This document shows, one piece after another, positions 1 to 64,000 of a stretch of 64,000 nt of DNA. The stretch is from Nannocystis bainbridge. GTDB taxonomy: Bacteria; Myxococcota_A; Polyangia; Nannocystales; Nannocystaceae. Below the pieces are notes generated by a model, which worked only from the letters and a program-made list of their open reading frames with translations, did no database searches and was not told the DNA's origin. Where the stretch lies: assembly GCF_028368995.1 (NCBI RefSeq), contig NZ_JAQNDL010000004.1, forward strand, positions 128,001 through 192,000, given 5' to 3'. Both the position numbers and the translations under genes were made by a program. Positions within the stretch are counted from its first letter, which is position 1, and each line of letters begins with the position of its first letter.

Positions 1-70
1 GTGCTCCCAGAACACGCCCATGGCCCGCTCGATGGCTTCGTCTCGATCGAACTCTCGCGGGCGGGGCATG
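1..70 (-). CDS. TetR/AcrR-family transcriptional regulator, N-terminal 23 aa only (gene runs off the left edge)
   Basis: Reverse complement of 1-70 translates to MPRPREFDRDEAIERAMGVFWEH, resembling the start of a TetR-family HTH domain; ATG at 68-70. Confidence 0.4.
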
Positions 71-88
71 GAGAGGTTGTAGTTATTC

Positions 89-104
89 TTGACTGACCTG
101 TCAA
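89..104. promoter_or_regulatory. Imperfect palindrome TTGACTGACCTGTCAA in an AT-rich island (TATAAAT at 106-112) just upstream of the partial TetR gene; candidate operator/promoter
   Basis: This is the only AT-rich stretch in the first 4 kb. The inverted half-sites TTGAC/GTCAA and the minus-strand TTGACA-N17-TACAAC lie immediately before the ATG. Confidence 0.3.
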
Positions 105-191
105 ATATAAATAGACGACGCGGAGAATGCGCGGACGCGTCGCGGTGACGCGGAGGTCGCAGCGTCGACGATGGGGCGCGACGAGGTCGGC

Positions 192-1535
192 TCAGCGAGG
201 GACCGGGCCGGGGCGGAACGAGTCGACGAAGCGGCGGAGCTCGGCCGCGGACTCGCGGGCGCGGGCCAGCGGGACCTCGATGACGACGACGCAGGTGCTG
301 TCGCCGACGGCGACGACCCGCACGAGGGCATGGGCGCGATCGGTGGTGAGGGCGCCTTCGAGGCCCCGGGCGCCGCCGACTTCGATCGCGCGCGGGGCTT
401 CGAGGTGCATGGTGTCGGCGATCTGGCGCACCTCGTCGGCGGGGGTCCGGCCGGCGATCGGTCGGGCGCGGGCGCTGCAGGTGACGAGGCGCGAGGCGTC
501 GCCGGGCAGCTTGAGGGCGAGCATGCGGGTGGTCATGGCGACGCCGTCGGCGGTGACGAGGCCCTGGCGCTGCGCGTTGGGCCGGCGAGGAAACACGGCG
601 GAGAAGCCGGCGTCGGGGAAGGCCCAGCGGACCTGGCCGCCCTCGCCGCCGACCTCGAGCGGCTCGACCGCGCCGGCCGCGACGGCGGCGAGCAGCTGTT
701 CCTGGCGCTCGGCGTGCTCGCGGATGTCCTCGGCGAGGGCCTCGACGCGCGGGGCGGGCTCGCGGTCGGGGGCGAAGGCGGTGCGCACCGCGCCGAGGTC
801 GGCGGGCGCGACGGGGACGGCGGCGAGGCGATCGGCGAGGTCGAGGATCCGGTCGCGCTCCTCGGGCAGGAACCACGGAGCGAGGCGGTCGGCGATCGGG
901 GCGAAGGTGGCGGCGGCGAGCGCAGGGCGGACGACGGCGGGCAGCGAGAGGGCGCTGGCGAGGACGTCGTGGACGCCGCGGGCGAGGTGGTAGCGGGCAG
1001 GGATGAAGGCGTCGCGCGAGGCGTCGTCGCCGCTGAGTCGCTCGAGGCGCACGCGGGAGAGGACAAAGAAGGCGGCGGCGACGGCGAGGTACTCGGGGCC
1101 GCGATCGCCGGGGCCGAGGGCGCGGCCGGTGTAGAGCTGGAGGATGTCGGCGACGGCGAGGTGGAAGGCGCCGAGCAGGTCGAGGTCGTCGGTGCGGCGG
1201 GCGGCGGCCTCGATGTCGGTGAGCGAGACGAGCCGCTGCATCCAGGCGGCGTCAGGCCCGGCGAGCCGCGGGAGCAGGTCGGGTCGCTCACGCTCGAGGC
1301 GGACGAAGACGTCGCGGGCCTGCTGGTAGTCGTGGGCCGTCCAGGCGGCCTCGTCGGCGGGCAGGTCGTAGGTGGCTCGCAGCTCGCTCGGAGCGGCGTG
1401 GGCGGGCGCGTCGGCGGTCGGAGGGGAGGTCTCGGCGCTGCGGCGACAGGCGGCGAGCAAGGCGAGGAGGAGCACCAGGCCGCGACGCGCGGCGAGCGAG
1501 CGATGACGCGGAGCGAGCGAGGGCGAGGCGATCAT
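192..1535 (-). CDS. hypothetical secreted/lipoprotein (signal MIASPSLAPRHRSLAARRGLVLLLALLAAC)
   Basis: Long ORF with high GC3. The N-terminal signal-like hydrophobic stretch starts at the internal Met 1533-1535; no recognisable family. Confidence 0.55.
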   Translation of the reverse strand: MIASPSLAPRHRSLAARRGLVLLLALLAACRRSAETSPPTADAPAHAAPSELRATYDLPADEAAWTAHDYQQARDVFVRLERERPDLLPRLAGPDAAWMQRLVSLTDIEAAARRTDDLDLLGAFHLAVADILQLYTGRALGPGDRGPEYLAVAAAFFVLSRVRLERLSGDDASRDAFIPARYHLARGVHDVLASALSLPAVVRPALAAATFAPIADRLAPWFLPEERDRILDLADRLAAVPVAPADLGAVRTAFAPDREPAPRVEALAEDIREHAERQEQLLAAVAAGAVEPLEVGGEGGQVRWAFPDAGFSAVFPRRPNAQRQGLVTADGVAMTTRMLALKLPGDASRLVTCSARARPIAGRTPADEVRQIADTMHLEAPRAIEVGGARGLEGALTTDRAHALVRVVAVGDSTCVVVIEVPLARARESAAELRRFVDSFRPGPVPR

Positions 1536-1772
1536 CTGCGCATGACGATACCTCGGGGCGCACTGCGGCGCACGGCGCGGCGACCGAGGACGGAGCGACG
1601 AGGTTACGTGCAGCGGACACAATCAGCGCGACTGACGAGGACGGTCGCGTCGCGCGGCGGGAGAGAGCAAGGAGCGCGACGAGCGAGGTCGGTCGCGGGG
1701 CGCGGCGGGAGAAAGCAAAAAGCGCGACCATCGAGGATGGTCGCGCTTCGTCGCGGGGTCAGGCGGAGCGGC

Positions 1773-3638
<1,866 letters not shown>

Positions 3639-3740
3639 AGACGCCGTTTTGGGCGGCGGCGGGAAGTAAACCCGGCGGCGACGCGCTGGCAAGTCGCGCC
3701 GATGTGAGCGGCGCGGGCTTATTCGCGAGCGACAGGCCGG

Positions 3741-4085
3741 TCACAGGAGTGAATCGGCGGCGAACACGGGGCGGTTCGGCGGCCGTGCGGCCAGGTAGGC
3801 GGCCCTCCGGCGGCGATCGGCGTCGACCTTGGCCCGGATGGCCGCCCACAGGTGAGGCTCGGTCCAGGACGAGGCGAGGCAGTCGCGGGGATCGCGCGGC
3901 GGGACGGGGGCGGGAAGATCCGGCCCGGTCGGCTCCGGCGGGGCGCGCGGCGGGTCGGAATCCGGCCTCGGAGCCACGTCCGGCAGCCCCGGGTCGTCCG
4001 GAGACGGGAATTCACGGACCGGTGTGGGGGTGATCCGCAGTCGGCGACGGCGTTGCATGGGTTCGGATCTGCACTGAACACCCAA
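3741..4085 (-). CDS. hypothetical Pro-rich small protein upstream of typA (doubtful)
   Basis: 115-codon ORF with moderately high GC3 in the typA orientation; no family resemblance; could be a frame artefact. Confidence 0.2.
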   Translation of the reverse strand: MGVQCRSEPMQRRRRLRITPTPVREFPSPDDPGLPDVAPRPDSDPPRAPPEPTGPDLPAPVPPRDPRDCLASSWTEPHLWAAIRAKVDADRRRRAAYLAARPPNRPVFAADSLL

Positions 4086-4433
4086 TCAGTGTCCAGCGAT
4101 CACCGAGCTTGCCCTGAACTCTTGATCAGAGGCGGATAAACCAAATCGCGCGGCGCAGAACTGCGCGGAAGGCCAGATAGAGGGCTGTAGCGGCCCGCGG
4201 GCCGTTCTGTCGGCCGGGCGAAGACGCACGCGGCGCGGCGCGGAGGGCGACGGGCGGCAGCGCGCGAGGCTGGCCTTTCGGACAGGGAGATCGCGTCACC
4301 GGCGAGGGCGACGCCGGGCCAAAGAGGTGCTCGGTGGGGCGACTCCGAAGCGGCGTCAGGCGAGACGAAATTCGCGTCTGTGAAGCCCGTAGCGGCGAGG
4401 GCGCCGGGCCCGGTGAGCATCGCGGCGATGGTG

Positions 4434-4950
4434 ATGAAGAAGGTAGGGAAGGTGATGGGCAGGTCGGGGACGGCGGTGGCGATGGCGGCGGCCTGGCTGG
4501 TGCTGGGCTGCGGCGACGACGGGCGGGCCGACAGCGGGACCGCGGGGAGGCCAGCTCCACCGTGCCGGCGACCGCCACGGGGGAGTCGACGGGGCCGACG
4601 AGCGCGGCGACGACGAACCCGACGACCTCGGCGGGCTCGGAGAGCCTCTCGGCGAGCGAGGCGACGAGCACGACGGAGACGACGACGCCGACGACCACGG
4701 AGGCGATCGGCTGCCAGGCGTGCACGCAGCCGCATCAGCAGTGCGTCGACGGCGAGTGTGTGAGCGGCTGTCAGGGCCAGGCGGAGACGGCGGCGACGGC
4801 TGCACGCTGGCGGGGCCGAGCACGAGCTGCGGCGAGGCCGAGTGCGGGCCGGGCAGCGCGGTCAGCCCGAGCGGGGCGCTGTGGTTCACGCCGGTGAAGT
4901 ACCTGAACCCCGGCGCGCTGCAGTCGTGGCCGCTGCCGAGCTCGTTGTGA
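4434..4950 (+). pseudogene. small Cys-rich lipoprotein gene broken by two apparent frameshifts
   Basis: Signal plus lipobox MKKVGKVMGRSGTAVAMAAAWLVLGCG is in frame 0. A Thr/Ser-rich linker and Cys motif (EAIGCQACTQPHQQCVDGECVSGCQG) lie in frame 2. A plausible C-terminus (GCTLAGPSTSCGEAECGPG...LPSSL*) lies in frame 1. The first shift sits at a short G-run near 4550. Confidence 0.35.
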
Positions 4951-4960
4951 GCGGCGGGCC

Positions 4961-5040
4961 TTCGGGACATGTCGTGGAGGACATGTCCTGAGGGCGAGGT
5001 GCTCGAGGACATGTCGCAGCGGACATGTCCTGAGGGACAG
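4961..5040. repeat. GGACATGTCC 14-bp-period tandem array (5 units) between convergent gene ends
   Basis: ggacatgtcgtgga|ggacatgtcctgag|(degenerate)|ggacatgtcgcagc|ggacatgtcctgag|ggacag; ACATGT cores at 4966, 4980, 5008 and 5022, i.e. multiples of 14. Confidence 0.85.
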
Positions 5041-5046
5041 TCGCGG

Positions 5047-5667
5047 TCAGGGCCGGGGGACGATGGCGTTGGACCGGAGGCCGCGGCCGACCAGGTACTG
5101 CTCGGTGCTGGTGGTCCGCGAGTTCTTGGCGTGGTACGGGCGGGCTTCCTGGAAGCTGGAGCGGAAGCGCTTGAGCAGCTCGCCGAAGCCGCCGCCCTGG
5201 AACACCTTGACGACGCAGTGGCCGCCGGGGCGCAGGACCATGCAGGCGATGTCGAGGGCGCGCTCGGCCAGGCCCTCGCTGCGGACGACGTCGGTGTGCC
5301 GGTCGCCGGTGGTGTGCGGGGCCATGTCGCTGAGGACGACGTCGAACGGGGCGAGCGCCGGGTCCGGGGTCCACTCGAACACGTCGGCGACGCGGTGCTC
5401 GACGTGGGCCGGGAAGCTGAGCACGACCGGCTTGAGGTCGATGCCGAGGACGTAGCCGCTGTCGGTCACGCGGTCGCCGGCGTACTGGATCCACGAGCCG
5501 GGCCAGCAGCCGAGGTCGAGCACGCGCGCGCCCTGACGCAGGATGCGGAACTTCTGGTCGATCTCCTCGAGCTTGTAGACCGCGCGCGCGGCGTAGTTCT
5601 CCTGCTTGGCGCGGAGATAGGCGGCGTCGTTGCGGTGGGTCTTGTCGCTGAGGCGGTGACGGGTCAT
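5047..5667 (-). CDS. rlmE: 23S rRNA (uridine2552-2'-O)-methyltransferase RlmE/FtsJ
   Basis: Full-length FtsJ fold: YRSRAAYKL-like AVYKLEEID, VLDLGCWPGSW, DVVLSDMAP motifs. Confidence 0.9.
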   Translation of the reverse strand: MTRHRLSDKTHRNDAAYLRAKQENYAARAVYKLEEIDQKFRILRQGARVLDLGCWPGSWIQYAGDRVTDSGYVLGIDLKPVVLSFPAHVEHRVADVFEWTPDPALAPFDVVLSDMAPHTTGDRHTDVVRSEGLAERALDIACMVLRPGGHCVVKVFQGGGFGELLKRFRSSFQEARPYHAKNSRTTSTEQYLVGRGLRSNAIVPRP

Positions 5668-5725
5668 GTCGTGCGGCTTAAGCAGCCGAGCCGGCGCGTG
5701 GCCGGCTCGAGCGTGGTGGCTTTAA

Positions 5726-5759
5726 GGGCATGTCTCGAAGGACAGGGCCTTCGAGACAA
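5726..5759. repeat. degenerate GGCATGTC/GGACAGGG repeat unit pair downstream of rplC
   Basis: gggcatgtctcgaaggacagggccttcgagacaa is a member of the same repeat family; it is also an inverted repeat (tctcgaagg...ccttcgaga). Confidence 0.6.
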
Positions 5760-5764
5760 CGACC

Positions 5765-6436
5765 TCAGGCCTTGTTCTTGCCGGCCTTGATGGCGGGCTT
5801 GACGGCGGCGCGGATGGTCACGAAGCCGTTGTTGGGGCCGGGGATCGGGCCGCGCACGAGGACGAGGCCGCGCTCGGCGTCGATCTTGACGACCTCGAGG
5901 TTCTGCAGGGTGACGCGCTCGTGGCCCATGTGGCCGGTCATGCGCTTGCCGCGGTGGACGCGGCCGGGGGTCTTGCGGCAGCCGATCGAGCCGCCGTGGC
6001 GGAAGAACTCGTGCTGGCCGTGGCTGTTCTTCTCGCCCTCCATGTTGTGGCGCTTGATGACGCCCTGGTAGCCCTTGCCCTTGGAGGTGCCGGTCACGTC
6101 GACGCGGGTGCCTTCCTTGAACACGTCGGCGCCGAGCTGGCTGCCGACGGGGTGGGCGGCGAGCGCGTCGACGGGGACGCGGAACTCCTTGTGGACGTAG
6201 AAGGTGCCGACCTTGGCGGCCTCAGCGGCGCCCTTCTCGGGCTTGCTGGCGCGGTTGGCCTTCTTCTCGGCGAACCCGACCTGCAGCGCGTTGTAGGTGT
6301 CGCGCTCGGTGGTGCGGTGGGCGGTGACGGTGTTGCCGGTGACCTGCAGGACAGTGACGGGGACGCGGTCGCCCTCGTCCTTGAACACCTGCGTCATTCC
6401 AAGCTTTTTGGCGATGAGACCGATCTGGAAATTCAT
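5765..6436 (-). CDS. rplC: 50S ribosomal protein L3 family (stand-alone copy, not in an S10 operon context)
   Basis: MNFQIGLIAKKLGMTQVF..., VDVTGTSKGKGYQGVIKRH and HGGSIGCRKTPGRVHRGKRMTGHMG align with E. coli L3. There is no rpsJ/rplD/rplW neighbour. GGAGAG SD lies 6 nt upstream. Confidence 0.85.
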   Translation of the reverse strand: MNFQIGLIAKKLGMTQVFKDEGDRVPVTVLQVTGNTVTAHRTTERDTYNALQVGFAEKKANRASKPEKGAAEAAKVGTFYVHKEFRVPVDALAAHPVGSQLGADVFKEGTRVDVTGTSKGKGYQGVIKRHNMEGEKNSHGQHEFFRHGGSIGCRKTPGRVHRGKRMTGHMGHERVTLQNLEVVKIDAERGLVLVRGPIPGPNNGFVTIRAAVKPAIKAGKNKA

Positions 6437-6603
6437 CTGGCTCTCCAGGCCCGAACGGGCCGTGCTGTGGCTTTCTCCGGCGCGGCTTCCTTCACGTTGG
6501 AATCAGCGAAGAGCGAGGCGCCGCAGGGACGGGGAAGGTGCCCGCGATCGCGCCGGGCGTCAACCTGCGGGGGCGCCGGGGTCAGGCAGGCGGCGGATTT
6601 GCC

Positions 6604-7416
6604 TCACGCGCCGGCAGGCGCGGGCAGGCGGAAGAAGGCGCGGGCGTTGGCGCCGGCCTGCACGGCCAGGACGGCGGGATCGTCGCCGCGCACGCCGGCA
6701 AGGTGGGCGCAGGTGAAGGCGACGTTGGCCGGCTCGTTCTTGCGGCCGCGCACGGGCACGGGGGCGAGGTAGGGGGCGTCGGTCTCGAGCAGGATGCGAT
6801 CGGCGGGGCACAGCCGGGCCGCCTCGCGCAGGCCGTCGGCCTGGGGGAAGGTGGCGATGCCGGAGAAGGACAGGAGGTAGCCGCGCGCGAGCCACTGCTC
6901 GGCCTCGGCGGGGGTGCCGGTGAAGCAGTGGACGACGCCGCGGCGAGGCAGCGGCGGGGCGTCGTCGAGGACGGCGAGGGCGTCGGCGTGGGCGTCGCGG
7001 ATGTGGAGGACGAGCGGCTTGCCGAGCTCGCGGGCGATCTCGCGTTGAGCGGCCAGGGAGCGCTTTTGCGCCTCGGGCGGGCTGCGGTTGTAGTGGTAGT
7101 CGAGGCCGGTCTCGCCGACGGCGACGACCTTGGCGTCCGCCGCGAGGACGGCGATCTCGGCCAGAGCGGCGTCGTCGGCCTCGCTGGCGTCGTGCGGGTG
7201 GATGCCGACAGCGGCGAACAGGTGGGCGTAGGGGGCGACCAGGGCGACGGCCCGCGGGGCGCTGACCCGCGAGCAGCCGATGTGGATCATCTGCTCGACG
7301 CCGGCGTCGGCGGCCCGCTGGAGGGTGGCGCCGAGGTCGTCGCTCATCGGCGCGTAATCGAGGTGGCAGTGGGTGTCGACGAGGCCGGGGAAGCGAGGCG
7401 GGCGCGGCGAGGGCAT
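6604..7416 (-). CDS. tatD: TatD-family metal-dependent hydrolase (DNase)
   Basis: VDTHCHLD at the N-terminus, GETGLDYH, LHIRDA and ETDAPY TatD signature blocks. Confidence 0.85.
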   Translation of the reverse strand: MPSPRPPRFPGLVDTHCHLDYAPMSDDLGATLQRAADAGVEQMIHIGCSRVSAPRAVALVAPYAHLFAAVGIHPHDASEADDAALAEIAVLAADAKVVAVGETGLDYHYNRSPPEAQKRSLAAQREIARELGKPLVLHIRDAHADALAVLDDAPPLPRRGVVHCFTGTPAEAEQWLARGYLLSFSGIATFPQADGLREAARLCPADRILLETDAPYLAPVPVRGRKNEPANVAFTCAHLAGVRGDDPAVLAVQAGANARAFFRLPAPAGA

Positions 7417-7419
7417 AGG

Positions 7420-8082
7420 TCAGGGCTTCATGGCGAAGATGAGGAAGTACTGGTGCGGGAGGAAGTCCTCCTCGCGCTCGAGGGTGAAGCCGGCCTGGGC
7501 CAGCTCGGCGACGATGGCCTCGCGCGAGAGCCTGTACTTCGGGTCAGGTGCGAACTTCGGCGGCGGCTCGGCGTCGGGCCGGAAGTCGACGATCGCCAGG
7601 CGACCGCCGGGCTTGAGCGCGTCGTGGACGTGCTTGAAGTAGCGCACGCGGTCGCGCAGATAGGCGTAGGTGTTGGCGACGAACACCAGGTCGACGGCCT
7701 TCTCGGGCAGCGCGGGGTCGTCGTAAAAGGCGAGGTGCGGCTGGATGTTGGGGGTGCCCCAGCCCTCGCGCTGCGACTCGATGTGGGCCCGGAACTCGTC
7801 GTCGATGTCGACGGCGTAGACGGTGCCGGTCGGGACCTGCTGGGCCAGGCGGCGCGAGAAGTAGCCCGAGCCGGCGCCGATGTCGGCGATCACGGCGCCC
7901 TTGTCGGGGATCGGGAGGCTGCGCACGATCCGGTCGGGCATCTCCCACGACTCGCGGCCCTCGCTCTCCATGGTGGCGATCGCCGCCTTGGGGTCGTCGT
8001 AGTCCATGTCGGCGACGACCTCGCGCTTGCGACACCCGACGGCAGCGACCACGAGCACGGCGGCGAGGAGGGGGCGGTACAT
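7420..8082 (-). CDS. class I SAM-dependent methyltransferase, lipoprotein (AAVGC lipobox)
   Basis: ADIGAGSGYF motif I and LAIVDF post-I region. The stop lies 4 nt upstream of the tatD start, so the operon runs MTase, tatD, rplC, rlmE. Confidence 0.7.
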   Translation of the reverse strand: MYRPLLAAVLVVAAVGCRKREVVADMDYDDPKAAIATMESEGRESWEMPDRIVRSLPIPDKGAVIADIGAGSGYFSRRLAQQVPTGTVYAVDIDDEFRAHIESQREGWGTPNIQPHLAFYDDPALPEKAVDLVFVANTYAYLRDRVRYFKHVHDALKPGGRLAIVDFRPDAEPPPKFAPDPKYRLSREAIVAELAQAGFTLEREEDFLPHQYFLIFAMKP

Positions 8083-8170
8083 GTCCGTCAGCTTACGCGC
8101 GAGCGCGGCTCCGCGGGAAGTGGCGGCGGCCAGTTCGACGCCGGCCCGAGTCGGCTACACTCCGCGGCCG

Positions 8171-8974
8171 ATGGCTGAGCCCGGAACAGCGAGCGCGGCG
8201 CGCGTCCGCCAGGAAGCGAAGGGTCGCGAGCTGCTGGCCGATTCGGGCGTGCTGTGGAGCGCGCTGCCGGTGGAGTGGCCGCGCGAGGCAGAGGGCGGGT
8301 CGGCCGCGGCGCTGCCCGGGTGGGGCTGGCGGGTGCGTCGCTCGCTGGCGGCGCTGCTGGTGCGGCCGCGACGAAGCTTTCAACACGTCCATGAGCCGGT
8401 CGACCACGGAGCGGCGCTGCGGCTGCTGCTGACGGTGCGCTTGCCGTTGTGGGCGGCGCTGCTGGTCGCGCTGGGTGTTGCAGGCCCGACAGGCGCGGCG
8501 CTGGAGGGGATCCCGCTGTTCGACGCGCACCTGACCGAGGCGCTGTCGCTGTGGTTGTTGCTGATGGTGCCGGTCGGGGTGCCGCTGCTTTACGCGAGCC
8601 TGGGGGTCGCCACGCACGTGGCGCTGGCGCTGACCGGCGGGGCGCCGCGCTCGGTGGCGGCGACGATGCGGGCGGTCGGCTACGCGGTGGCGCCGGCGCT
8701 GCTCGGGGTGGCGCTGCTCGACCTGCCGCTGTTCCTCGGGGTGCTGCCGCTGGCGGCGTACCTCGGAGGGCTCGGGGCGCTGACGCTGCTGACGTTCGTG
8801 GTCGCCGGCAACGCGCTGACCGGGACCCACCAGATCCCGGCGATCCGCGGGTTCGTGGTGGCGCTGGTGCCGGCGGTGATGTTCGCGGCGACGCAGGTGC
8901 TGCGCGGGGTGCTGGCGCTCGGCGAGCTGCCGGGCTATGCGCCGCCGCCGGGGCTGCCGTACCTGGTGCCGTGA
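8171..8974 (+). CDS. Yip1-like polytopic membrane protein
   Basis: Five hydrophobic segments follow a soluble N-region. Start chosen at ATG 8171 (MAEPGT), downstream of the overlapping minus-strand MTase gene. Confidence 0.55.
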   Translation: MAEPGTASAARVRQEAKGRELLADSGVLWSALPVEWPREAEGGSAAALPGWGWRVRRSLAALLVRPRRSFQHVHEPVDHGAALRLLLTVRLPLWAALLVALGVAGPTGAALEGIPLFDAHLTEALSLWLLLMVPVGVPLLYASLGVATHVALALTGGAPRSVAATMRAVGYAVAPALLGVALLDLPLFLGVLPLAAYLGGLGALTLLTFVVAGNALTGTHQIPAIRGFVVALVPAVMFAATQVLRGVLALGELPGYAPPPGLPYLVP

Positions 8975-8975
8975 G

Positions 8976-9070
8976 GCTGTCCCTCGTGGCATGTCCGTGG
9001 GGGCATGTCCAAAGGGGCATGGGTTAAACGACATGTCGCCAGGGACAGGGCCCCGGCGACATGTCGTGGA
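8976..9070. repeat. GGCATGTCC/GACATGTCG tandem array (about 6 units) between convergent genes
   Basis: ccctcgtggcatgtccgtgggggcatgtccaaaggggcatgggttaaacgacatgtcgccagggacagggccccggcgacatgtcgtgg. Confidence 0.85.
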
Positions 9071-9092
9071 GAGCAGCCTGGCGGCCGCGCGG

Positions 9093-9803
9093 TCAGCCGG
9101 CCTTGGGCGCGGCGGCGGCGTCGGCGGGCACGCCGAGGACCTCCTGGATCGCGGTGTTGAGGCCGGCGAGGTCGGCCGGGGCGACGCCGGAGTACTTCAC
9201 GGCGTTGCGGCCGTCGGCGAACATGACGGTGCGGCTCTTGGTGATGTTGTACCAGCCGTCGAAGGCGTCGTTCTTGCCGCCCTCGTCGGCGGGCACGACC
9301 AGCGGGATGGTGACGCCGAGCTCGGCGCGCAGGGCCTTGACCTTGGCCTCGAGGGCGGCGCGGTCGGCCGTCGGGGTGGTGGCCTTGCCGTCCTTGATGT
9401 CGGTGATGACGGCGAACGCCTTGAGCTTGTCCTCGCCGTACTTCTGGACCAGGGCGTCGAGGTTCTTGAGGTCGTTCTTGAAGGCCTCGTCGTCGATGGT
9501 GCCGACGGCCATGATCTTGGGGCTGCCGCCGAACTTGCAGACCTGGCAGTACTTCTCGCCGCTGTCGCAGTTGACGATCTCGAACGGCTTGAACTTGCCG
9601 CCGACCCCGAGGCCGCTGTCGGCGAGCACGGGCGCCTCGGCGGGCTTGGCCGGGGCGGCCTCGACGGCTTTGTCGGCGGGCGCGGGCGCGGCCGGCTTGG
9701 CGACCTCGGCGGGGGCAGGCTTGGTGGCCGCCTCTCCGCCGCAAGCTGCGGCGAGGATCACGGCGAGGGCGAGGCTCGAGCGAGTGGTGAGCATGGCGGC
9801 CAT
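9093..9803 (-). CDS. hypothetical lipoprotein (LAAACGG lipobox) with a CxxC-containing region
   Basis: Signal MAAMLTTRSSLALAVILAAACGG, a Pro/Ala/Lys-rich linker, then a globular domain with CDSGEKYCQVCKF. Start at 9803 (alternatives at 9794 and 9821). Confidence 0.6.
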   Translation of the reverse strand: MAAMLTTRSSLALAVILAAACGGEAATKPAPAEVAKPAAPAPADKAVEAAPAKPAEAPVLADSGLGVGGKFKPFEIVNCDSGEKYCQVCKFGGSPKIMAVGTIDDEAFKNDLKNLDALVQKYGEDKLKAFAVITDIKDGKATTPTADRAALEAKVKALRAELGVTIPLVVPADEGGKNDAFDGWYNITKSRTVMFADGRNAVKYSGVAPADLAGLNTAIQEVLGVPADAAAAPKAG

Positions 9804-9882
9804 TCTGGCCGCCCGCGCCATGCAGCGCCAGCCGCTCGCCGGCAATTCGCGGCCTGGCGCCGGGCACGCGCGGGGGCCCGGG

Positions 9883-9966
9883 GCCTCGAGTCGCATCGCG
9901 CGGTTCGTGGCGGGCGGGCCTCGATTCGCATCGCGCGGTTCGTGGCGGGCGGGCCTCGATGTGGGG
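9883..9966. repeat. 35-bp tandem direct repeat, about 2.4 copies, in a divergent promoter region
   Basis: gcctcgagtcgcatcgcgcggttcgtggcgggcgg | gcctcgattcgcatcgcgcggttcgtggcgggcgg | gcctcgatgtgggg. Confidence 0.7.
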
Positions 9967-10084
9967 ACCCGGCGGCTCACGCGGGCGATCGCGGGGCTGC
10001 CCCCTTCACGGACACAGCGGTCTCGACGGGTCGGCGCCCGACGATCTCGACGCGACGGTGGACGCGCGGCAGATATTGTGGGGC

Positions 10085-10762
10085 ATGCGTCGCTCTTGGT
10101 TCGTCGGGGTCTTCGTGGCGATCGGTTGCACGGGAGGGTCGGGGTCGTCGGGCGGGAGCGAGGCCACCGGCGCGGACACGACGAGCACCAGTGAGGCGAC
10201 GACGGGCAGCGGGACGAGCGCCGAGCCGACGACCGAAGCGCCGACGAGCGCGACCGGCGAGACCACGTCCGTGTCGTCGACGACGGAGGCGCCCGCAGAG
10301 TACTGCCATGGCTTCGACCGCGACGCGCCGGCGCCGTTCTTCGAGCTGACGGTGAAGGGCGGGGCGCCGCTGGCCGACGGGGTGACGTGGCCGCTCGAGT
10401 GCGGCGGGCAGGGGCTGTGGATGTTCGGGCTGTACCCGTCGCTCGGCGGCTTCGAGCCCGGCGGGGACTACACGCTGGTGAAGGTGGTGGTCGACGTCGC
10501 GGGCCTCAACATCGGGCCGAGCGGGTACTTCTATCTCCGCGAGGACGAGGCGTATTACATCGGCTGCGAGGAGCTGGACGGCGGGGTGCCCGGGGTGGTG
10601 CCGGCGTTCCCGCCCGACGAGCTGGCCGAGCTGTCGGCGGTCGACGGGCTGCCGGCGCAGGTCCACGTCGAGGTCGAGACGCCCGACGGCCCGCTGGCCG
10701 TCGACGCGACGGTGATGCTGGCGGCGCCGCCGGACGTGGTGGCGCTCGGGTGCGGGCTGTGA
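10085..10762 (+). CDS. hypothetical lipoprotein (VAIGCTGG lipobox), Thr/Ser-rich linker
   Basis: MRRSWFVGVFVAIGCTGGSG signal; ATG at 10085; C-terminal globular domain with three Cys residues. Confidence 0.6.
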   Translation: MRRSWFVGVFVAIGCTGGSGSSGGSEATGADTTSTSEATTGSGTSAEPTTEAPTSATGETTSVSSTTEAPAEYCHGFDRDAPAPFFELTVKGGAPLADGVTWPLECGGQGLWMFGLYPSLGGFEPGGDYTLVKVVVDVAGLNIGPSGYFYLREDEAYYIGCEELDGGVPGVVPAFPPDELAELSAVDGLPAQVHVEVETPDGPLAVDATVMLAAPPDVVALGCGL

Positions 10763-10773
10763 TGCGTGCTTTG

Positions 10774-10803
10774 AGGGACATGTCCCGGGGGGCATGTCCC
10801 TCG
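10774..10803. repeat. GGACATGTCC repeat pair between convergent genes
   Basis: gagggacatgtcccggggggcatgtccctc. Confidence 0.8.
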
Positions 10804-10829
10804 ATGCAGGCGCGCGCGGGCGCGGTGGA

Positions 10830-12272
10830 TCAGCCCGGCGGGGGGGTGACGCTCTTGAGCTGGCCGCCGGTCATGTCGCTGTAGACGTAGTGGTCGCCGG
10901 CGACGGGGATGTTCTGCATGGCGGGCACGTTGAGCGGGTCGATCTTCCAGGCCCAGCCGCCCTGGTCGACCAGCCAGACGAAGCCGTCGACGTCGACGCT
11001 GACGCCGATCGGGGTCGAGCACTGGGCGAGGGTGTGCTGAGCGACGAGGGTGCGGGTGGGGACGTCGATCTCGACGAGGCCGCAGGGGCCGTTGGAGGCG
11101 ACCCAGGCGTGGTCGTCGTGGTCGATGGCCATGCCGCGGTGGCAGGCGTTGGTGCCGGGCACGGAGATCCACTGGTTGGTGGCGACGTCGTAGGTCGAGA
11201 CCGGGCCCGAGCAGCCGGCCAGCCACGGGTTGCCGTTGCGGTCGACGGTCATGCCGTAGCTCTGGATGTTGCTGGGCTGGGGGATCCGCGTGAGGGTGAT
11301 CGGGTTCTCGTTGGCGTTGACGCGCACGAGCTCGCCGCGCAGGCCGGTGAACCAGGCGTTGCCGAGCGGGTCGAGGGCGCCGCCGTAAGGGGCGTAGCCG
11401 CTGCCGTCCCAGGCGACGGCCTCGAGCGACTGCTCCATCACGCCGGTGGCGCCGTCGACCCGGACCATGTTGGCAGAGCCGGGCTGGAGGGCGCCGAAGC
11501 CGAGCCAGACCTTCTGGTTCTTGTACGTGCAGGTGGCCTTGTCGTAGTCGCCGATGGTCCAGGTGATGCCGCGCGGGCCCTCGGTGTAACTGCCGGACCA
11601 GTTGGCGTGGACGAGGGTCCAGACGACGCACTCGTCGCTGCCCCAGGGGAGGATGTCGGCGACGCCGGTGGAGGTGGTGATCTGGCCGTCACCGTTGGCG
11701 TCGATGCAGTCGGCGATGTTGGCGGCGACGGCGGTGGAGCGACCGGTGCCGCGGGCGTTGACGACGACGAAGCGGCCGTCGCCGGAGACGGCGGTGCGGG
11801 ACACGCTCTCGGTGGCGCCGCTGGGGCCGGTCAGGTAGCGCGCCTCCTCGACGAGGGTGCGGGTGTTGATCTTGGAGACGAGGCCGTCGCTGGTGGCGGG
11901 GATCCAGATGAAGCTCTCGTCGATGTCCATGTCGCCGGCGCAGCCAGTGCCGCCGTCGGGCGTGACGCCGAGGTCGAACTTGGGGCCGCCGTTGGTGGTC
12001 ACGGAGGTGACCGTGGGGTTGCTGGTGGTCGGCGGGTCGCTGCTGGCGCTCTCGGTCTGACTGGCAGTGCCGTCGGTGCCCTCGGTGGCGCTGGCCGTAC
12101 CCTGGGTCGGGTCGGTCATGGTGGTCTCGGGCAGGGTGAGGCTGCCGACGCTGGCCGTGACCGTGGTCGGGGCGGTGGCAGTGGCGCTGGCCGAGTCGGC
12201 GCGACCGCTGTCACCGCAACCGACGAGGAGACAGACGGCCATGGACGCGCCCGAAAACCGAGGGGAAACCAT
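10830..12272 (-). CDS. beta-propeller (NHL/Vgb-like) lipoprotein
   Basis: MAVCLLVGCGDSG lipobox, Thr/Ser linker, then repeated G-x-T-x-D-x-x-G-N-x-W blades (YGMTVDRNGNPWLAG, MAIDHDDHAWVAS, VSVDVDGFVWLVD). The 1177-aa track ORF is chimeric; only the C-terminal 480 codons are real. Confidence 0.65.
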   Translation of the reverse strand: MVSPRFSGASMAVCLLVGCGDSGRADSASATATAPTTVTASVGSLTLPETTMTDPTQGTASATEGTDGTASQTESASSDPPTTSNPTVTSVTTNGGPKFDLGVTPDGGTGCAGDMDIDESFIWIPATSDGLVSKINTRTLVEEARYLTGPSGATESVSRTAVSGDGRFVVVNARGTGRSTAVAANIADCIDANGDGQITTSTGVADILPWGSDECVVWTLVHANWSGSYTEGPRGITWTIGDYDKATCTYKNQKVWLGFGALQPGSANMVRVDGATGVMEQSLEAVAWDGSGYAPYGGALDPLGNAWFTGLRGELVRVNANENPITLTRIPQPSNIQSYGMTVDRNGNPWLAGCSGPVSTYDVATNQWISVPGTNACHRGMAIDHDDHAWVASNGPCGLVEIDVPTRTLVAQHTLAQCSTPIGVSVDVDGFVWLVDQGGWAWKIDPLNVPAMQNIPVAGDHYVYSDMTGGQLKSVTPPPG

Positions 12273-12770
12273 GGGGCGATGAACGCACGGTTCCACGCAT
12301 GAGGGCAAGTCCCCGACGGCGAGGGAACCCCGGGGGGTCGGTGCGAGCGTCGGGGGAGCGCCGAGGGCCTCGCATGCGGGGGTCCAGCGCGTCGCGGCGA
12401 ACGCGGGAGCGAGCGAGGCGCGGGAGTGACAGCGGAGGCATGGGGTCGGGCGAATGCGCGGAGCGGCTCGATCGGGTCGTGTGAGGGTCGTGGGGGCGTC
12501 GCGGGTCGATGGTGAATGCAGGGAGCACGGGCGGGCGATGCTTCGCGGGGGCGGCGTCGGGGGCGCGTCGAGACTGCGGGGATCTCCGCAGGGACTGCTG
12601 CCGGCGTGAGGGGGCGCGCGGGGAGAACACCCGCAGGACGGTCGGAGAGCCCCGCGGCTGGAGAAGCGGGGGACAGCGACCCGGGGCGGCTCGAGTCGAT
12701 GGCGGGCCCGGAGGCGCGAGGCGGGGGCGCCGGCGAGGTCATGCATTTCCGGCGCGGCGCGGGAGGCGGG

Positions 12771-14420
12771 ATGGGTATCATCGCGCCGATGTCGAGCTCT
12801 CGCCGCTCCTTCCTCGCGCTCACGGGGCTCTGTGGCGCCGAGGCGCTCCTCCACGGCCCGCCCGCGGCGTGGGCCGGGCAGCCGCCGAGCCGGATCCCGG
12901 CGCCCAGGTCGGCGCCCGCGAGCGCGGACGCGGGCATGGCCCTGCTGGCGGCGAGCCGCCTGCTGGCCGACGAGCACCTGCTGCGCACGGCCCTGGCGGC
13001 GGCGACGAAGGCGGGGGCGAGCTACGCGGACGCGCGCCTGGTGTCGATGCGGCGCGAGCGGGTCGGCGTGCGCGACGATCACGTGAGCGGGATCGGTCGC
13101 AGCGAGGATTACGGCGTCGGTCTGCGGGTGATCGCGGACGGCGGCTGGGGCTTCGCGGCGACGGCGGAGCGCAGCGCGAAGGCGGTCGAGGGGATCGCCC
13201 GGACCGCGGTGGCGATGGCCCGCCAGAGCGCGCTGCTGATGCCGCAGCCGGTGACGCTGGCGCCGGCGCCGGTGCTGCAGGGCGGGTGGGTGTCGCCGTT
13301 CGAGATCGATCCGTTCTCGGTCGCGCCGGCCGAGAAAGCGGAGCTGCTGCTGGCGGCGGCCCGGGCCGCGCTGGCGGTGCCCGGGGTGGCGCACGTGGAC
13401 GCGAACGTGGCCTGCGTGCGTGAGGAGAAGCTGGTGATGACGAGCGAGGGCTCGCGGGTGCACCAGATCTTCTTCCGCGTGGTCCCGGGGCTGACGGCGA
13501 CGGCGATCGATCGCCGGCGCGGTCGCTTCGCCGGCCGCGACCACGAGGTGGCGGCGATGCTGGCCGGGTGGGAGCACGTGAAGGCGGCCGACCTGGTGGG
13601 CAGCGCGCCGAAGATCGCCGAGGAGGCGCTGCAGAAGCTGCACGCGGCGCCGGTCGAGCCGGGCAAGAAGCACGCGATCCTGGCGCCGTCGAACCTGTGG
13701 CTGACGATCCACGAGAGCATCGGCCACTCGACGGAGCTCGACCGGGCGCTCGGCTACGAGGCGAACTACGCCGGGACGAGCTTCCTCGGGCCGGACAAGG
13801 CGGGCAAGTTCACGATCGGCAGCGAGATCGTCAACCTCGCGGCCGACCGCACGCAGCCGGGCGGGCTGGCGACGACGGCGTGGGACGACGAGGCGGTGGC
13901 GAGCCAGCGCTGGGACCTGGTGAAGAAGGGGAAATTCGTCGGCTGGCAGACCACGCGCGACCTGGCGGCCGCGGCCGGGGAACAGGCCAGCCGCGGCTGC
14001 AGCTACGCCGACAGCTACGCCAGCGTGCCGTTCCAGCGCATGCCGAACGTGAGCCTGCAGCCGGGCAGCGAGGGCTACACGACCGAGGACCTGATCGGCG
14101 CGACGGAGGACGGCGTGCTGATCACGGGCCGCGGCAGCTGGTCGATCGATCAGCAGCGCTACAACTTCCAGTTCTCGGGCCAGTTCTTCTGGGAGATCAA
14201 GAAGGGGCGGCTGACGCGGCCGCTGCGGGACGTGGCGTATCAGGCCAACACGGTCGAATTCTGGAGCTCGTGTGACATGCTCGGAGGGACAGACACGTAC
14301 CGCCTCGGCGGCAGCATGAGCGACGGCAAGGGTGAGCCGTCGCAGAGCAACTCGGTCAGCCACGGGTGCCCGCCGGCGCGCTTCGTCGTCAACATCCTCA
14401 ACACCGGGGGTGACAAGTGA
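12771..14420 (+). CDS. tldD: TldD-family metalloprotease with a twin-arginine (Tat) signal peptide
   Basis: HESIGHSTELD HExxxH motif and TldD N-terminal block SYADARL...GVGLRV. N-terminus MGIIAPMSSSRRSFLALTGLCGAEALLHGPPAAWAG matches S-R-R-x-F-L. GGGAGG lies 4 nt before ATG 12771 (alternative ATG at 12741). Confidence 0.85.
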   Translation: MGIIAPMSSSRRSFLALTGLCGAEALLHGPPAAWAGQPPSRIPAPRSAPASADAGMALLAASRLLADEHLLRTALAAATKAGASYADARLVSMRRERVGVRDDHVSGIGRSEDYGVGLRVIADGGWGFAATAERSAKAVEGIARTAVAMARQSALLMPQPVTLAPAPVLQGGWVSPFEIDPFSVAPAEKAELLLAAARAALAVPGVAHVDANVACVREEKLVMTSEGSRVHQIFFRVVPGLTATAIDRRRGRFAGRDHEVAAMLAGWEHVKAADLVGSAPKIAEEALQKLHAAPVEPGKKHAILAPSNLWLTIHESIGHSTELDRALGYEANYAGTSFLGPDKAGKFTIGSEIVNLAADRTQPGGLATTAWDDEAVASQRWDLVKKGKFVGWQTTRDLAAAAGEQASRGCSYADSYASVPFQRMPNVSLQPGSEGYTTEDLIGATEDGVLITGRGSWSIDQQRYNFQFSGQFFWEIKKGRLTRPLRDVAYQANTVEFWSSCDMLGGTDTYRLGGSMSDGKGEPSQSNSVSHGCPPARFVVNILNTGGDK

Positions 14421-15766
14421 GCGCGACGTCTCCGCTGAGCCCGGCCGAGGCGCGGGCGCTGGTCAAGTCGGCGCTGGCGGCCGCGAGCTTCGAGGACGTG
14501 AGCCTGCGGGTATCGGCCCGCCGTTCGGCGTACCTGCGGTTCGCCGCGGGCGCGCCGACGACGTCGGGCGAGGCGGCGCGCTTCGAGGTGGCGGTGACGG
14601 CGGCGAAGGACGGCCGGGTGGCGACGGTGTCGGGCACGGGCCGCGACACGGCGTCGCTGCAAGCGCTGGTGCGCGAGGCGGAGGCGCTGGCCAAGCTGGC
14701 GCCGCAGGACCCGGAGCACGAGCCGCCGCTGGGGCCGCAGCAGTACGCGAAGGTGGCGGCCCGTGACGCGAAGACGGCCGAGGTCGGGCCCGAGGGCCGC
14801 ACCGAGGTGGTGGCGCGGGTGCTGAAGGTCGCGCGCGAGGCCAAGCTGATCGCGTCGGGGTTGGTCGAGCACGAGGACGCGGTGACGGTGCTTGCAAATC
14901 GCAAGGGGCTGTTCGCGCTGCACGCGGCGACCGAGGCGTCGCTGACGACGACGATGCGCACGGCCGACGGCAAGGGCAGCGGCTGGGCCGGTGGGTCGTC
15001 GTACCGGCTGGCCGACCTCGACGGGCCGACGCTGGCGCGGCGAGCCGCCGACAAGGCGACGATGTCGAGCCAGGGCGCGGAGACGCTGGCGCCGGGGGCC
15101 TACACGGTGGTGCTCGAGGCGCAGGCGGTGGCCGACCTGCTGGGCTTTTTGGTGTCGACGCTGCAGGCCCGCGCGGCCGACGAGGGCCGCAGCTTCTTCA
15201 GCCGGCCCGGCGGCAACGCGATCGGCGAGGCGCTGTTCGACCCGCGGGTGACGCTGCGCTCCGATCCGGCCGACGCGCGCTTTCCTTCGAGCCCGTTCGC
15301 GGGCGACGGGTTGCCGCTGCCGACGACGACGTGGATCGATCACGGGATCCTCAAGGCGCTGGCCTACAGCCGGTTCTGGGCCCGCAAGCAGGGCAAGTCG
15401 CCGCTGCCGGGGCCGCGCTCGATCTTCCTCGCGGCCGCCGATCCGGGCGAGGGCAAGGACCTGCTCGAGCTGATCCGCGGGGTCGAGCGCGGGGTGCTGG
15501 TGACGCGGTTCTTTTACAACCGCATGCTCGATCCGCGGCAGATCCTGGCGACGGGGCTGACCCGCGACGGCACGTTCCTGATCGAGCAAGGGAAGGTGGC
15601 GCGGCCGGTGAAGAACATGCGCTACAACGACAGCCCGGCGGCGCTGCTGAAGAACCTGGTGGCTCTCGGCAAGCCCGAGCGCACGGCCGGCGACGGGATG
15701 GTCACGGTGGTGCCGCCGCTGGTGGCCAAAGACTTCCACTTCGCCAGCGTCAGCGACGCGGTGTAA
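14417..15766 (+). CDS. pmbA: PmbA/TldE-family protease partner, no signal peptide
   Basis: GTG start overlaps the tldD stop (GTGA); PmbA_TldD family C-terminal domain. Confidence 0.8.
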   Translation: MSATSPLSPAEARALVKSALAAASFEDVSLRVSARRSAYLRFAAGAPTTSGEAARFEVAVTAAKDGRVATVSGTGRDTASLQALVREAEALAKLAPQDPEHEPPLGPQQYAKVAARDAKTAEVGPEGRTEVVARVLKVAREAKLIASGLVEHEDAVTVLANRKGLFALHAATEASLTTTMRTADGKGSGWAGGSSYRLADLDGPTLARRAADKATMSSQGAETLAPGAYTVVLEAQAVADLLGFLVSTLQARAADEGRSFFSRPGGNAIGEALFDPRVTLRSDPADARFPSSPFAGDGLPLPTTTWIDHGILKALAYSRFWARKQGKSPLPGPRSIFLAAADPGEGKDLLELIRGVERGVLVTRFFYNRMLDPRQILATGLTRDGTFLIEQGKVARPVKNMRYNDSPAALLKNLVALGKPERTAGDGMVTVVPPLVAKDFHFASVSDAV

Positions 15767-15772
15767 ATTCGG

Positions 15773-15900
15773 GTGTCCTCGCGGACATGTCCGGAGGGGC
15801 ATGTTTGCGGGGGCATGTTCGTTCGGGCATGTCTGTTCGGGCATGTCCGTGCGAGCATGTGAGACCACGCGCCGATCGGCTATGCTCGCGGGCATGTTCG
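15773..15900. repeat. GGCATGT(C/T) tandem array (about 7 units) between pmbA and the acetyltransferase
   Basis: gcggacatgtccggaggggcatgtttgcgggggcatgttcgttcgggcatgtctgttcgggcatgtccgtgcgagcatgtgagacc ... gggcatgttcgtg. Confidence 0.85.
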
Positions 15901-16129
15901 TGATCTCGAGCGCGCTGTTCTTCACGGCGAGCCTCGGCGCGAGGCGGCTCAGGCGGAAGCGGGTGCAGTGCGACCCGGGCGGCTGCGCGCTGCGGTTCTG
16001 AGGCTGAGGGGTCGACGCGGCGCGAGCGGCAGCCGTCGGTGCGGGGCGAGCGGAGGCAGGTTCGGTGCGAGCCGTGCCGCGCCGACCCGTGATTGCGGCG
16101 AGGCCGGGCGGCGGGCAGACTGCGCGCCC

Positions 16130-16756
16130 ATGCAAAATTACTTCGAGAGCCCGTTCAAGGGCCGACTGCTGGCGGAGCAGGTCACCAACCGCAACATCGT
16201 CGTCGGCCGCTTCAGCTACTACTCGGGGTATTACCACGGGCACTCGTTCGACGACTGCGCGCGGTTTTTGATGCCGGACCGCGACGACGTCGACAAGTTG
16301 ATCGTCGGCAGCTTCTGCTCGATCGGCAGCGGCGCGGCCTTCATCATGGCGGGCAACCAGGGCCACCGCAGCGACTGGGTGTCGACGTTCCCGTTCCACT
16401 ACATGCCCGAGGTCGCGGCCTTCGCCGGGGCCCGCGACGGGTTCCGCGGCGCCGGTGACACGGTGATCGGCAGCGACGTGTGGATCGGGTCCGAGGCGAT
16501 GATCATGCCGGGGGTCCGGGTCGGGCACGGGGCGGTGATCGGCAGCCGGGCCCTGGTGGCCAAGGACGTCGAGCCGTACACGATCGTCGGCGGCAACCCG
16601 GCCCGGCCGATCCGCAAGCGCTTCGCCGACGAGCAGATCGCCATGCTGCTCGAGATGGCGTGGTGGGACTGGCCGCTCGAGCGGCTCCACGAGGCGATGC
16701 CGCTGCTGTGCGACGGCGACATCGCGGCGCTGTATCGGTTCTGGAAGGCCGCGTGA
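16130..16756 (+). CDS. Vat-family xenobiotic/streptogramin-A O-acetyltransferase (hexapeptide repeat)
   Basis: [31 protein letters not shown]... is the classic Vat/CatB N-terminus. Left-handed beta-helix repeats ([27 protein letters not shown]) and the C-terminal WDWP motif are present. Confidence 0.8.
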
Positions 16757-16763
16757 GCGCGGC

Positions 16764-17165
16764 TCAGTCGCGGTGGGGCAGGACGACGCGGATCCGCAGG
16801 GCGCCCTCGTCGTCGCGCCGCAGCGCGTAGGTCGAGCGCTCGAGGCCGACCTCGCGGCCGTCCTTGTCGACGAAGGGCCAGCACACGCGCACCAGCACGA
16901 CGCGGTCGCCGACCCACTCGCGCGACTCGACCTCGGGGCGCGTCATCGTCACCCCGCGGTCGAGGTACTGCGCCCGCGCGGCCGCGAAGAAGCGCTCGAT
17001 CTCCTCGCGCCGGGCCACCGCCTGCGCCCCGGAGTCGGCCAGCACGAAGGCCGGCGTCTCGTACAGCGTCGCCACCGTGAGGGCGTCGCCTTCCACCAGC
17101 GCCCGCCCGAGGAGGTTCAGGAACGCGTCGACCTCGCGGTCTCGCTCGGGGTTCGTCGTGGTCAT
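16764..17165 (-). CDS. SnoaL/NTF2-like small protein
   Basis: 133-aa ORF from ATG 17165 (MTTTNPERDREVDAFLN...) with an alpha+beta cone pattern; convergent with the acetyltransferase. Confidence 0.5.
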   Translation of the reverse strand: MTTTNPERDREVDAFLNLLGRALVEGDALTVATLYETPAFVLADSGAQAVARREEIERFFAAARAQYLDRGVTMTRPEVESREWVGDRVVLVRVCWPFVDKDGREVGLERSTYALRRDDEGALRIRVVLPHRD

Positions 17166-17340
17166 GATCGAGGCATTGAGGGTGCTCCTGGACGGGGCAA
17201 GCTCGGGCGGGCCTGCGCGGGCGGCAGGGCGGCTATATTGCCGCGGAGCGCGGTTCTGGGGGGCCGAGCGCAAGGGGCGCGGGGCGGACCAGCGCGCCGC
17301 GAGCGAGGTCGTCGGGGCGCGCGGCCGGGGTCGCTGCGGG

Positions 17341-17460
17341 GGGCGTGTCCGCGAGGACATGAGGGGGAGGTGCGAAAGGACATGTCGTGGTGGACATGTC
17401 GTGATAGACATGTCGTGATGAACATGCCTGATAGGGCATGTCTGAGAAGACGTTCTCGTG
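17341..17460. repeat. GGACATGTCG tandem array (about 7 units, 14-bp period)
   Basis: aggacatgaggggg|aggtgcgaa|aggacatgtcgtggt|ggacatgtcgtgat|agacatgtcgtgat|gaacatgcctgat|agggcatgtctgag. Confidence 0.85.
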
Positions 17461-17475
17461 ACGATGCGTTCTGCG

Positions 17476-17800
17476 GCCGGGGGCGGGCGGCTTCACGGCT
17501 CGCCGAGACCGAGCCTGGCGGATTCTTCCGGGCAGGCGAAGCGGCGAAGGGGACGGCTTCACGACTCTCGGGGCCGGGCCTGGCTGAATCTTCGGCAGCT
17601 GAAGCGGGCGAAGCGGGCGGCTTCACGGCTCGGCGCCGGGCCTGGCGGGTTCGTCGGGCACGCGAAGCGGCTGACTTCACGGCTCGGTGGGGCCGGGCCT
17701 GGCGTTCTACGGCCGGGCGGAGCGGGCGACTTCACGGCTCGGCGGGGCTGGTCCTTGCGGGTTCGTCCGGGCAGGCGAAGCGGGCGAAGCGGCGGGTGAG
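17476..17800. repeat. degenerate 58-66 bp tandem direct repeat, 5 copies, spanning the 3' end of the sigma/anti-sigma gene and its downstream region
   Basis: Units begin cttcacggctcgg(c/t)g...ggccgggcctggcg...gcgaagcgggcga at about 17478, 17541, 17607, 17664 and 17722. Confidence 0.65.
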
Positions 17801-19033
17801 CACCGAGTCGGGCAGGCGGGCGGTCAGGCGGGCGGCGGCGGCGGCGGCGTCGGCCGGGCGGCCTTGCAGGCACAGCAGCTCGATCGCGGCGGCCTCGCGG
17901 GCGTCGACGAGGGCGCCGCGCGGGAACTCGCGGGCGTGGCTGTCGAGCAGCAGGGCGGCGGCGGTCGGGTCGCGGGCGTCGAGGCGAGCGCGGGCGCGGT
18001 CGAGCAGGCCGACCTCGCGGGCGAGGTCGTCGCGGGCCCGCGCGCGGGCGGCTGGCCCGGGGGACAGGTCGGATCCCGTGGCTGTCCCTGCGGACAGGTC
18101 TCGCGCGGCTGTCTCTGCGGACAGGTCTCGCGCGGCTATCTCTGCGGACAGGTTCGACGCTGCTGTCTCTTCGGACAGGTCGGAGGGCGCAGGGTCCTTC
18201 GCGGCGGGCTCGTGGGCACGGTCCTTCGCGTCTGTCTCGTGGGACAGGTCCGAGCGCGCCGGGGCGCCGCGGCCGGGGGCCTGGCGCGGGGCGGCGACGA
18301 CGACCGCGGCGGTCCCGGCGACCAGGAGGGTCGTCATCACCCCGGTGCGGGCGGCGGTCCAGGCGGCGGCGACGGTGGCGAGCTTGCCGTGGCCGAACAG
18401 CGGGACGATCGCGGCCCAGTTGCGCGGGGCGGCCTCGGGCGGGGGCTCGGCGCGGCGGCGGTCGGCGGCGATCTCGGCGACCAGCGGCTCGGGGCCGGCG
18501 GCCAGCTCGAGCAGGCGGGCGCGGGCCAGGCGGAGCCGCGAGTAGACGGTGTTGAGCGGCAGCTCGAGCTCGGCGGCGATCTCGGGGCCGTTCATGCCGA
18601 GCAGCTCGGTCATCTCCCACACCTCGCGGGCGCCGCGGGGCAGGCCGGCGAGCAGGCGCTCGACCTGGCGGGCGGCGTCGTGGCGCTCGTGCGGGGCCTC
18701 GCCGACGTGGCCGGTGAGGTCGCCGAGAGCGGCGATCCGGCGGGTGCGGCGGGCGACGCCGCGGTGCCAGTGCGAGGCGACGCGGCGGGTGACGCCGTAC
18801 AGCCAGGCGCGCGCGGACACCTGGTAGTGGACCTGCTCGAAGCGGCGGTAGGCGGTGAGGAAGACGTCCTGGATCACGTCGTCGCGGGCGGCCGCCGGGA
18901 CGCCGAAGTAGCGGGCGGCGGACCAGACGAAGTTGAACTCGCGGTCGTAGATGGCGCGGAAGCGCGCTTCGCGGTCGGTGGCGAGCAGCATGGGGCCGGA
19001 GGTGGTGTCCCCGGTCGAGATGGATTCCGTCAT
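17732..19033 (-). CDS. ECF sigma factor fused to a C-terminal TM segment and an anti-sigma-like periplasmic domain with 9-aa tandem repeats
   Basis: Sigma-70 region 2 (FRAIYDREFNFVWSAARYFG...DDVIQDVFLTAYRRF) and region 4 (EVWEMTELLGMNGPEIAAELELPLNTVYSRLRLAR), then TM TTLLVAGTAAVVVAAP, then (DLSAETAAR)n encoded by 27-bp repeats at 18050-18250, then a helical C-domain. Start ATG 19031-19033 with GGAGA 9 nt upstream. The Arg/Pro-rich N-terminal extension in the ORF track was rejected. Confidence 0.7.
   Translation of the reverse strand: MTESISTGDTTSGPMLLATDREARFRAIYDREFNFVWSAARYFGVPAAARDDVIQDVFLTAYRRFEQVHYQVSARAWLYGVTRRVASHWHRGVARRTRRIAALGDLTGHVGEAPHERHDAARQVERLLAGLPRGAREVWEMTELLGMNGPEIAAELELPLNTVYSRLRLARARLLELAAGPEPLVAEIAADRRRAEPPPEAAPRNWAAIVPLFGHGKLATVAAAWTAARTGVMTTLLVAGTAAVVVAAPRQAPGRGAPARSDLSHETDAKDRAHEPAAKDPAPSDLSEETAASNLSAEIAARDLSAETAARDLSAGTATGSDLSPGPAARARARDDLAREVGLLDRARARLDARDPTAAALLLDSHAREFPRGALVDAREAAAIELLCLQGRPADAAAAAARLTARLPDSVLTRRFARFACPDEPARTSPAEP
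18050..18250. repeat. 27-bp coding tandem repeat (ctgcggacaggtctcgcgcggctgtct)n inside the sigma/anti-sigma CDS; a CATG-less variant of the GGACATGTCC family
   Basis: About 6 copies, each holding GGACAGGTC and its inverted partner GCTGTC. It translates on the minus strand to S/DLSAETAAR repeats. Confidence 0.75.
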
Positions 19034-20106
19034 CGCGGGTCTCCGAGGTGCAATTCGAGGCCGAGGAGCAGGCGCAGGCTGACCGGGGCGCTGTTGAAGA
19101 GGCCGACCGGCTCGACCGGGTCGGCGAGGTCGAAGCGGGGCGAGGTCAGGCGGACGAGGCCCTGGGCGGCGAGCAGGAGGCCGAGGCGGGGGTGAAAGCG
19201 CCAGGTGGCGCCGGCGGACACGAGCGCGGCCGCCCACAGGCCGGTGGCGGCGCGGGCGCCAGGGCCACGGCCCTCGCCGCGCAGGCCGCCGAGCTCGAGG
19301 CCGCCGCACAGCGGGAACTCGAAATCGCCGCGAAACAGGCGCGCGCAGCCGCGGACGCCGCCGCCGAGCAGGTAGACGCGGACCGCGTGGGGCGGGCGCG
19401 ACTCGGTCTGGGGCACCAGGTGGAGGCCGTGGAACTCGAGGCGGGCCCGCCGCCACAGCACGCCGAGCGCGAGATCGACGGTCGCGGTGGGCGCCGGCAG
19501 GGTGCCGACCTCGAGGCCGCCGGCGAGGCGGAGCAGCATCCCGGGACCGCGCCGGCGCGGCGGTGAGGGCGGGGCCAGCGGGGCCTCGGCGGTGACGGCC
19601 GGGTCGGGCGGCGGCGGCGATGGGGCGGGCGCGGGCGGTTCGAGGCTGGCCTCGGGGCGTGGTGCGAGATCGGGCGCCGGGTCGATCGCGGCGTCGCCAG
19701 GTACCGGGTCGGGCGCGAGCTCGCCGGCTTCGGGCGCTTCGAGGTCGACCGGTTCGCCGCGGGCGGCGACCGTGGGGTCGAGCGCGAGGGCGGCCAGCAG
19801 CGCCGCGGCGTCGACAAGGGCGTCGCAGCGGCGGGCGCCGAGGCGGCGGGCCTGCGTGTGGCCGGCGACGGTGAGGCGCAGGTCGAGGCGGAAATGGGTC
19901 GCGCCGGACCGCTCGACGCGGCCGTCCAGCGCGAGCTCGTCGGGGCCCGGGTCGCGGCCGAGGCGGCGGGCGATCGCCGTGGCGAGCGCGTCCCGGTCGG
20001 GGCAGCCCGCCGGGGCCTGCCACACGGCCGCGGACGCGGACGGGGGCGGGGGCACCTGGAGCGCGAGCGCTGCGGCGAGGAGCGCGGACGGCATCGACGG
20101 CTGCAT
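19030..20106 (-). CDS. hypothetical secreted protein translationally coupled (ATGA overlap) to the downstream ECF sigma gene
   Basis: Signal-like MQPSMPSALLAAALALQ and a Pro/Ala-rich middle. The C-terminal half has alternating hydrophobic pattern suggestive of beta-strands. The stop TGA overlaps the sigma ATG. Confidence 0.45.
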   Translation of the reverse strand: MQPSMPSALLAAALALQVPPPPSASAAVWQAPAGCPDRDALATAIARRLGRDPGPDELALDGRVERSGATHFRLDLRLTVAGHTQARRLGARRCDALVDAAALLAALALDPTVAARGEPVDLEAPEAGELAPDPVPGDAAIDPAPDLAPRPEASLEPPAPAPSPPPPDPAVTAEAPLAPPSPPRRRGPGMLLRLAGGLEVGTLPAPTATVDLALGVLWRRARLEFHGLHLVPQTESRPPHAVRVYLLGGGVRGCARLFRGDFEFPLCGGLELGGLRGEGRGPGARAATGLWAAALVSAGATWRFHPRLGLLLAAQGLVRLTSPRFDLADPVEPVGLFNSAPVSLRLLLGLELHLGDPR

Positions 20107-20212
20107 CCTAGCGCAGGAGGTGTCGGCCGGCTCCGGACCGATCGCGTCGCGCGGCGTGCGCTCGGCGAGAGGGCGCGCGGGCTCGACCGGGCGGCCGATG
20201 AGCATGACCGAA

Positions 20213-20326
20213 CGGACATGTCTCGAAGGACGTGTCCGATCGGTCATGCTCGATCGCGGGGTCGCATGTCCTCGGGGACAGGCGCCCCGCGATTCCGAGG
20301 ATCGCTCGCATGTCCTCAGGGACAGG
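20213..20326. repeat. GGACATGTC/GCATGTCC tandem array downstream of the peroxidase gene
   Basis: cggacatgtctcgaaggacgtgtccgatcggtcatgctcgatcgcggggtcgcatgtcctcggggacaggcgccccgcgattccgaggatcgctcgcatgtcctcagggacagg. Confidence 0.85.
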
Positions 20327-20359
20327 CGGAGTCAGAACCGCGCGGCGCGGCAGGCCCTG

Positions 20360-22969
20360 TCACGGCTTGGGCAGGTCGTTGCCCTCGAGGTTGAGGAAGG
20401 TGCGGATCGGCTTGTTGCTGCCGCCAGCGCCGACCGCGGGGATCTCGAGTCCGTCCTTGATCGGGTCGTCGTCGGCGCGGCCGTCGGCGGGGGCGACGTC
20501 GACGACCTTGTCGAGGCCGTTGGGGACGAACAGCTGCGGGTGGTCGAAGGGGGCCCGCTGGAAGACGACGTCGGGGTCGGTGAGCGACTGCAGGAACAGC
20601 ACCAGGTCGGCGCGCTGCTGGGCGTTCAGCTCGAGGCGGGTGATGTCCGGGTCGAGCTCGCGGTTGCGGTGGAAATCACCGCCGCGGTTGTAGAACTCGA
20701 CCACCTGCTCGAGGGTCGACATGCCGCCGTTGTGCATGTACGGGGCCGTGAGCTGGGAGTTGCGCAGGGTCGGGACCTTGAAGGCGCCGTTGACGGCGGT
20801 GCGCAGGTTCTTGATGAAGCGCTCGTTGGCCTTGTTGTCCTTCGGCTCGCCGGTCGCGGTCTTGAGCTTGCCGTCGCATTTGGTCTTGTCCCTGAACCCG
20901 CCGGGGAACAGCGGGCCGTCGACGACGACGCTCCACGGGACGTCGAAGGTGCACGGGTCGACCTCGAACGGGTCGCGCACGTCCTTGCCGAGCAGCATCT
21001 GCACGTACTGCTCGGTGAACGACAGCGGGTTGCCGAACGGGTCCTCGCCGCCGACGCCGATGTCCTCGGCGGTCGGCCGCACGCCGATGTTGTAGAAGCC
21101 GTTGTCGTAGAGGGCCGGCTCGCGCAGGTCGAGCAGGCTGCTGGGGCCGTAGCCGACGAACTCGAGCTCGCCGCCGCCGTCCTGCACGAGCACGAAGTCG
21201 AGGAACTCGCCCTCGACCTTGAAGTCGTCGCGCAGGAAGATCCGCAGCTTGGACGGGCAGCCGCTGCCGCTCTTGCGCTCGGCGTCGATCCGGATGTCGC
21301 GCGAGGGCGAGTCGTCTACGCCGAAGGTCATGGACTCGGGGTCGTAGACGCAGCTGTCGTCGTCGTCGACCTTGCTGAGGACGATCTGGCCGATGGCGGC
21401 GCCGGGCACGATCTTGTCGCCCTTGGCGGTCGGCGTGGCCTCGACGTCGAGCGAGAGGGTCCGCTCGCCCTTGCCCTTCTTCCACAGGGTGAACGGGCGC
21501 ACCTTGAACGGCGGGTCGGTGCGGACGCCGTAGTTCTGGTCCTCCTCGGTCATGAGCATGCGCTCGACCAGGCCCTCCTCCTCGAACTCGTCGATGAGGT
21601 GCAGCGTGGAGGCGCTGGTGAACATGGCGGTCTTGTGGCAGTTGACGCACTTGCCCTGGTTCAGGAAGATGTCGAGCCCGGCCAGCTGGTGCTTGCCGAG
21701 CGCGTTCTTGTCGCGGCCGTCGCGGAAGCGGTCGAACGGGGTGTTGGCGGACACGAGGGTGCGCTCGTAGGCCTGGATGGCGAGGCCCCAGAACAGGCTG
21801 AAGTTGGTCTCCATCAGGGTGAAGCGCTGATCGGCGGGGACCTTGTTGGGGTCGGCGAGCACGTTCTTGTCGGCGTCGAAGTAGAGGTCGGACTTCCACA
21901 GCTTGGCGGCGAAGGCGGCCTCGATCATCTTGGCGTAGGTGGTCTCCAGGCCCTTGTTCGGGGCGGCCAGCGGGCCGAGCACCGAGTCGTCGGGCAGGAC
22001 CTTCTGGAACCCGAGCGGGATGGTGGGCGCGCGCACCAGCTTGCGGCCGACGTCGGTCAGGGTCCGGCCCTGGCACGAGGCCTCGAACGGGCTGACCACC
22101 GGGCCGGTGGCCTGCGAGGCGAGCGAGCCGTTGACGATCTCGAGCTTGCGCTTGACCGGCTTGTTGCCCTTGACCTCGAGGATGAAGGCGTCCTTGTTGC
22201 GGCGGCCGAACGGGTCGACGCCGTTGAACCAGCGATTGGCCCGACCGTCCCAGAAGTTGCGGAAGTTGAAGGCGGCGTTGATCACGGTCGGGGCGTTGCG
22301 CGGCTCGACGCGGCGCACGTTGATGCCGTCGACCTGGAACGGCGGGTCCGGCACGGTCTCGCACTTGTCGTTGATGAAGCCGGGCTTGACGGCGATGAAG
22401 TCGGCCCGCCGCACGCCCTGCGAGGAGGTGACGTCGTCGCTGTCGAACAGCACCTTCGAGTTGCGATCCTCGGGGTCCTTGAGGACGTGGAAGGGATAGT
22501 CGGCGGCGACGAGCTGGAGGTTCGGCCCCTTGCCGCCGGTCCGGGTCTTGTCGAACTTGCCGTTGCCGCCGAGCAGGCCCGGACTCAGCTGATTGCGCGA
22601 GCGGTTGTCGGCGCCGGCCGAGAAGTGACAGCTGGCACAGGCCTGACCGTCGCTGCCGCTCTGCATGTCCCAAAAGAGGGCCTTGCCGAGCGCGATCGCG
22701 GCGTCGTTGTCGACGATGAGGTCCGGCTCGATATCCTTGCCGGTGATCCGGTCGAACAGCGGCGGGAGCTTCTCCAGGGCCAGAGAGCCGGGGATGTCGT
22801 GCTTCTCCTCCTCGACGCCGCTCGGCGGCGGGACGACGCCAGGGTCCGAATCTCCGCCCCAGATGAACTCATAGTCACATCCGGCCGCCGACAGGACACC
22901 GAGCCCTATGCCCATGCCCGCGAGCGTGGCGAACCATTCACAAAGGCGATTGTGCATGGCCTGGTTCAT
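20360..22969 (-). CDS. large di-haem cytochrome c peroxidase/MauG-family lipoprotein
   Basis: Two CxxCH haem motifs (CASCHF, CVNCHK), lipobox LSAAGC, and a conserved CCP C-terminal block (PTLRNSQLTAPYMHNGGMSTLEQVVEFYNRGG). Confidence 0.8.
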   Translation of the reverse strand: MNQAMHNRLCEWFATLAGMGIGLGVLSAAGCDYEFIWGGDSDPGVVPPPSGVEEEKHDIPGSLALEKLPPLFDRITGKDIEPDLIVDNDAAIALGKALFWDMQSGSDGQACASCHFSAGADNRSRNQLSPGLLGGNGKFDKTRTGGKGPNLQLVAADYPFHVLKDPEDRNSKVLFDSDDVTSSQGVRRADFIAVKPGFINDKCETVPDPPFQVDGINVRRVEPRNAPTVINAAFNFRNFWDGRANRWFNGVDPFGRRNKDAFILEVKGNKPVKRKLEIVNGSLASQATGPVVSPFEASCQGRTLTDVGRKLVRAPTIPLGFQKVLPDDSVLGPLAAPNKGLETTYAKMIEAAFAAKLWKSDLYFDADKNVLADPNKVPADQRFTLMETNFSLFWGLAIQAYERTLVSANTPFDRFRDGRDKNALGKHQLAGLDIFLNQGKCVNCHKTAMFTSASTLHLIDEFEEEGLVERMLMTEEDQNYGVRTDPPFKVRPFTLWKKGKGERTLSLDVEATPTAKGDKIVPGAAIGQIVLSKVDDDDSCVYDPESMTFGVDDSPSRDIRIDAERKSGSGCPSKLRIFLRDDFKVEGEFLDFVLVQDGGGELEFVGYGPSSLLDLREPALYDNGFYNIGVRPTAEDIGVGGEDPFGNPLSFTEQYVQMLLGKDVRDPFEVDPCTFDVPWSVVVDGPLFPGGFRDKTKCDGKLKTATGEPKDNKANERFIKNLRTAVNGAFKVPTLRNSQLTAPYMHNGGMSTLEQVVEFYNRGGDFHRNRELDPDITRLELNAQQRADLVLFLQSLTDPDVVFQRAPFDHPQLFVPNGLDKVVDVAPADGRADDDPIKDGLEIPAVGAGGSNKPIRTFLNLEGNDLPKP

Positions 22970-23142
22970 TGATTGCGCGGCCCACGGGTGTTGTGATCCC
23001 GTCGATGTCGGCGAATCCCCCCAGGGCGGTCGCAGGGTGAACGACGTAATCGGCCATGCGTCCGCGGCGACGCGCGCACGGAAACGTGGATTGCGGCCCC
23101 GGCGCCACGTTCGGCAGGATCAGGGCCGGGGCGCGGCGGGAA

Positions 23143-23166
23143 CGGGATGTCCCGAAGGACAGGTCA
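23143..23166. repeat. single GGATGTCCcgaaGGACAGGTC repeat unit overlapping the stop of the MGMT-like gene
   Basis: gggatgtcccgaaggacaggtcag. Confidence 0.55.
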
Positions 23167-23484
23167 GCGGCGCCGCGGCGGGCGTGGGCGCCACTGGTAC
23201 TCGCCGAGATCGATGCGGCCGTCGTCCTTGAACTCGACGCCCTCGGCGGTCAAGAGGGCGCGCTGGCGGTCGCCGGCGTGGCCGGGCAGGCTGATCTCGC
23301 CGCGGGCGTTGAGGACCCGCTGCCATGGCACGGGGGCGCCGCCGGGCAAGGCGTGGAGGGCGTAGCCGACCTGGCGAGCGCGCCCGGGCAGGCCGGCGAG
23401 CTCGGCGATCTGGCCGTAGGTGGCGACGCGGCCGCGAGGGACCCGCTGGATGGTGACGTAGATCCGCTCGTAGTCGGGGTGCAT
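23164..23484 (-). CDS. MGMT-family (methylated-DNA-protein-cysteine methyltransferase) DNA-binding domain protein
   Basis: VPRGRVATYGQIAELAG...PWQRVLNARGEIS matches the Ogt/YbaZ-like HTH domain. Confidence 0.75.
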   Translation of the reverse strand: MHPDYERIYVTIQRVPRGRVATYGQIAELAGLPGRARQVGYALHALPGGAPVPWQRVLNARGEISLPGHAGDRQRALLTAEGVEFKDDGRIDLGEYQWRPRPPRRR

Positions 23485-23490
23485 GGCCGA

Positions 23491-24660
23491 CTACGAGCGA
23501 CCGGCGAGGGCGACGACGCGGTCCATCAGGCGCTCGACCTCGGCCTCGGTGTTGTAGAAGTGAGGGCCGAGCCGCAGGCCGCAGTTGGGCCGCCAGTCGA
23601 GCTTGTAGCGCTCGTCGATGAGCCGCTTGCTGGCGTCTTCGCTGCCCTCGAAGTCGACGGCGACGAAGCCGGTGCGGCGCTCGTGCTCGATCGGCGAGTG
23701 GACGACGAGGCCGGCCTCGTGGGCGCGGTCGATGATCCGCTGGCACAGGGCGAGGTTGTGGGCCCGGATCCGCTCGACGCCGATCTCGTGCAGGTTGTGG
23801 TAGGCGGCGAGGGCCACGTAATAAGCGGGGATCGAGGGCGTGCCGGCGAGGAACCGGCGGTGGTCGTCGGCGTAGCGGATCGGCGGCGGCTCGAAGGCGA
23901 ACGGGTCCTGGTGGCCCATCCAGCCGGTCATGCGCGGGCGCAGGCGCTCGCGCAGCTCGGGCTTCATCCACATGAAGGCGGTGCCGGGCCCGCCGCACAG
24001 CCACTTGTGGCTGCCGCCGACGACGATGTCGGCGTCCCACTCGGCGACGTCGATCGGGACGGCGCCGGCGGTCTGGTAGACGTCGACCATGACGAGCGCG
24101 CCGACCTCGTGGGCGCGGCGCGTGATGGCGGTGATGTCCTGCAGCGCGCCCGAGACGTAGATGCCGTGCGACAGCGGGACGATGGCGGTCCGCTCGTCGA
24201 TGGCCGCGAGCATGCGCTCGGTCGGGATGGTCATGCCGTCGTCCGACGGCACCAGCGCGAGCTCGGCCCCGAGCTCGCGGAAGCGCTCCCACACGTAGAG
24301 CACGTTGGGGAACTGCAGCGACTCGACGACGACGCGGTTCTTGCCGCCTGTGTAGTCCAGACAGGAGGCGATGGCGGCCTGGAAGTAGGCGACGTTCTGG
24401 TTGAGGATCGTCTGCCCGGGCGGCGCATTGAGGAAGCGCGCGGCGCTGTCGGCGGCTTCACGCATGACGTCGAGCCAGCGCGGCCACACCTCGACGCCCT
24501 CGCTGGCCCAGTCGTCGGCGTACTTCTGCAGCGCTTCGGCGGCCTGCCGCGGCATGGCCCCCATGCTGTTGCTGTTCATGTAGGTCGAGTGGGCGAGGAT
24601 CGGGTAGTCGTCGCGATAGCGAGCCAGCTGCGGCTGGAGTTCGGGGCGGATCGAGTTCAC
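23491..24660 (-). CDS. kynU: kynureninase / class-V aminotransferase-fold PLP enzyme
   Basis: YMNSNSMGAMP (like the kynureninase YLDGNSLGA), GGSHKWLCGGPG Lys-PLP region and GTPSIPAYY. GTG start at 24658-24660 overlaps the upstream stop (GTGA); AGAGGA RBS. Confidence 0.6.
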   Translation of the reverse strand: MNSIRPELQPQLARYRDDYPILAHSTYMNSNSMGAMPRQAAEALQKYADDWASEGVEVWPRWLDVMREAADSAARFLNAPPGQTILNQNVAYFQAAIASCLDYTGGKNRVVVESLQFPNVLYVWERFRELGAELALVPSDDGMTIPTERMLAAIDERTAIVPLSHGIYVSGALQDITAITRRAHEVGALVMVDVYQTAGAVPIDVAEWDADIVVGGSHKWLCGGPGTAFMWMKPELRERLRPRMTGWMGHQDPFAFEPPPIRYADDHRRFLAGTPSIPAYYVALAAYHNLHEIGVERIRAHNLALCQRIIDRAHEAGLVVHSPIEHERRTGFVAVDFEGSEDASKRLIDERYKLDWRPNCGLRLGPHFYNTEAEVERLMDRVVALAGRS

Positions 24661-25628
24661 GGGGCGGTCCTCTTGGTCGCTTGGATGTCGTAGGGGCGGA
24701 ACTCTTGCCGGCTGGTGCGGCGACCGTTCATGTCGGTCAGCTCGCGCTTGCTGTAGCCGTTGGGGCCGGACCGCGGCAGCTGGCGGCGCACGAACGTCTC
24801 GATGATCCGGCGCGCCTGCTCGGCGACGTCGGCGCGGGTGCGATCGATCTCCGACATGGCCTCCTCGGGCACCTCGCCGGCGAACTCGACCCGGTAGGTC
24901 TCGTCGCACTCGTCCCAGCGCTGGAACAGGAGCTCGCGCCGCTTGGCCGGCTCGCCGCCGGCGCTCCACAGCTCGAACAGCTCGCGCTCGAGAGTGCCGA
25001 GGCGGTAGGTCAAGACCTGCAGGGTCCACTCGATCGCCAGCTGCGTCCGCAGCTCGCGCGTGCGGTTGAGGAACTCGCGCTTGGCGGCGGCATCGGTCTC
25101 GGGGCCGCCGAGCAGGTCCTGCAGCTTGACGAGCCACTCCGACGGGCCCGACATGCCGAGCCCGGACATGTTGATCTGGCGCAGGGCGGCGCGCGAGCCC
25201 TTGACCTTGTTGCCGTTCTGGTCGCGGTTCCAGCGGTCGCCGAAGCGCACGCTGCCGTCGGCGTTGAACACCGCGGTGAAGCGCTTGCCGGCGTCGACGT
25301 ACATCATGGTGCCGTCGCGCTGGCGCTTCAGGCCGAGCGAGCCGAGGGTGTCCTCGGAGACAGGTTTGAAGGCCCCGGTCCCGTAGGTCCGGAGCGAGCG
25401 CGGCGACGGGATCTTCGGCACGCCGCCGGGCGCCTCGGCGCGCTCGTTGCCCTCGGCCTCGACCTCCTCGGGCACGGCGACGGTCGGCGGGGCCGGGCTC
25501 GCGGGCGCGGGCCGCGGGCCCTCGGGCGCGGTGGTCGGGCGCGGGTCCGCCGGCGCCGGGCCCTCGGGGCCGGACACCGCGGGCGGCGCGAGGCCGATCG
25601 CCGCGACGAGGGCGAGCCAGGCGACCAC
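24657..25628 (-). CDS. hypothetical secreted protein (signal VVAWLALVAAIGLAPPAVSG)
   Basis: GTG start with AAGGAG 8 nt upstream, overlapping the gcvH stop region; no known family. Confidence 0.55.
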   Translation of the reverse strand: MVAWLALVAAIGLAPPAVSGPEGPAPADPRPTTAPEGPRPAPASPAPPTVAVPEEVEAEGNERAEAPGGVPKIPSPRSLRTYGTGAFKPVSEDTLGSLGLKRQRDGTMMYVDAGKRFTAVFNADGSVRFGDRWNRDQNGNKVKGSRAALRQINMSGLGMSGPSEWLVKLQDLLGGPETDAAAKREFLNRTRELRTQLAIEWTLQVLTYRLGTLERELFELWSAGGEPAKRRELLFQRWDECDETYRVEFAGEVPEEAMSEIDRTRADVAEQARRIIETFVRRQLPRSGPNGYSKRELTDMNGRRTSRQEFRPYDIQATKRTAP

Positions 25629-25633
25629 GGCGA

Positions 25634-26020
25634 CTACTCCTTGATGAGCTCTTCGTACTGCTCGGCGGTCAGCAGGCGCTCGAACGCGGCCGCGTCGGTC
25701 GGACGGATCTTGACCATCCAGCCGTCGCCGTAGGGGTCGGTGTTGACGTCCTCGGGGGAGGCGTCGAGCTCGCCGTTGACCTCGACCACCTCGCCGTCGA
25801 GCGGGGCGTACAGCTCGCTGACAGCCTTGACCGAGTCGACCGTGCCGAACTCCTGGCCCGCGGTGAGCTGGGTGCCGCCGGTCGGGAGGGTGACGAGGGT
25901 GACGTCGCCGAGGGTGTTGCTCGCGTGCTCGGTGATGCCGACGACGATGGAGCCGTCATTCTCGAGGCGGGCCCACTCGTGGTCTTTGGTGTAGCGGAGG
26001 TTGCTCGGGATCTTGCTCAT
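25634..26020 (-). CDS. gcvH: glycine cleavage system H protein
   Basis: Lipoyl-lysine context TVDSVKAVSELYAP...; full-length 128 aa. Confidence 0.93.
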   Translation of the reverse strand: MSKIPSNLRYTKDHEWARLENDGSIVVGITEHASNTLGDVTLVTLPTGGTQLTAGQEFGTVDSVKAVSELYAPLDGEVVEVNGELDASPEDVNTDPYGDGWMVKIRPTDAAAFERLLTAEQYEELIKE

Positions 26021-26100
26021 GGTGAATCTCGGGACAGGTTGTCGGAGACAGGTGCTTCGGGACAGGCGCTTCGGGACAGGTTCTCGAGGACAGGCGAGAG
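26021..26100. repeat. TCGGGACAGGnnnn 14-bp tandem array (5 units), the CATG-less variant, in the gcvT-gcvH intergenic space
   Basis: tcgggacaggttg|tcggagacaggtgc|ttcgggacaggcgc|ttcgggacaggttc|tcgaggacaggcga. Confidence 0.85.
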
Positions 26101-26101
26101 A

Positions 26102-27217
<1,116 letters not shown>

Positions 27218-27288
27218 GGTGCTGCCCCGTTCCCATAGCCAACTTCGGCCGCCGCGGGAAGGGCCGCGCCGTGCTACACCCCGGGGCG

Positions 27289-28407
27289 ATGCGCTCCGAG
27301 AGGGAACCCGGAAGCAAACCGCGTCGCGGCGCGGCGCATTTCGCGCCAGTCGCGCTGGCGTCCTGCCTGGCCCTGGTGGCCCCCGCGTGCGCGGCTCGCA
27401 ACAAGGGCGCCGCGCCGACCGGCCATAACTCGTTCGGGCAGGGCACGCGCTACATCCAAAAGGCGGTCCGCAGCAGCAGCGAGGGCGTGATCATCCTGCC
27501 CTCGAAGCGCGCGGAGAACCTGTTCGACCTGGCGCGCCTCAACGAGATCGCCCAGGCCCTGCGGCCGCCCGCCGCGGCGTGCTTCGTCAACCGGGCGATC
27601 GACACGATGAAGCGAGGCAAGCGCGACGGCGAGGACGCGTACGTCGACGTGCCCGAGGGCCAGGTCAAGATCCGCACGCGGCTGTCGCCCGACGGCGAGG
27701 TGCTGCGCACGGAGGTGCTCGACACCGGCTTCAAGGACCCGGAGATCGAGCCGTGCATCATGGAGGCGATCCAGGCCCGCAAGTGGATCAAGAACCGCAG
27801 CGGGGTGGTGCAGTACCTCGACGTGATCTACTGGGTGAGCCTCGGCGACGGCTCGGAGGACAAGTCGCCGGAGGCGAAGGCGGAGCTGCGCCGGCAACAG
27901 GCGATGGTGGCGATCCGCGGCAAGGGCTGCCTCGAGCGCCGCGTCGGCGCCGGGACGTACCCGGTCGAGGGCCTCAACCTGGTCGACCGCGACGGCAATA
28001 CGCTGGTCAGCCGCGTCGAGCCGAGCTCGCTGCCGCAGAAGGTCCAGGACTGCCTGTCGGTGGTGCTGCGCGAGATCCAGATGCCGCGCGCGCCAGGCTC
28101 GTTCGTGCGCCCGATCTCGCCGCAGGTCGAGTACACGGTGGCGACCGACGGCACGGTGTCGTTCGCCGACGAGCGCTGGATTAATTTGATTCTGATGGAA
28201 GAGAAGGCGGCCCGCGAGGACCGCCTGGCAGAGGTCGACCGCGGGCTCGGGATCGCGGAGCCGAAGCCGGAGCCGACGATCGAGACCACCGAGCCGCCGG
28301 CCGGTGAGGAGCCGGCGAGCGAGCCGGAGACGCCGGCGCAGGACCCAGGGCAGGGCGGGATCAAGCTCAAGCTCGGCGGGCACCGGCGCGCTGGTTCGCC
28401 GCGCTGA
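27289..28407 (+). CDS. hypothetical secreted protein
   Basis: Signal [39 protein letters not shown] at 27289 lies 71 bp from the divergent gcvT start. Confidence 0.55.
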
Positions 28408-28432
28408 GCGGGGCCGCGAGCGGGTGGCGCTC

Positions 28433-28500
28433 GGGACATGTCGTGGCGGGCATGTCCGATGCGGCATGTTCGAGTGGACATGTTCGATGGGACATGGCCT
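28433..28500. repeat. GGACATGT(C/T) tandem array (5 units) abutting the left inverted-repeat arm
   Basis: gggacatgtcgtggcgggcatgtccgatgcggcatgttcgagtggacatgttcgatgggacatgg. Confidence 0.85.
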
Positions 28501-28532
28501 GGACTGCGGGTGCGCGGCGACGGGTGCCCGTC

Positions 28533-28880
28533 GAGGAAATCGCGCGGCCGAGGACGCGGGGCCTGGAGAGCTGGGTGACGGCGGGCACGGCCTGTCCAGG
28601 AAATCGTGCGGCCGAGGACGCGGGGCCTGGAGAGCTGGGTGACGGCGGGCACGGAGCGGCGGAGCGGGTCCCTCGCCACGGCGGGGCCCTCCCAGGCAAC
28701 GTGCTCGGCGCCCTCGGGCTTCGATGGTGTTCTGTCTCTTGAGACAGGTGTGTGTGCTTCGCGGACGATGGCGCCTGCGCGCGGTTGCCTGCGGCCCCTC
28801 CCGCCTGCGTCCCACTCCGCCGCTCCGTGCCCGCCTGAGGAGAGCGTCGCCGGCCCCGCTTGTCGCCCCGCGAGTTCGTT
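28533..28880. repeat. left arm of a long imperfect inverted repeat; contains 2 tandem 57-bp sub-repeats
   Basis: gaaatcgcgcggccgaggacgcggggcctggagagctgggtgacggcgggcacggcctgtccag occurs twice. The reverse complement of 28790-28880 matches 29715-29800 with only a few mismatches. Confidence 0.75.
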
Positions 28881-28918
28881 GCAACGCATGGCGCGGGTAG
28901 CCGCCGTTCCACCCGGCG

Positions 28919-29612
28919 ATGATGACCGCGCGGCTCCTGGACGCGTACTCGCAGGGCGTGTTCTCGTCGTGGAAGAGCGAGCCGCGGGTCGACTTCATAG
29001 CCGTGACGGCGCGCCAGCGATCGGCCCACCGTACGATCGACGACTTTCGCCGCCGGCACCTGGCAGTCCTCGGCGGTCTCTTCGGACAGGTGCTCGAGCC
29101 AGGCCAGCGCGCCGGGCCGGTGAGGCTCGGACACGTCGCGCTCGACGGACGAAGATCAAGCGAACGCCTCGAAGCACAGGCGATTTAGCTGCGCGCGGAT
29201 GAAGGAGGTCGAGCCGGAGCTCGCGGCCAAAGGCCGGCGCGCTGGTTTGCCGAGGCCGACGACATCGATCGCCGCGAGGACGACCGGCACGCTGATGCTC
29301 GCGGCGACGAGATACCGGCATGGGTGCAGAGCAAGCAGGAGCGCCTGGCGAAGAGCCACGCGGCGATGGCGGCCCTCGAGGCCGAGGCTGCCGCCGAAGC
29401 CGCTGGCCGTGAAAAGGACCGGCGCGCCGCCGAGGAGTCCAGGGCGCGCGACGAGGCGCGGCCGATGCCCACGGGTCGAGACCTCGTCACATAGCCGATG
29501 GGACACCTTCCGAAAGTCGCAGCGCAACTTCGCCGATCCTGAGAGCAAGCTGATGATGACTACGGACGGCTTCGTACAGGGCTACGACGCCCAGGCCGTG
29601 CCTCACAGATGA
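28919..29612 (+). mobile_element. IS1182/IS5-like transposase remnant (frameshifted, truncated) between the inverted-repeat arms
   Basis: SSWKSEPRVDFIAVTARQRSAHRTIDDFRRRHLAVLGGLFGQVLEPGQRAGPVRLGHVALDG resembles the transposase N-domain (YSSRKLE...DFRKRHL...LF.QVL...LGHVALDG). A second frame has DPESKLMMTTDGFVQGYDAQAV, matching the block that opens the DDE domain (DP-x-A/S-R/K-L-M...GF.QGYNAQ). Total coding capacity is well under half a transposase. Confidence 0.45.
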
Positions 29613-29714
29613 TTATCGCCGAGATGGTGATCCGCGAGCAGAACGACTTCCAGGTGCTCACAACCTGCGAAAGAGAGTGTCCACAGTCGGTCGAGCCGCA
29701 CTCGCCGCTGCTCG

Positions 29715-30160
29715 GTGAGGCTCCCCGCGCGGCGACGAGCGGGGCCGGCGACGCTCTCCGCAGGCGGGCTCGGAGCGGCGGAGTGGGACGCAGGCGGGAG
29801 GGGCCGCAGGCGACCGCGCGCAGGCGCCATCGTCCGCCAAACACACCCACCTGTCTCAAGAGACAGAACACCATCGAAGCCCGAGGGCGCCGAGCACGTT
29901 GCCTGGGAGGGCCCCGCCGTGGCGAGGGACCCGCTCCGCTGCTCCGTGCTCGCCGTCACCCAGCTCTCCAGGCCCCGCGCCTTCGGTTGCGCGATTTCCT
30001 GGACAGGCCGTGCTCGCCTCTCCAGGCCCCGCGTCCTCGGTTGCGCGATTTCCTGGACAGGCCGTGCCCGCCGTCACCCCGCGTCCTCGGTTGCGCGATT
30101 TCCTGGACAGGCCGTGCCCGCCGTCACCCAGCTCTCCAGGCCCCGCGTCTTCGGACGCAT
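29715..30160. repeat. right arm of the long inverted repeat; contains 3 tandem 57-bp sub-repeats (gtcctcggttgcgcgatttcctggacaggccgtgcccgccgtcacc)
   Basis: Reverse-complementary to the left arm across about 350 bp, including ...cggagcggcggagtgggacgcaggcgggaggggccgcagg... The arm ends 14 bp before the stop of the flanking gene. Confidence 0.75.
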
Positions 30161-30173
30161 TTATCACAGGCTC

Positions 30174-30770
30174 CTACGCCGTCTCGGCGAGCGCGGGCTC
30201 GAGGTCCACGTCCGTCGTCTCCATGATGCGGGCGAGGGTCATGTAGAGGCCGATGGTCACCAGCAGCTCGAGGACCTCCCGCGCGGTGAACCGCTGGACC
30301 ATGGCGGCGAAGGTGAGATCCGTGGCTCGCACGTCGCGCAGCACCTCGGTGGTGAATCGCAGCACCAGCTGCTCGCTCTCGTCGAAGCATGGGACCTCGA
30401 ATTCGCCGCGCTCGAGCGCTTCGATCTGCTCGCGCGCGACGCCGGCATCGAGGGCGATCTGCACGTGGTGGGCCCACACGTAGCGCGCCGGCGACAGCCG
30501 GGCGACGCGGAGGATCGCCAGCTCGCGCAAGCGGGCGTCGAGCACCTGCTGGACGAGCACCGCGTCGCCGAGGGCGACGAGCGGGCCGAACAGGGTCGGC
30601 GCGTGGGCCACGATGCCGAAGATGTTGAGCCGCCCGGACAGACCCGCGAACACCTGGCGAACGACCTCGGGCGCAGTCTCGGGATCGACGTACGGGAGGC
30701 GGGCCATCTCCCAGCGATATCCATGGCGCGAGTACAGCGTCAAGCCACGGGCTGCGCCAGCGTCCGACAT
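30174..30770 (-). CDS. carboxymuconolactone decarboxylase (AhpD-like) family protein
   Basis: CMD-domain helical bundle with the conserved W-A-H-H-x-x-x-A-x-x-x-G motif (YVWAHHVQIALDAG). Confidence 0.75.
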   Translation of the reverse strand: MSDAGAARGLTLYSRHGYRWEMARLPYVDPETAPEVVRQVFAGLSGRLNIFGIVAHAPTLFGPLVALGDAVLVQQVLDARLRELAILRVARLSPARYVWAHHVQIALDAGVAREQIEALERGEFEVPCFDESEQLVLRFTTEVLRDVRATDLTFAAMVQRFTAREVLELLVTIGLYMTLARIMETTDVDLEPALAETA

Positions 30771-30916
30771 GGACCTTCGATGCGCTGACTGTGTTCCTCT
30801 GGCCGCAGAGGGGTTTTCGCAAGGCGGGCCCGGAGCTCCGGATCACGGCCTGGCCTGAGCCGCGGGCTTTCGCAGGGGCGGCATTTCGCTGCGAGCGTTG
30901 CGGCGCGTGCTGCCCG

Positions 30917-31618
30917 TCAATGGCGCGGCTGCGTCTCGACCTCGCCGACCATCGGCACGAAGCGGACGGGCAGGATCGTCTCGACATGGAGGTCGCCGCG
31001 TGGGCCCTTTTCGAGCACCTTGAGGTCCTGCACGAATTGGCCGACGGGGATCACCAGGCGGCCGCCGGGCGCAAGCTGTTCGGTGAGCGGGCGCGGGAGG
31101 GTCGGGGCGGCGGCGGCGACGATGATGGCGGAGAACGGGCCGGCCTCGGGCCAGCCGCGGTAGCCGTCGCCGGCGCGCACGTGGACGTTGTCGTAGCCGA
31201 GCTCGTCGAGGAGCGCGGAGGCCTGCTCGGCGAGGTCGGTGACGACCTCGATGCTGTAGACCTCGGCGCCGAGCTCGGCGAGCACGGCGGCCTGATAGCC
31301 GGAGCCGGTGCCGACGTCGAGGACGCGGTCGCCGGGCTTGACGTGCGCGAGCTGGGTCATGAGCGCGACGATGTAGGGCTGGCTGATGGTGGCGCCGTGA
31401 CCGATCGGCAGCGGGTGATCGCCGTAGGCCTGACGCTGGTCCTCCTGCGGCACGAAGCGCTCGCGCGGGACCCTGCGCATGGCGGCGAGCACGTGCTCGT
31501 CGGTGATATCGCGGGCGACGAGCTGCTGCTCGACCATCCGGCTGCGGGCGTGTGACGGTTCATCCATGGCGGCAGCGCACGCGACGACCGTGCACAGCAG
31601 GAGGCTCGCTCGACGCAT
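30917..31618 (-). CDS. pcm: protein-L-isoaspartate O-methyltransferase, with N-terminal signal peptide
   Basis: [35 protein letters not shown] signature blocks. Confidence 0.9.
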
Positions 31619-32006
31619 GACGAGAAGGTAGCGCCGTGGTCGAGTCAGGCCCGCGCAGAGCCGGGAGCGCGGCCAGGCTCAGGCGTGGCGGGTCGAGGCA
31701 GCGGCGGTCGGACGGCGGGTCCCCGGGGACATGACGGAGAGGGCAGGCAGGCTCGGCCGTGACCCGCGGCGGGGCGCGCGAGCAGGTGGCTCGGCGTGGG
31801 CAGGCGGGCTCGAGCGCGCGCCCGCGCCATGGGTCTGTGCGGCCCTGAAGCGCGCGTCGGCTTCGCGGCGGGCTCTTCCGCGTGACGGGCCTGCGCAGCC
31901 CTGAAGCGCGTGGCTTCGCAGCGAGACCCTCGAAGCGCTGCGCCACCGCGAAGGGCGGCGACCGGTGGGAGCGCTCCGACGGCGAGGTGGCTCGCCGTGC
32001 TGCCGT

Positions 32007-32070
32007 GTGTCCTCGAGGACATGTCTCCGGGAGCATGTCCTCGAACCCATGTCCCCGGGGACATGCCCCG
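32007..32070. repeat. GGACATGTC tandem array (about 5 units) between pcm and nadE
   Basis: tcgaggacatgtctccgggagcatgtcctcgaacccatgtccccggggacatgccccgggggcc. Confidence 0.85.
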
Positions 32071-32080
32071 GGGGCCAGGC

Positions 32081-34057
32081 TCACTTGCCGCCGACCGCGG
32101 CCTCGAGCTCGGCGAGCTCGTGGGAGAAGCCGCCCGAGAGGATCGGGAAGCGGCACCCCGTCTTCGGGTCGAGGTTCTGGTCGTCGAGGTGGAAGCTCGG
32201 GGCGTAGCGCTCGCGCTTCCACTGGTTCTGGCTCCACAGGCGGAAGAACCGCTTGACCCACAGGAGTAGCTGGGCGCGGCCGTGCTCGGGGTAGCGGCTG
32301 GCGAGGACGCGGAAGACGTCCTTGGGCGTGAGCTTGTCGCGGATGGCGGCGCGCTCGATGACGTCGAGGATCGGGTACGGCATCAGGTCGTCCTCGTCGG
32401 TCTGATGGGCGCTGGCGGGCCGCAGCTCGGCGGTCGGGGCCTGGACGTTGACGGCGCTCAGCTCGGGGGTAGGGCCGACGCCGGCGGGGCCTTCGAGCTC
32501 GACCCACCGCAGCCACTGGCGCAGGAAGGCCTTGTCGATGCCGGCGATCGGCGACAGGCCGCCGCAGGTGTCGCCGTCCATGGTGGCGTAGCCGACGGCG
32601 GCCTCGCTGCGGTTGCTGGTGGCCAGCAGGAGGGCGCCGCGCAGGTTGGCCAGCAGCCACACGCCGGGGGCGCGGGCGCGGGCCTGGATGTTCTGCAGGG
32701 CGATGTCGTCGCCCTTCCAGCCGAGCTCGCGGCCGATCGCGCCCTCGACCGTGCGCACGTAGGCGCGCACGAGCGGGTCGACGTCGAACTCGAGGAACTC
32801 GGCGCCGACGGCCCCGGCGACGGCGCGGGCGGCGTTGCGCGTGGTGTCGGAGCTGTTGTGCGTCGACTGATAGACGCAGGTGAGCAGCGAGCCCACGATC
32901 GCCCGCGTGGTGGTGCAGGTGCCCTCGGCCAGGCCGAGGCGGGCGCAGGTGGCCTCGACGCCGAGCTCCTGCACGGCGAGGGTGACCATGAGGTGCACGA
33001 GGTAGGCGACGGCGGCCGAGTCGGCGCCGCCGCTGAGCGAGACGACGAAGCCGCGCGACCGGCTCTTGCGCAGGTAGTCGAACAGGCCGAGAGCGACGGC
33101 CCGCGAGAACTCCTCGCGCTTGTCGCCGGGCCACGGCGGGGTCGGCAGCGGCTGGTGCGGCGGCAGGTCGGCGACCGGCAGCTGCATCTCGAAGCGGGTG
33201 ATCCGGCGCAGGTGGTCGTCGACGGTCGGGGCGGCGGTCCGGCTGGCGTGGATCATGCGCGCGAGGTCGACGTCGATCACGGCGCTGGTGAGGTAGACGT
33301 CGTCGTAACCGAGCCGCGGGCCCTCGGCGATGAGGTGGCCGGAGGCGGCGATCATGCACTCGCCGTCGTAGATGACGCGGCCGGCCTCGTTGCCGATGAA
33401 GTTGGAGTAGACGTAGGTGGCGCCGAAGCTGCGCGAGGCGCCGATGACGATCTGCTTGCGCACCTCGTGCTTGCCGAACGCGAAGTGGCTGGCGCTCGGG
33501 TTGCAGATGACGTCGACGCCCTGGGCGGCGAGCTCGACGCCGGGGCGGTTCGGGACCCACGCGTCCTCGCAGATCTCGAAGCCGATCCGCAGGCCGCCGA
33601 CCTCGAAGATCTGGTCGCCCAGCGGGTAGCTGTGGCCGTCGTGCTCCCACTGCACGAACTTGCCGGCCGGCCAGCCCTTGAACCACCGCGGCTCGTAATG
33701 GATGCCGTCACCGGCGAGGAAGCGCTTGCCGACCAGGCCGACGATCTGGCCGTCGGCGACCAGGCAGACGGCGTTGTAGTTGGCGGCGCGGTGCATGATC
33801 GGGACGCCGAGGGCGACGATCATGCCCTTCGTCTCGGGCAGCAGCTCTTGCAAGATCCGCCACGATTCGAGCACGGTGCCGCGGCTGAAGAACGCGTCCT
33901 CGCAGCCGTAGCCGGGGATGCAGAGCTCGGGCAGGCACAGCACGGCGACGCCCTGCTGGCGGGCCAGGCGGATCGCCTCGAGGATCCGGGCCTGGTTGCC
34001 GTCCCAGTCGAGCGGCGTCTGGTTGAGGGCGGCGGCGGCGACGCGGACGAGGTGCAT
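32081..34057 (-). CDS. nadE: glutamine-dependent NAD+ synthetase (nitrilase-like domain plus NadE domain)
   Basis: N-terminal CN-hydrolase domain (LCLPELCIPGYGCED, catalytic E/K/C) and C-terminal SGGADS P-loop (VSLSGGADSAAV). Confidence 0.9.
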   Translation of the reverse strand: MHLVRVAAAALNQTPLDWDGNQARILEAIRLARQQGVAVLCLPELCIPGYGCEDAFFSRGTVLESWRILQELLPETKGMIVALGVPIMHRAANYNAVCLVADGQIVGLVGKRFLAGDGIHYEPRWFKGWPAGKFVQWEHDGHSYPLGDQIFEVGGLRIGFEICEDAWVPNRPGVELAAQGVDVICNPSASHFAFGKHEVRKQIVIGASRSFGATYVYSNFIGNEAGRVIYDGECMIAASGHLIAEGPRLGYDDVYLTSAVIDVDLARMIHASRTAAPTVDDHLRRITRFEMQLPVADLPPHQPLPTPPWPGDKREEFSRAVALGLFDYLRKSRSRGFVVSLSGGADSAAVAYLVHLMVTLAVQELGVEATCARLGLAEGTCTTTRAIVGSLLTCVYQSTHNSSDTTRNAARAVAGAVGAEFLEFDVDPLVRAYVRTVEGAIGRELGWKGDDIALQNIQARARAPGVWLLANLRGALLLATSNRSEAAVGYATMDGDTCGGLSPIAGIDKAFLRQWLRWVELEGPAGVGPTPELSAVNVQAPTAELRPASAHQTDEDDLMPYPILDVIERAAIRDKLTPKDVFRVLASRYPEHGRAQLLLWVKRFFRLWSQNQWKRERYAPSFHLDDQNLDPKTGCRFPILSGGFSHELAELEAAVGGK

Positions 34058-34059
34058 TC

Positions 34060-34079
34060 AATGTCTCCGGGGACAGGGT

Positions 34080-34098
<19 letters not shown>
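34060..34098. repeat. GTCTCC/GGACATGTCC repeat pair between prs-like and nadE
   Basis: aatgtctccggggacagggtctaaaggacatgtcctgtg. Confidence 0.75.
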
Positions 34099-35023
<925 letters not shown>

Positions 35024-35027
<4 letters not shown>

Positions 35028-36892
35028 GCGGGGGAGGAAGAGTACCCCTCGGCGAGCGCGTTGGCGACCTCGGTATAGGCGTAATCGCTGACGCGTTCGT
35101 CGATGCGCATGCGCAGCAGCGCCTTGCTGCGGCAGGCGGCGGCGAAGAAGAACGCGCGATCGTCGGCGCAGGCGCGCGCGAGCGCGGGGACGGCGGCCCA
35201 GCGATCGAACAGGCGCTGGCAGATCCGCCGCACGCACGGCCACAGCTCGGCCTGGTCGGGCCCGCCGGCGTCTTCGATCCAGGCGATGACGGCGGCGAGG
35301 TGGGCGTGCACGAGGGTGTGGAGCAGCTTGCCCTGGGCCTCGGCGAGGTCGGCGGTGAGGGTGAAGGAGTCGGAGGCGAGCGCGGGTGCGTGACCGGCGG
35401 CGGCGAGCCGGCCGCGGTGGAGCCGGATGCCGCCGAGGTCGCGCACGATGAAGCCGCAGGGGCGGCCGGCGTGGACGAGCAGGGTGTTCTGCAGGTGGGC
35501 CTCGAGGGCGACGCCGTGGGCGGTCAAGAGGCGCAGGGCCGGCGGGACGAGGACTTCGAGGTAGTCGCTGAAGAAAGCGGCGAGGCGGGCGCGCAGGTCG
35601 CCGGGGTAGTCGGCGGCGAGCTCGCGCACGAGGAGGTCGCCGCCGGGGCGGCGCTCGCCGAGCGCGGCGCAGACGAGGAGCTGCGGGCTGCGCGAGGGGA
35701 CATGTCCGTGAGGGAAGGTCCTCGGGGACATGTCGTCGGGGGCATGTCCGGAGGGGAATGTCTCAAGGGACATGTCGGCGGGGCGGGACGGAGCGAGGCG
35801 CGGGTCGGCTGTCGCGAGGGACAGGTCGGCGTGGAGGTCGCGGGCGAGGGCGGCGGGGTCGGGGCGCAGCACGACGCCGAGCTGGCCGGCGCGGTCGCCG
35901 TGGCGCGGGTGCATGCCGGCGGCGGCCACGTCGGCCTGGATCCGCAGGCCGCGGCGCGTCTCGGGATCGGCGGCCTGGATCGCGGCCAGCAGGGCGGCGA
36001 TCGGCGGGCCGTTGTGGACCGAGGCGGGCGAGACCTGGCGGCGCGCGCTGGTGGTGTGGATGTCGACGGCGAGCTTGAGGTGCAGGGCCGGGGCGGCGAG
36101 GGCGACGGTGCGCAGGCTCAGGAGGGCGCGGGCGGGCAGCGGGGGCAGGTCGACGGGGTGGGCGACGCTGCGCCACAGCGGGCCGAGCAGGCGCGGCAGG
36201 CGGCGCAGCTGGAGGGCGTGCACGGGCAGGCGGACCAGGCCGGCGGGCGCGGGCGGGAACAGCTCGCGGGCGAGGTCGGCGTAGAGGTCGGGCGCGGCGA
36301 GCTGGGCGTGGTCGGCGGCGAGGTCGACGGCGTGCACGGGGGCCTGGGCCAGCAAGTCGGGGCCGTGGCGCAGGTTCTCCCAGGCGCGCAGGCCGAGCCG
36401 GGTCTTGCTCATCGGGTGCCAGGGGTGACCGTCGACGACGAGGTTCTCGGGGTCGAGCGGGGCGGGCCACGCCTGGCCTTCGGAGCATGTCCGATGGCGC
36501 AGGTCGGCGACGAGGCGGGCGAGGGCGAGGTTCCAGCGGCTGTCGTCGAGCTCGCGGGCGAGCCGGGCGCGGGGGGCCGGGGCGAGCGCGGGTAAGAGGC
36601 GCGGGAGGAGCTGGGGGAGGTCGGGCAGGTCGCTGGCTTCGAGGTCGGGGGCGTGGAGCTCAAAGGCGCGGCGGCGTCGCAGCGGGAGACTCAAGGAACA
36701 TGTGCGAAGGGACATGTCCTGAAGGTCAAAGGCGAGGAGCCGCTCGCGGGCGCAGGCGAGGAGCAGGCGGGCGCCGATGGCCTGGGTGGCGGCGCGCCAG
36801 TGACAGGCGAGGTCGGCGGGCTCGGGCCGGACGCGGAAGGCGAGGGGGAGGGCCCGGGCGGCGAAGGCGAAGAAGCGGTCGCGCTCGGGCAC
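35024..36892 (-). CDS. IucA/IucC-family (NRPS-independent siderophore synthetase-like) protein with FhuF-like C-terminal domain; carries in-frame GGACATGTCC repeat insertions
   Basis: [28 protein letters not shown] (S-x-R-T/R ATP loop) and [10 protein letters not shown] (H-x-Q-N) resemble NIS-synthetase motifs. The repeat arrays at 35696-35830 and 36692-36725 lie inside the reading frame (peptides [27 protein letters not shown] and DMSLRTCS). The true start is uncertain. Confidence 0.45.
35696..35830. repeat. GGACATGTC tandem array (about 7 units) lying in-frame inside the IucA/IucC-like CDS
   Basis: gggacatgtccgtgagggaaggtcctcggggacatgtcgtcgggggcatgtccggaggggaatgtctcaagggacatgtcggcgggg...gggacaggtcggc. 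Confidence 0.85.
36692..36725. repeat. GAACATGTG/GGACATGTCC repeat pair within the 5' region of the same ORF
   Basis: aggaacatgtgcgaagggacatgtcctgaaggtc. Confidence 0.7.
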
Positions 36893-37048
36893 GCCGCGAA
36901 AGGTAGCGCGCGGATCGGGAGGGCGAAAGCTCGGGGCTGTAGTGGCGATGAGCTCGCCGACCGTGGAGCTCGCTGAGGGAGCGGGCAGGGTCGACGAGGC
37001 CGACGAGCGTGCGGGCGCCGAAGGCCCCGGTCGGGGACGGCGAGAGGC

Positions 37049-37756
37049 TCAGCCGGCGCGCCAGTGGGCCACGGCGAGCTCGCCGAGCATGAGGGTGGCG
37101 GACAGGAGGAGGACGGCGGCGATCCAGCGGCGCAGGCTGTCGGGGTCGAGGCTGCCGGTGCGGCGGGCGCCGAGGTTGGCGCCGAGCAGGGTGAGCGGGG
37201 TGACGATGGCGAAGGCGGTGAGGTCGACCTGTCCTTGGAGGAAGGTGGCGACGCCGGCCGACAGCCCGGTGACGGCGCCGATCGCCATGTTGGTGCCGAT
37301 GGCCACGGGCGGGGCGACGCGGGCGTAGCGGATCATGGCGGGCAGGCGCAGGCTGCCGAGCAGGAGGCCGACGAGGCCGGAGATCGCGCCGAGCACGGCG
37401 CCGACGACGACCTCGGCGAGGACGGCGAAGGTGCGCGAAGGGACATGTCCGGAAGGACTGGTCGGATCGGGCGGGCGGCGCAGCATGCTGGCGCCGGTGA
37501 GCAGGAGGACGCCGGCGATGACGGCCTTGAGCAGGCGCGCGTCGACGCTGCCGGCCCAGCGAGCGGTGGCGAAGGCGGCGAGGGCGGAGGGGAGGCCGAC
37601 GCTGGCGAGCAGCCACAGGTCGACGCGGCCGTCACGGGCGTGCCGCCAGGTGCCGGTGAGGGTGCCGGCGGTGGAGATGGCGAGGCTGGTGGCGGCGCCG
37701 GCGACCGGGCTGCCGAGGACGTAGACGAGGAGGGCGACCCGCAGCTGGCCGAGCAC
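37049..37756 (-). CDS. TauE/SafE-family sulfite/anion exporter membrane protein; GTG start as tracked, but a hydrophobic helix is encoded in-frame upstream without a canonical start
   Basis: Two 3-4 TM halves separated by a loop that contains an in-frame GGACATGTCC repeat (RRPPDPTSPSGHVPSRTF). Upstream in-frame codons encode EILALALIALVSFGLSYIGATVGLV after a TAG at about 37846. Confidence 0.65.
   Translation of the reverse strand: MLGQLRVALLVYVLGSPVAGAATSLAISTAGTLTGTWRHARDGRVDLWLLASVGLPSALAAFATARWAGSVDARLLKAVIAGVLLLTGASMLRRPPDPTSPSGHVPSRTFAVLAEVVVGAVLGAISGLVGLLLGSLRLPAMIRYARVAPPVAIGTNMAIGAVTGLSAGVATFLQGQVDLTAFAIVTPLTLLGANLGARRTGSLDPDSLRRWIAAVLLLSATLMLGELAVAHWRAG
37436..37465. repeat. GGACATGTCC repeat unit pair in-frame inside the TauE central loop
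   Basis: gcgaagggacatgtccggaaggactggtcg. Confidence 0.8.
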
Positions 37757-38430
37757 GAGCCCGACGGTGGCGCCGATGTAGCTGAGGCCGAAGGAGACCA
37801 GCGCAATGAGCGCTAGCGCGAGGATCTCGGTGGAGCGCAGGCGCCGACGCTAACACGCGTGACGGGGGAGTGAGCCTGGAGGGATCGCCGCGCGGTGGCG
37901 CGAGGGCGCGCGGTCGCGGAGGACCACGAGAGAGGTGGTGCGGGGGCGATGCGTGAGGGGGCCGCTGCGAGGGCTCGGTGATGCTCTCGCGCGGTGCTGT
38001 CTCGCGGATGCGGCGGCGATCGCAGGGGACGAGTCGACGGCGATGGCCGGGCAGTTCGAGGCAAAGTGGGTGGCACACGCGGCGCGGCGATGTTGGCGAG
38101 GGCCTCGCTGTCGCGGTGTCGATGGCCGCGTCGCGGATGTGGCGGGGATGGTGCTGGTGGCGGTCCGGCGAGTCGTGGCGATGCTGCCCTGCGTGTCGGA
38201 TGGTTTGCGAGGCGCGAGCGATCGCTTCGTCGGGCCTCGGGCGTGCGGGCTGTCGGAGGGCCGCGAGGATCGGCGGTGTGAACGTGAAGGTTCGTTCATC
38301 ACGGTGCGCTGGGTCGGACGGTGATGGTCGGCTCGAGTCGGCGAAGGTGTCGCGGGCGAAGGTGTCGCGGGCGAAAGGCGGGGCGGCGCTTGACAGGCGG
38401 GCGGGCCGGGGCGGACGCTGCGGCGGCGTG

Positions 38431-39216
38431 ATGGAGCGCGGGGACACGACGGCGGCGGAGGCGCTCGCAACGGGGCTTCCGGGGTCGCCGCGGCCGCGCT
38501 GGGTGGTGATTCACTGGACGCTCGAGGCGCTGGGGCTGGTGCGCGCGATCGCGGCGGCCGACGGCTCGCCGGAGCTGACGCTGATCGGGCCGGCGGCCGC
38601 GGACGAGGTCGCGGGGGCGCTGGCCGAATTGCCCGAAGGACATGTCCACAAGTACTGGCAGGGCTCGGCGAGCGGCGGGGTCGAGGCGCTGGCGCGCTTC
38701 TTCGCCGAGACGGCCGGGCTGCCGGCGGCCGACGCGATCATCGTGCTGCCGCTGCGCGGGCACGGCGAGACCGACGCGTTCTCGCGCCTGGTGTGCACGG
38801 CGATCCAGCGGGCCTGCAAGGGCAAGCCGCCGCACGTGGTGGTGGCGGTCGAGGACCCGGAGGCGACCCACGAGTTCGAGGGGCTCGGGGTGGCGACGAT
38901 CTTCTATCCGGGCTTCCTGCGCGCGGCGCTGCTGGCCCACGCGTGCGTCGATCTGGGGGCGTTCCGCTTCATGCTGGCGCTGCTCGGCGGGCGCCTGCGG
39001 GTCGAGACCTGGCCGGTGCCGCCGGAGCTGCGGGCGGGGACGTTCCGCGAGGCGTGCCTCGGGGTGGAGGTCGATCGCCGCGGGCGGCCGGTGACGCTGA
39101 TCGGGCTGTTCGCGCCGGCCGAGGGCGGGCAGGACTCGATGCTGCTGAGCCCGCCGCCGGGCCGTGCGCTGCGCGACGCGAGCGCGCTGCTGGTGCTGAC
39201 GGGAGAGGCCGAGTGA
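38431..39216 (+). CDS. stand-alone RCK (TrkA-N/TrkA-C-like) regulatory protein
   Basis: Rossmann-like alternation (RWVVIHWTLEALGLVRAIAA...DAIIVLPLRG...HVVVAVEDPEA) followed by a small beta domain. Sits immediately upstream of the channel gene. Weak SD. Confidence 0.4.
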   Translation: MERGDTTAAEALATGLPGSPRPRWVVIHWTLEALGLVRAIAAADGSPELTLIGPAAADEVAGALAELPEGHVHKYWQGSASGGVEALARFFAETAGLPAADAIIVLPLRGHGETDAFSRLVCTAIQRACKGKPPHVVVAVEDPEATHEFEGLGVATIFYPGFLRAALLAHACVDLGAFRFMLALLGGRLRVETWPVPPELRAGTFREACLGVEVDRRGRPVTLIGLFAPAEGGQDSMLLSPPPGRALRDASALLVLTGEAE

Positions 39217-39330
39217 GGCGAGGGGCGCGTGCGGCCCGCGCGGGGGGCACGATCGGCAGCGCTGCCGGCGAGGCGGAGCGGGTCTTCGGCGAGGCGGCCG
39301 CTGTGACGCGGCTCGCAGGAGGATCTGGCT

Positions 39331-39400
39331 TTTGGGGCATGTCCGTGCGGACATGGCTGATCGGGCCTGTACTCCTGGGCATGTTCCTGCAGACAGGTGC
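39331..39400. repeat. GGGCATGTCC-type repeat units overlapping the start codon and signal peptide of the channel gene
   Basis: ggggcATGtccgtgcggacatggctgatcgggcctgtactcctgggcatgttcctgcagacaggtgcc. The ATG of the CDS is the CATG of a repeat core. Confidence 0.6.
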
Positions 39401-41663
39401 CGCGCGGGCCGGCGAGCCGATCACGATCCGGTTCGGGTCGGGGGCCAAGAAGGGCGGGTTCGACGTGACCGCCCACGCGCTGGCCGAGGTGGTGCGCGGC
39501 GAGGGGCGAGTGACGATCGCGCCGGAGTCGACGCGGGGCTCGTGCGAGAACGTGCACAAGCTGCTGTCGGGCGAGCTCGACGCGGCGCTGGTGCAGTACG
39601 ACGTGGCGGCCGAGGCGTTCAAGGCCGGGCAGGCCGACGCGGCGGCGGTCGACAGCAAGACGCCGCGCGGCGGGTGGATGTGCAAGCTGTCGCCCGAGGA
39701 GGCCGACAAGGCGGAGCTGCGGGTGATCGCGGCGGTGTCCGACGCGGCGGTGCACGTGCTGGTGCGCCGGCCGGTGCGCCTCGACGAGTTCACCGACATC
39801 GGCCGCGAGCCGCTGTTCATGGGCAAGGACGGGTCGGGCAGCTACGAGACGGCGAAGGTGATCCTCGGCGCGGCCGGGCACACGGCGGAGCATCTGCCGC
39901 TGTTCATGGGCACCGCCGACGAGGCGCTGGCGGCGATGAGCCGGCGCGAGCTGCTGACGATGCTGCGGACCACCGAGCCCGGGCACGCGGAGATCGGCGC
40001 GGTGCTGGCGTCGGGCCTGGCGACCCTGAACCCGCTGCCGGAGGAGGTGCTGAACCGGCTGATCGACGGCTATCCGTATTACCGGATCTGCCCGATCGAG
40101 CCCGGGACCTACGCGGGGCTCGAGTTCAGCATCCCGACGGTGTGCGTGAGCTCGGTGGTGCTGGTGGCGACGCCGCGCCAGCGGCTGGACGACGAGGGCT
40201 TTTTGGCCGACCGCCGGCTCGCGGTCGAGGCGATGATCGTCGGGCTGCAGAAGCTGGCGCGCGAGGAGCAGCACGCGAGCCTCGGGGTCCGCGTCGAGTG
40301 GCGCGGGTTCGCCGAGCGCGAGCCGATCCCGCTGCACCCGGTGGCGGAGGTGCACGAGACCCGCGAGCGGCGGACGGCGTGGCTGCAGGCAGGGGCGGCC
40401 GCGGCGGCGCTGGCGGTGGTGCTGCACCTGGTGCGCCGGGCGCTGCGGCGGCGGCGGGTCCCGGGGGCCGGGATCGAGACCCAGCTGTCGAACCCGCTGG
40501 TGCCGTTCGCGGCGTTCGCGTGCGTGGTGACGCTCTCGACGTTCATCGTCTGGTCTTTGGAACATGACTCGAACGCCAGGTTGCGGACGCTGAACGACTC
40601 GTTCTGGGAGATGAACACGTTCGCCACCGGCAACTTCACCACCGAGACGCTGAAGACGCCGACGGCGCGGGTGGTCGGGGCGGCGGCGACGATCCTCGGG
40701 CTGGGGCTGCTGGCGTGGTTCACGGCGACGCTCACCAACATCTTCGCGCAGGAGCAGACGCGGCTGTGGCGGCGGCTGAACCGGCACCTGGTGGTGCTGA
40801 ACTTCCGCGAGGACATGCTGCCGCTGATCCGGCTGCTGCGCAGCCCGGGGCCGACGCGCCACCGGCCGCTGCACGTGGTGGTGTCCGACGCGCTGCCGCG
40901 GCGCGTGCGGCTGCAGCTGGCGCGGGTCAAGGCGCTGACGATCCACAACGCCAACCCCGAGGTGCCGGAGGACCTGGCGGGGCTGCGGCTGCCGCGGGCG
41001 TCGCGGGTGATCGTGCTCGGCGACGGCGAGGCGGCGGGGGCCAGCTACGATCCGCTGCGGATCGCCCGCGCGGTCCATCAGGCGTGCGCGCGCGACCCGA
41101 TCGGCGGCGGGCAACGGGCGCGGCCGCTCGGGGTGGCGGCGACTTCGGTCGAGATCGCCCGGACCGCGCCGGCGCTGCCGGTGACGCTGGTCGAGACGTC
41201 GGAGGGCGAGCGCGACGAGGTGTTCTCGCCGTTCGCGGCCTGGCTGGTGCCGGTCGACTGCCAGACGCTGGCGCACCGCTGGCTGGTGATGGCCTGCCGC
41301 GACCGCGCGTTCGCGGAGCTGTTCAACCGGGTGGTCGCGTTCGCCGACGACAACGCCGAGGTCTACACGGCGACGGCTCCGACCTGGCTCATCGGACAGC
41401 CGTGGCGATCGGTCCGCCGCGCGCTGCTCGAGGTCCAGGGGCGCGGGGGCGCGGTGCCCCTGGGGCTGTATCGCACCGCCGATCCGGGCGGCAAGACGCC
41501 GGTGGGCGGGACCTCGCACGCGGAGCTGCGGCGGCGGCTGATCGTCAATCCGCGGCCGGACGAGCCGGTGGCGCCGGGCGACCTGATCGTCGCGCTGTGC
41601 GAGGATGAGGCGGACCTGGTGCGCATCGTCGCCGAGAGCCGCAAGGCCGTGCCGATCGGCTGA
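39339..41663 (+). CDS. TAXI-type solute-binding domain fused to a 2-TM ion-channel pore and tandem RCK domains
   Basis: Signal MSVRTWLIGPVLLGMFLQTGAARA. TAXI-like blocks (ITIRFGSGAKKGGFDVTAHALAEVV...SCENVHKLLSGELDAALVQYDVAAEA...FMGKDGSGSYETAKVILGAAG), then TM1, pore helix plus filter FWEMNTFATGNFTTE, then TM2, then two RCK-like domains (HLVVLNFRED..., RVIVLGDGEAAG...). Confidence 0.6.
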   Translation: MSVRTWLIGPVLLGMFLQTGAARAGEPITIRFGSGAKKGGFDVTAHALAEVVRGEGRVTIAPESTRGSCENVHKLLSGELDAALVQYDVAAEAFKAGQADAAAVDSKTPRGGWMCKLSPEEADKAELRVIAAVSDAAVHVLVRRPVRLDEFTDIGREPLFMGKDGSGSYETAKVILGAAGHTAEHLPLFMGTADEALAAMSRRELLTMLRTTEPGHAEIGAVLASGLATLNPLPEEVLNRLIDGYPYYRICPIEPGTYAGLEFSIPTVCVSSVVLVATPRQRLDDEGFLADRRLAVEAMIVGLQKLAREEQHASLGVRVEWRGFAEREPIPLHPVAEVHETRERRTAWLQAGAAAAALAVVLHLVRRALRRRRVPGAGIETQLSNPLVPFAAFACVVTLSTFIVWSLEHDSNARLRTLNDSFWEMNTFATGNFTTETLKTPTARVVGAAATILGLGLLAWFTATLTNIFAQEQTRLWRRLNRHLVVLNFREDMLPLIRLLRSPGPTRHRPLHVVVSDALPRRVRLQLARVKALTIHNANPEVPEDLAGLRLPRASRVIVLGDGEAAGASYDPLRIARAVHQACARDPIGGGQRARPLGVAATSVEIARTAPALPVTLVETSEGERDEVFSPFAAWLVPVDCQTLAHRWLVMACRDRAFAELFNRVVAFADDNAEVYTATAPTWLIGQPWRSVRRALLEVQGRGGAVPLGLYRTADPGGKTPVGGTSHAELRRRLIVNPRPDEPVAPGDLIVALCEDEADLVRIVAESRKAVPIG

Positions 41664-41775
41664 CGCGGCCGCGCGCAGCGAGGACGCGGCCGCGCCCGCG
41701 AGGGGCTCGATTGTGGCTTCAAAGCCACGGCCGGCCCGGTTGACGGCGAGGGGCGGTGAATCGTATTCGGGCGAG

Positions 41776-42927
41776 ATGCGGTCCCGTCGTGTCGTCCTCG
41801 CGTTGTCTTCCGCGCTCGTCGCCGGCTGTTATGCGGGTGGAGCGCAGATGACCGAAAGTACAGGTGAGACCGGGACCGCGAGCGAGGCGACGACGGGCGG
41901 TCCGGGCGAGACGACGGTCGAGCCCGCGACCGGGGACACGGGCGCGCCGACGACGGCGGCGACGACGACGACGACCGGGGTGGGGCCGACGAGCACGGAG
42001 CCGGCGGGGCCGACCAGCACCGGGCCGGACGCGACGACCGCGGAGCCGGAGACGACGCTGGGGCCGGAGACGACCGACGCGACCACGAGCGAGACCACGA
42101 CCGGGGCGCCGATCGACCCGGTGGCGGAGGTGTGCGCGCGCTGGACGGCGGACCGTTCGGACATGTCCGAAGGGACATGGAGCGGGGCGGTCGCGGGCTG
42201 TCAGGCGGGCGACACCGGGGCGCCGGGCCGCGACAACGCGCTGCGGCTGATCAACCTCTATCGCTGGCTGGCCGGGCAGCCGGCGGTCGGGCACGACGCG
42301 GGCCTCAACGCCAAGGCGCAGCAGTGCGCGCTGATGATGCAGGCCAACGGGCAGCTGTCGCACAGCCCGGGCATGGGCTGGGACTGTTACACGGCCGACG
42401 GGGCGCAGGCGGCGATGAACAGCAACATCTCGTCGACGCCGGGGGTGGTCGCGGTCGACCTCTACATGGTCGACCCCGGCAACGCGACGACGTTCGGCCA
42501 CCGGCGCTGGATCCTCTCGAACAAGCTCGGTCCGGTCGGGCTCGGCTCGTCGGCGGTCAACTCGTGTATGTGGGTGATCGGCGGGCAGGGCGGCGGCGAT
42601 GCGGCGTGGACGGCCTGGCCGCCGCCCGGGGTGGTGCCGATCGAGGCGCTCCACGTGCCCGAGGTGCCGTGGGCCAACGTCGACGAGACGGGCTGGACGA
42701 TCCAGAGCGACAGCCTCGACCTCGGCGGGGCGCAGGTCTCGATCACCGAGAGCGGGATCGAGATGCCGGTCAAGCTGACGCCCCTGATGGGCGGGTTCGG
42801 CTCGGCCAGCGCGATCGCCATGACGCCGCAGGGGTGGGAGTCGGAGGCGGGCAAGACGTACGCGGTGCAGGTGAGCGGGGTGCCGCAGCCGTTCAGCTAC
42901 GAGGTGCAGGTGGTCGGCTGCGAGTGA
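41776..42927 (+). CDS. CAP/SCP/PR-1-domain lipoprotein with Thr/Pro-rich linker
   Basis: Lipobox LVAGC, about 100 aa of T/G/P/E repeats, then a CAP domain (GHRRWILSNKLGPVGLG, NSCMW). An in-frame GGACATGTCC pair sits at 42151-42180 (RSDMSEGTWSG). Confidence 0.7.
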   Translation: MRSRRVVLALSSALVAGCYAGGAQMTESTGETGTASEATTGGPGETTVEPATGDTGAPTTAATTTTTGVGPTSTEPAGPTSTGPDATTAEPETTLGPETTDATTSETTTGAPIDPVAEVCARWTADRSDMSEGTWSGAVAGCQAGDTGAPGRDNALRLINLYRWLAGQPAVGHDAGLNAKAQQCALMMQANGQLSHSPGMGWDCYTADGAQAAMNSNISSTPGVVAVDLYMVDPGNATTFGHRRWILSNKLGPVGLGSSAVNSCMWVIGGQGGGDAAWTAWPPPGVVPIEALHVPEVPWANVDETGWTIQSDSLDLGGAQVSITESGIEMPVKLTPLMGGFGSASAIAMTPQGWESEAGKTYAVQVSGVPQPFSYEVQVVGCE

Positions 42928-42979
42928 GGGGTGGTCACGCGCCGGCGTGGACGCGGCGCGTCGCCGCGCGGAGGTATCT

Positions 42980-43033
42980 CGGGACATGCTCTCCAGGACA
43001 TGCTCGGACGGGCATGTCCTATTGAGCATGTGC
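42980..43033. repeat. GGACATGCTC/GGCATGTCC tandem array between convergent genes
   Basis: gggacatgctctccaggacatgctcggacgggcatgtcctattgagcatgtgcg. Confidence 0.8.
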
Positions 43034-43035
43034 GA

Positions 43036-43497
43036 TCAGCCAGCCGAGGTCGCGCGGCTGAGGCGGACCTCGACGGCGTGGTCTTCGCGGCCGGAGGGGA
43101 AGATGTTGGTCGCCTCGATCACCAGCAGGTCGCCGTCGCGGCGGAAGGTGGTGCGCCAGCCCCAGGTCTCCGGGCCGGCGCGGTAGCTGCCGCGGACCGC
43201 GATGTCGGGGCCGGCGGGCCCGGTCGACCACAGCGCGGAGGCGCCGGTGTGGAAGCTGTCGATCCAGTACATGGTGTGCTCGTGGTCATCGAGGCCGAGG
43301 GTCATCTCGCCGTGGTGCGGCTTGCCCATGCAGGTGCCGTCGTAGCGGAGGCGCGTGTAGCGGCCGTCCAGCAGCGGCTCGATCTCGACGCGCCAGGTGC
43401 TCTCGTCGGGCGCGCCCGAGGGGTCGAGCCAGGTGCGTGCGGGGCCGGTCCATGAGCCTGTGAGTTCGCTGAGGGGGTGCGCCATGGCGGGTGTCAT
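43036..43497 (-). CDS. hypothetical protein (DUF1579-like lipocalin-type fold)
   Basis: 153-aa ORF with a beta-rich pattern; no signal peptide. Confidence 0.45.
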   Translation of the reverse strand: MTPAMAHPLSELTGSWTGPARTWLDPSGAPDESTWRVEIEPLLDGRYTRLRYDGTCMGKPHHGEMTLGLDDHEHTMYWIDSFHTGASALWSTGPAGPDIAVRGSYRAGPETWGWRTTFRRDGDLLVIEATNIFPSGREDHAVEVRLSRATSAG

Positions 43498-43556
43498 AGG
43501 TCATCGGCGGCGAGCGGTCCACCGGTGACGGGCGCGGCGGGTGCTACAGTGCGGCG

Positions 43557-44684
43557 ATGCGAGCGGTCCGCGGGGCGGTCTTGGTGGGGCTCGGGCTCGC
43601 GGCGTGTTCGGCGGCGACGAACGCGGGTGGCGGCAGCGAGGCCACGACGTCGAGTGGTTCGGGCGAGAGCGGCGGGCCGGGCAGCACGGGCAGCACGGGC
43701 GGCACGAGCGGCGGGACGACGGCCGCGCCGACGACGACGACGGCGATGCCTGCGCCGGATCTCGGGGTGATGAACGACTGTCGCCACGACAGCCCCGAGG
43801 CGTTGATGGATTGCATCGATCCGGGGCGGTGGGCGGAGGAGGTCGCCTTCATCGCCGCGTCGCGGCCGCCCGGGTCGCCGCACTGGCACAAGGTGCAGGA
43901 CCGTTGCGCGGCGCGGCTCGAGCAGGCGGGCTTCGTGGTGCAGCGGCAGGACTACGGCTCCGGGGTCAACGTGATCGGCACGCGCGAGGGGGTGACCGAT
44001 CCGGGCGAGGTGGTGTTGCTGGCGGCCCACTACGATCACATCAGCGGGTGCCCCGGCGCCGACGACAACGCGAGCGGGGTGGCGGGGGCGCTCGAGGTGG
44101 CGCGCGTGCTCGGGCAGGCGTCGCTGCCGCGCACGCTGGTGGTGGCGTGCTGGGACGAGGAGGAGCTCGGGCTGCGGGGCTCGCGGGCGTTCGCGCAGAC
44201 GTTCACGGGGGCGAAGCTGGCGGTGGCGTTCAACTTCGACATGATCGGCTACGCGAGCGCGGCGGAGCAATCGCAGGTGTTCCCGGGGCCGCTGGCGGAG
44301 CGCTTCCCCGGGCTGGCGGACGAGCTGGCGGCCAACAAGGGGCGCGGCGACTTCATCGCGGTGGTGGCCGACGCGTCGGCCGAGCCGTTCGCGCTCGAGC
44401 TCGAGGCGCAGGCGGAGGCGCTGGGCCGGCTGACGGGGGTGATGACGCTGACGGCGGTCGAGAAGCTCGACGACGACGCGTTCGGGGTGCTGAGCATGTC
44501 GGACCACCGCAGCTTCTGGGAGCTCGGTCTGCCGGCGCTGCACGTGTTCGACACCGGGCTGTTCCGCAACCCGACGTATCACTGCACGCTCGGGCTCGAC
44601 ACGGCCGACACGCTCGATCACGCGTTCGCCACCGATGTGCTCAAGGCGACGGCGGCGGCGGTGGCGGCCGCGGCGGGGCTGTAG
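43557..44684 (+). CDS. M28-family aminopeptidase lipoprotein
   Basis: Lipobox GLAAC, Gly/Ser/Thr linker, then AAHYDHISGCPGADDNASGVAGALEVAR, CWDEEELGLRGS and NFDMIG zinc-ligand blocks. Confidence 0.8.
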   Translation: MRAVRGAVLVGLGLAACSAATNAGGGSEATTSSGSGESGGPGSTGSTGGTSGGTTAAPTTTTAMPAPDLGVMNDCRHDSPEALMDCIDPGRWAEEVAFIAASRPPGSPHWHKVQDRCAARLEQAGFVVQRQDYGSGVNVIGTREGVTDPGEVVLLAAHYDHISGCPGADDNASGVAGALEVARVLGQASLPRTLVVACWDEEELGLRGSRAFAQTFTGAKLAVAFNFDMIGYASAAEQSQVFPGPLAERFPGLADELAANKGRGDFIAVVADASAEPFALELEAQAEALGRLTGVMTLTAVEKLDDDAFGVLSMSDHRSFWELGLPALHVFDTGLFRNPTYHCTLGLDTADTLDHAFATDVLKATAAAVAAAAGL

Positions 44685-44696
44685 CGGCGGTTTTCA

Positions 44697-44727
44697 GGAG
44701 GATATGTCCCGAGGGACATGTGCCGCG
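44697..44727. repeat. GATATGTCCcgaGGGACATGTG repeat pair between convergent genes
   Basis: ggaggatatgtcccgagggacatgtgccgcg. Confidence 0.75.
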
Positions 44728-44729
44728 CG

Positions 44730-45695
44730 TCAGCTCCACTGCAGGTCGAGCACGAAGCGCCGCCACTCGCGCTCGAAGCGGGGCATGTCGCGGTGGCCGA
44801 GGATCTTCTGCAGGGTGGTGTAGCCGCCGGGATCGAGGTCGGCGCCGGCGACGAAGGCGTGATAATAATCGCGCAGGCGATCCTGCTCCTGCAAATAATA
44901 GCAGAGGTAGCGCGCCTGGGCGTAGTTGAGGCCGGAGCGGGCGCCGTAGAATTCGTCGGAGTCGGTGGCGCACAGCTCGGCGAACGAGCGCAGGCGCCGG
45001 GCGCGGATGGCGGCCTGCAGGCCCGGGAGGCGCCAATTGGGGTAGCCGACGATCCGGCCGGCGTGCTCGCCACATTGCTCGTAGAGCGAGGCCAGGCCCT
45101 CATTGAACCACGCCGGACAGGCGGGGAAGTTGCTGGCCATGAACGGGTGGACGATCTCGTGGACGAGGGTGCCGCCGCCGGTGCCGATGTTCATGATCAG
45201 GGCGGCGTGGCGCGGCGAGTAATAGCCGTAGGGCGTGTCGGGCTCCTCGCCGAAGATCTCCTGGGTGTTGCGGCCGTAGCTCAGGCGATCGGCGAACAAA
45301 TAGACGTCGATGATGCGCGCGGGATCGCGGGCGAAGTAGTCCTGCCGCAGCCGCAGCACCGACCAGTGGATCGTGCGATCGGCCCGGCGCTGGACGTCGG
45401 CGGCCGGCTCGTCGCCGAGGATGACGAACGGCGGCTCGACGAGGACGGTGAAGCCGCGATCGGCGTGGCGCTGGCGCAGCGCGTCGGCGCGGGCGTCGAG
45501 GGCGGCGCGGGGGATGCGAGCGGCGGCGAGCTCGGAAGCTGCGACCGGCGGGGGTGGCGGTCCGGGCGAGGGCAGGTCGGGCTCGGGCTCGAGCGAGAGG
45601 CGCGGGGCAGGACGGGGCGGCGCGGAGGCGGGGCGATCGCCGCAGGCCCACATTCCGGCGGCGGCGAGCCCGAGGGCGAATTCTCGGCGGTGCAT
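44730..45695 (-). CDS. putative zinc metalloprotease (HExxH) lipoprotein
   Basis: Signal MHRREFALGLAAAGMWACG; HEIVHPF HExxH motif with a downstream NEGLASLYE (candidate third ligand region). The 660-aa track ORF is longer than the real gene. Confidence 0.55.
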   Translation of the reverse strand: MHRREFALGLAAAGMWACGDRPASAPPRPAPRLSLEPEPDLPSPGPPPPPVAASELAAARIPRAALDARADALRQRHADRGFTVLVEPPFVILGDEPAADVQRRADRTIHWSVLRLRQDYFARDPARIIDVYLFADRLSYGRNTQEIFGEEPDTPYGYYSPRHAALIMNIGTGGGTLVHEIVHPFMASNFPACPAWFNEGLASLYEQCGEHAGRIVGYPNWRLPGLQAAIRARRLRSFAELCATDSDEFYGARSGLNYAQARYLCYYLQEQDRLRDYYHAFVAGADLDPGGYTTLQKILGHRDMPRFEREWRRFVLDLQWS

Positions 45696-45821
45696 GCAGC
45701 GGTGGAGACGCGCGTGGGCCGGGGACGGGTCTGGCGTGCGTGCTGGCTCGCGGCGGGAGCGTAGAGCCTGGTGTGGGTGCCGGCTTGCGGCGCGGGGGCG
45801 GGTAGTCCATGGTCGCCGCCC

Positions 45822-46667
45822 ATGGCCCGCAAGCCGCTTCGCCGCCTCGTGGTCGACGGTCGACTGTACCTGTACTCGATGGGGTGGACCTACGACCTCG
45901 ACGGCGAGCGCGTGGTCGCGGTGGCGCTCTATCACGCGGAGACCGGGCAGGAGAACCGTCCGCGCGGTCAGCCGATGCGGGCCAAGTTCCTCACGCGCGA
46001 GGCGGCGGTGGTCGACACCTCGATCGCGTTTCCGGCCGACGCCCGCGCCGTGCTCGAGCGGGCGCTGACCCTCGGCTGGGACGGTCGGCGCGAGGGCTGG
46101 CTGCTGCCGGCGAGCGGGCTGGAGCGGCCGGGGCTGGTGCTCAGCGGGCCGACGCGGCTGCGCGAGTGGGCGGCGGGAAAGCCGGCCTATGTGCTCCACT
46201 TCGAGGACACGACGCTGGCGGAGCGCATCGCGGGCGACCTCGGGATCCCGGCGGTGCCCGCCGCGCGCGGGGCCGCCGAGGCGCAGTGGCGCGACGAGAC
46301 GCGCTATGTGCTGCGCTCGCGGTGGGGCCGACTGGTGCACGTGTACACGCGCAGCGTCGCCGAGCTGGTGGCGGCGCTGGCCGCCGTGGCGCGCCGGGCC
46401 CCGCGGCTCGGCGGGTCGGTGGCGGGGCTGGCGAGCGTCACGCCCGAGGCGGCCGGCGAGGTCGTTCCGCCCGAACACTGGGCGACGCAGCCGGAGGCGC
46501 GCCAGTTCCCGGGGGTTCGTGAGCGGGACGTGGTGTGGACATACGCCGGACCCGACGGCCCGCGCGTCGAGGCCTACGAGTACCACCCGGACGCGCCGGA
46601 GCATCTGTGGCGCTGGACCAGCCTGCACGAGGGCGGATCGGTCGAGCGCCGGTTCCCGCGCGCGTGA
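45822..46667 (+). CDS. hypothetical protein
   Basis: 281-aa ORF from ATG 45822 (MARKPLRRLVVDGRLYLYSMGWTYDLDGERVVAVALYHAET...), convergent with the methyltransferase-family gene. Confidence 0.4.
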   Translation: MARKPLRRLVVDGRLYLYSMGWTYDLDGERVVAVALYHAETGQENRPRGQPMRAKFLTREAAVVDTSIAFPADARAVLERALTLGWDGRREGWLLPASGLERPGLVLSGPTRLREWAAGKPAYVLHFEDTTLAERIAGDLGIPAVPAARGAAEAQWRDETRYVLRSRWGRLVHVYTRSVAELVAALAAVARRAPRLGGSVAGLASVTPEAAGEVVPPEHWATQPEARQFPGVRERDVVWTYAGPDGPRVEAYEYHPDAPEHLWRWTSLHEGGSVERRFPRA

Positions 46668-46677
46668 ACCGGGCCGG

Positions 46678-47214
46678 CTAACGGCGCGGCCACCAGCAGG
46701 GCACGGAGTCACGGTAGCGCGCGTAGGGCTCGCCGAATCGGGCGTGTAGATCGCGCTCCTCGATCGGGCGGACGAAGCGGTCCCAGAGCACGCCGCCGGT
46801 GATCGCGTAGAGCATGGTGAAGCTCGAGCCGAGGTAGAGGCCGATGGCGAACGCCGCGCCGAGGCCCCCGATCGCCATCGGGTTGCGCACGCGGCGATAG
46901 GGGCCGACGACGACGAGCGCGTTGGCCATGTCGAGCGGGAGCGGGGTGCCGCGGCCGTGGCGGGCCATGGCGAGGCCGCTCGCCAGGTTGAGGGCGGCGA
47001 ACGCCGCGAACAGCACGAGGGCCGCCGCGGTCTGCCCGGGGAGCTGCCAGGGGCTCATGCCCAGCGCGCGCTCGAGCTGGACCAGCAGCCACGGGCCCGC
47101 GACGAGGAAGACGAGCCAGAAGACCGCGGTCTGGCAGGCGGTCTTGGTGAGGTTCCAGGCGGCGCTCGCGGGTCGGGCGCTGCGGAAGGCAGGGTGTCGG
47201 GACGGCGCGCCCAC
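46678..47214 (-). CDS. ICMT/PEMT-like membrane methyltransferase family protein
   Basis: C-terminal VVVGPYRRVRNPMAIGGL...GGVLWDRFVRPIEERDLHARFGEPYARYRDSVP matches the RHPxY-hydrophobic-EE family signature. Start uncertain. Confidence 0.6.
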   Translation of the reverse strand: MGAPSRHPAFRSARPASAAWNLTKTACQTAVFWLVFLVAGPWLLVQLERALGMSPWQLPGQTAAALVLFAAFAALNLASGLAMARHGRGTPLPLDMANALVVVGPYRRVRNPMAIGGLGAAFAIGLYLGSSFTMLYAITGGVLWDRFVRPIEERDLHARFGEPYARYRDSVPCWWPRR

Positions 47215-47283
47215 GCGCGCACGGTCGCACGATTCGCGCGCCGCGGGAAGGTCGGGCGGGCCGCGAAATCGACCGGTCGAAAC

Positions 47284-47356
47284 GAGATGTCCCCGGGGAC
47301 AGATGATTCTGTCTCCGGGGACATGTCCTAACGTGGCTGTCCCGAGGGACAGGCCA
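47284..47356. repeat. GAGATGTCCCCGGGGACAG / GGACATGTCC array
   Basis: gagatgtccccggggacagatgattctgtctccggggacatgtcctaacgtggctgtcccgagggacaggcc; contains a near-perfect 12-bp inverted repeat ccggggacag...ctgtctccgggg. Confidence 0.85.
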
Positions 47357-49453
47357 TCAGCCGGGCTGGATCGAGCAATAGCCGGCGATGCAGGTGCCCT
47401 CGCCCTCGCAGCAGGCGGCGTCGACCTCGCAGGAGTCGCCGATGTGCGAGCAGGTGTCGGGCTTGTCGGAGCAGACGGCGGGCTCGCCGTAGCAGAAGCC
47501 GTCGCAGCAGTCGAAGCCGGCGTTGCAGCCCTCGCCGAGCTGCTTGCACGGGGACAGGGCCCACTCGCCGCGCATGTTCTGGTTGTTGAGCTCCTGGCCG
47601 GGGAGCCAGAAGGCCGGGTGGCTCGGGTCGGTGCCGGGGGTGATGTTGCCGTCGATGGCGGTCACCCACAGCTGCTTGGTCCGCGTGGCGGGGTTGGTGT
47701 CGGTGAGCGTGTTGCCGTACTTGCGCTCGGAGCCGATGATGAGCCACGAGTAACCGCCGACCGAGACGGGCAGGAAGGTCGGCTCGTAGGTGGTCTGGTC
47801 CTGGCCGGGCTCGACGATGCCGAGGCCGTTGGCCTTGTCGAGGCGCACGACCGCGGCGCCGTCGAGGCTGGTCAGCCAGACCTCGGTGATCGCGGCGCGG
47901 GTGCGGGCCTGGTTGAGGCGGTTGAACGCGATCCACTGCGAGTCCGGCGAGAAGGTCGGGAACGTGGTGGTCGTGAGCCCGGGGATCTTGTCGACGATCT
48001 GGTGGGCGTTGGCGAACGAGTTGGTCATCAGGTCGATGTCGACCAGCCACAGCTCGCTGTTGTTGAAGTCGAGCCAGTTGCCGTCGGTCTTGCGGGCGAA
48101 CGCCAGCTTGGTGCCGTCGCTCGACCACACCGGGTGCTGCGGCTTGCCGCCGGGGACGGTGAGCTGCGCGAGCGTGACGGCGCTGTCGAAGGTGGTCAGC
48201 TTGAGCGCGCCGCTCTCGTCGGACTGACCCCACACCACGTGCGAGCCGTTGGGCGCGATGGCCTGGAAGCCCGAGGCGATGTCGGGGTAGTAGAGGACGC
48301 TGCCGGAGGCGGCGTCGATGGTGCTCCACGGGCTGTAGCCGCCGTGGAAGCTGGCGGCGATGCGCGAGCCGTCCTTGGACACGCTGTGACAGGCGACGCA
48401 CTCGACGCCGGGCGGCTTCTGCACGAACGGCTCGGGCGCGGTGGCGCCGATGTTGAGGCGCACGACGTTGCCGTTGTTGACCTCCCAGTAATAGACGGTG
48501 CCGGTCAGGTTGGCCGGGGCGATCGTCCAGGTCTGGGTCTTGGCGAGGTAGGCCTTTTGCCCGTCGAAGCGGGCGATGTCGACCTTGACGTCACCCTCGG
48601 TCGAGGCGGTCAGCTTGAGCCAGACGTCGGTCGGCAGCTTGGGGAAATCGAAGCGCGAGGGCGGCGGGACGTTGTGATAGCCCTTGTACTCGAAGAACTC
48701 GCTGTAGGCGTGGACGTAATAGAGGTCGTTGGCGCCGCCGCCGTCCCATTGAATGGTGGGACCGATGAGGCCGCGCGGGAACACGGTCTTGTCGTACGGG
48801 TAGAGCAGGACCATCGCCGGATCGGGGTCGACGGCCATGCCGAACAGATCCTTGGTCTCGGGCGGGACGGGGACCGGCTCGGCGTTGAAGATCAGCTTGA
48901 CGGTGGCGTTGGTGGTGGCCGCAGGCAGCGGGCCGGCGCCCTCGAAGGTGACGGTGCCGACGCCGCCGGCGAAGCCGGTCGCGCTGAAGCTGCCCGAGAG
49001 GCCGCCGATGCCGGCGAGGTCGAGCTTGTCGTACGACCAGGTGCCGTCGACGGGGATCTTGATGCCCTTGTCGGTGATGCCGACGGCGGTGTACTGCGTC
49101 GGCGCCGGGATGACGCCGTCGATCACGGTGACGGTGGCGTCGAGCGGATCGATCTCGATCGAGACGACCATGCCCGGGTCCTCGCCGGTGGTCGCGGTGG
49201 TGGCAGGATCGACGGTGGTGCCCTCGGAGGTGCCGGTGACCGGACCGGTCGGGTCGCCCGCCGTGCCGCTGCCGCTCGCCTCGGTGGTCGTCGGGGCAGC
49301 GGTGTCGGTGGAGTCGCTGCCGTTGCCGGTGTTGCCGGCGGTCAGCGTGGTGGAGGCGGAGATGACGGAGCTGTCGCTGTCGGCCGGTCGATCGGGGTCG
49401 CCACAGGCGAGCAGGCCGACGACCGGGAGGAGCGCCACAAAATTCCAACGCAT
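47357..49453 (-). CDS. lipoprotein with TolB-like beta-propeller and a C-terminal Cys-rich module
   Basis: Lipobox GLLACG, Ser/Thr/Gly linker, WD-like repeats (VWSSDGTKLAFAR, FSPDSQWIAFNR), and C-terminus CKQLGEGCNAGFDCCDGFCY...CEVDAACCEGEGTCIAGYC. Confidence 0.65.
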   Translation of the reverse strand: MRWNFVALLPVVGLLACGDPDRPADSDSSVISASTTLTAGNTGNGSDSTDTAAPTTTEASGSGTAGDPTGPVTGTSEGTTVDPATTATTGEDPGMVVSIEIDPLDATVTVIDGVIPAPTQYTAVGITDKGIKIPVDGTWSYDKLDLAGIGGLSGSFSATGFAGGVGTVTFEGAGPLPAATTNATVKLIFNAEPVPVPPETKDLFGMAVDPDPAMVLLYPYDKTVFPRGLIGPTIQWDGGGANDLYYVHAYSEFFEYKGYHNVPPPSRFDFPKLPTDVWLKLTASTEGDVKVDIARFDGQKAYLAKTQTWTIAPANLTGTVYYWEVNNGNVVRLNIGATAPEPFVQKPPGVECVACHSVSKDGSRIAASFHGGYSPWSTIDAASGSVLYYPDIASGFQAIAPNGSHVVWGQSDESGALKLTTFDSAVTLAQLTVPGGKPQHPVWSSDGTKLAFARKTDGNWLDFNNSELWLVDIDLMTNSFANAHQIVDKIPGLTTTTFPTFSPDSQWIAFNRLNQARTRAAITEVWLTSLDGAAVVRLDKANGLGIVEPGQDQTTYEPTFLPVSVGGYSWLIIGSERKYGNTLTDTNPATRTKQLWVTAIDGNITPGTDPSHPAFWLPGQELNNQNMRGEWALSPCKQLGEGCNAGFDCCDGFCYGEPAVCSDKPDTCSHIGDSCEVDAACCEGEGTCIAGYCSIQPG

Positions 49454-49566
49454 GGCCGCGATTACAGCGAAGTTCGCCGGTCGCGACTAGACGGAAATCC
49501 CTGGTGCGACGCGAGCCCACGCCAGGCCCGGCGGCCGGCGCCGTCTGCAGGCGCGCACGCGGCTGC

Positions 49567-50436
49567 TCAGGACTTCAGCGGCTCACGCGGGGCGACGATG
49601 TCGCGCGCGAGGCCGACGCGCGCGAGGCCGCGGATCATGAGGTAGGTGAGGTCGAGCTCGAACCACCGCCGACCGTGGGCCGCGGCGCGCTGATGGGCGT
49701 GGTGGTTGTTGTGCCAGCCCTCGCCGAAGGTCAGCAGGGCGACCCACCAGTTGTTGCGCGAGTCGTCGCGGGTCTCGTAGTTGCGGTAGCCCCAGCGGTG
49801 GGCGGCGGAGTTGACGAGCCACGTCGCGTGATACGTGAAAACGAGGCGCACCGGGACGCCCCACACCAGCCAGCTCAAGCCCTGGCCGGCCCACGCCTCG
49901 CCGACGACGTAGAGCAGGGCGGCGAGCACGAACTGCGGGATGTAGTGCCAGCGGTCGAACCACCGCATCACGGGGTCGCGCAGGAGGTCGCGGGCGAACG
50001 CGCGCTCGGTGTCCTCGTCGGCGCGCATGAAGACCCACAGCATGTGGGACCAGAGCAGGCCGCGACGCGGCGAGTGCGGGTCGTGCTCCTGATCGGACCA
50101 GCGGTGATGGAGGCGATGCTTGCCGACCCACAGCACCGGGCTGCCCTGCCAGCTGAGGGTGCCGAGCAGGACGATGACGTACGACAAGAGCCGCGGGACC
50201 GCGAAGCTGCGGTGACACAGCAGGCGGTGATACCCGAGGCAGATGCCGACGCCGCCGGCGAGCCACCACAGCGCGAGGGCGACGCCGAAGCCGCTCCACG
50301 AGAAGGTGAAGGGGGCGGCGACGCAGGCCAGGTGCATCAGCCCGGCGCCGATCACGTGACTCCACATCAGGCCGCCGACCTCGGGCGTGCGGGTGACCGG
50401 CGGGGCGCTGTCTTCGAAATCGATGGCCGTGGACAA
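49567..50436 (-). CDS. acyl-CoA/acyl-lipid (delta-9-type) fatty-acid desaturase
   Basis: Three His boxes: HRLLCH, HHRWSDQEHDPHSP, HNNHHA. Confidence 0.85.
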   Translation of the reverse strand: MSTAIDFEDSAPPVTRTPEVGGLMWSHVIGAGLMHLACVAAPFTFSWSGFGVALALWWLAGGVGICLGYHRLLCHRSFAVPRLLSYVIVLLGTLSWQGSPVLWVGKHRLHHRWSDQEHDPHSPRRGLLWSHMLWVFMRADEDTERAFARDLLRDPVMRWFDRWHYIPQFVLAALLYVVGEAWAGQGLSWLVWGVPVRLVFTYHATWLVNSAAHRWGYRNYETRDDSRNNWWVALLTFGEGWHNNHHAHQRAAAHGRRWFELDLTYLMIRGLARVGLARDIVAPREPLKS

Positions 50437-50622
50437 GACCTGAGCAGGCTACCAGCGAGGCGCGCAGGTCCAGAGACGGGGTCCCCGGCGAGGGTGCGCG
50501 TCGACGCACGTCGGCGCCCCCGCCCCGGCGCGCCGGCTCGGGCGCGCCGGCGATGAGGGACCTCCGCCGCGGCCGACGCCTCGCGCGCCCGATGCCCGCG
50601 TCGGCGGGTTATCGTGCCGTTC

Positions 50623-51810
<1,188 letters not shown>

Positions 51811-51814
51811 GCCG

Positions 51815-52459
51815 ATGACGGAGGACGCGAAGCGACGGGCGGCCCGGGCGGCGCTGGCGTACGTGACGCCGGGGGCCGTGATCGGCGTGGGCACCGGCTC
51901 GACCGTGGCCCAATTCATCGCCGAGTTAGGGCCGTCGCAGGTCGCCGGCGCGGTCGCCAGTTCGGAGCAGACCGCGGCGCGCCTGCGGGCCCGCGGGATC
52001 GCGGTGCTCGACCTCAACGAGACCGGGCCGCTGCCGCTCTACGTCGACGGCGCCGACGCCTGCGACCCGCAGCGGCGCCTGGTCAAGGGCGGCGGGGCGG
52101 CGCTGACGCGCGAGAAGATCGTCGCGGCGGCCAGCGAGCGGTTCGTCTGCATCATCGACCCCGGCAAGCGGGTCGACCGGCTCGGCGGGGCGCCGCTGCC
52201 GATCGAGGTGGTGCCGATGGCGCGCGAGCTGGTGGCGCGCACGATCGCCAGCATGACCGGGGGCACGCCCGTGTGGCGCGCGGGCGTGACCACCGACAAC
52301 GGCGGGTGGATCCTCGACGTCCACGGGCTGGCGATCGGCGAGCCCGAGGCGCTCGAGGCGGCGCTCGACCAGATCGCCGGGGTCGTCAGCGTCGGGCTGT
52401 TCGCCCGCCGGCCGGCCGACGTGGTCATCGTCGGCGACGACCCGCCGTGGTCGTGGTGA
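51815..52459 (+). CDS. rpiA: ribose-5-phosphate isomerase A
   Basis: GVGTGSTV phosphate loop and [16 protein letters not shown] catalytic blocks. Confidence 0.9.
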
Positions 52460-52464
52460 GGCGG

Positions 52465-52541
52465 CTGTCCGTTCGGGCATGCGCGAACAGACAGGTCCTC
52501 CGGGACATGCCCCATGCGGCATGTCCCCGGGGGCATGTCAG
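52465..52541. repeat. GGGCATGC/GGACATGCCC/GGCATGTCC tandem array between convergent genes
   Basis: ctgtccgttcgggcatgcgcgaacagacaggtcctccgggacatgccccatgcggcatgtccccgggggcatgtcag. Confidence 0.85.
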
Positions 52542-53491
52542 TCGGGGTTGGCCTTGCGCCAGCGCTCGTACTCCTTGAGGTCGACGTCGCAGACCTTGGC
52601 GTACTCGCCGGTGACCTGCTTGCGCTCGTAGGCGCGGTCGCTGTCGGCGCGGTTCTGGCCCTCGCGCAGGGCCTCGAGGGCCTCGAGCACGTTGCGGAAG
52701 TAGATCCACCGCTTGGGCTGCTCGGCGGTCGGCGGCGGGGTGCCGTTGCAGTAGCGGCCCAGCCAGGCGTGGGCCTCTTCGACCTTGCCCTGCTCGCGCA
52801 GGGCGGTGGGCATGGCGGGCAGGCAGCTCTGCATCATCAGCGTGACGCGGTCGGGGCCGCGGGCCTGCTCGGCGAGGCAGCGCTCGCTGAAGCGGGCGTG
52901 GTCGCCGGCGAGGAAGGCGTCGCGCACGTAGGTGTCGCGCTCGAACTCGGAGCGCGACGGCTGGGCGCGGTCGCAGGCGTACATGTCGACGAAGACCTTC
53001 TTGGCGCCCTCGGGGCACGGGACCTCGTACAGGTCGATGACGTGGCCGTCCTTGTTGGGGCCGACGTTGCCGCGGCGGGCCTTCATGCCGCTGGGGATGT
53101 CGCCGTCGAACGGGCGGGTGCCGTCCTCGCACTCGCTGTCGGCGACGGCCACGTAGGAGCCGGTGGTGCCGCAGGCGGCGATCGGGCGGTCCTTGGACGA
53201 GCCCGGCGGGCCGGCCGGCGCGGTGGTTTCGGGGGCGCGCACGTCGCCGATCCGCGGGCGATCGCCGGCGCGGGCGTCGTGGCCGGGCCGCGGACCGCCG
53301 GGGTTGGCGAAGGCGCCGGAGGAGGAGGTCTTGAGGTCGAACGGCGAGGCGCCGGCATCGGAGCCGGGGCCGGCGATCGGGGTGCCAAAGGCGCCTGACT
53401 CGGTCGCTGCGGGGACCCTGGGCCGGCCCGACGTGGTGGTCTTGCAGGCGAACAGGCCGGCGAGGGCGAGGAGCAGGAGCGGACGGCGCAT
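52538..53491 (-). CDS. hypothetical lipoprotein (LFAC lipobox)
   Basis: MRRPLLLLALAGLFAC at ATG 53489-53491; the upstream part of the 492-aa track ORF is Arg-rich artefact. Confidence 0.55.
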   Translation of the reverse strand: MRRPLLLLALAGLFACKTTTSGRPRVPAATESGAFGTPIAGPGSDAGASPFDLKTSSSGAFANPGGPRPGHDARAGDRPRIGDVRAPETTAPAGPPGSSKDRPIAACGTTGSYVAVADSECEDGTRPFDGDIPSGMKARRGNVGPNKDGHVIDLYEVPCPEGAKKVFVDMYACDRAQPSRSEFERDTYVRDAFLAGDHARFSERCLAEQARGPDRVTLMMQSCLPAMPTALREQGKVEEAHAWLGRYCNGTPPPTAEQPKRWIYFRNVLEALEALREGQNRADSDRAYERKQVTGEYAKVCDVDLKEYERWRKANPD

Positions 53492-53607
53492 GCGCGAGGC
53501 GAACGTATCACGGGGCCGGGCGGTTGGTCGTGATGCGCTTCGAGGTCGGGGACGCGGTCCCGCGGCCGGGCAGGCGCTCGGCGAGGCGGTCGCGCCCGGC
53601 GGCCGGC

Positions 53608-53988
53608 TCAATGGGGGTGCTGCGGCAGGTCGTCGGCGATGTCGTAGTAATCGCCCTTGTCGGCGACATGGATGTGCATGGCGAGCCGGACGTGGGTGGG
53701 GGCATCGAAGGCGCCCATGGCGACGGCGATGGTGCCCTTGCCGATGGGGTCCCAAAACAGCCACGAGCCGCAGGTCGAGCAGAAGCCGCGGCGCACCTTG
53801 GCGGAGGCGTGGAACCATGTGAGGCGGTCGTCGCCGGCGATCGTCAGGGCGGCGCGCGCGACGTCGGTCGAGGCCCAGTAATGGCCCGACTGCTTGCGAC
53901 ACTGCGAGCAATGACAGGCGTTCGGCGGGGGCAAGGGGCCGGTGACCTCGAAGGTGACGGCGCCGCACAGACAAGAACCCTTCGGCAT
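53608..53988 (-). CDS. GFA (glutathione-dependent formaldehyde-activating/CENP-V) family Cys-rich protein
   Basis: CLCGAV...CHCSQCRK...CSTCGS zinc-binding pattern. Confidence 0.8.
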   Translation of the reverse strand: MPKGSCLCGAVTFEVTGPLPPPNACHCSQCRKQSGHYWASTDVARAALTIAGDDRLTWFHASAKVRRGFCSTCGSWLFWDPIGKGTIAVAMGAFDAPTHVRLAMHIHVADKGDYYDIADDLPQHPH

Positions 53989-54006
53989 GGCGAATCCTCG
54001 CGGGCG

Positions 54007-54031
54007 ACGCTAACACGGGGGGCGTGTTAGC
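54007..54031. promoter_or_regulatory. perfect 10-bp inverted repeat cgctaacacg-N5-cgtgttagcg, 12 nt upstream of the GFA-gene SD
   Basis: Seen directly; could be an operator for a dimeric regulator or a stem-loop. No T-tract follows. Confidence 0.3.
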
Positions 54032-54143
54032 GAAGCGGTGGACCGCCGTCGGCAGAGCGGTCGAGATCCGTCACGACGCGAGGATAAGGATCTCGGCCGG
54101 GTGTCCGTGACACGCCGCGCGCGAGGTTCGCCTGGCCTCGACC

Positions 54144-54572
54144 TCAGCCTCGTTCGACGCGCGCGCAGGCGGGCGCGTGGTCCAGCTTGCAACCCTTGTG
54201 GAAGCTGACCTTCGCCGCCTTGTCGTCCCGCCCGGTGCCGCGTCCCTCGGCCTGCATCACGCCCAGGTTGAAGCAGCCCTGGCCCACGCCGGCGCCGCAG
54301 GCCTTCTTGTAGAGCGCCACGGCGCGCTCGACGTCGTGCTCGACGCCGAGGCCGCGCTCGACGGCCCACCCGAGGTTCAGGCAGCGGCTCCCGAAGTTCG
54401 GGCCGCCCTTGTCGCAGACGTCGCGCAACCTCACCACCGTGCGCGACAGCTCGTCGCAGCCATCTTCGTCCGCGAGCACGCACGCTTTGTAGAACAGCTC
54501 GATCGCGTTCGCCTCGTTGACGCCGGGCTGTCGGCCATCGAGCCAGCTGCGCCCGAGGTTGAGGCAGCCCAC
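54144..54572 (-). CDS. Sel1-repeat (HcpA-like) protein, no signal peptide, possibly 5'-truncated
   Basis: Three to four Sel1 units with the A-C-x-x-G-x-x-x-G-C-x-N-L-G pattern (KACVLADEDGC, SRCLNLGWAVERGLGV, KKACGAGVGQGCFNLG). GTG start. Confidence 0.6.
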   Translation of the reverse strand: MGCLNLGRSWLDGRQPGVNEANAIELFYKACVLADEDGCDELSRTVVRLRDVCDKGGPNFGSRCLNLGWAVERGLGVEHDVERAVALYKKACGAGVGQGCFNLGVMQAEGRGTGRDDKAAKVSFHKGCKLDHAPACARVERG

Positions 54573-55113
54573 GGATGCGAGACGCTCATGGAGCGCGCGC
54601 CAGCGCTTGTGACAGTGAGGCTCACGCTCGCGCTCTCATCGGCCGGGCTGGGTGTGGTGCCAGTACGACTCCATGATCTCCGCATGCCGGGGCTGGTCGA
54701 GGCGCCGGTCAGCGAAACACCTGGCTCTTCGGACAGGTGTAGGACGAGCCAGCGCGGGCCGCGAGCCGGCAGGTTCGGCGCCGGACCAAGCCGCGGGTAC
54801 CAGCGATCTCCGTCGGGCGAGCACGAGATCGACGCCGGTTTCGACGGCCCGGAGGGAGAACACCTGCCCGATTCGCGGACACCCCGGACAGGCGGTCGAG
54901 GAGGTTCGCGGCCGCCATTTCGTCCGATCGTCGGCCGATCCGCGCCGCCGCGGGCAGCCGAGGGCGCAGGCACGTGTCCGCGGACCGGGGCCCAGGAGAC
55001 GCCGGGTGCGGGCGCAGCCCTGTCCCTTATCCGGCGAGCGCACTCGGTCCCGCGGCGCGGGCAGGCTGGCGGGTCTGGCCAGGCGGTCTTCGTTTCTTTA
55101 GTGTCCGCGCCGC

Positions 55114-55743
55114 GTGACCCCCCGCATTCCATTCCTTTCATGCATCGCTCTGGCCGCGTGCCTGGGCCTCGCCTGCGCCGACGACAAGGACCCGCTCGAC
55201 TCGGTGACCAACCCGACGGCCGCGAGCGACGCGAGCAACGCGTCGAACGCCTCGAACGCGTCGAACGCGAGCAACGCGTCGAACGCGACCAACGCGAGCA
55301 ACGCGACCGACGACGGCACCGACACCGGTGAGACCAGCGACACCGGCGTCGACGAGACGACCGGGCCGACGTCGGGCGAGCCGACCACCAGCACGACGTC
55401 GGCCGAGACGACGTCGGCCGACACGACCGCGGCCGAGACGACCAGCACGACCGAGCCGCCGCCGACCGACGGGCCCGGGGTGCTGCCCGGCGAGGACGGG
55501 ATGCAGGCGTTCTGCCGCCGCTACAAGGAGTGCGGCGGGACCTACTACGGCGATCAGCAGGAGTGTCTGGACGAGACGTACGGCTACTGGGGCGACTGCC
55601 CGTCGCGCAAGGCGGCGCTCGACGAGTTCGGCGCCTGCATGTCGGAGCTCGACTGCGGCGAGTGGAACCCCGACGCCTACAACCCGAACAGCACGCCGTG
55701 CGCGCGGCAGTGGGCCGGCGTCCAGCAGGCCGAGTCCTGCTGA
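55114..55743 (+). CDS. hypothetical lipoprotein with (ASN/ATN) nonapeptide-encoding tandem repeat and a 6-Cys C-terminal domain
   Basis: Lipobox LGLAC; 55230-55310 is (gcgagcaac gcgtcgaac)n; the C-terminal domain is CRRYKECGG...CLDETYGYWGDC...CMSELDCGEW...C. Confidence 0.6.
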   Translation: MTPRIPFLSCIALAACLGLACADDKDPLDSVTNPTAASDASNASNASNASNASNASNATNASNATDDGTDTGETSDTGVDETTGPTSGEPTTSTTSAETTSADTTAAETTSTTEPPPTDGPGVLPGEDGMQAFCRRYKECGGTYYGDQQECLDETYGYWGDCPSRKAALDEFGACMSELDCGEWNPDAYNPNSTPCARQWAGVQQAESC

Positions 55744-55751
55744 GTTGCTGA

Positions 55752-55808
55752 AGGGACATGTCCCCCGGGACCTGCCCTCAAGGGCATGGCTCCGGGGACA
55801 TGTCCGAT
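55752..55808. repeat. GGGACATGTCCCCCGGGAC / GGGGACATGTCC array overlapping the 3' end of the methyltransferase CDS
   Basis: agggacatgtcccccgggacctgccctcaagggcatggctccggggacatgtccgat. Confidence 0.85.
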
Positions 55809-57052
55809 AGATCCTCTTCGACGCTGAAGTAGCGGAACCCGCCGCCGCCGGTCCAGCCGGCGGCCGCGGTGACGCCGCTCGGATCGCGGCCGTCGACGAC
55901 GGCGCGCAGGCGGGCGGCGACGAGGCCCTCGCAGTGCTCGCCGCGCTCGACGAGGATCCACGGGCGCCGCAGCTTGTGGGCGACGGCGCCGGTGGTGCCC
56001 GAGCCGGCGTAGACGTCGAGGACCCAGTCGCCCGGCCGGGTCGAGAGCTCGAGCACGCGCCGCAGCAGGGCCTCGGGCTTCTTGCCCTTGGGGAAGGCGA
56101 CGCCGCCCTCGGCGTGCAGGTTGTTCGAGAGCAGGTCGTCCCAGATGGTGGTGAGCGGCTCGCCGGCGATCCGCTGGCCGTCGATGAGCTTGAGCTTGGC
56201 GGCGTAGAAGAGGATCCGCTCGCCGCGCACGAAGTAGAAGTCGTCGTGGTCGTCGCGCTCGAGGCGGTGGACGACGTCGGGCTCGGCCTTGCTGCGATCG
56301 ATCATGGCCCGCGCGGCGGCGCTGACGGCGTTGTAGTCGGGCCGCGCGAGGCGGACGACGGCGTCGGCGCGGGCCAGCACGAACTCGTCGAGGCGCGCCG
56401 GCTCGGCCCGCGCCAGCCGCTGGGCGGCGCGCTCGCCCAGGCCGCAGGCGTCGGCGAAGGCGCGCAGCAGGCTGACGAGCCGCCACTCGCGGAAGGGGGC
56501 GGCGCGGTCGACGATGAACTGGGCGTACCGGGGGTCGCGCTCGCGGGCGGTGTAGAGCCGCTGCGGGGCCCAGTGCGCGCGGTCGCGGGCGTAGATCAGG
56601 ACGAAGTTGGAGGTGCTGACGCAGCCGGGGTTGATCGCCTTGTGGCCGGTCGGAGCGCCCTGCTTGAAGGTGACGACGGCGGCCCGGTTGGCGCGGCCGA
56701 AGATGTCGTCGAGCAGGACGATCAGGTAGCCGAGCTCGTTGTCGTCGATGTGCACGAACAGGGTGCCGTCGGCGGCGAGCAGCCGGCGCAGGACCTCGAG
56801 GCGGGCGCGCATGTCGGCGAGCCAGCGCGCGTGCTCGATGCCGTCGTCGTAGTGGGCGAAGGCGCGGCCGGTGTTGTACGGCGGGTCGATGTAGACGCAG
56901 CGGATCCGCCCGGCGAACTCGGGCTCGAGCGCGCGCAAGGCGTCGAGGTTGTCGCCGCGGATCAGGCGGTTGTCGTAGAGGTCACCCGCGACCGCGGGGC
57001 CGGCCGCGCGGTGCGACAGCGCGGGCTGCTCGACCAGGCGGCGCGGGTCCAC
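55778..57052 (-). CDS. beta-class DNA (N6-adenine or N4-cytosine) methyltransferase, orphan
   Basis: Motif IV IDPPYN comes before motif I VYAGSGTTGAVA (beta-class order); no restriction-endonuclease-like neighbour. The last 9 codons (SDMSPEPCP) derive from the repeat array. Confidence 0.8.
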   Translation of the reverse strand: MDPRRLVEQPALSHRAAGPAVAGDLYDNRLIRGDNLDALRALEPEFAGRIRCVYIDPPYNTGRAFAHYDDGIEHARWLADMRARLEVLRRLLAADGTLFVHIDDNELGYLIVLLDDIFGRANRAAVVTFKQGAPTGHKAINPGCVSTSNFVLIYARDRAHWAPQRLYTARERDPRYAQFIVDRAAPFREWRLVSLLRAFADACGLGERAAQRLARAEPARLDEFVLARADAVVRLARPDYNAVSAAARAMIDRSKAEPDVVHRLERDDHDDFYFVRGERILFYAAKLKLIDGQRIAGEPLTTIWDDLLSNNLHAEGGVAFPKGKKPEALLRRVLELSTRPGDWVLDVYAGSGTTGAVAHKLRRPWILVERGEHCEGLVAARLRAVVDGRDPSGVTAAAGWTGGGGFRYFSVEEDLSDMSPEPCP

Positions 57053-57162
57053 CGGGCGACGCTAGCGCCCCGCGGCGGGAATTTTCAAGCCTCTCGCGCT
57101 GGCGCCGCGGCGGGGCGCTCCGCGGGCGTCGGGGCCGGCATGGAGCTGGCCTTGAAGACAGG

Positions 57163-57669
57163 TCAGGGGATGACGACCTGCGCGGTGGCGCCGCGGCAGA
57201 CCGGCTCGCAGCCGGGGCCGTTGGGCTGCGACTCGACGTAGGTCGGGGTGATGTTGCCGGCGTAGACGGCCTCCTCGCCGCGGCGGATGGTCAGCTCGAC
57301 GACCGCGGGGCTGCTCGGGATCAGGACGTCGGCGAAGCCGTGCTGCTCGGGCGGCAGGGCGCAGCCGGACTCGCCGATCTGCACGCGGTCGGCGACGTCG
57401 CAGGTCACCGAGGGGCCGGCGTCGCAGGCCCGCAGCGGCAGCGCGCCCTTGCAGGTGACGGGGACGCCGTCGAGCGCGAAGCCGAACGTGTAGTCGCCCG
57501 CCGGCCAGCCGCTGCTCGGCTCGAGCGAGATCCGCAGGCCGCCGATGCAGCCGATCTCGGTGCACACCTTGCCGCCGCCGCCGGGGTCGGTGGGCTCGAC
57601 CTGACCTTTGGAGCATGCTCCAAGGAACAGGCCGAGGGCGAGCTGGACGGGGGCGCGGAGTCGGAGCAT
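57163..57669 (-). CDS. hypothetical Cys-rich lipoprotein
   Basis: MLRLRAPVQLALGLFLGACS lipobox, then 8 Cys residues in 150 aa. Confidence 0.5.
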   Translation of the reverse strand: MLRLRAPVQLALGLFLGACSKGQVEPTDPGGGGKVCTEIGCIGGLRISLEPSSGWPAGDYTFGFALDGVPVTCKGALPLRACDAGPSVTCDVADRVQIGESGCALPPEQHGFADVLIPSSPAVVELTIRRGEEAVYAGNITPTYVESQPNGPGCEPVCRGATAQVVIP

Positions 57670-57749
57670 GCCCGAGCTTGGCACGGTTCGCGGCGGTGCG
57701 CGCGCGGCGAGGCTTTACAGGCGCGGGGCCGGTCCCGTAGCCTCTCGCG

Positions 57750-58820
57750 GTGCTGCCCGCGTTCGCGCTGATCGCCCTCTACGGGCTGGTGTTCGTGCTC
57801 CACCTGATCGTGCCGGCCCGCCGCGTGACCGGCTACGTGCGCGACGAGGCCAGCGGGGCGCCGCTGCGCTACCGCCTCAACGGGCTGCGGGTGATGGCGC
57901 TGATGGTCGCGCTGTACTTCGTCGCCGGCGCGACCGGGCTGGTGGCGTGGGACTGGCTGTACGTGCACCGCTGGGACACGCTGGCGACGGCGTGCGGGCT
58001 GGGGCTCGCGTTCACGCTGGCGATCGTGCTGCCGGCGGCATCGCGGCGCGGCCTGCTGGCCGATCTGTACCTCGGGCGGCTGGCCAACCCGCAGTGGATC
58101 GAGGGCCACGTCGACGCCAAGATGTTCTTGTATCTGATCGGGGCGGTGATGCTGCAGCTCAACCTGCTGTCGTTCGCGGCCCATCACCTGCTGCTGTACC
58201 CGGGCGATCCGTCGCCAGGGGTGCTGCTGCACGTGGCGCTGTTCTCGTTCTTCCTGTGGGAGTACCTCAACTTCGAGGAGGTCCACCTCTACACCTACGA
58301 CTTCGTGGCCGAGCGCGTGGGCTTCAAGCTCGGGTGGGGCTGCCTGACGTTCTATCCGTTCTTCTACGCGGTCGGCCTGTGGACGACGGCGGCCCTGCCG
58401 AACCCGCACACGCCGGGGCCGCTGCTGGGCCTGTGCGCGCTGCTGTTCTTCACCGGCTGGACGCTGGCCCGCGGGGCCAACCTGCAGAAGTTCTGGTTCA
58501 AGACGCAGCCGAACAAACTGGCGTTCGGATCGATCAAGCCCGAGGTGCTGACGGACGGCGAGAAGACGATCCTGGTCAACGGGTTCTGGGGGCTGTCGCG
58601 GCACATCAATTATCTCGGCGAGATCGCGATGGCGTCGGCGCTGGCGCTGTCGCTCGGGCACCCGGGACAGTGGGGGCCGTGGCTTTATCCGCTGTATTAT
58701 TTGGTGCTGCTGGTGCCGCGGCAGATCGACGACGATCGCCGCTGCCGCGCCAAGTACGGGGCGCTGTGGCATCAATACGAGCGGCGGGTCCGCTGGCGCA
58801 TCGTGCCCGGGATCTATTGA
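57750..58820 (+). CDS. ERG4/ERG24-family sterol reductase-like membrane protein
   Basis: Family signature 1-like GLLADLYLGRLANPQ and signature 2-like LVNGFWGLSRHINYLGE near the C-terminus; 7-8 TM helices. Confidence 0.7.
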   Translation: MLPAFALIALYGLVFVLHLIVPARRVTGYVRDEASGAPLRYRLNGLRVMALMVALYFVAGATGLVAWDWLYVHRWDTLATACGLGLAFTLAIVLPAASRRGLLADLYLGRLANPQWIEGHVDAKMFLYLIGAVMLQLNLLSFAAHHLLLYPGDPSPGVLLHVALFSFFLWEYLNFEEVHLYTYDFVAERVGFKLGWGCLTFYPFFYAVGLWTTAALPNPHTPGPLLGLCALLFFTGWTLARGANLQKFWFKTQPNKLAFGSIKPEVLTDGEKTILVNGFWGLSRHINYLGEIAMASALALSLGHPGQWGPWLYPLYYLVLLVPRQIDDDRRCRAKYGALWHQYERRVRWRIVPGIY

Positions 58821-58836
58821 GGCAGGGGGCGCGGGG

Positions 58837-59586
58837 GTGGATCCGCTGACCGTGGCCTATGTCGTCGGCGCCGGCATGTCGGCGTGGCTGCTGCATCGCT
58901 ATCAGCGTGCGGCGGCGCGGCAGCGGCTCGGGCTGGCGCCGCGCTTCGCCGAGGACGCGGAGAGGGTGATCGCGGCGGCGAGCGGGGCGAGTCGCGCCCG
59001 CGGTCACCGCTTCCTGGGGTCGCTGCACGTGCTGTACGGGCTGCTGCAGGACCCGCGGATCGCGGCGGCGCTCGGGTCCGCGAGCGCGGCGATCGAGGCG
59101 GCGGTGGTGGCGGCGCTCGATCGCGCCGAACCATCGCGGGCGGACGCGGAGGCGCTGGCGCAGACGCTGGCGCAGGCGGCCGCGGTGGCGCGCGCGCGCA
59201 GGCGGAGGGTCTCGAGCGTGGACCTGTGGGCCGCACTGACGCGCGCGGACACGGCGGCGTCGCGCATGCTGGCCGACCGGGCGGTCGAGGTGCTGACGAT
59301 CCTGTGCCACGGGGCGGCGGTGGCGGACTTCGAAGGGCCGGCGAGCTCGATCGTGGCGGTGTTGCGCGACGACGATTACACGCCGCAGGAGTTGGTGGTC
59401 GAGGTGCTGACGCGTCACTTCGCGCTGTCGCGCGAGAACGCGGTGGCATGCATGCAGGCGGCCGAGGCGGACGGTCGCGTGATCGTGGGGCGGTTTCCGT
59501 CGGCGGAAGGACGGCAGCGGGTCGCGGCGGCGCGGCGATTCGCGCGACAGCAGCGGGCGCCGCTGTGGATCGCGTCCGAACCCTGA
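58837..59586 (+). CDS. clpS: Clp N-domain repeat fused to a ClpS adaptor domain
   Basis: N-terminal Clp_N-like repeats (AERVIAAASGASRARGHRFLGSLHVLYGLLQDP...). C-terminal VAVLRDDDYTPQELVVEVLTRHFALSRENAVACMQAAEADGRVIVGRFPSAEGRQRV aligns with E. coli ClpS ([21 protein letters not shown]...A...M..VH..G.A.CGVF..E.AE.KV). Confidence 0.7.
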   Translation: MDPLTVAYVVGAGMSAWLLHRYQRAAARQRLGLAPRFAEDAERVIAAASGASRARGHRFLGSLHVLYGLLQDPRIAAALGSASAAIEAAVVAALDRAEPSRADAEALAQTLAQAAAVARARRRRVSSVDLWAALTRADTAASRMLADRAVEVLTILCHGAAVADFEGPASSIVAVLRDDDYTPQELVVEVLTRHFALSRENAVACMQAAEADGRVIVGRFPSAEGRQRVAAARRFARQQRAPLWIASEP

Positions 59587-59776
59587 CGGGGCGGGCGGAG
59601 AAACCCGCGAGGTCTCGCGGGTGATGGCGAGGCGTGCGTGCGACGGGTCGTGGTTCGTCGACCTCGCCACGGGGCGATGCGCACGTGGGCCCCAGGGTGC
59701 TTGCAGTCGTCCTGTGAAAGCGAGCGATCGTCGGCGCGAACACGTCGGTTGACGGCCGCGATCGGGCCTCGCTAGC

Positions 59777-61324
59777 GTGGCCGACGGGATGGGATTGTCC
59801 GTGAAAAACAACGTATTCGGCCGCGTCGCGCGGCTCTGTCTGCTCTTGCCGGTGGGCGCGTGCGTGTGGACGCCGAACAGCCGCACGTCCCACGAGTCGA
59901 GCGCCGCGATCTCGATGCAGGGCTACGCGGCGACCTCGGGCTCGGCGGTGCAGCTGCTGGCGAGGAACTGGAACTCCGGGGCGTTCGAGCTGGTGGACAC
60001 GGCGACGGCGTCGACCTCGGCGTCGTTCACGGGGCCTGACATGTACGCGTGGTCGAAGACGCTGTCCCTGGCGGCGAAGTTCTGGCGGCCGGATCAGGCC
60101 GGCTGTTCGGCGGGGCGCGCCGAGATCCGGGCGGTGGCCGGCGGCGATCCGTTCAGGACGTTCACGGACCCGGCGGGGCGATGCGCGTTCGATAAGGTCG
60201 TCATCGACGGCGAGCACCCGGCCGCGGCCGGCAACGCGTGCTCGGACGGCGACGAGGTGATCCTCTTCGACAACAACGGGACCTGCGGGGTGGCCGAGAC
60301 GGGCGGGCTGGCGACGGTGTACGGGCCGGTCACGGGACCGATCGACGGGGTTTCGGTGACTTGGGAGGTCGTCAGTTATCCGGTGCAGGGCAACACGATC
60401 TACGGGCTCATCTGTCGCCCGAGCGCGGCGGGGGCCCATCCGGTGCAGATCTTCAACCACGGCGGTTGGTGGGGCCTCGGCTACGGCGGCGAGCCGGAGG
60501 CCTGCGGCAAGTGGGCGGCGAAGGGCTGGGTGGTGGCGATGTCGAGCTACCGCGGCGAGCGCCTGCACCTGGGGCCGAGTCACAGCTGGAAGTCGGGCGG
60601 CAGCGTGGAGCTCTGCAACGGCGAGGTGACCGACGTGCTGCGCATGACGGATCTGGTGCTGGCCAAGCCGTACGCCAATTCGTCGAAGGTGTTGATGCAC
60701 GGGCTGTCGCACGGCGGCTGCATCACGACGCGGGCGGTCCAGCGCGGGGCGCCGGTGCAGGCGGCGATCGACGTCGCCGGGCCGAGCGAGTGGGCGTCGC
60801 TCTACGCGTCGCTCGGGTGGTGGCTGGTCGGGGCGTTGCCCACCGATCCGCCGACGACGCCGTTCCCGACGCTGATGGCGGGCTGGGTCGGGACGCCGTC
60901 GCTGGTGCCGCGCGCGTACGAGTGGCGCTCGAGCAAGTTCGTCGCGGAAGACCTGGCGGCGCGGACCGACGTCAAGTACCTGCGCATGCAAGGGACGGCC
61001 GATACGATCGTGCCGCCGGAGCACGCGTGCAAGCTGGCGAAGGCGGCGTTCGGCTCGGCGGGCAGCAAGAACTGGCACTTTAATAATGCCGCCGGGGTGA
61101 CGCCGGTGGCGCCGACGGGGTGCACGGCGACGGACGCGAGCCTGACGTGGCAGAGCGGGGCGAAGCCGACGACGAGCTGGCCGGACAACCGCTATGTGTT
61201 CGTGTACGACGCGCTGCCGCACGTGGTGGTGCCGGGCGACGGCACGCCGCCGGCGGTGGCGAACGCGTTCGGGGTCGATTACACCAACTTCGTCAATGCG
61301 CTCAATTGGGGCGTGGTGTACTGA
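59777..61324 (+). CDS. alpha/beta-hydrolase (S9/dienelactone-hydrolase-like) lipoprotein
   Basis: Lipobox LLLPVGAC; nucleophile elbow GLSHGG; C-terminal TADTIVPPEHA (Asp/His region). Confidence 0.65.
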   Translation: MADGMGLSVKNNVFGRVARLCLLLPVGACVWTPNSRTSHESSAAISMQGYAATSGSAVQLLARNWNSGAFELVDTATASTSASFTGPDMYAWSKTLSLAAKFWRPDQAGCSAGRAEIRAVAGGDPFRTFTDPAGRCAFDKVVIDGEHPAAAGNACSDGDEVILFDNNGTCGVAETGGLATVYGPVTGPIDGVSVTWEVVSYPVQGNTIYGLICRPSAAGAHPVQIFNHGGWWGLGYGGEPEACGKWAAKGWVVAMSSYRGERLHLGPSHSWKSGGSVELCNGEVTDVLRMTDLVLAKPYANSSKVLMHGLSHGGCITTRAVQRGAPVQAAIDVAGPSEWASLYASLGWWLVGALPTDPPTTPFPTLMAGWVGTPSLVPRAYEWRSSKFVAEDLAARTDVKYLRMQGTADTIVPPEHACKLAKAAFGSAGSKNWHFNNAAGVTPVAPTGCTATDASLTWQSGAKPTTSWPDNRYVFVYDALPHVVVPGDGTPPAVANAFGVDYTNFVNALNWGVVY

Positions 61325-61489
61325 TTCGCGCGAGATGAGCGATCGCGGCGCGGCGCGCGAGCGGAGCGTGGGCCGCGAATCGTGTGACGGCATGATGCAT
61401 GCGACCACGAGGCGCGGCGAGGGCTGCTGATCCGTGGGCTGCTCGAGCTTCGCAGTCCTCCGCGTCCGGCGGATCCTTGCCGTACGGTG

Positions 61490-62317
61490 CTAGGATTCGC
61501 GGCCGGTCAGGCGGGCCGTCTGCGAGCCCATGAGGGCGACGGCGCGCCGGCGCGGGAACAGGCGCCCGAGCACGAACGCGGCCACCTTGTTGAGGCCGCC
61601 GGGCACGGCGCTGGGCGGGCCGCCGAGGGCCTCCAGGGCCTCGGCGACGACGGCGTCGGGCTCCATCGCGCGCGGGCCGTCGGGGCCGCTCGAGCGCTCG
61701 AAGCCGGGGGTGCGGGTGGCGCCGGCGCAGCAGACGAGGACGTCGACGCCGCGCGGGCCCAGCTCGTACCACAGAGCTTCCCCGAGAGACAGGTTGAAGG
61801 CCTTGCTGGCGCCGTAGGTGGCGACCAGCGGCGAGCCCCAGAAGGCGGTGAGCGAGGACATGAGCAGGAGGCCGCCGCGACCGCGCTGGACGAGGCGCTC
61901 GCCGAACACGTGGGCGGCGATCAGGGGGCCGCGACAATTGACGTCGACGATCTTGAGCTTGTCGGCGAGCGGGACGCCGAGGAACGGGCCGACCTGCGAC
62001 AGGGCGGCGTTGTAGACGCAGAGGCCGACGTCGAGGTCGCGGGTGAGGGCGGCGAGGACCTCGGCGAGGTCGGGGGCGGCGAGGTCGAGGGCGGCGGTGC
62101 GGACCTCGACGCGGGCGCGCAAGGGCGAGGCGACGGCCTCGAGGGCGTCGGCCCGGCGCGCGAGCAGGAGGAGGTTGAGGCCGCGCTCGGCGAGGCCGCG
62201 GGCGAAGGCGGCGCCGAGGCCCTCGGAGGCGCCGAGCACGACCGCCCAGGGGCCGTACTTGAGGGCGAAGGCGGAGTGGTCGATGGTCGGGTCGGACACG
62301 CGCGGGCAGGAGAACAC
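61490..62317 (-). CDS. short-chain dehydrogenase/reductase (SDR)
   Basis: VVLGASEGLG cofactor loop, NAA motif, and YGASKAF catalytic Y-x-x-x-K. Confidence 0.8.
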   Translation of the reverse strand: MFSCPRVSDPTIDHSAFALKYGPWAVVLGASEGLGAAFARGLAERGLNLLLLARRADALEAVASPLRARVEVRTAALDLAAPDLAEVLAALTRDLDVGLCVYNAALSQVGPFLGVPLADKLKIVDVNCRGPLIAAHVFGERLVQRGRGGLLLMSSLTAFWGSPLVATYGASKAFNLSLGEALWYELGPRGVDVLVCCAGATRTPGFERSSGPDGPRAMEPDAVVAEALEALGGPPSAVPGGLNKVAAFVLGRLFPRRRAVALMGSQTARLTGRES

Positions 62318-62349
62318 GCCGAGGGGAGGCAGGGCAAGCCGGAACGCGT

Positions 62350-62468
62350 GGCTTCGAGGATATGTCCCGAGGGACAGGTCATCGCAGGTCGATTGGCTTC
62401 AAGGTCATGCCCTGAGAGACATGTCCGTGCGGCGCGAATCGCGTAATGACATGTCTTGAGGGACATGT
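62350..62468. repeat. GATATGTCC/GGGACAGGTCA/GAGACATGTCC/TGACATGTCT/GGGACATGTCC array (about 6 units) between the SDR and the propeller lipoprotein genes
   Basis: gatatgtcccgagggacaggtcatcgcaggtcgattggcttcaaggtcatgccctgagagacatgtccgtgcggcgcgaatcgcgtaatgacatgtcttgagggacatgtccttcag. Confidence 0.85.
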
Positions 62469-62484
62469 CCTTCAGGGCTAGCCG

Positions 62485-63903
62485 TCAGGTCGAGACGACG
62501 ACGAGGAGGAACATCTGCTCGGTGACGCCGCCGTTGCCGTCGTCGACGCTGAGGACGACGGGGTGCTCGCCGATGTCCTCGCTGGTGACCGACCACGAGA
62601 GCACGTTGGAGACGGGGTCGAGGAGCATGTCGGGCGGGCCGGACACGAGGGCGTAGGTGAGCGGGTCGCCGTCGGGGTCGGAGGCGACGAGCTGGTAGAA
62701 CCACGAGACGGGCGGGTCGCCGGCGAGCACGGTGCCGGAGATGGCGAGGCCGAACGGGCCGAACAGGCCGGGGTCGTTGGCCGAGGTCAGCGGCTGGCCG
62801 TCGGGCGCGAACTTGAAGATGTCGGCGGGCAGGGTGCCGCCGCCGTTCTCGTAGTCGGAGGTGTAGATGTTGCCCTCGTTGTCGACGCGCAGCGGGACAG
62901 GGAAGGCGTCGTTGGGCTGGTCGAAGGTGCCGAGCTTCTCGGCGGTGGCGACGTCGTAGCGCACGAGGTCGCCGGCGGCGGCGACGAGCTCGCCGTTGGC
63001 GTTGAACTGTAAGCCCTCGAAGTTGCCCGGGTTGCCGGCGCCGCTGAGCGTGCCGATCCACGGGAACTGATCGAAGTCGGCGAAATCGGCGACGTGGATG
63101 GTGTTGTCGGTCTGGCTGGCGAGGTAGAGCCGACCCTTGCCGTCGAAGGTGATGCCGGTCAGCTGGCCCGCGCCGGGCGGCAGCGGGATCTGCTGGGCGA
63201 ACGCGTAGTCCATCGCGTCGTATTGATTGAGCTTGTCGGTGCCGCCGGTGGCGGTGGTGGTGTAGAGATTGCCGCGCGGGTCGAAGATGACGTTCTCGGT
63301 CGCCTCGCTGGCGACCTTGGGGTACACGGCGTATTCGACGCCGTAGTCGCTGAACTCGACGAAGCTGCTGTAGCCGGCGACGACCAAGTTGCCGCGCGAG
63401 TTGAAGGAGGCGCCGTTGGGGCCGTAGGTGTAGAGGTCCGAGTCGACCTCGCTGAAGGCCGGGTGAGTGAAGGCCTGGATGAAGGCGAGGCTGTTGCCGT
63501 CGTAGACGCGGATCTCGTCGGTGCGCGAGGAGGCGAGGAAGATCTGGCCCGGGGCGAAGTTGCTCTGGAACAGCTCCTCGATCACGATCTCGGGGACCGG
63601 CTCGGACTCCCACACCGGCGGTTGATTGACGCCCGGCTCGGTGGCAGTGCCAGGATCGGTGGTGACGGTGCCCGTGGTGCCCGGATCGGTGGTGCCGGTC
63701 ATCGTCTCGCCGGCGGTGCCGGTGGGCGCTTCGGTGGTGGTGGGCGCGTCGGTGGACGCTTCGCCGGTGGTGGTCGGGCCGGGCGGCGACGTGGTCGCCA
63801 TGGTCGCGGTCCCGCTGTCGCTGGTGCGGCCGCCGTCGTCACCACATCCGCCGAGCATCACGCCTGCACACACCCACGTTCCGATCGATCGCCTCACCAT
63901 CAC
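62485..63903 (-). CDS. NHL/beta-propeller lipoprotein with C-terminal putative Ig (dystroglycan/cadherin-like) domain
   Basis: Lipobox MLGGCG; Thr/Gly/Pro linker; repeated (N/D)G(N/E)LY(V/T) blades (RGNLVVAGY, RGNLYTTTA, KGRLYLASQ, NGELVAAAG, EGNIYTSDY); C-terminal DPDGDPLTYAL motif. Confidence 0.65.
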   Translation of the reverse strand: MMVRRSIGTWVCAGVMLGGCGDDGGRTSDSGTATMATTSPPGPTTTGEASTDAPTTTEAPTGTAGETMTGTTDPGTTGTVTTDPGTATEPGVNQPPVWESEPVPEIVIEELFQSNFAPGQIFLASSRTDEIRVYDGNSLAFIQAFTHPAFSEVDSDLYTYGPNGASFNSRGNLVVAGYSSFVEFSDYGVEYAVYPKVASEATENVIFDPRGNLYTTTATGGTDKLNQYDAMDYAFAQQIPLPPGAGQLTGITFDGKGRLYLASQTDNTIHVADFADFDQFPWIGTLSGAGNPGNFEGLQFNANGELVAAAGDLVRYDVATAEKLGTFDQPNDAFPVPLRVDNEGNIYTSDYENGGGTLPADIFKFAPDGQPLTSANDPGLFGPFGLAISGTVLAGDPPVSWFYQLVASDPDGDPLTYALVSGPPDMLLDPVSNVLSWSVTSEDIGEHPVVLSVDDGNGGVTEQMFLLVVVST

Positions 63904-64000
63904 GAGTCCCTCCGCGGTCGGCAGGGTACAGCATCGTGCGCGAGGGCGGCTGCGCAGCGGCTTGCGCGACCCGCATGCTGGGGCTCAGGAGCAGGCCTAG

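Follow-up and report, generated by a model that had tools for sequence, protein, structure and literature searches.

An apparently undescribed, Nannocystis-specific family of 14-bp palindromic repeats arrayed in tandem at gene 3' ends

The 64,000-nt stretch of the Nannocystis bainbridge genome analysed here (the window; assembly GCF_028368995.1, contig NZ_JAQNDL010000004.1, positions 128,001-192,000 of the forward strand) carries a repeat family that is real, genus-specific and apparently undescribed. Its elementary unit is a 14-bp inverted repeat, (CC)TGTCC-N4-GGACA(GG). With moderate confidence, the family is best explained as a Nannocystis-specific miniature palindromic repeat that behaves like the REP and BIME elements but has an architecture of its own, and that is proliferating and forming hairpins at the 3' ends of genes.

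The sequence GGACATGTCC is present in 14 copies in the window versus a mean of 0.07 and a maximum of 1 in dinucleotide shuffles, and TGTCC-N4-GGACA in 15 copies versus 0.03 expected; no shuffle reaches either count, confirming the dense repeat family of the original prediction, all 24 listed positions of which carry at least one unit. Pairs of TGTCC and GGACA with any other spacer from N0 to N9 are absent from the window. The decamer GGACA|TGTCC, formerly taken for the basic unit, is the junction where two units abut; lone units are bordered by CC...GG and contain no CATG. Because the CC/GG flanks are alike at lone units and at array ends, an array is a series of n abutting inverted repeats. 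The CATG-less form noted at the outset is also real and recurrent, being a one-base 'G-variant' (GGACAGGTCC / GGACCTGTCC) that occurs with a 14-nt period at at least nine further loci. In total the window contains 266 CATG, and outside the arrays their number is close to the compositional expectation, as we estimate it.

The arrays comprise one to ~7 units placed exactly head to tail, and every junction reads GGACA|TGTCC. Tandem Repeats Finder called period 14 at 4965, 8988, 9029, 15811, 17378, 20209, 26029, 28448, 32008 and 35696. Within clusters of the window the RCATGTY cores are 14, 28 or 42 bp apart with two exceptions (30 and 44), in agreement with the spacing of 14 or 28 bp originally proposed. 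In 769 kb of Nannocystis DNA the distance from one palindrome to the next is 14 bp in 242 cases, 13 bp in two and 15 bp in one, ~90 of the 242 being present by construction because the loci were chosen with the N5 pattern. Neighbouring units within arrays often have loops in common. The census of the window gives 33 clusters, ~4 of which are probably chance singletons, and the array at 26029. Among the loci originally listed, 5726, 23143, 34060 and 44697 have single hairpins and not tandem arrays of two or more units. Elements of the window, with predicted folds where calculated, are listed below.

4956..5039, array of ~6 units with 4 palindromes, its end 8 nt past the rlmE/ftsJ stop (gene 5047-5667, minus strand); RNA fold -41.6 kcal/mol, z -5.6
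5726..5749, lone hairpin (TGTCT-CGAA-GGACA) in a 97-nt gap, both neighbours on the minus strand
8978..9066, array of 4 hairpin units (5 palindromes) filling the convergent gap between genes 8447-8974 (plus strand) and 9093-9803 (minus strand); fold -57.7 kcal/mol, z -5.5
10776..10799, pair of palindromes that make up one hairpin, located in a convergent gap
15774..15857, array with 6-7 CATG cores, beginning 8 nt past the stop of a pmbA/tldD-like gene (14417-15766, plus strand); fold -64.8 kcal/mol, z -7.0
17341..17443, array of ~6 units 3' of an ECF sigma gene (17732-19033, minus strand)
18053..18251, G-variant hairpins CTGTCYC-TGCG-GACAG with a 27-nt period in the C-terminal extension of the ECF sigma ORF, read in its frame as 9-aa repeats
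20205..20324, two units and two extra hairpins in the gap separating two genes of the minus strand
23148..23166, one perfect hairpin (TGTCC-CGAA-GGACA) situated 3 nt past the stop of an ogt-like gene (23164-23484, minus strand)
26029..26094, plus strand, direct array of 5 G-variant units (GGGACAGGYGCTTC) with a 14-nt period, filling the gcvT-gcvH intercistronic gap; non-folding (z -0.2) and kept in N. pusilla
28425..28499, array of 5 units beginning 18 nt past the stop of plus-strand gene 27376-28407
31718..31736, single hairpin in the nadE-pcm intergenic region
32008..32077, array of ~3-4 hairpins beginning 12 nt after the nadE stop (nadE 32081-34057, minus strand)
34062..34094, hairpin in the 22-nt prs-like/nadE intercistronic gap, and a GGACATGTCC overlapping the upstream ORF end; near-identical in four species
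35689..35828, array in the interdomain linker of an IucA/IucC siderophore synthetase ORF
36696..36728, two units in the N-terminal part of the IucA/IucC ORF, TGTCCCTTCGCACA being kept in four species
37432..37459, two units in a TauE/SafE permease ORF (37049-37756, minus strand)
38629..38656, a single perfect palindrome, its neighbours degenerate, in ORF 38503-39216 (plus strand)
39335..39395, ~3 units in the gap upstream of an NMT1_3 gene (39381-41663, plus strand), overlapping its start
42150..42177, two units in the N-terminal region of a CAP-domain ORF (41848-42927, plus strand), kept in three other species
42982..43028, convergent gap with a degenerate array of 3 palindromes
44700..44723, perfect hairpin (TGTCC-CGAG-GGACA) bordered by half units; the convergent gap measures 45 nt
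47283..47351, three well-formed, non-abutting hairpins 3' of a PD40 beta-propeller gene (47357-49438, minus strand); fold -48.2 kcal/mol, z -7.2
52466..52540, convergent gap of 78 nt taken up by an array with 3 hairpins and 4 palindromes
55754..55805, array located in a convergent gap of 34 nt and extending into the 3' end of an N6/N4 DNA methylase ORF
62358..62479, 4 hairpins and 6 palindromes clustered in the gap that separates two genes of the minus strand

The units are ~15-20-fold concentrated in non-coding DNA containing gene 3' ends, where they occupy convergent and co-directional gaps between genes but are missing from divergent (promoter) ones. The location at converging genes or 3' of genes, as first described, is borne out by the window, in which elements occupy 7 of 10 convergent, 14 of 31 co-directional and essentially none of 10 divergent gaps. 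Across 90 loci, 209 units lie in convergent gaps versus 29 in divergent ones. According to database gene calls, 30 units are intergenic, 14 are in CDS and none is in a divergent gap, in DNA that is 88-90% coding. Canonical terminators of the hairpin+T type occur in the window at chance level, and the one good example is in a gap lacking an array.

About 30% of the units are inside ORFs; several elements of the window are in real ORFs, as first noted. Arrays are also shown to lie in frame in permissive parts of ORFs. In the IucA/IucC siderophore synthetase ORF (35024-36892, minus strand) the linker array is in frame and is translated as DMS..TFP..GH(A/V)P, its three frames giving DMS, TFP or TCP, and GHV or GHA. 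The length of this array differs among Nannocystis by up to ~75 alignment columns, and the outgroup orthologues do not contain it.

A scan of 185,579 species' genomes (596 Gb) returned 99 stretches, ~84 of them from named Nannocystis, six from one Nannocystaceae MAG and the remainder singletons; the array is almost confined to Nannocystis and is genus-specific. At loci not selected for arrays, the density is 0.55-0.87 units per kb in four Nannocystis and 0-0.09 units per kb in Enhygromyxa and other Nannocystaceae MAGs. By extrapolation, about 0.5-0.9 units per kb corresponds to several thousand units per 11-13 Mb genome. No known RNA family was matched in an Rfam gathering search (0 hits), and no published description of the 14-bp repeat was found in the searchable literature.

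Arrays occupy orthologous sites in the independent assemblies of N. punicea, N. pusilla, N. exedens and Nannocystis sp. RBIL2; the sites retain the array, and the number of units differs across species. The nadE stop is followed by ~3-4 hairpins in the window, two in N. punicea and one each in N. pusilla and N. exedens, the first unit being kept in all four species. At 17341 the window has ~6 units versus a single hairpin in the RBIL2 orthologue, the array at 15774..15857 has fewer units in RBIL2, and at 20205..20324 two units are common to RBIL2, the two extra hairpins (a 44-bp duplication) being present in the window only. Loop identity between species is 50% versus 80% for other alignable intergenic DNA, which fits unit turnover; arm identity, at 0.79 versus 0.80, is no better than in such DNA and counts against the explanation preferred here. 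Since at least five Nannocystis species, assembled independently, have the same arrays at orthologous sites, an assembly artefact, against which the original prediction had to be checked, is ruled out; chance is refuted by the shuffles, and the probability of either is negligible.

Arrays are predicted to fold with -32 to -65 kcal/mol (z -3 to -7), adjacent palindromes forming predicted hairpins of 10-17 bp without a U-tract. Against the hairpin reading, the stem of a lone unit has only 5 bp, and G-variant direct arrays, although non-folding, are conserved with their 14-nt period intact. There is no sign of selection on pairing itself: flank pairs have no complementarity beyond expectation, no compensatory arm changes were found, and double mismatches on one base pair number 26 versus 23 expected, eight of the 26 being Watson-Crick. 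Conservation of the arms is position-specific, with the C and G of CATG near-invariant and the loop-closing pair poorly conserved, and the loop rule is symmetric (position 1 not A, position 4 not T). Loop sequences have no orientation relative to transcription, and the asymmetry of G.U-compatible transitions tracks local GC skew (p = 0.0007) far more than gene direction (p = 0.058). In its strictness, the N4 spacing resembles sequence recognition more than a generic hairpin.

The units could instead be double-stranded DNA sites for an abundant Nannocystis-specific dimeric protein, with one dimer per 14-bp dyad and cooperative binding on abutting dyads; the bound sites would act as marks of gene 3' ends, whether as a roadblock terminator, as an insulator or as an entry site for topoisomerase or condensin. 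This possibility, originally put forward as an array-forming binding site, is a serious though clearly less likely rival, and is consistent with the strict N4 spacing and 14-bp phase around free central bases, the symmetry of position-specific conservation and of the loop rule, the absence of compensatory changes, the CC/GG flank preference without complementarity, and the period retained by the non-folding variant arrays. The 14-bp period, originally taken to argue against a phased binding array, is a weak argument, because three periods (42 bp) equal four turns of B-DNA and the spacing is compatible with helical phasing. MetJ metboxes and the iterons of omega and ParR, at which binding is cooperative, are similarly composed of short head-to-tail units, palindromic or oriented, with a fixed non-helical period in runs of 2-10; unlike the Nannocystis arrays, they are found at one or few promoters or centromeres per replicon, not at thousands of gene ends, and not inside ORFs. 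Arguing against a binding protein, the arms are conserved no better than neighbouring intergenic DNA, the unit number drifts freely across species, and in-frame arrays in enzyme linkers and membrane proteins have no obvious use as sites and are decaying there. The protein would have to be very abundant to serve several thousand sites, no candidate was identified, and we know of no bacterial protein that marks 3' ends genome-wide in such a manner.

It is very improbable that the motif is an uptake-like signal comparable to the DUS of Neisseria and the USS of Pasteurellaceae, enriched by biased uptake and recombination, with inverted pairs doubling as terminators. Like the USS/DUS dyads of Haemophilus, Actinobacillus and Neisseria, it is a genus-specific motif of ~10 bp (a 10-12-mer) at ~1 per kb, with inverted pairs at gene ends and copies in tolerant parts of ORFs; USS/DUS inverted pairs make hairpin stems at gene 3' ends, and USS dyads are on record as terminators in H. 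influenzae and A. pleuropneumoniae (PMC5217627). However, the Nannocystis motif is itself palindromic, whereas USS/DUS motifs are non-palindromic and do not form phased, exactly 14-bp head-to-tail arrays; biased DNA uptake accounts for their enrichment, and nothing points to such uptake in Nannocystis. In addition, the IucA/IucC case is an insertion rather than an accumulation of point changes, the intergenic bias is very strong, and natural competence of Nannocystis is, to our knowledge, not documented. The likelihood is similarly slight for an iterated palindrome like cyanobacterial HIP1 (GCGATCGC / GGCGATCGCC), upheld via a cognate CATG/ACATGT DNA methyltransferase or mismatch repair. HIP1 is also an extremely over-represented perfect palindrome (8-10 bp) of one lineage, and the 10-bp palindrome at ~0.5 per kb, the near-invariant CATG core and the N6/N4 methylase gene in the window, a putative link, speak for this account. 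HIP1 copies are isolated, frequent in coding DNA, unphased and not tied to gene ends, unlike the intergenic, phased Nannocystis units, and neither the CATG-free single units nor the ordinary CATG frequency outside arrays agrees with it. Ordinary factor-independent terminator hairpins, arising independently at each gene end and similar by convergence, would suit the 3'-end location, the strong predicted hairpins and the scarcity of canonical terminators; this is extremely improbable, and is contradicted by thousands of copies with the same arms and exact N4 spacer, because independent origin cannot yield one uniform sequence. The absence of compensatory variation and of a U-tract, the copies inside ORFs and the restriction to a single genus are also at odds with it.

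Like the REP and BIME elements of enterobacteria and pseudomonads (GTAG- or CGTC-tagged REPs, REPINs), the family consists of hundreds to thousands of short G+C-rich palindromic units, is lineage-specific, clustered and variable in copy number among relatives, lies in gaps with gene 3' ends and rarely in divergent gaps, and is predicted to form RNA or single-stranded DNA hairpins without a U-tract. It differs from REPs in its unit of 14 bp versus 20-40 bp, in a several-fold higher density, in its frequency inside ORFs, and in units abutting at an exact period, whereas successive REPs have alternating orientations and variable linkers. The units lack a GTAG or CGTC tag as well as MITE hallmarks (terminal inverted repeats and target-site duplications), and a tblastn search of 0.99 Mb of sampled DNA with E. 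coli RayT as query yielded no credible match. Of the REP/MITE-like reading first put forward, the behaviour stands, the family being dense, genus-specific, 3'-end-biased, variable in copy number and occasionally in ORFs; membership of a known family does not, because the analysis found no compensatory changes, no tag and, in the 0.99 Mb sampled, no RAYT. Rickettsia palindromic elements (RPE), about 100-150 bp in size, are likewise palindromic and lineage-specific and form translated in-frame insertions in permissive regions, but they are not tandem 14-bp arrays and are not concentrated at gene ends. RPE have been discussed together with REPs by Di Nocera et al. 2013 (PMC3733652).

In the REP-like model favoured here, new sites would be seeded rarely by insertion of a unit, and arrays would grow or shrink by gain or loss of whole 14-nt units through slipped-strand mispairing, which the self-complementary junctions may assist. 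The uniform arms would derive from common descent or from copying by a putative sequence-specific agent, rather than from independent selection for pairing. In transcripts, and in DNA while it is transiently single-stranded, neighbouring palindromes may form G+C-rich hairpins of 10-17 bp. By analogy with REPs, these hairpins may stop 3' exonucleases, cause RNA polymerase arriving from either side to pause or partly terminate, and uncouple adjacent cistrons. Such a role at the RNA level, suggested by this analogy, would account for the tolerance or retention of the elements at gene ends and for their removal from 5' regions.

The 14-bp inverted repeats of the window belong to a genus-specific family of abutting units that occur mainly at the 3' ends of genes, avoid divergent gaps, vary in number and are tolerated within open reading frames. 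The palindromic decamer GGACATGTCC, on which the original prediction was based, occurs 14 times in the window against 0.07 copies expected, far above chance, and the motif was present at every one of the loci listed there. The predicted periodicity was likewise recovered: Tandem Repeats Finder detected period-14 arrays in ten places, and the core spacing within clusters is 14, 28 or 42 bp. A census of the window gives 33 clusters, about four of which are probably chance singletons, and a variant array at 26029.

The inverted repeat TGTCC-N4-GGACA (15 copies versus 0.03 expected in the window) is enriched to the same extent as the decamer, and the other spacers from N0 to N9 gave no copies of the TGTCC/GGACA inverted repeat there. 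Analysis of 769 kb of Nannocystis DNA revealed 198 good copies of the inverted repeat that have no CATG on either side and are flanked by CC and GG; their consensus is ACC-TGTCC-YNNR-GGACA-GGT, and the outer ends of arrays resemble the flanks of these isolated units. Thus, an array consists of n abutting 14-bp inverted repeats, and GGACATGTCC is the junction between two of them. The flank logos of the 198 isolated and 526 array units show CC / GG or CA / TG. The two central bases of the loop are random and only a symmetric rule applies, the first base being rarely A and the last rarely T. Successive palindromes in the 769 kb lie 14 bp apart in 242 cases, about 90 of which stem from ascertainment, 13 bp apart in two cases and 15 bp apart in one. 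The CATG-less variant described in the original prediction is real and represents a one-base variant of the junction, GGACAGGTCC, which forms arrays of 14-nt period in at least nine other loci; the interpretation of the 26029 array as half-sites only was dropped, since it consists of this one-base G-variant of the full unit. The unit also occurs within longer tandem repeats, namely a TGTCCTCACGGGCA hairpin found five times at a 42-60-nt period in a convergent gap of N. punicea (L100, 1532-1760), and, downstream of nadE, similar repeats with a length of about 65-70 nt both in L100 and in a further nadE locus (L102).

The window has a G+C content of 72% and, according to a gene map based on codon-usage scoring, contains 52 genes with 82% coding DNA. 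Its gene content is that of an ordinary chromosomal region, including bipA/typA, rlmE, a tatD-type DNase gene, tldD/pmbA, gcvT-gcvH, nadE, pcm, and genes for an IucA/IucC siderophore synthetase, an ECF sigma factor and others; no transposase was identified among 42 window ORFs scanned against Pfam. The closest relatives of the genome are Nannocystis sp. RBIL2, N. punicea, N. pusilla and N. exedens. Positions 15135-22800 share 83-91% nucleotide identity with RBIL2 (L067), and the IucA/IucC protein shows 83-84% amino-acid identity to its counterparts in the other three species, which identifies the window as part of a Nannocystis (Myxococcota) chromosome.

Elements are present in seven of the ten convergent gaps of the window, the three empty ones being 7, 10 and 165 nt long, and in 14 of the 31 co-directional gaps, and the ten divergent gaps (3.2 kb in total) contain single matches at chance level only. 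Over 90 loci, 209 units were found in convergent, 245 in co-directional and 29 in divergent gaps. According to database gene calls at three syntenic loci, comprising 88-90% coding DNA, 30 units are intergenic, 14 lie within genes and none is located in a divergent gap. In co-directional gaps, one unit in four is no more than 20 nt away from the upstream stop codon. The terminator scan of the window found canonical hairpin and T-run terminators at chance level only; it caught a single repeat unit, by chance, and the one convincing terminator follows bipA, in a gap without a 14-bp array.

Repeats of other kinds are also found in the window. The region just 3' of bipA/typA (1625-1749) comprises 2.5 tandem copies of a 48-nt unit, which holds the only strong canonical terminator of the window, a 14-bp stem and T-run on the minus strand. 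The gap 3' of the ECF sigma gene contains, directly beside its array at 17341, tandem repeats of 55-62 bp in about three copies each (17483-17787). Between 28496 and 30159, a 293-nt inverted repeat (28580-28872 / 29726-30018, 95% complementary) surrounds 853 nt, and its outer parts consist of 50-64-bp tandem repeats; no confident gene was called between 28408 and 30173, and this region may represent a repeat element of another type, or a segment capable of inversion or foldback. Two plus-strand ORFs contain short repeats: an ACGAGC hexanucleotide repeat of about 22 copies nested in 18-51-bp periods (50818-51004, in the ORF at 50638-51810), which probably encodes a low-complexity dipeptide-repeat region, and in-frame tandem repeats of 9, 18 and 27 bp (55221-55451, in the ORF at 55114-55743).

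About 30% of the 14-bp units lie inside ORFs, and the following array lies within a bona fide enzyme:

35689-35828, array within an ORF, in the linker that joins the IucA_IucC domain of the siderophore synthetase to its FhuF-like domain

This array is translated through into peptides that represent GGACATGTCC read in each of its three frames, with a period of 42 nt. An alignment of 15 orthologues shows that the length of the insertion differs among Nannocystis species, from about 18 to 75 columns in the sequences close to that of the window; two deeper-branching sequences have a shorter insertion, and the orthologues from Nannocystaceae and Enhygromyxa have none. In the DNA of all four species compared, the units can still be made out but are decaying. 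Further units are found in a TauE permease and in the N-terminal region of a CAP-domain protein, and the C-terminal extension of the ECF sigma factor contains them as a 27-nt (9-aa) repeat. The occurrence of arrays within ORFs is the behaviour of spreading DNA and not that of sites evolved in place for a local function.

Comparison of orthologous sites revealed variation in unit number. The array after the stop codon of the pmbA-like gene is present in both the window and RBIL2, with about seven units in the former and about four to five in the latter; at 17341, about six units correspond to one hairpin in RBIL2; and at 20213, two units are common to both genomes and two more hairpins, resulting from a 44-bp duplication, are found in the window only. 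After the nadE stop codon the first unit occupies the same place in all four species, all with different loops, and hairpins number about 3-4 in the window, 2 in N. punicea, 1 in N. pusilla and 1 in N. exedens. The hairpin in the 22-nt gap between the prs-like gene and nadE is nearly identical in all four. Adjacent units of one array often carry the same loop. Taken together, these comparisons indicate that arrays persist at a site while whole 14-nt units come and go. Between species, loops are 50% identical, arms 79% and other alignable intergenic DNA 80%; the arms therefore show no extra conservation (0.79 versus 0.80), in a test biased downwards by the choice of window units as near-consensus. 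The presence of orthologous arrays in independent assemblies excludes an assembly artefact, the alternative raised along with the original prediction. In the N. pusilla locus (L101), three genes (prs-like, NMT1_3 and CAP) are represented by two ORFs each but are unsplit in N. punicea and N. exedens, which is probably due to assembly frameshift errors rather than biology.

An exact-pattern scan for two units, with one genome per species for 185,579 species, returned at least 99 stretches. Among the matches listed, about 84 belong to named Nannocystis and six to one Nannocystaceae MAG, and the remainder are singletons in unrelated taxa; Nannocystis with matches comprise N. exedens, N. pusilla, N. 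punicea, N. radixulma, sp. RBIL2 and MAGs. At loci chosen via a gene, not via the motif, unit density is 0.55-0.87 per kb in four Nannocystis, whereas an Enhygromyxa MAG and two further related MAGs have 0-0.09 units per kb. Extrapolation of these values suggests several thousand units per Nannocystis genome of 11-13 Mb. Nothing comparable was found in viral contigs, which gave two unrelated single matches. A Bryobacter MAG (L041) was considered as a second lineage and rejected: its lone operator-like site (GGACATGTCCGTCCGGACATGTCTTGTCCGGACGGACAT, 5855-5900, upstream of a small ORF in DNA of 55% G+C) has the decamer in common by chance and is unrelated to the Nannocystis family. No Rfam family matched the window at gathering score and no description of the Nannocystis repeats was found in the searchable literature, where the decamer appears only as a p53 half-site, a coincidence of sequence.

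A single unit is a 14-nt inverted repeat with a 5-bp stem, and from two adjacent units upwards 10-17-bp hairpins are predicted between neighbouring palindromes in array RNA (-32 to -65 kcal/mol, z -3 to -7); no fold was predicted for the direct array of the G-variant. The flank-pair and double-mismatch tests gave no sign of selection on pairing as such. Flanking positions -1 to -7 and +14 to +20 exhibit no covariation and no complementarity above that expected, and double mismatches on one base pair of the arms number 26 versus 23 expected, eight of the 26 being Watson-Crick pairs. The arms are conserved to different degrees along their length: within CATG the C and G hardly vary, whereas the loop-closing pair is poorly conserved. 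The G.U-compatible transitions in the arms (C>T, A>G) are strand-asymmetric, but this asymmetry was rejected as evidence of RNA sense, being confounded with mutation bias. Per array it tracks local GC skew (Mantel-Haenszel p = 0.0007) and is only marginally related to gene direction (p = 0.058), so that mutation bias explains it. GC skew is positive (0.07-0.24) in all 4-kb bins of the window, yet the minus strand carries about two thirds of the genes, and the gene sense strand is slightly C-rich in the sampled loci (third-position skew -0.19). Loop orientation relative to the upstream gene is unbiased for UUCG/CGAA and GAAA/UUUC. Since no selection on pairing is seen, the uniformity of the family is a uniformity of sequence, and has to be explained by common descent or copying, or by a sequence-specific reader.

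The original prediction of a REP/MITE-like family is borne out as to behaviour, which is that of REP/BIME elements, but not as to membership of either class, judged by tag, linkers, unit size and ends. As with REP/BIME, the repeats are numerous, extragenic, located at 3' ends and in convergent gaps and rare in divergent ones, despite the fraction inside ORFs. By definition, one end of a REP carries a conserved tetranucleotide, GTAG or CGTC (PMC3733652), and neither tag was found in the logos of the isolated and array units. REP/BIME elements are imperfect palindromes of 20-40 nt that can form a stem-loop and are clustered in alternating orientation with variable linkers, whereas the single units of Nannocystis are 14 bp long, with longer hairpins predicted from adjacent units, and abut at exactly that distance (242 versus 3 cases of 13 or 15 bp, ascertained cases included). 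The gene of the cognate RAYT, a Y1 HUH transposase, is flanked by REPs; a tblastn search with E. coli RayT over 0.99 Mb (the window and about 105 loci, not whole genomes) produced one spurious match, to a methyltransferase ORF (E = 0.09). MITEs are 50-500 bp long and have IS-related terminal inverted repeats and a target-site duplication, unlike the 14-bp unit, in whose flanks no direct repeats or IS-like ends were found.

Intrinsic terminators combine a G+C-rich hairpin with a U-tract; the Nannocystis hairpins are predicted, but the flank logos contain no T-run. DUS/USS are non-palindromic motifs that occur across coding and non-coding DNA and are preferentially taken up in competence; compared by distribution alone, the phased arrays and palindromic symmetry of Nannocystis are atypical of them. 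HIP-type palindromes are isolated, genome-wide and linked to a cognate methyltransferase, whereas the Nannocystis units are intergenic and phased, and the palindrome is missing from those that occur singly. An N6/N4 DNA methyltransferase gene (PF01555, 55778-57052, minus strand), whose 3' end is overlapped by an array, bears on the HIP-like explanation only. The extreme over-representation of a palindrome is shared with HIP1, in-frame insertion into ORFs with Rickettsia RPE, and the placement of dyads at terminators with USS/DUS (PMC5217627). As explanations of the family, uptake signals, HIP1-like palindromes and independent terminators are all very unlikely, given the phased arrays or the uniformity of sequence.

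On the whole, we lean towards a genus-specific, spreading family of REP-like hairpin repeats active at gene 3' ends. New sites would be seeded rarely, and arrays would then grow and shrink by whole 14-nt units. Like those of REP/BIME elements and of USS-dyad terminators, the transcript hairpins may protect 3' ends and may pause or partly terminate transcription in both directions, which would explain their tolerance at gene ends and their purging from 5' regions. The main competing explanation, a dimeric protein reading each dyad on duplex DNA, would account for the strict spacing, the symmetric base preferences and the missing covariation; it appears unlikely, as it is hard to reconcile with unit numbers that drift freely, with arrays lying in enzyme linkers and with arms conserved no better than the DNA around them.

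There is also a slight chance that the arrays are more than selfish hairpins and serve as the cis-element of a Nannocystis-specific, sequence-specific system, in one of two forms. A dimeric protein reading the 14-bp duplex dyad could punctuate gene 3' ends genome-wide, the sites acting as roadblock terminators, insulators or supercoil-relief sites. Alternatively, an HUH-type enzyme could insert 14-nt hairpin units at CA^TG; each insertion would recreate CATG at both junctions, making the arrays self-propagating in exact phase. To our knowledge, neither mechanism has been described in bacteria.

The repeats will mislead gene callers, as they translate into GHV / DMS / TCP peptides in either orientation, and they create linkers of variable length in real proteins. 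They represent potential hot spots of slippage and recombination, and may be useful for strain typing; in the engineering of natural-product myxobacteria they might serve as compact parts, either bidirectional terminators or insulators. If the reading as REP-like hairpin repeats is right, the palindromic repeats of Nannocystis would rank among the densest and smallest families of their kind known. Their exact head-to-tail abutment offers an unusually good handle on two long-standing questions about REP-like DNA: how repeats of this type spread and keep a uniform sequence, for which a copying enzyme, slippage alone and selection are candidates, and what role they play at the gene ends of high-G+C bacteria, in which canonical hairpin and U-tract terminators are largely missing.

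Follow-up and report, generated by a model that had tools for sequence, protein, structure and literature searches.

Described TldD/PmbA and Tat hitchhiking systems

TldD/E is usually viewed as a cytoplasmic protease with housekeeping and peptide-maturation functions. The TldD/TldE (PmbA) enzyme of E. coli is cytoplasmic, and its tldD and pmbA genes are unlinked. E. coli TldD requires TldE for its activity, and the two form a heterodimer that encloses the active site; the Glu and Asp residues following the HExxxH motif bind the clamp lysine (PMC5810440). A TldD homodimer from an archaeon (Sulfolobus) has been reported to be active (cited in PMC5810440).

Hydrogenases, formate dehydrogenases and PaoABC are established cases in which signal-less subunits are exported as hitchhikers (PMC10924467; PMC4273604). 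In hydrogenase-2 HybOC, formate dehydrogenase FdnGH and PaoABC, the twin-arginine signal is carried by one subunit only, as in the gene pair described here; however, these are redox enzymes with complex cofactors, whereas the present pair would be a mononuclear metalloprotease whose co-export we infer. No open-access paper connecting TldD or PmbA to Tat was identified in a literature search, which yielded only an unrelated metagenome paper; an earlier mention in the review literature is possible. To our knowledge, no other protease is known to be exported by Tat hitchhiking, and few non-redox enzymes are.

The window, the whole 64,000-nt stretch of DNA analysed here, contains a TldD-like gene followed by a PmbA-like gene (Table 1). 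The two subunits have the same three-domain fold as E. coli TldD/TldE (M103; 5NJ5 and related entries), the best PDB sequence and fold matches, and the HExxxH motif and the Glu and Asp clamp residues are likewise present only in the TldD-type subunit, with a non-catalytic partner. The window pair differs from the E. coli proteins in its identity of ~20%, far under the NCBIfam equivalog cut-offs, and in its adjacent, overlapping genes. The TldD-type subunit additionally has an N-terminal Tat signal and a linker of ~20 residues, and the third metal ligand is Asp in place of Cys454. Taken with the analogy to known hitchhikers, the sequence features indicate that the pair probably encodes an extracytoplasmic TldD/TldE (MEROPS M103) heterodimeric metalloprotease, co-exported by Tat hitchhiking.

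Table 1. Positions of the paired genes, their sequence features and the flanking elements in the window.
Feature	Position	Strand	Remarks
Lipoprotein gene, 480 aa, lipobox LLVGC, beta-propeller-like region	10830..12272	-	Outside the module
TldD-like catalytic subunit gene	12771..14420	+	Pfam domains, PDB sequence match, AF2 fold match
Predicted twin-arginine signal peptide MSSSRRSFLALTGLCGAEALLHGPPAAWA	12789..12875	+	RR and F invariant in homologues; predicted cleavage after AWA
S-R-R-S-F-L motif	12798-12815	+	Inside the predicted signal peptide
Catalytic motif HESIGHSTELD (HExxxH plus Glu, Asp)	13710..13742	+	Aligned to E. coli TldD HEAVGHGLEGD (H262-D272)
D-G-K, matching E. coli C454-G-K456	14322..14330	+	Third metal ligand Asp for Cys
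Gene junction: in-frame TGA 14411-14413 (PmbA frame), CAA, GTG 14417	14411..14420	+	Sequence
PmbA/TldE-like non-catalytic partner gene, 449 aa	14417..15766	+	Three PmbA_TldD domains; PDB matches
Repeat array, about seven 14-nt units, core GRCATGTY	15774..15867		Starts 8 nt past the PmbA-like stop codon
Type B chloramphenicol acetyltransferase gene (CatB / xenobiotic acetyltransferase family)	16130..16756	+	NF000490; outside the module

Family assignment and gene starts

The TldD-like protein matched Pfam PF01523, PF19290 and PF19289 with 50.5, 34.9 and 93.1 bits, and the PmbA-like protein matched the same families with 28.5, 22.7 and 122.8 bits, all above the gathering scores (20.9-22 bits). 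Both proteins were below the NCBIfam equivalog cut-offs for TldD (NF008006, 66.4 vs 513 bits; NF040952, 110.4 vs 635 bits) and PmbA (NF008268, 35.1 vs 438 bits). A PDB sequence search matched the TldD-like protein to E. coli TldD (5NJ5, E 1e-17) and the PmbA-like protein to 1VL4 and to 1VPB, the B. thetaiotaomicron protein BT3649 (both E ~1e-16). The AF2 model of the TldD-like protein had a pLDDT of 70.7, with a patchy C-terminal half; its best Foldseek match was 5NJC_C (E 7.5e-29, target TM-score 0.70), and all 16 significant matches were TldD or TldE proteins. By sequence, the two proteins are thus distant members of the TldD/PmbA family that are not orthologous to their E. coli counterparts. 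The microcin B17 (MccB17) and CcdA roles of E. coli TldD/PmbA, which the initial annotation mentions, therefore cannot simply be carried over.

The TldD-like open reading frame (12516-14420, +) encodes MGIIAPMSSSRRSFLALTGLCGAEALLHGPPAAWAG from the ATG at 12771, a candidate start with GGGAGG upstream at a 4-nt spacer. The second candidate, the ATG at 12789 (MSSSRR...), would give a product of 543 aa, and is the start used for most homologues and for the NCBI protein P0001 of Nannocystis sp. ILAH1, which is 95% identical to the window protein. Both candidates lie upstream of the RR pair. The next in-frame ATG is ~45 codons further 3', and starting there would remove a conserved segment.

A predicted twin-arginine signal on the TldD-like protein

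The TldD-like protein opens with SRRSFL, followed by ALTGLCGAEALL and then AWA, with one Glu breaking the hydrophobic region. R5, R6 and F8 were invariant in an alignment of 23 TldD-like sequences, and the RR motif was present in 101 of the best 120 homologues. The RR-less sequences among these 120 begin further in than the RR-bearing ones, and apparently represent later start calls. The invariance of the three residues, together with the frequency of the motif in the best homologues, argues that the RR motif is no chance match. N-termini of orthologues from several phyla were compared to TIGR01409, and 34/49 matched at about the cut-off (best E 4.3e-8). A Plesiocystis homologue is already annotated as 'Twin-arginine translocation pathway signal'.

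The window sequence itself scored 12.7 bits against TIGR01409 (cut-off 16.7) and 13.3 bits against PF10518 (cut-off 22.7), and the Glu in the hydrophobic region may be responsible for these values. The initial annotation of a near-consensus Tat motif was thus borne out, given the S-R-R-S-F-L motif, the hydrophobic stretch and A-W-A, with RR and F invariant in homologues; the call of a Tat signal peptide stands as to motif, hydrophobic region and cleavage site, but the window sequence does not reach the curated HMM cut-offs.

The low scores and the interrupting Glu are also points against co-export, and could be read as showing that the RR region in the window is not a cleaved export signal, being instead decayed, an uncleaved membrane anchor, or untranslated owing to an internal start, with the pair cytoplasmic or membrane-tethered. 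The AF2 model, whose pLDDT is <50 over residues 1-44, is compatible with such a reading in that it has a low-confidence helix at residues 5-18. We nevertheless regard it as improbable: the RR motif and the A-W-A site are retained in Nannocystis relatives at 80-95% identity, an internal start would cost the conserved segment noted above, and conservation at the protein level across phyla shows that the region is translated.

The PmbA-like partner and the gene junction

The PmbA-like protein has no signal peptide, no HExxxH and no cysteine. Its GTG start at 14417 overlaps the TGA of the TldD-like gene (14418-14420), giving a GTGA overlap that is consistent with translational coupling of the two genes. 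An in-frame TGA lies one codon 5' of this start, so that an N-terminal extension is precluded and there is no room for a signal. The description of pmbA as coupled through the GTGA overlap and signal-free therefore holds, on the overlap and the upstream stop codon.

The N-terminus of the PmbA-like protein could be aligned, beginning at residue 1, with those of 71 partner proteins, and 72 partner proteins open straight at the first conserved helix. Because this helix is hydrophobic, the hydropathy of the partner N-termini was uninformative. In the PmbA-like protein, 'ARRSAYL' (residues 34-40) was considered as a hidden Tat motif and rejected; it lies inside domain 1, is unconserved, and has no hydrophobic region after it. 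A scan of 12200-16900 for promoters and terminators identified no promoter-like site and no convincing terminator.

Conservation of the pair across phyla

The comparison set comprised 83 related TldD-like/PmbA-like gene pairs, in which at least eight phyla are represented, with neighbourhoods available from 80 loci. A twin-arginine signal was present on the TldD-like protein in 57/83 pairs, and a partner signal, which was looked for in the Tat-positive loci, was found in none. The TldD-like gene was directly followed by the PmbA-like gene in 79 of the 80 loci. Among the 55 Tat-positive loci with a partner, 45 partner starts were at -4 to +30 nt from the stop codon, and 25 overlapped it by 4 or 1 nt. 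A crude tree had only about five changes of Tat state, and the loci are therefore not independent observations. The restriction of the signal to one subunit, as initially annotated, is thus real and is conserved across phyla together with tight gene coupling, which makes Tat hitchhiking the most economical reading. Judged by this comparison, the window pair is typical of a family that is widespread but unstudied, and is not a special locus.

Signal-less pairs of the same subfamily (45-48% identity) from Actinomycetota, Saccharibacteria and some Alphaproteobacteria (L050, L052, L055, L057, L063-L079) share the gene order of the window pair and its 4-nt overlap. Unlike the window pair, they lack a signal peptide and have Cys as the third ligand, and are presumably cytoplasmic. 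The partners in Tat-positive loci had fewer cysteines (mean 1.1 vs 2.4); this effect is weak and confounded by phylogeny, and cysteine depletion was discounted as support for export.

As the partner carries no targeting information of its own, it could be argued that Tat exports just the TldD-like protein, which would work singly or as a homodimer, and that the PmbA-like protein remains cytoplasmic, where it might serve transiently in assembly or in holding the protease inactive until export. TldE/PmbA homodimers crystallise alone (1VL4, 1VPB, 3QTD), and these crystals, together with the reported activity of the Sulfolobus TldD homodimer (cited in PMC5810440), suggest that the heterodimer is not strictly required. 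We consider this arrangement unlikely, since E. coli TldD is inactive without TldE (PMC5810440), such partners are co-exported by many Tat systems (PMC10924467), and the pairing and the start-stop overlap are equally conserved in Tat-positive and Tat-negative loci, which argues for a stoichiometric partner.

Under the preferred reading of co-export, the TldD-like protein would take up its metal in the cytoplasm and pair with the PmbA-like protein to give a closed hollow shell, as in E. coli TldD/E. The single RR signal would be recognised by the Tat translocase, the folded heterodimer, including the hitchhiking partner, would cross the inner membrane, and signal peptidase I would cleave after A-W-A.

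Active site and third metal ligand

The HExxxH motif was present in 83/83 TldD-like genes and in 0/79 window-homologous partners across the homologous region; the partner in L073 has HEGLPH, which is non-homologous. The TldD-type Cys ligand (C454 in E. coli) was not found in the window protein, where D-G-K replaces C-G-K. This correspondence was set by the conserved motif, the phmmer alignment being shifted there by 1-2 residues. An Asp substitution had been noted in Gemmatimonas by Ghilarov et al. and seen as a possible substitute (PMC5810440). The proteins with an Asp ligand included 57 that were Tat-positive, five with an unreadable N-terminus and one that was apparently signal-less, and the Cys ligand was found in 89 signal-less proteins. 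The Asp-for-Cys ligand is thus almost confined to forms with a Tat signal, consistent with an oxidising compartment.

It is possible, though we hold this only tentatively, that a TldD/E clade spanning many phyla acts outside the cytoplasm, exported pre-assembled and metal-loaded on one Tat signal, and that a repeated Cys-to-Asp change, made only in Tat-targeted lineages, adapts the active site to the oxidising compartment. If true, heterotrophs of soil and water, e.g. Myxococcota, Gemmatimonadota, Acidobacteriota, Bacteroidota and Verrucomicrobiota, would possess a periplasmic peptidase of a new class. Tat hitchhiking would then reach beyond redox enzymes, with the first protease so exported, as far as is known, and the Cys-to-Asp change would be a natural test of metal-site adaptation to the periplasm.

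Neighbouring genes

The acetyltransferase downstream of the pair, initially annotated as Vat-type, proved to be CatB-type, scoring 412.4 bits against CatB NF000490 (cut-off 350) and 180.2 bits against Vat NF000311 (cut-off 300). The protein has no signal peptide. Its gene is missing from the 95%-identical locus of Nannocystis sp. ILAH1, where a non-homologous segment takes its place, and was present in 0/80 related loci. The resemblance of the propeller lipoprotein to Vgb-type lyases was not sustained, as its score against Vgb_lyase PF24684 was weak (23.8 bits, gathering score 50). A homologue of this lipoprotein (90.6% identical) was found only in Nannocystis sp. ILAH1, and its gene, which is transcribed divergently, is next to the pair nowhere else among the other loci.

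A search for a recurring third gene family beside the pair, by BLAST of the window's flanking ORFs and by all-against-all clustering of 1,738 flanking ORFs, identified none in the 80 loci. The initial annotation had tentatively joined the pair, the acetyltransferase and the propeller lipoprotein into one locus acting outside the cytoplasm on molecules that are peptides or resemble antibiotics. While the genes adjoin in this window, the acetyltransferase is truly of the CatB xenobiotic type and the lipoprotein gives a weak Vgb_lyase-like signal, such a locus is very improbable, given a signal-less CatB that is absent from the closest genome, a divergent propeller gene that is conserved in that genome only, and flanking families that do not recur. 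Nothing ties the window pair to antibiotic handling. With no conserved neighbour to suggest a dedicated substrate, the periplasmic function of the pair is a guess; the complex would most likely be a sequence-independent peptidase acting on unfolded peptides, e.g. in peptide scavenging or turnover.

Only promiscuous families recurred near the pair, namely a histidine kinase in 8 loci and a Ser/Thr kinase in 7. In the window, the CatB gene is separated from the PmbA-like gene by a 364-bp spacer that contains the repeat array.

Gene Anatomy and Predicted Twin-Arginine Signal

The window is high-GC DNA of a Nannocystis-like myxobacterium, and the top protein match of the TldD-like product was a 'TldD/PmbA family protein' from Nannocystis sp. 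ILAH1 (95% identity). The RR pair lies downstream of both candidate start codons, so the choice between them has no effect on the Tat finding. The near-consensus S-R-R-x-F-L motif, hydrophobic region and AWA site of the initial annotation were confirmed in the sequence, which reads S-R-R-S-F-L, ALTGLCGAEALL, HGPPAAWA, then G. The GTGA overlap of the two genes was also verified, as was the lack of a signal on the PmbA-like protein, since a TGA in its frame, one codon upstream of the GTG, makes a longer N-terminus impossible.

Features of the region around the TldD-like/PmbA-like pair
Feature	Position	Strand	Remarks
ORF holding the Tat peptide	12516-14420	+	
TldD-like candidate start 1	ATG 12771	+	MGIIAPMSSSRR...; Shine-Dalgarno-like GGGAGG 4 nt upstream
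TldD-like candidate start 2	ATG 12789	+	MSSSRR...; start of ILAH1 protein and most homologues
D-G-K motif	14322-14330	+	
TGA in PmbA-like frame	14411-14413	+	
PmbA-like start	GTG 14417	+	overlaps TldD-like TGA (14418-14420)
CxxC lipoprotein	9093-9980	-	predicted; CQVC
Propeller lipoprotein	10830-12272	-	lipobox LLVGC; 90.6% conserved, in ILAH1 only
CatB segment	15809-16763		955 bp
Sigma-70-like ORF	17732-20023	-	27-nt (9-aa) tandem repeat, SDLSxExAA-like, at 18074-18250
31-nt direct repeat x5	17475-17783		part of a longer unit spaced 54-66 nt apart (families D4, D5, D11)
14-nt arrays, intergenic (surveyed region 8-21 kb)	8964-9035, 10767-10824, 15774-15867, 17379-17440, 20199-20256		
14-nt arrays, outside the 8-21 kb region compared with genes	28437-28496, 32020-32065, 42985-43030, 52506-52537		

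The TldD-like N-terminus is very probably a genuine, family-level Tat signal. An RR motif was present in 101 of the 120 best homologues (61-95% identity), in the strict form [ST]RRxF[LIVM] in 91 of those 101; the homologues without it begin further in than the rest, apparently through later start calls. The R, R and F of the motif were invariant across the alignments, and 34 of 49 orthologue N-termini from several phyla passed TIGR01409 at about its cut-off (best E 4.3e-8). The window signal alone scored under both curated models (TIGR01409, 12.7 vs 16.7 bits; PF10518, 13.3 vs 22.7 bits), for which an unusual Glu in the hydrophobic region may be responsible; a rival reading, for this strain, is a weakened signal or one that serves as an anchor.

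Family, Fold and Active Site

Three PmbA_TldD Pfam domains scored above their gathering scores in both proteins. Against the NCBIfam equivalog models, the scores fell well short of the cut-offs for TldD (66 vs 513 and 110 vs 635 bits) and PmbA (35 vs 438 bits), which makes both of them distant family members rather than orthologues of E. coli TldD and PmbA. A PDB sequence search matched the TldD-like protein to E. coli TldD (5NJ5, E 1e-17). Its AlphaFold2 model (mean pLDDT 70.7) had a confident N-terminal domain, a patchy C-terminal half and pLDDT < 50 at residues 1-44. All 16 significant Foldseek matches of this model were TldD or TldE structures, with E. coli TldD chains at the top (5NJC_C, E 7.5e-29). 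The PmbA-like protein matched the TldE/PmbA structures 1VL4 and 1VPB.

The TldD-like protein keeps HESIGHSTELD, corresponding to the HExxxH, Glu270 and Asp272 described in E. coli TldD by Ghilarov et al. 2017 (PMC5810440); HExxxH was absent from the PmbA-like partner. The third metal ligand of the E. coli enzyme lies within C454-G-K456 (PMC5810440), and the matching motif in the window protein is D-G-K, with Asp for Cys454. Asp is able to stand in for this Cys 'e.g., in Gemmatimonas sp.' (Ghilarov et al., PMC5810440).

Distribution of the One-Signal Arrangement

A species scan, with one genome per species, gave at least 600 matching stretches, from which 80 loci with 41-80% identity to the query were retained. 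These represented Myxococcota, Gemmatimonadota, Acidobacteriota, Ignavibacteria/Chlorobiota/Kapaibacteria, Bacteroidota, Verrucomicrobiota, Planctomycetota, Gamma- and Alphaproteobacteria, Actinomycetota and Saccharibacteria. The pairing of a Tat-signal TldD-like protein with a signal-less partner is widespread and not special to the window. A PmbA-like gene directly followed the TldD-like gene at 79 of the 80 loci, and no signal was found on the partner at any locus or in the window; an alignment of 72 partner proteins placed their N-termini right at the first conserved helix, or a short polar stretch ahead of it. At 45 of the 55 Tat-positive loci with a partner, its start lay -4 to +30 nt from the upstream stop codon, which 25 of these 45 starts overlapped by 4 or 1 nt. 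Local expansions of the module were seen in a Gemmatimonadota locus (two tandem pairs) and in Luteimonas deserti (two Tat-signal TldD-like genes, then a single PmbA-like gene).

The N-termini of the 83 TldD-like genes (loci and window) were classed with our own scripts. A Tat-type signal was assigned to 57 (51 with the Asp ligand, six with Cys), including one R-K variant and one without a nearby standard start codon. The 21 genes without a signal, all from Actinomycetota, Saccharibacteria or Alphaproteobacteria, had Cys, and the five with an N-terminus that was cut off or unreadable had Asp. Among representatives of 50%-identity clusters, 921 clusters matched at E <= 1e-30 and 3,478 at E <= 1e-10, most of the more distant being signal-less, with ~480 residues and a Cys ligand.

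Combining the full-length genes among these 83 with full-length cluster representatives (n = 175) gave 57 Tat/Asp, 11 Tat/Cys, 89 no-Tat/Cys and one no-Tat/Asp sequence (P0129, possibly a truncated gene call), with Asp also in five proteins with an unreadable N-terminus. Parsimony on a crude neighbour-joining tree, with an inferred root lacking the signal and carrying Cys, gave ~5 Tat-state and ~3 ligand changes; the Tat-Asp association thus rests on few evolutionary events. Even so, the tree shows at least two origins of Asp, all of them in Tat-targeted lineages. We consider it plausible that an oxidising compartment disfavours a thiolate ligand.

Proposed Co-Export of the Pair

E. coli TldD is active solely with TldE, and together the two enclose the active site in a shell (PMC5810440). 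The Tat system exports folded proteins, and signal-less subunits cross by 'hitchhiking' in known complexes (PMC10924467; PMC4273604). Given this precedent, the conservation of an architecture with one signal per pair and the tight gene coupling, co-export of the heterodimer is the best explanation. Of the initial proposal of Tat hitch-hiking, the architecture and coupling stand; from this observed gene anatomy and its conservation we infer assembly, export, cleavage and function. A metal-loaded heterodimer would assemble in the cytoplasm, be moved out by Tat on the TldD-like signal, be cleaved by signal peptidase after A-W-A and act as a periplasmic, sequence-independent peptidase; we regard this scenario as a whole as moderately probable. 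The TldD-like protein could also be exported alone, its partner remaining cytoplasmic: TldE homodimers are reported among PDB structures, and an active archaeal TldD homodimer is cited in PMC5810440.

The Tat signal of TldD-like proteins is already visible to annotation pipelines, and NCBI names the Plesiocystis pacifica homologue 'Twin-arginine translocation pathway signal'. A search of 8 million full texts for TldD/PmbA with 'twin-arginine' returned just one unrelated hot-spring metagenome study; the family review of Vobruba et al. 2022 lies outside that scope. TldD/TldE are seen as intracellular in the structural paper (PMC5810440) and a RiPP-protease review. The exported pair would be a new form of two known things, the TldD/E protease and Tat hitchhiking.

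Neighbouring Genes and Repeats

An antibiotic- or peptide-handling locus joining the pair to the acetyltransferase and the propeller lipoprotein was rejected on neighbour evidence: no gene family recurred beside the pair across the 80 loci, and the acetyltransferase was absent from the ILAH1 locus (91% identical to the window). The enzyme, initially called Vat-type, is CatB-type (412 bits vs a cut-off of 350) and has no signal; the likeness of the lipoprotein to Vgb-type lyases came down to a weak Vgb_lyase match. In ILAH1 (L081, 9025-10172), the place of the CatB segment is taken by 1,148 bp of non-homologous sequence containing two small ORFs. The replacement is strain-specific and is bordered by a 14-nt repeat array, which lies in the 364-bp gap between the pmbA and CatB genes.

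The CxxC lipoprotein, possibly thioredoxin-like, had no Pfam or NCBIfam match. In four loci of Nannocystaceae and related Myxococcota (L001-L004), its homologue is found upstream of the TldD-like gene; the window copy is separated from that gene by the propeller gene and a further ORF.

Tandem arrays of a 14-nt unit (core GRCATGTY), with 3-7 units each, occurred at nine window sites, with 17 occurrences of CATG-N10-CATG-N10-CATG vs 0.00 expected from shuffles. These arrays may represent a REP-like element or a series of binding sites for a regulator, and they give spurious 'CP.GH' ORF translations. The 31-nt repeats lie downstream of one array (17379-17440). The long ORF nearby has an ECF sigma-70-like N-terminal part and a repeat-bearing C-terminal extension; its ILAH1 homologue matched Sigma70_r2 and r4_2.

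Follow-up and report, generated by a model that had tools for sequence, protein, structure and literature searches.

A putative two-gene envelope-signalling module in Nannocystis bainbridge with a repeat-bearing tether between an ECF sigma factor and its periplasmic domain

Genes and protein domains at the locus

The window analysed here, a 64,000-nucleotide stretch of N. bainbridge DNA, carries on its minus strand a gene at 17732..19033 (ATG at 19033, stop codon TGA at 17732-17734) encoding a protein of 433 aa. The product is 100% identical to P0001, annotated as 'RNA polymerase sigma factor [Nannocystis bainbridge]', and the GC content at the three codon positions was 0.78/0.59/0.94, the GC3 value of 0.94 supporting the coding frame. 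The parts follow one another in the order sigma-2/sigma-4, two short helices, a transmembrane (TM) helix, a disordered linker of about 80 aa and a TPR-like C-terminal domain of about 90 aa. The single frame that the sequence-only reading had traced from the sigma regions through the membrane to the periplasmic part was confirmed as one ORF. The full architecture is common to more than 100 Myxococcota homologues, and conservation of the fusion was seen in 167 homologues of 355-500 aa. That the long ORF is a frameshift or assembly artefact merging a sigma and an anti-sigma gene, or a decaying pseudogene, is scarcely credible: the C-domain of one orthologue (N. pusilla Na p29; L004/P0014) does contain a frameshift and split versions occur in other lineages, but over 100 independent genomes and metagenomes have an unbroken fused ORF, with several paralogues in each genome, GC3 is 0.95-0.98 in both halves in one frame, and the juxtamembrane segment is conserved across the family.

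The sigma part was assigned from two Pfam matches, both above their gathering scores: Sigma-70 region 2 (Sigma70_r2, PF04542; aa 29-95, 18749..18949, minus strand, E=6e-07) and region 4_2 (Sigma70_r4_2, PF08281; aa 122-174, 18512..18670, minus strand, E=2e-10). The ECF model TIGR02937 matched aa 26-176 (E=1.8e-16, 60.2 bits against a cut-off of 42.9), and Foldseek matched this part to ECF sigma structures such as SigL, SigE and CnrH (E~1e-6). With sigma-2 and sigma-4 present and neither sigma-3 nor sigma-1, it is an ECF (group 4) sigma factor. The AF2 model places two juxtamembrane helices after sigma-4 (aa 181-195 and 201-213; 18395..18493, minus strand; pLDDT 81-85), in which R204 is invariant family-wide and R192, W206 and P211 are nearly so (102-sequence alignment A2). 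A single TM helix follows at aa ~218-248 (18290..18382, minus strand), deduced from hydropathy and from an AF2 helix at 218-246; the Kyte-Doolittle peak was 1.89 at aa 230-248, and the family median is 2.0. Only about 40 aa, those of the two helices (181-213), separate sigma-4 from the membrane, and no Pfam or NCBIfam match to an anti-sigma domain (ZAS, RskA, FecR-N etc.) was obtained there, the sigma domains being the sole matches. Since no recognisable anti-sigma domain precedes the TM helix, the covalent tether may not inhibit the sigma factor in the classical manner. The juxtamembrane helices are possibly a minimal sigma-binding segment, and a minimal anti-sigma domain of the CnrY/NepR kind may lie within them.

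The C-terminal TPR-like domain (aa 327-421; 17771..18055, minus strand) was modelled by AF2 as four to five antiparallel helices (pLDDT 93-98 for aa 327-415), in agreement with the helical domain proposed for this end of the protein. It contains a conserved cysteine pair, C388/C421, which is probably a disulfide. The TPR_14 model scored 15.3 bits on the window's own copy, below the cut-off of 23.5, and reached E<=1 in 26 of 28 family members (best 3.5e-07). The family profile matched a BamD chain at E=0.009; BamD/YfiO matches were weak. Taken together, the data support a covalent connection, made by one TM helix, between an ECF sigma factor and a helical domain outside the cytoplasm.

The gene upstream (19030..20094, minus strand; 354 aa) is annotated as P0121. 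An alternative ATG at 20106 falls within a conserved TAGGAT −10-like motif (TGCGCTAGGATG; 20104..20115, minus strand) that lies 10-20 nt before the MP... start of this gene in six Nannocystis species, and the start at 20094 is the more likely one. Its product starts with a signal-like N-terminus, continues with an alpha/beta domain (aa 23-111) and a disordered linker rich in Pro, and ends in an outer-membrane barrel of eight antiparallel strands, of the type found in OmpA-N, OmpX, OmpW and NspA. It models as an eight-stranded outer-membrane barrel with a periplasmic N-domain; the typical aromatic C-terminal beta-signal is absent from the window's protein and its signal peptide is weak. The gene overlaps the fusion gene by an ATGA start/stop (19030..19033, minus strand; GTGA in orthologues), as the sequence-only reading had noted. 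In tblastn searches with the upstream protein, the matches in L001-L004 and L006 stopped where the sigma gene begins, and the two genes were always syntenic. The sequence comparisons support translational coupling of the upstream gene to the sigma fusion and universal synteny of the two. The gene at +1 of the fusion encodes a soluble NTF2-like protein.

Split relatives and comparable sigma factors

When the C-domain alone was used as the query, 3134 library proteins were retrieved, mostly of 220-280 aa with the domain at the C terminus. In all five stand-alone C-domain proteins inspected, the domain is preceded by a cytoplasmic segment at the N terminus, a TM helix and a linker rich in P/A/S. 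The genes of three of them (P0350, P0314 and P0288; 3/3 checked) each lie directly after an ECF sigma gene with a 4-nt overlap, the neighbouring sigma factor being complete for P0350 and P0314 (182-189 aa) and truncated at the contig edge for P0288. In the two long contigs the sigma gene is preceded by a gene for a protein of 334 or 367 aa, neither having a Pfam match. The split relatives therefore consist of a separate ECF sigma factor of 182-189 aa followed by a single-pass protein of about 250 aa with the same C-domain. The L051 sigma factor is 33% identical to the sigma domain of the fusion, and the P0314 C-domain is 41% identical to its C-domain. By these comparisons, homology of the extension to free-standing anti-sigma-type proteins encoded beside ECF sigma factors is supported. 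Because the stand-alone C-domain proteins follow ECF sigma genes, the proposal of a sigma factor fused to its own anti-sigma factor gains comparative backing; the relationship stands through the shared C-domain, although a recognisable anti-sigma domain could not be matched.

Instead of an inhibitory remnant, the extension could be a required positive module or a localisation anchor from which no proteolytic release takes place, the sigma factor being active while tethered (as in ToxR or CadC) or needing its extension (as in ECF41 and ECF42). This would fit the missing anti-sigma domain and the short distance of ~40 aa between sigma-4 and the membrane, and ECF groups with C-terminal extensions do use several mechanisms (PMC8999054, PMC7826278). 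It was nevertheless judged unlikely. In the split relatives the protein with the TM helix and C-domain occupies the canonical anti-sigma position with a 4-nt overlap, a sigma factor has to associate with core RNA polymerase on DNA, something that a permanent ~40-aa link to the membrane would make difficult, and it is Prc/RseP proteolysis that activates the characterised hybrid IutY (PMC8999054).

IutY of Pseudomonas putida, a sigma/anti-sigma hybrid of ECF243 that acts in cell-surface signalling, offers the best functional analogy for the fusion; Prc/RseP-type proteolysis activates it and the truncated sigma factor is constitutively active (PMC8999054). In both, one polypeptide begins with an ECF sigma factor, crosses the membrane once and ends in a periplasmic part; IutY acts together with a protein of the outer membrane, as the fusion presumably does. 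IutY, however, has a FecR-type anti-sigma part and a TonB-dependent transducer as its partner, whereas the fusion has a periplasmic TPR-like module of ~90 aa, no FecR or other recognisable anti-sigma domain, and a small eight-stranded barrel as its presumed partner. The fusion is a hybrid in that a single chain holds the sigma factor, the TM helix and the extracytoplasmic domain, and no recognisable anti-sigma domain lies between sigma-4 and the TM helix. The actinobacterial groups ECF48, ECF52 (e.g., SCO4117) and ECF53 have fused extensions containing TM segments, for which proteolysis has been proposed (PMC8999054). As in the fusion, the sigma factor is followed by one or more TM helices, a Pro-rich linker outside the cytoplasm and, at the C terminus, a sensory domain, but these groups belong to another phylum and carry a zinc-finger (ZAS) anti-sigma domain, which the fusion lacks, and carbohydrate-binding or other domains. 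Pairs of the RpoE-RseA type have the layout of the split relatives (ECF sigma factor, single-pass protein of ~250 aa, 4-nt gene overlap); the window differs in encoding one polypeptide, with a cytoplasmic anti-sigma part of ~40 aa instead of ~70-90 aa.

Within the existing classification, the most plausible bin is ECF220, compared here by its group description. This group, from the then-Proteobacteria, is described with a C-terminal extension and transmembrane proteins at −1 and +1 (PMC7826278 Table 2, Casas-Pastor et al. 2021; PMC8999054 Table 2) and includes a myxobacterial example, WP_061622786.1 of Sorangium cellulosum (PMC7826278). The locus has the extension, and its −1 gene encodes an outer-membrane barrel protein; the soluble +1 product is at odds with the description.

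The linker repeats and the dispersed palindromic element

The periplasmic tether (aa 249-326; 18056..18289, minus strand) bears repeat units and is predicted to be disordered (pLDDT ~40); its GC3 is 0.80, compared to 0.95-0.98 across the remaining gene. A tandem array of 3.8 copies of a 27-bp unit at 18080-18181 (minus strand; TRF score 160, 89% matches) encodes (D/N)LS(A/E)E(T/I)AA(R/S), and a second, more degenerate array of 2.3 copies (DLSHETDAKDRAHEPAAKDPAPS) lies at 18189-18251 (minus strand; TRF score 82), with one element core at 18242-18250. Six xLS motifs were read in the linker (DLSHETDAK, DLSEETAAS, NLSAEIAAR, DLSAETAAR, DLSAGTATG and DLSPGPAAR), matching the five to six nonapeptide copies that had been proposed to arise from 27-bp units.

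The same window contains a dispersed element with the core GGACATGTCC, found in arrays of 14-bp period. Its palindrome, GGACATGTC, occurs 38 times against 0.47 expected, and about 25 clusters lie between predicted genes. Two canonical intergenic arrays, neither assigned a strand, flank the operon, one downstream at 17342..17442 (14-bp period, GGACATGTCGTGAT x4.6) and one upstream at 20205..20324; orthologous loci carry arrays at the corresponding place. The 27-bp unit at 18080-18181 corresponds approximately to one 14-nt and one 13-nt copy of the element (GACCTGTCCGCAGA|GACAGCCGCGCGA). The sequence GGACAGGTC is present five times in 18062-18250 and nine times in the entire window (0.73 expected). 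A two-unit pattern built from intergenic copies, GRCATGTCSNNNNRGRCA, gave 78 matches in the window against 0.38 expected, four of them in the linker (at 18083, 18110, 18164 and 18233, one mismatch each); the coding units are duplicated in tandem and shared among orthologues, so these matches are not independent events. In strain RBIL2 the linker has a 36-bp unit with five exact matches to the pattern.

The codons of the motif are nearly fixed as GAC-(A/C)TG-TCC-NNN-GAG-ACA across six species. The rare Thr codon ACA was used in 19 of 21 motifs, compared to 0.5% of Thr codons in other genes, and TCC in 17 of 21, compared to 14% of Ser codons elsewhere. A paralogue linker (P0051 of N. punicea) has the canonical GGACATGTCCAAAAGGACATCC, encoding KDMSKRTS. 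The element was also found in frame in two unrelated genes of the window, IucA/IucC (between two Pfam domains) and TauE (in the central loop). The length of the IucA insert differs from one Nannocystis orthologue to another, and the Plesiocystis, Enhygromyxa and Nannocystaceae-MAG orthologues inspected lack it. Translation of the element in all three frames gives DMS / ET / GHVP with a 14-aa period, and the IucA/IucC insert yields the same peptide as one of the three frames of a canonical 14-bp array. The proposed relationship between the coding repeat and the family of intergenic palindromes is well borne out: the two-unit pattern, the rare codons and the in-frame copies in a paralogue and in unrelated genes support derivation of the DLSAETAAR units from the dispersed GGACATGTCC repeat. 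Since the rare codons are retained and the element gives other peptides in other frames, conservation at the DNA level, rather than selection as a peptide, is likewise supported by the sequences.

A function-selected peptide module, such as a protease-recognition site or a ligand- or peptidoglycan-binding unit resembling the palindrome by coincidence, is very improbable. In its favour, the motif [DGN][LM]S.ET[AS] occurs in every Nannocystis orthologue. Selection on the peptide would, however, not keep codons nearly fixed on rare ones, the region is predicted to be disordered with copy number and spacing unconstrained, and the IucA/IucC insert shows the peptide to be one reading of the array. 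Nor was the peptide conserved in distant homologues: neither element nor motif was found in the sigma-fusion homologues outside Nannocystis, whose linkers are plain and Pro/Ala-rich.

The intragenic copies might alternatively be retained as DNA or RNA sites, with the peptide as a side-effect, either for a protein recognising the intergenic arrays or for pausing or processing between the sigma/TM and sensor parts. The retention of ACA and TCC in six species despite 3-26% protein divergence outside the linker would be expected of such sites, as would the near-canonical element in the P0051 linker and the arrays at conserved positions either side of the operon. RNA folding of the array was no better than that of shuffles (z=−1.41), no terminator-like sites were found, and copy number, spacing and sequence drift freely among orthologues, with many copies decayed. 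Similar inserts in unrelated genes are always in loops or linkers, as expected of tolerated selfish DNA, and a role as nucleic acid sites is considered rather improbable.

The linkers of the orthologues measure between 61 and 168 aa and hold two to eight motifs, while the folded domains are constant. Repeat copy number thus varies between close relatives as anticipated: outside the linker P0006 and P0007 share 96.8% identity, but their linkers measure 168 and 136 aa with eight and six motifs, respectively. The view that the repeats set the length of the sensor domain needs amendment, as the varying repeats sit in the disordered tether and the sensor domain itself is length-invariant. At 27 and 36 bp, both linker units are divisible by 3 and so fall outside the usual definition of phase variation; slippage alters length only and cannot switch the gene on or off.

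Five direct tandem copies of 55-66 bp lie at the 3' end of the gene and beyond it (17491..17797, minus strand; TRF scores 194-195, 72-76% matches). Copy 1 (17730-17797) comprises the last ~20 codons and the stop codon of the fusion gene (RFARFACPDEPARTSPAEP*), and copies 2 to 5 (17675-17729, 17621-17674, 17557-17620 and 17491-17556) are non-coding duplicates; no codon-position GC asymmetry was observed at 17443-17731. The array is absent downstream of five orthologues (L001-L005), and the rest of the window and the other loci examined yielded no further copies. The repeats that had been reported here are thus present, but they are unrelated to the palindrome family and duplicate the gene's own 3' end. 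They form a species-specific, non-coding tandem duplication that is probably neutral.

Proposed mechanism and significance

We observed directly how the fusion protein is built, that this layout is conserved, that split relatives exist and that the two genes are syntenic. On this basis we propose with a probability of roughly 0.6 that the locus is a two-gene envelope-signalling module in which signalling proceeds as outlined below, the repeats have colonised a tether and the downstream array is neutral. The first gene would supply an outer-membrane eight-stranded barrel whose periplasmic N-terminal domain is carried on a Pro-rich tether. The second would supply an ECF sigma factor fused to the counterpart of a single-pass anti-sigma-type protein that related genomes encode separately. 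The tether to the membrane, alone or together with the two juxtamembrane helices, would hold the sigma factor inactive; the TPR domain would sense a periplasmic event, possibly via the outer-membrane partner, and regulated proteolysis would then free the sigma factor, as for the IutY hybrid. The DLSAETAAR repeats would be in-frame copies of a genus-specific palindromic repeat and not a designed peptide module. Copies of the element presumably colonised the tolerant disordered tether in a Nannocystis ancestor and later expanded and contracted, giving the present unit of 27 bp (14+13) in N. bainbridge and 36 bp in strain RBIL2. Such expansion and contraction would produce tethers of 61-168 aa without altering the folded domains.

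The closest precedent for the element is found in the Rickettsia palindromic elements (RPEs), which are palindromic and mostly intergenic and also occur in frame in unrelated genes (Ogata et al. 2000, 2002, reviewed in PMC10969869); other MITE or REP insertions within genes are comparable. The Nannocystis element is similarly a high-copy, dispersed palindrome, mainly intergenic, that forms in-frame peptide inserts at tolerated positions of unrelated intact genes and is polymorphic in presence or copy number. RPEs differ in being ~150 bp long with one conserved peptide each, whereas the Nannocystis unit is 14 bp, forms short tandem arrays and is read in three frames; its copies in the sigma linker were, in addition, secondarily re-amplified as 27- or 36-bp units. 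Reading the sequences revealed no terminal inverted repeats, target-site duplications or cognate transposase such as RAYT.

A broader suggestion, which we regard as tentative and on balance doubtful, is that palindromic repeats of 14-bp period routinely become coding linker material throughout the genus and thereby tune the length of the sigma tether. If so, reading in three frames would yield disordered inserts of the 'DMSxETFPSGHxP' type, and the element would be a second clear case after the RPEs, mechanistically distinct from them. The number of units would then tune a periplasm-spanning tether, altering the reach of the inner-membrane sensor to its outer-membrane partner, and selfish DNA would supply an evolvable signalling geometry.

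Anatomy of the sigma fusion

The sigma fusion is encoded on the minus strand, starting at ATG 19033 and ending at TGA 17732-17734 (433 aa), and its product was 100% identical in the protein search to P0001, a Nannocystis bainbridge protein annotated "RNA polymerase sigma factor." The G+C content of the window is 72%. Within the gene, the values at codon positions 1, 2, and 3 were 0.78, 0.59, and 0.94, respectively, supporting the frame throughout, and the frame was therefore deduced to be real rather than a long high-GC ORF artefact. Pfam placed Sigma70_r2 at aa 29-95 and Sigma70_r4_2 at aa 122-174; the TIGR02937 (ECF) score was over the cut-off, and the protein was classed as an ECF sigma factor. 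The hydropathy maximum (1.89) fell at aa 230-248. The AlphaFold2 model, built from 102 homologues with a mean pLDDT of 77.8, resolved sigma-2 (aa 15-107), sigma-4 (aa 114-179), two juxtamembrane helices (aa 181-195 and 201-213, pLDDT 81-85), the TM helix (aa 218-246), a disordered region (aa 247-326, pLDDT ~40), and a C-domain of 4-5 tightly packed helices (aa 327-415, pLDDT 93-98). The sequence-only reading of a single frame passing from sigma regions 2 and 4 through a TM helix into a periplasmic segment is in agreement with Pfam, TIGR02937, hydropathy, and AlphaFold alike. Each feature named in that reading was recovered, and its interpretation proved largely right apart from the position of the repeats, the nature of the downstream array, and the lack of a recognizable anti-sigma domain.

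In Foldseek, the N-terminal half matched ECF sigma structures. The whole model returned sigma matches only, and the C-domain was therefore characterized by profiles. No family was over threshold for this domain, and TPR_14 was matched at E<=1 in 26 of 28 family members, some of which matched TPR_6 or YfiO. The family profile also gave a weak match to BamD. The cysteines C388 and C421 of the C-domain are nearly invariant, which fits a periplasmic domain that may hold a disulfide. In Pfam, no anti-sigma domain family matched the ~40-residue stretch that links sigma-4 to the membrane.

Fused and split forms of the module

The protein search found 167 homologues of the fusion, all of 355-500 aa and nearly all spanning both halves, in Nannocystis, other Nannocystaceae, and Myxococcota MAGs. 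Since homologues are this numerous and several paralogues occur per genome, the fusion was judged to be an established family and no local accident. One orthologue, P0014 from Nannocystis pusilla Na p29 (L004:5001-6407), is frameshifted in the C-terminal domain and reads thereafter as Arg/Pro-rich nonsense up to a late stop, representing either a pseudogene or a sequencing error.

A search with the C-domain only, over 1.84 billion representatives, gave 3134 proteins, most of them of 220-280 aa with the domain at the C terminus. In the five stand-alone proteins inspected, the domain follows a cytoplasmic N terminus of ~70-90 aa, one TM helix, and a linker rich in Pro, Ala, and Ser. For the split single-pass proteins P0350, P0314, and P0288, which carry the same C-domain, the gene was located directly 3' of an ECF sigma gene in all three cases looked up, the two genes overlapping by 4 nt; the sigma was complete (182-189 aa) for the first two and truncated at the contig end for P0288. 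On both long contigs, the split sigma was itself preceded by a protein of 334 or 367 aa without a Pfam family. One split-relative sigma was 33% identical to the sigma domain in the window, and one split-relative C-domain was 41% identical. Because the split relatives share this order, the fused pair (354-aa protein, then sigma-TM-C-domain) was deduced to be the counterpart of the triplet consisting of a ~335-367-aa protein, an ECF sigma, and a single-pass C-domain protein.

By tblastn, the 354-aa protein likewise immediately precedes the sigma gene in every orthologous locus, in paralogous loci, and in distant homologues, the matches stopping at the sigma start with a GTGA or ATGA overlap. The coupling by ATGA expected from the first reading was seen at 19030-19033, where the fusion's start codon and the stop codon of the upstream ORF overlap. 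Pfam, NCBIfam, and PDB sequence searches gave no sequence family for the upstream protein. Its barrel was recognized by fold search only. Barrel matches dominated both fold searches, so that neither assigned a fold to the N-terminal domain.

The start of the upstream gene is likely ATG 20094 (354 aa, as annotated), and an alternative ATG at 20106 falls within the motif TGCGCTAGGATG. This motif, with a -10-like TAGGAT, lies at 20104-20115 on the minus strand and is kept in six Nannocystis species, 10-20 nt before the start codon, pointing to a promoter whose leader is very short. An ECF-type -35/-10 motif was not apparent near it, and 16700-20500 yielded no terminator-like or sigma-70 promoter-like sites. 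Rfam gave no family at threshold and one subthreshold chance match, and the tRNA search was negative. The gene immediately 5' of the module (20360-22969, minus strand) codes for an 869-aa di-haem cytochrome c peroxidase/MauG-like protein that includes a RoxA-like segment. It is syntenic in three of the five orthologous loci (L001, L003, and L004) and could be functionally linked or a mere neighbor. Downstream of the fusion lies the gene for a 134-aa NTF2-like protein with a weak DUF6841 match (16764-17168, minus strand); it is kept close by in each of the five orthologous loci, four of which have it on the same strand.

The sequence-only reading held that the sigma is joined to its own anti-sigma-like domain. 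The split relatives with matching gene order provide good comparative support for fusion to an anti-sigma-type partner, but no recognizable anti-sigma domain was found, and the cytoplasmic half of the partner is reduced to two short helices, a caveat on the anti-sigma reading. A serious rival is that the sigma is tethered yet active, or dependent on its extension, as is seen in other extension-bearing ECF groups. Analogy to the split relatives and to the characterized sigma/anti-sigma hybrid IutY (PMC8999054) led to a proposed mechanism of tethering, sensing, and proteolysis. The sigma would be held at the inner membrane, possibly aided by the two conserved juxtamembrane helices, and the periplasmic TPR-like domain would sense a signal, plausibly via the periplasmic N-domain of the cotranslated outer-membrane barrel protein. 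Both partners have long flexible tethers, as would be expected for a meeting across the periplasm. Sequential proteolysis would then free the sigma. In this working mode, the fusion is likened to IutY and the ECF48/52/53 hybrids but differs in lacking a recognizable anti-sigma domain, which is their defining feature. The architecture is presented as one of a kind already known. The most plausible existing bin would be ECF220, for which the listed example is from Sorangium, with a C-terminal extension and TM proteins at -1 and +1 (PMC7826278).

Repeats in the tether, in other genes, and downstream

The dispersed palindrome described from the sequence is genuine: the window holds 38 copies of GGACATGTC (0.47 expected) and 9 of the variant GGACAGGTC (0.73 expected), five of the nine inside the linker. 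Intergenic arrays have a 14-bp period (GGACATGTCC NNNN GGACATGTCC..., with the palindromic core GGACATGTCC) and occupy about half of the intergenic regions of the window. Examples are at 4965-5039, 8988-9075, 10767-10808, 15774-15857, 17342-17442, 20205-20324, 28435-28494, 32008-32067, 47284-47355, 52490-52539, 55755-55804, and 62359-62479. Neighboring units are mutually complementary, so hairpins with 9-bp stems are possible. The element was found in other Nannocystis loci and was essentially absent from loci outside the genus, and a literature search of limited coverage gave no description of the family.

In the fusion gene, TRF detected a 27-bp unit in 3.8 copies (18080-18181, 89% matches) and, at 18189-18251, a weaker array of 2.3 copies of 27 bp; together they encode six xLS motifs. 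The coding repeats are thus present as first described, except that they had been placed in the sensor domain and are located instead in the tether between the TM helix and the C-domain. Motif count and linker length both vary among relatives. Over 14 orthologues, the linker is hypervariable (61-168 aa) and the remainder of the protein is 69-98% identical. The orthologues P0006 and P0007, 96.8% identical outside the linker, have linkers of 168 and 136 aa with 8 and 6 motifs, respectively. The motif [DGN][LM]S.ET[AS] is present in every orthologue in differing numbers and spacings, and strain RBIL2 has a 36-bp unit in 5.6 copies encoding (G/D)MSRETASLPPA. Fusion homologues from outside Nannocystis have plain Pro-rich linkers in loci without the element.

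Conservation of the motif lies at the DNA level. Its codons are almost always GAC-(A/C)TG-TCC-NNN-GAG-ACA: ACA accounts for 19 of 21 motif Thr codons, compared to 0.5% of Thr codons in 15 confident window genes, and TCC for 17 of 21 motif Ser codons, compared to 14% elsewhere. GC3 is 0.80 in the linker and 0.95-0.98 across the rest of the gene. A two-unit pattern built from intergenic copies only, GRCATGTCSNNNNRGRCA, had 78 matches in the window at <=1 mismatch (0.38 expected), four of them in the coding linker, and exactly matched five RBIL2 coding units. The coding-unit spacing agrees (GACCTGTCCGCAGA|GACAGCCGCGCGA, 14 + 13 = 27 nt), as does the consensus alignment of intergenic GGACATGTCCc..gGGACATG with coding GACCTGTCCCgaGAGACAGCC. 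Together with in-frame copies elsewhere, the pattern matches, rare codons, and spacing led to the conclusion that the suggested kinship with the intergenic family is correct, the element having entered the tether in the Nannocystis ancestor and its copies having then been reamplified locally.

The linker repeats most likely act only as a tolerated spacer. A phase-variation on/off switch was ruled out because the 27- and 36-bp units are multiples of 3 and keep the frame. Folding of the coding-array RNA was no better than that of shuffles (z = -1.41).

In a paralogous fusion of N. punicea, the orthologue of the N. bainbridge paralogue P0050, a canonical GGACATGTCC-AAAA-GGACATCC encodes the linker peptide KDMSKRTS. 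An in-frame array was also found at ~35689-35826 (minus strand), where it separates the IucA_IucC domain from the FhuF domain in a siderophore synthetase gene at ~35024-36748. GC3 of this insert is 0.77, compared to ~1.0 in the flanking coding sequence of the same frame. Its length varies in Nannocystis orthologues, and it is absent from the orthologues examined from Plesiocystis, Enhygromyxa, and one Nannocystaceae MAG. Successive units read DMS, then ET, then GH(V/A)P. A 14-bp unit is not divisible into whole codons, which produces the three-frame reading, and the recurrence of "DMSxET" follows from successive units being read in turn with a 14-aa period.

A second copy in the N-terminal region of this gene (36701-36728, minus strand) is kept in the annotated N termini of Nannocystis orthologues; more distant orthologues have a degenerate copy or none. 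The IucA/IucC protein had no 100% database match; the best was 84%, so the protein database may lack an annotation for it or treat it as a pseudogene. A single unit at 37432-37459 (minus strand), translated as PSGHVPSRT, lies in the central loop of the TauE/SafE gene (37049-37849), which encodes a sulfite-exporter-family membrane protein, and GC3 dips locally to 0.80 there. An exact GGACATGTCC at 38638-38647, translated as PEGHVHKY within a long plus-strand ORF of high GC3, is possibly another in-frame copy. A permissive scan with one unit for more such copies yielded mostly chance GMS/DMA matches and was excluded from the evidence.

The five further direct repeats noted at the 3' end of the gene were present at 17491-17797 by TRF and repeat alignment, with units of 55-66 bp, but they are copies of the gene's own 3' end and not kin of the palindrome. 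Copy 1 (17730-17797) comprises, in the coding orientation, the last ~20 codons and the stop, RFARFACPDEPARTSPAEP*, its 5' part being homologous to the conserved RRFERFVCPD end of orthologues. In copies 2-5 (17491-17729), this segment recurs, GCCGTGAAG and its TGA included, and the copies were considered noncoding because codon-position G+C asymmetry is absent. The array was absent 3' of all five orthologues, and the unit was not found in the rest of the window or in 48 fetched loci; a dispersed family was ruled out, the unit being local only. Because copy 1 is the gene end and the array is absent from these sequences, it was concluded to represent a species-specific tandem duplication, perhaps seeded by the 9-bp direct repeat CGCTTCGCC. 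RNA folding was no better than that of shuffles (z = +0.54), and no inverted repeats of >=14 nt were found in 17300-18400. The array is unrelated to the palindrome family, and no evidence of function was seen.

Implications

The occurrence of fused and split forms in matching gene order constitutes comparative evidence for the origin of one-component ECF sigma factors from sigma/anti-sigma pairs. It also defines a Myxococcota trans-envelope module, uncharacterized before, made up of a small outer-membrane barrel and a membrane-tethered sigma with a TPR-like sensor. The tether provides a non-Rickettsia case of an abundant intergenic repeat recruited into coding DNA, with rare codons and a local GC3 dip as its signature and a hypervariable tether as its outcome. 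The Nannocystis element resembles the Rickettsia palindromic elements (PMC10969869) in repeat behavior and differs in unit size, three-frame reading, and secondary tandem amplification; the repeat-built hypervariable tether is a new form of a known phenomenon. For annotation, there is a risk that element inserts are mistaken for functional peptide repeats or that genes carrying them are called pseudogenes. The repeat-built tether is informative for the evolution of disordered linkers, and if tether length affects signaling, the repeats would be a natural tuning knob.

Follow-up and report, generated by a model that had tools for sequence, protein, structure and literature searches.

[quoted passage not shown] As judged from sequence comparison, the long inverted repeats of the segment are the own ends of this IS. 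Among prokaryotic DDE insertion sequences, TIRs of this size stand out as very long; the locus itself is ordinary, and the long-armed clade is a modest curiosity. An earlier note on this DNA had recognized an IS1182 remnant and had taken the flanking arms to be something other than IS termini, ordinary IS1182 ends being short. The remnant and the shortness of ordinary ends both stand; the view of the arms does not, as the TIRs of the intact relatives show.

Structure of the window copy

The arms, previously described as inverted at high identity, were recovered by a repeat search (28580-28872 against 29726-30018; 293 nt, 95% complementary) and by gapped blastn (28526-28872 against 29726-30062; 347 nt, 91%). 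The 58-nt sequence that the earlier note gave as an example falls inside these arms. Each arm forms a long hairpin of its own, with terminal stems of 25 nt, and the apical loop is its sole variable part. The tip motif GCCTGTCCAGGAAATCG, which is of the IS1182-family type, is present in both arms. No second copy of the arms or of the element was found within the 64-kb window, either by blastn of the region or with a covariance model. The features of the locus are collected in Table 1.

Table 1. Features of the IS1182-family copy and of its surroundings (positions in the window)
Feature	Position	Strand	Basis
Left flanking gene, 406-aa hypothetical protein, outside the element	27187-28407	+	ORF; 100% identical to N. 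bainbridge protein
GGACATGTC-type array, 14-bp period, genome-wide intergenic repeat, outside the IS	about 28433-28495	.	TRF
L0, degenerate 3' half of a terminal unit, 30 nt	28496-28525	+	unit dissection, boundary comparison
L1, extra tandem terminal unit, 64 nt, tip-like motif GCCCGTCGAGGAAATCG	28526-28589	+	TRF, unit dissection
Native left long TIR	28590-28880	+	92-93% identity to left TIR of intact N. pusilla IS
Tip within native left TIR	28590-28606	+	GCCTGTCCAGGAAATCG
Hairpin module H, left arm	28619-28872	+	covariance-model score 210 bits
Deletion junction 1	28881-28888	+	colinear alignment with intact IS
Transposase pseudogene, residues 54-317 of the 459-aa N. pusilla protein	28889-29662	+	protein and nucleotide alignment
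Last 20 codons of transposase and stop	29656-29718	+	tblastn to residues 440-459, 80% identity, E=6e-6
Native right long TIR (R3)	29726-30008	-	repeat search, unit dissection, match to intact IS
Hairpin module H, right arm	29726-29979	-	covariance-model score 211 bits
IRL-type tip in native right TIR	29992-30008	-	unit dissection
R2, extra tandem terminal unit, 54 nt	30009-30062	-	TRF, unit dissection
R1, extra tandem terminal unit, 50 nt	30063-30112	-	TRF, unit dissection
R0, outermost unit, 61 nt, true right terminus	30113-30173	-	unit dissection, boundary comparison
Flank CTAC, one base off CTAG	30174-30177	.	sequence comparison with relatives
Right flanking gene, CMD family, 198 aa, outside the element	30174-30770	-	Pfam PF02627, E=5.7e-10

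Tandem terminal units lie outside the native TIRs. The outer tandem repetition had been seen correctly (TRF), and only the unit length of 57 bp requires correction, the units measuring 64, 54, 50 and 61 nt. The sub-repeats are limited to 28496-28589 and 30009-30173, and inward of them each arm continues as ~290 nt of unique sequence. R2 and R1 each contain the tip GCCTGTCCAGGAAATCG plus one small internal deletion, and R0 terminates with 5'-GAGCCTGTGATAAATGCG on the minus strand (...CACAGGCTC on the plus strand). The right end carries four tips (the native one, followed by those of the three outer units). Overall, the window copy has two to four tips per end and the intact copies have one. The tandem 50-64-bp terminal unit is absent from all other copies compared. 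The sub-repeats probably originated in the window copy via slippage or unequal exchange of the terminal unit and then probably spread between the arms; the spread is proposed because all unit junctions are identical. The similarity of the 62/55-bp tandem repeats at 17483-17787 to the IS terminal unit is not above that of shuffled sequences. The CCTGGACAGG core of the unit had been related to the dispersed GGACATGTC family; this kinship was not confirmed, and the core belongs to the conserved TIR of the clade (GAGCCTGTCCAGGAAATCG).

The element ends at 30173 and not at 30160 as proposed before, the true IS terminus being formed by its final 13 nt (...TTTATCACAGGCTC). This right terminus fits the C[AG][CG]GCTC ending of the relatives. 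The GAGCCTG/CAGGCTC terminus is common to all relatives examined, a homologous tip (GAGC[CG][CT]GTCC.AGTAA) is present in elements of Methylobacterium, Roseomonas, Alicyclobacillus and Streptomyces, and every intact copy examined has GAGC[CG][CT]G... termini with CTAG on both sides. In the window, the right terminus is intact and adjoins the stop codon of the CMD-family (carboxymuconolactone decarboxylase) gene, CTA being TAG on the minus strand. On the left, neither the tip (GAGCCTG...) nor a CTAG flank is present, and the flank is replaced by a degenerate half unit and the GGACATGTC array. CTAG is a palindrome, which from the flanks compared could be either a duplication or a part of the end. 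At this locus no target-site duplication is demonstrable, because the left terminus has been lost. Judging from the right end alone, the element would have been inserted by transposition at this exact site.

The position between two convergent genes and the array beside the left arm (GGACATGTC-type, 28433-28496, TRF) agree with the earlier description. The GGACATGTC motif occurs 119 times in the whole window against 11.5 occurrences expected, and arrays of this type are absent at the ends of the IS copies elsewhere. The 406-aa protein encoded on the left has no Pfam match.

The presence of transposase fragments between the arms, already noticed on first reading, was verified with NCBIfam model NF033551 ("IS1182 family transposase") and with the N. 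pusilla protein. The frame-corrected composite matches the model at E=4e-31 (108 bits, profile positions 51-298 of 488); truncation of the gene keeps this score under the 270-bit cut-off. Compared with the IS1182 transposase of N. pusilla (459 aa, P0104), the composite shows 73% identity over residues 57-317. The window gene is therefore of the IS1182 DDE type, though a pseudogene. Pfam searches with the separate ORF fragments and with the composite gave no match.

Two internal deletions have taken away the upstream portion of the gene and the bulk of the DDE domain. At the first junction, about 250 bp are lost (approximately IS nt 305-555), which held the 5' untranslated region and the coding sequence from the start codon to codon ~53. 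At the second, about 366 bp are lost (approximately IS nt 1358-1724), with most of the DDE domain gone. The pseudogene between them is disrupted by five internal frame changes and, at 28898-28900, by an in-frame TAG, and its nucleotide identity to the N. pusilla IS is 81.5%; the element as a whole has six frame changes in addition to the two deletions. The right arm starts directly after the transposase stop codon, the same as in the intact IS.

As it stands now, the element has lost one of its ends and no longer codes for a transposase. An effect on host physiology is not expected; most likely the element has no action, the sole plausible exception being the two large hairpins situated directly downstream of two convergent genes. 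A part of the pseudogene is labelled in GenBank as hypothetical protein WP_272091289.1, and this annotated 89-aa fragment forms a singleton cluster at 90% identity. The locus should be annotated as an IS1182-family pseudogene or remnant, and neither as a hypothetical protein nor as a new class of element.

Intact relatives and the hairpin module

The intact element of N. pusilla (reference copy GCA_020073745.1, JAIRAU010000056.1, positions 33233-35308) is 2,076 bp long, with 295-nt TIRs (95%) and a 459-aa transposase, which scores 355 bits against the NCBIfam IS1182 cut-off of 270. Its two copies (L003 and L004) share 2,087 bp at 99.86% and have unrelated flanks; with further copies in Nannocystis sp. 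SCPEA4 and in metagenomes, they mark this type of element as mobile. In precomputed Pfam assignments, the relatives have the domains PF05598 (DUF772), PF01609 (DDE_Tnp_1) and PF13751 (DDE_Tnp_1_6). The window arms are 91-93% identical to the N. pusilla TIRs, and the window element is colinear with the intact one from tip to tip. TIRs of ~290 bp matching the window arms are also present on metagenome contig L038, and more distant long TIRs were found in L025 (at least 230 nt, 93%) and L026 (~250 nt). The intact element would transpose as other DDE elements of the IS1182/IS5 type do, its transposase acting on the tips and inserting the element at CTAG. The tip, about the outer 20-30 nt of the arm, is the presumed transposase-binding site.

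No N. bainbridge transposase of the long-armed clade was found among the best protein matches, and the arm DNA had no match in 72,556 plasmids. Two patterns used in contig scans, the apical-loop 20-mer (a variable sequence) and the window-specific terminal unit, gave no match and have little bearing on copy number. A metagenome scan with an invariant 20-mer returned 19 loci, 17 of which were chance matches in coding sequence. No publication on long-TIR IS1182 elements or on IS1182 in myxobacteria was found, and the long-armed clade seems to be undescribed in the literature searched.

The long arm consists of a canonical short IS1182-type tip followed by an imperfect hairpin of ~254 nt, designated here as module H. 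Its pairing is held by compensatory changes between lineages: 92.6% of the cells at 67 pairs are paired (38-55% with the partners slid), and 24 pairs show double changes (4-9 when slid). None of 500 shuffles attained the observed covariation, a count that rests on only about five independent lineages; the two arms of any one element, moreover, do not count as independent. The covariance model of H matches only IS arms in the 155 kb searched, the whole window included. Rfam gave no match for the window arms or the intact IS, and a promoter scan gave no promoter-like site. A terminator scan yielded only a small terminator-like hairpin, situated in the right tip of the element in N. pusilla. The hairpin H showed no clear preference for one strand, or for RNA over DNA. 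Probably, H is an accessory structured module that insulates against or terminates transcription, or that works as a regulatory hairpin of RNA or DNA.

Module H occurs at both ends, at one end or at neither, all within one transposase clade (at least 67% identity). It is found at the right end only in L034-L037 and is absent in L032. Where it stands at both ends in mirror orientation, a long TIR results. H may have been present first at one end only, or it may have been lost from one end in some lineages. It is conceivable, although somewhat doubtful, that an IS1182-family clade of Nannocystis and related uncultured bacteria acquired H, which is under selection for its pairing as a functional structure, with arm-to-arm homogenization keeping the two ends matched and the multiplied tips being a by-product. 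H would then, for example, shield the element from outside transcription as an insulator or terminator, act as a regulatory RNA, or serve as a DNA hairpin in transposition or target choice. The natural series within one transposase clade (no H, H at the right end only, H at both ends) opens a test of the role of a large structured end in a DDE IS, and of the origin and matching of long TIRs.

Other explanations of the arms

With 91-93% identity to N. pusilla and 95% between themselves, the arms are far better kept than the transposase remnant (81.5%), a contrast that a simple model of an old neutral fossil does not predict. Such a difference would be expected of a non-autonomous deletion derivative, a "mini-IS" mobilized in trans now or recently, whose arms are under selection for transposability while the interior drifts. 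Internal deletions are present in the window copy, and independent internal-deletion copies exist on metagenome contigs L011 and L023, each of these short contigs retaining at least one terminal arm. However, the deletion endpoints of those copies are unlike the ones in the window, so that no shared lineage is seen. The window copy also lacks its left tip and flank, its annotated fragment is a singleton, no intact N. bainbridge transposase of the clade appears among the best protein matches, and the 64-kb window holds no second copy. Recent mobilization of this kind is unlikely, and a decayed, immobile copy is preferred.

It is very improbable that the locus is a foldback-like element, or a pair of inverted MITE copies, that captured an IS1182 fragment or was split by one, as the earlier note had suggested. 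Each arm, as a long hairpin with 25-nt terminal stems, does have a MITE-like look, its outer parts are tandemly repeated, and the occurrence of H at one end only in L034-L037 makes it a separable module over evolutionary time. Nevertheless, the intact elements with which the arms and the gene are colinear move as a single 2,076-bp unit flanked by CTAG at either side, and each arm terminates in a canonical IS tip situated beyond the hairpin. The arms are the TIRs of an intact IS and do not consist mainly of sub-repeats, which are just the outermost 50-64 nt units and are missing from all other copies. Free-standing arms with ends of their own were found neither in the 155 kb searched, the window or the other loci included (covariance model, blastn), nor in the 72,556 plasmids.

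Least probable of all is that the second arm was made at this locus by inverted duplication, through template switching or palindrome formation, round an IS fragment that was already truncated: no target-site duplication is demonstrable and the arms are unique within the 64-kb window, but the same two arms stand at the same positions around the transposase gene in intact copies of another species and in metagenomes, the right arm follows the transposase stop codon directly, as in the intact IS, and the outermost right unit has an IRR-like tip distinct from the left type, which a copy of the left arm would not have. The earlier note had linked such a duplication to arms unique to the locus; the opposite was found, as the arms are carried by mobile copies in other genomes.

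Comparison with known systems

Ordinary IS1182 members (ISMno38 of Methylobacterium nodulans by NCBI annotation, and elements of Roseomonas, Alicyclobacillus and Streptomyces plasmids) likewise have a single gene for an NF033551 DDE transposase. They share with the Nannocystis-type element the same GAGC[CG][CT]GTCC... at both ends and CTAG at both flanks, and their transposases are 41-60% identical to those of the Nannocystis clade. Their ends are represented by the tip alone, a TIR of 16-24 nt (20-24 nt including CTAG), and their length is 1466-1708 bp; in the Streptomyces relative, the TIR reaches 47 nt at 79%. In contrast, the Nannocystis-type element is 2,076 bp long and has ~290-bp TIRs, because the ~254-nt hairpin module follows each tip.

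IS1272 of staphylococci, also an IS1182-family member, has 16-bp inverted repeats and inserts into stem-loop targets, and some IS1182 members reportedly target palindromic sequences (PMC5678879, PMC4923244). The two systems have in common the IS family and a link to hairpins or palindromes, the CTAG flank being palindromic here. In the case of IS1272, however, the target itself is a hairpin, which the incoming element replaces without target duplication, whereas the large hairpins of the window-type element lie within it, internal to the tips, and travel along. Arms representing whole-hairpin target duplications by the IS1272 stem-loop pathway (PMC5678879) were considered and rejected, since the canonical tips are outside the hairpins.

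Tc1/mariner elements of the IR-DR type (for example Sleeping Beauty), Tn7 and Mu have long structured ends with several transposase-binding sites. Their ends are 100-300 bp long, and the tips of the window element, repeated two to four times, may resemble such multiple binding sites. Intact copies differ in having one tip per end, the extra length being a single long hairpin and not a set of spaced binding sites.

With eukaryotic foldback elements, the window element shares long inverted arms, outer tandem sub-repeats and a short or non-coding centre. Foldback arms are largely sub-repeats and do not represent the termini of a DDE IS from a bacterial family. The window element, on the contrary, is a single decayed copy in which just the outer 110-180 nt are sub-repeats, and its arms are homologues of the TIRs of an intact IS1182-family element.

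An IS1182-family pseudogene with its own long terminal inverted repeats

The element between the two convergent genes (see the table) is an IS1182-family pseudogene bearing its own long terminal inverted repeats (TIRs), without an intact transposase gene and without a left terminus. The long inverted arms with tandem-repeated outer parts described in an earlier note are real: a repeat search pairs 293 nt at 95% complementarity, gapped blastn extends the pairing to 347 nt at 91%, and Tandem Repeats Finder detects periodicity in both outer parts. The periods are 64 bp on the left and 54/50 bp on the right, in place of the 57-bp unit first proposed, and the right boundary, formerly set at 30160, lies at the IS terminus ...CACAGGCTC. 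The GGACATGTC-type array (14-bp period) adjoining the left arm was also recovered.

Positions of the features in the window
Feature	Position	Detail
Left flanking gene, 406-aa hypothetical	ends 28407	ORF; convergent with right gene
Right flanking gene, CMD-family	stop codon 30174-30176	minus strand; ORF and family match
Inverted arms	28580-28872, 29726-30018	repeat search
Left tandem repeats, 64-bp period	28496-28647	Tandem Repeats Finder
Right tandem repeats, 54/50-bp periods	29964-30129	Tandem Repeats Finder
Hairpin modules	28619-28872, 29726-29979	
In-frame TAG	28898	
89-aa ORF	28919-29188 (+)	WP_272091289.1 / MDC0722750.1
Final 20 transposase codons and stop	29656-29718	tblastn
Right IS terminus	30173	
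GGACATGTC(C)-type arrays	4965-5035, 8988-9066, 15780-15860, 17378-17442, 28433-28496, 32008-32073, 35696-35783, 52490-52539, 55754-55805, 62358-62470	palindromic, 14-bp period
62/55-bp and 27-bp tandem repeats	17483-17787, 18080-18251	

The sequence between the arms had been read as an IS1182-like remnant, and this is borne out. Three-frame translation shows a transposase gene split by frame changes, and the frame-corrected composite matches NCBIfam NF033551 (IS1182 family transposase, E=4e-31, profile positions 51-298 of 488); Pfam alone gave no match for this central sequence. IS1182-family transposases came up in their thousands in a protein search; the top matches are 73-75% identical, and one of them is a 459-aa Nannocystis pusilla protein (P0104). 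BLASTP aligns the composite to residues 57-317 of P0104, and the end of the gene is located by tblastn. Relative to the intact element, a first deletion of ~250 bp (~IS nt 305-555) has removed the 5' untranslated region, the start codon and ~53 codons, and a second of ~366 bp (~nt 1358-1724) most of the DDE domain. The reading frame changes six times, once at the second deletion junction, and an in-frame stop codon is also present. The 89-aa ORF deposited as an N. bainbridge hypothetical protein is a fragment of this pseudogene. A lone fossil in N. bainbridge is suggested indirectly, since the best protein hits include no transposase of the long-armed clade from this species and the 89-aa fragment forms a singleton cluster.

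One N. pusilla assembly has two genes for P0104 (L003 and L004). The two loci share exactly 2,087 bp at 99.86% with unrelated flanks, and the N. pusilla element is therefore a mobile unit; its own TIRs of 295 nt are 95% identical to one another. The window arms are 91-93% identical to these TIRs and the window centre is 81.5% identical to the transposase gene, all in colinear order end to end, so the long arms are the insertion sequence's own ends. The element also occurs as internal-deletion derivatives, with other deletion endpoints, on two contigs (L011, L023) of a single metagenome sample.

A pair of MITEs, suggested earlier together with a foldback element, is ruled out by the colinearity of arms and transposase with the mobile N. 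pusilla unit and by the occurrence of the arm's inner module only at IS ends in 155 kb of sequence. A foldback element is rejected because the long arms, colinear with the intact N. pusilla element, are the ends of the insertion sequence. A local inverted duplication fails, the intact element itself carrying the two arms.

The arms of the window copy are better kept than its interior (91-93% to the N. pusilla arms and 95% mutually, vs 81.5%), and L023 and L011 show the same trend more weakly. This could be due to constraint on the arms, to homogenisation between them, or to an earlier phase as a trans-mobilised derivative. In Nannocystis sp. SCPEA4 (GCA_026626685.1; L024 1-1371, 2770-4140), an IS110-family element (323-aa transposase) lies in both arms of an IS1182 copy at the same position, ~89 nt from the tip, producing 1371-nt inverted repeats that are 99% identical. 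Either site-specific double insertion or arm-to-arm gene conversion could produce this pair.

Termini, insertion site and tandem tip units

Every intact relative retrieved starts GAGC[CG][CT]G... and finishes ...C[AG][CG]GCTC, with CTAG on both sides and unrelated sequence further out. Like others of the family, an intact element would move by a DDE mechanism: its transposase would recognise the conserved tips, and CTAG would serve as the insertion site. The right terminus in the window is followed by CTAC, of which CTA is the CMD gene stop codon on the other strand, and the element is thus placed exactly at that stop codon. The left end is a degenerate half unit that starts at 28496 and adjoins the GGACATGTC array; with the left terminus absent, no target-site duplication is demonstrable at this element. 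A small GC-rich hairpin followed by a T-run lies in the N. pusilla element's right tip (L004 4640-4665), terminator-like and directed out of the transposase gene; the scanned N. pusilla region has 2 such sites, within one SD of shuffles (mean 1.1, sd 1.1).

The 406-aa product of the left flanking gene matches an N. bainbridge protein at 100% identity, which establishes the source organism. Window 28408-30916 corresponds to L001 7090-9244 and L002 7144-10085 in N. pusilla, the interval flanked by the 406-aa gene's orthologue and pcm. ArsR/HTH_20, AHSA1 and further genes fill it there, where N. bainbridge has the IS remnant and the CMD-family gene. Judging from its gene content, the interval is a variable islet, and the N. 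pusilla locus, occupied by other genes, gives no empty site.

Dissection of the ends shows that the sub-repeats are tandem copies of the outermost IS unit, which begins with the tip and stops where the hairpin stem starts. In the left arm a partial unit of 30 nt and another of 64 nt precede the native unit. The right arm carries four tips: beyond the native tip lie three further units, 54, 50 and 61 nt long, and the last of these, at the outer end, bears an IRR-like tip (GAGCCTGTGATAAATGCG), whereas the tips of the remaining units are of the left type (GCCTGTCCAGGAAATCG). Every junction is alike in both arms (GGGCACG|GCCTGTCC), which points to a single origin of the units followed by spread between the arms. 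Tandem units are absent from all other element copies compared, and slippage or unequal exchange in the window copy explains them best.

The CCTGTCCAGG core of the units was once related to the dispersed GGACATGTC repeat; it is instead the conserved IS tip, found also in Methylobacterium, Roseomonas, Alicyclobacillus and Streptomyces elements. The GGACATGTC motif has 119 matches across the window (<=1 mismatch; 11.5 expected), and its arrays lie in many intergenic regions. Copies of the IS elsewhere lack such arrays, so arrays and IS are independent. The 62/55-bp and 27-bp tandem repeats directly follow one array, a layout resembling the left side of the IS remnant; their units have no similarity to the IS terminal unit.

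The hairpin module

Each long arm begins with a tip region of ~30 nt and continues as an imperfect hairpin of ~254 nt. The consensus fold of eleven arms contains 67 pairs, with 92.6% of cells paired, vs 38-55% with partners slid by one to three columns, and compensatory double changes occur in 24 pairs, vs 4-9 when slid, in a small sample of ~five lineages in which an element's two arms are not independent of each other. None of 500 shuffles reached the observed pairing values. Between lineages the stem sequences differ and the pairing is kept. Rfam gave no match for the module, no clear strand preference was seen, and a covariance model matches only IS ends in the 155 kb searched, the entire window included.

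From this conservation, the module may be a functional accessory. On the preferred reading it would insulate the transposase gene from outside transcription or act as a transcriptional terminator at the ends; less favoured alternatives are a regulatory RNA and a DNA hairpin with a role in transposition.

Arm length within the IS1182 family

Within the clade with >=67% transposase identity, L032 has no module (TIR 21 nt, 1645 bp), and L034-L037 (1792 bp) have short tips and a hairpin of ~200 nt in one place only, after the transposase stop and ahead of the right tip. The module stands at both ends in L026 (TIR ~250 nt, 2108 bp), in L025 (TIR at least 230 nt, length limited by the contig end) and in the Nannocystis elements. 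L034 (2605-2821, ~200-nt module at the right end only) and L032 (2651-2696, 46-nt hairpin, 21-nt TIRs) belong to one transposase sub-clade (84% identity), so each end can gain or lose the module separately.

Transposase and termini assign the element to the IS1182 family, and only the clade's very long, structured TIRs are new; no description of such IS1182 TIRs was found in the searchable literature. The locus is ordinary, and the long-armed clade merits a short note rather than a headline. Ordinary IS1182 ends are short, as the earlier note held: relatives at 41-60% transposase identity, including ISMno38, are 1466-1708 bp long and have TIRs of only 20-24 nt, CTAG counted in, whereas the Nannocystis elements have TIRs of ~290 nt and a length of 2076 bp.
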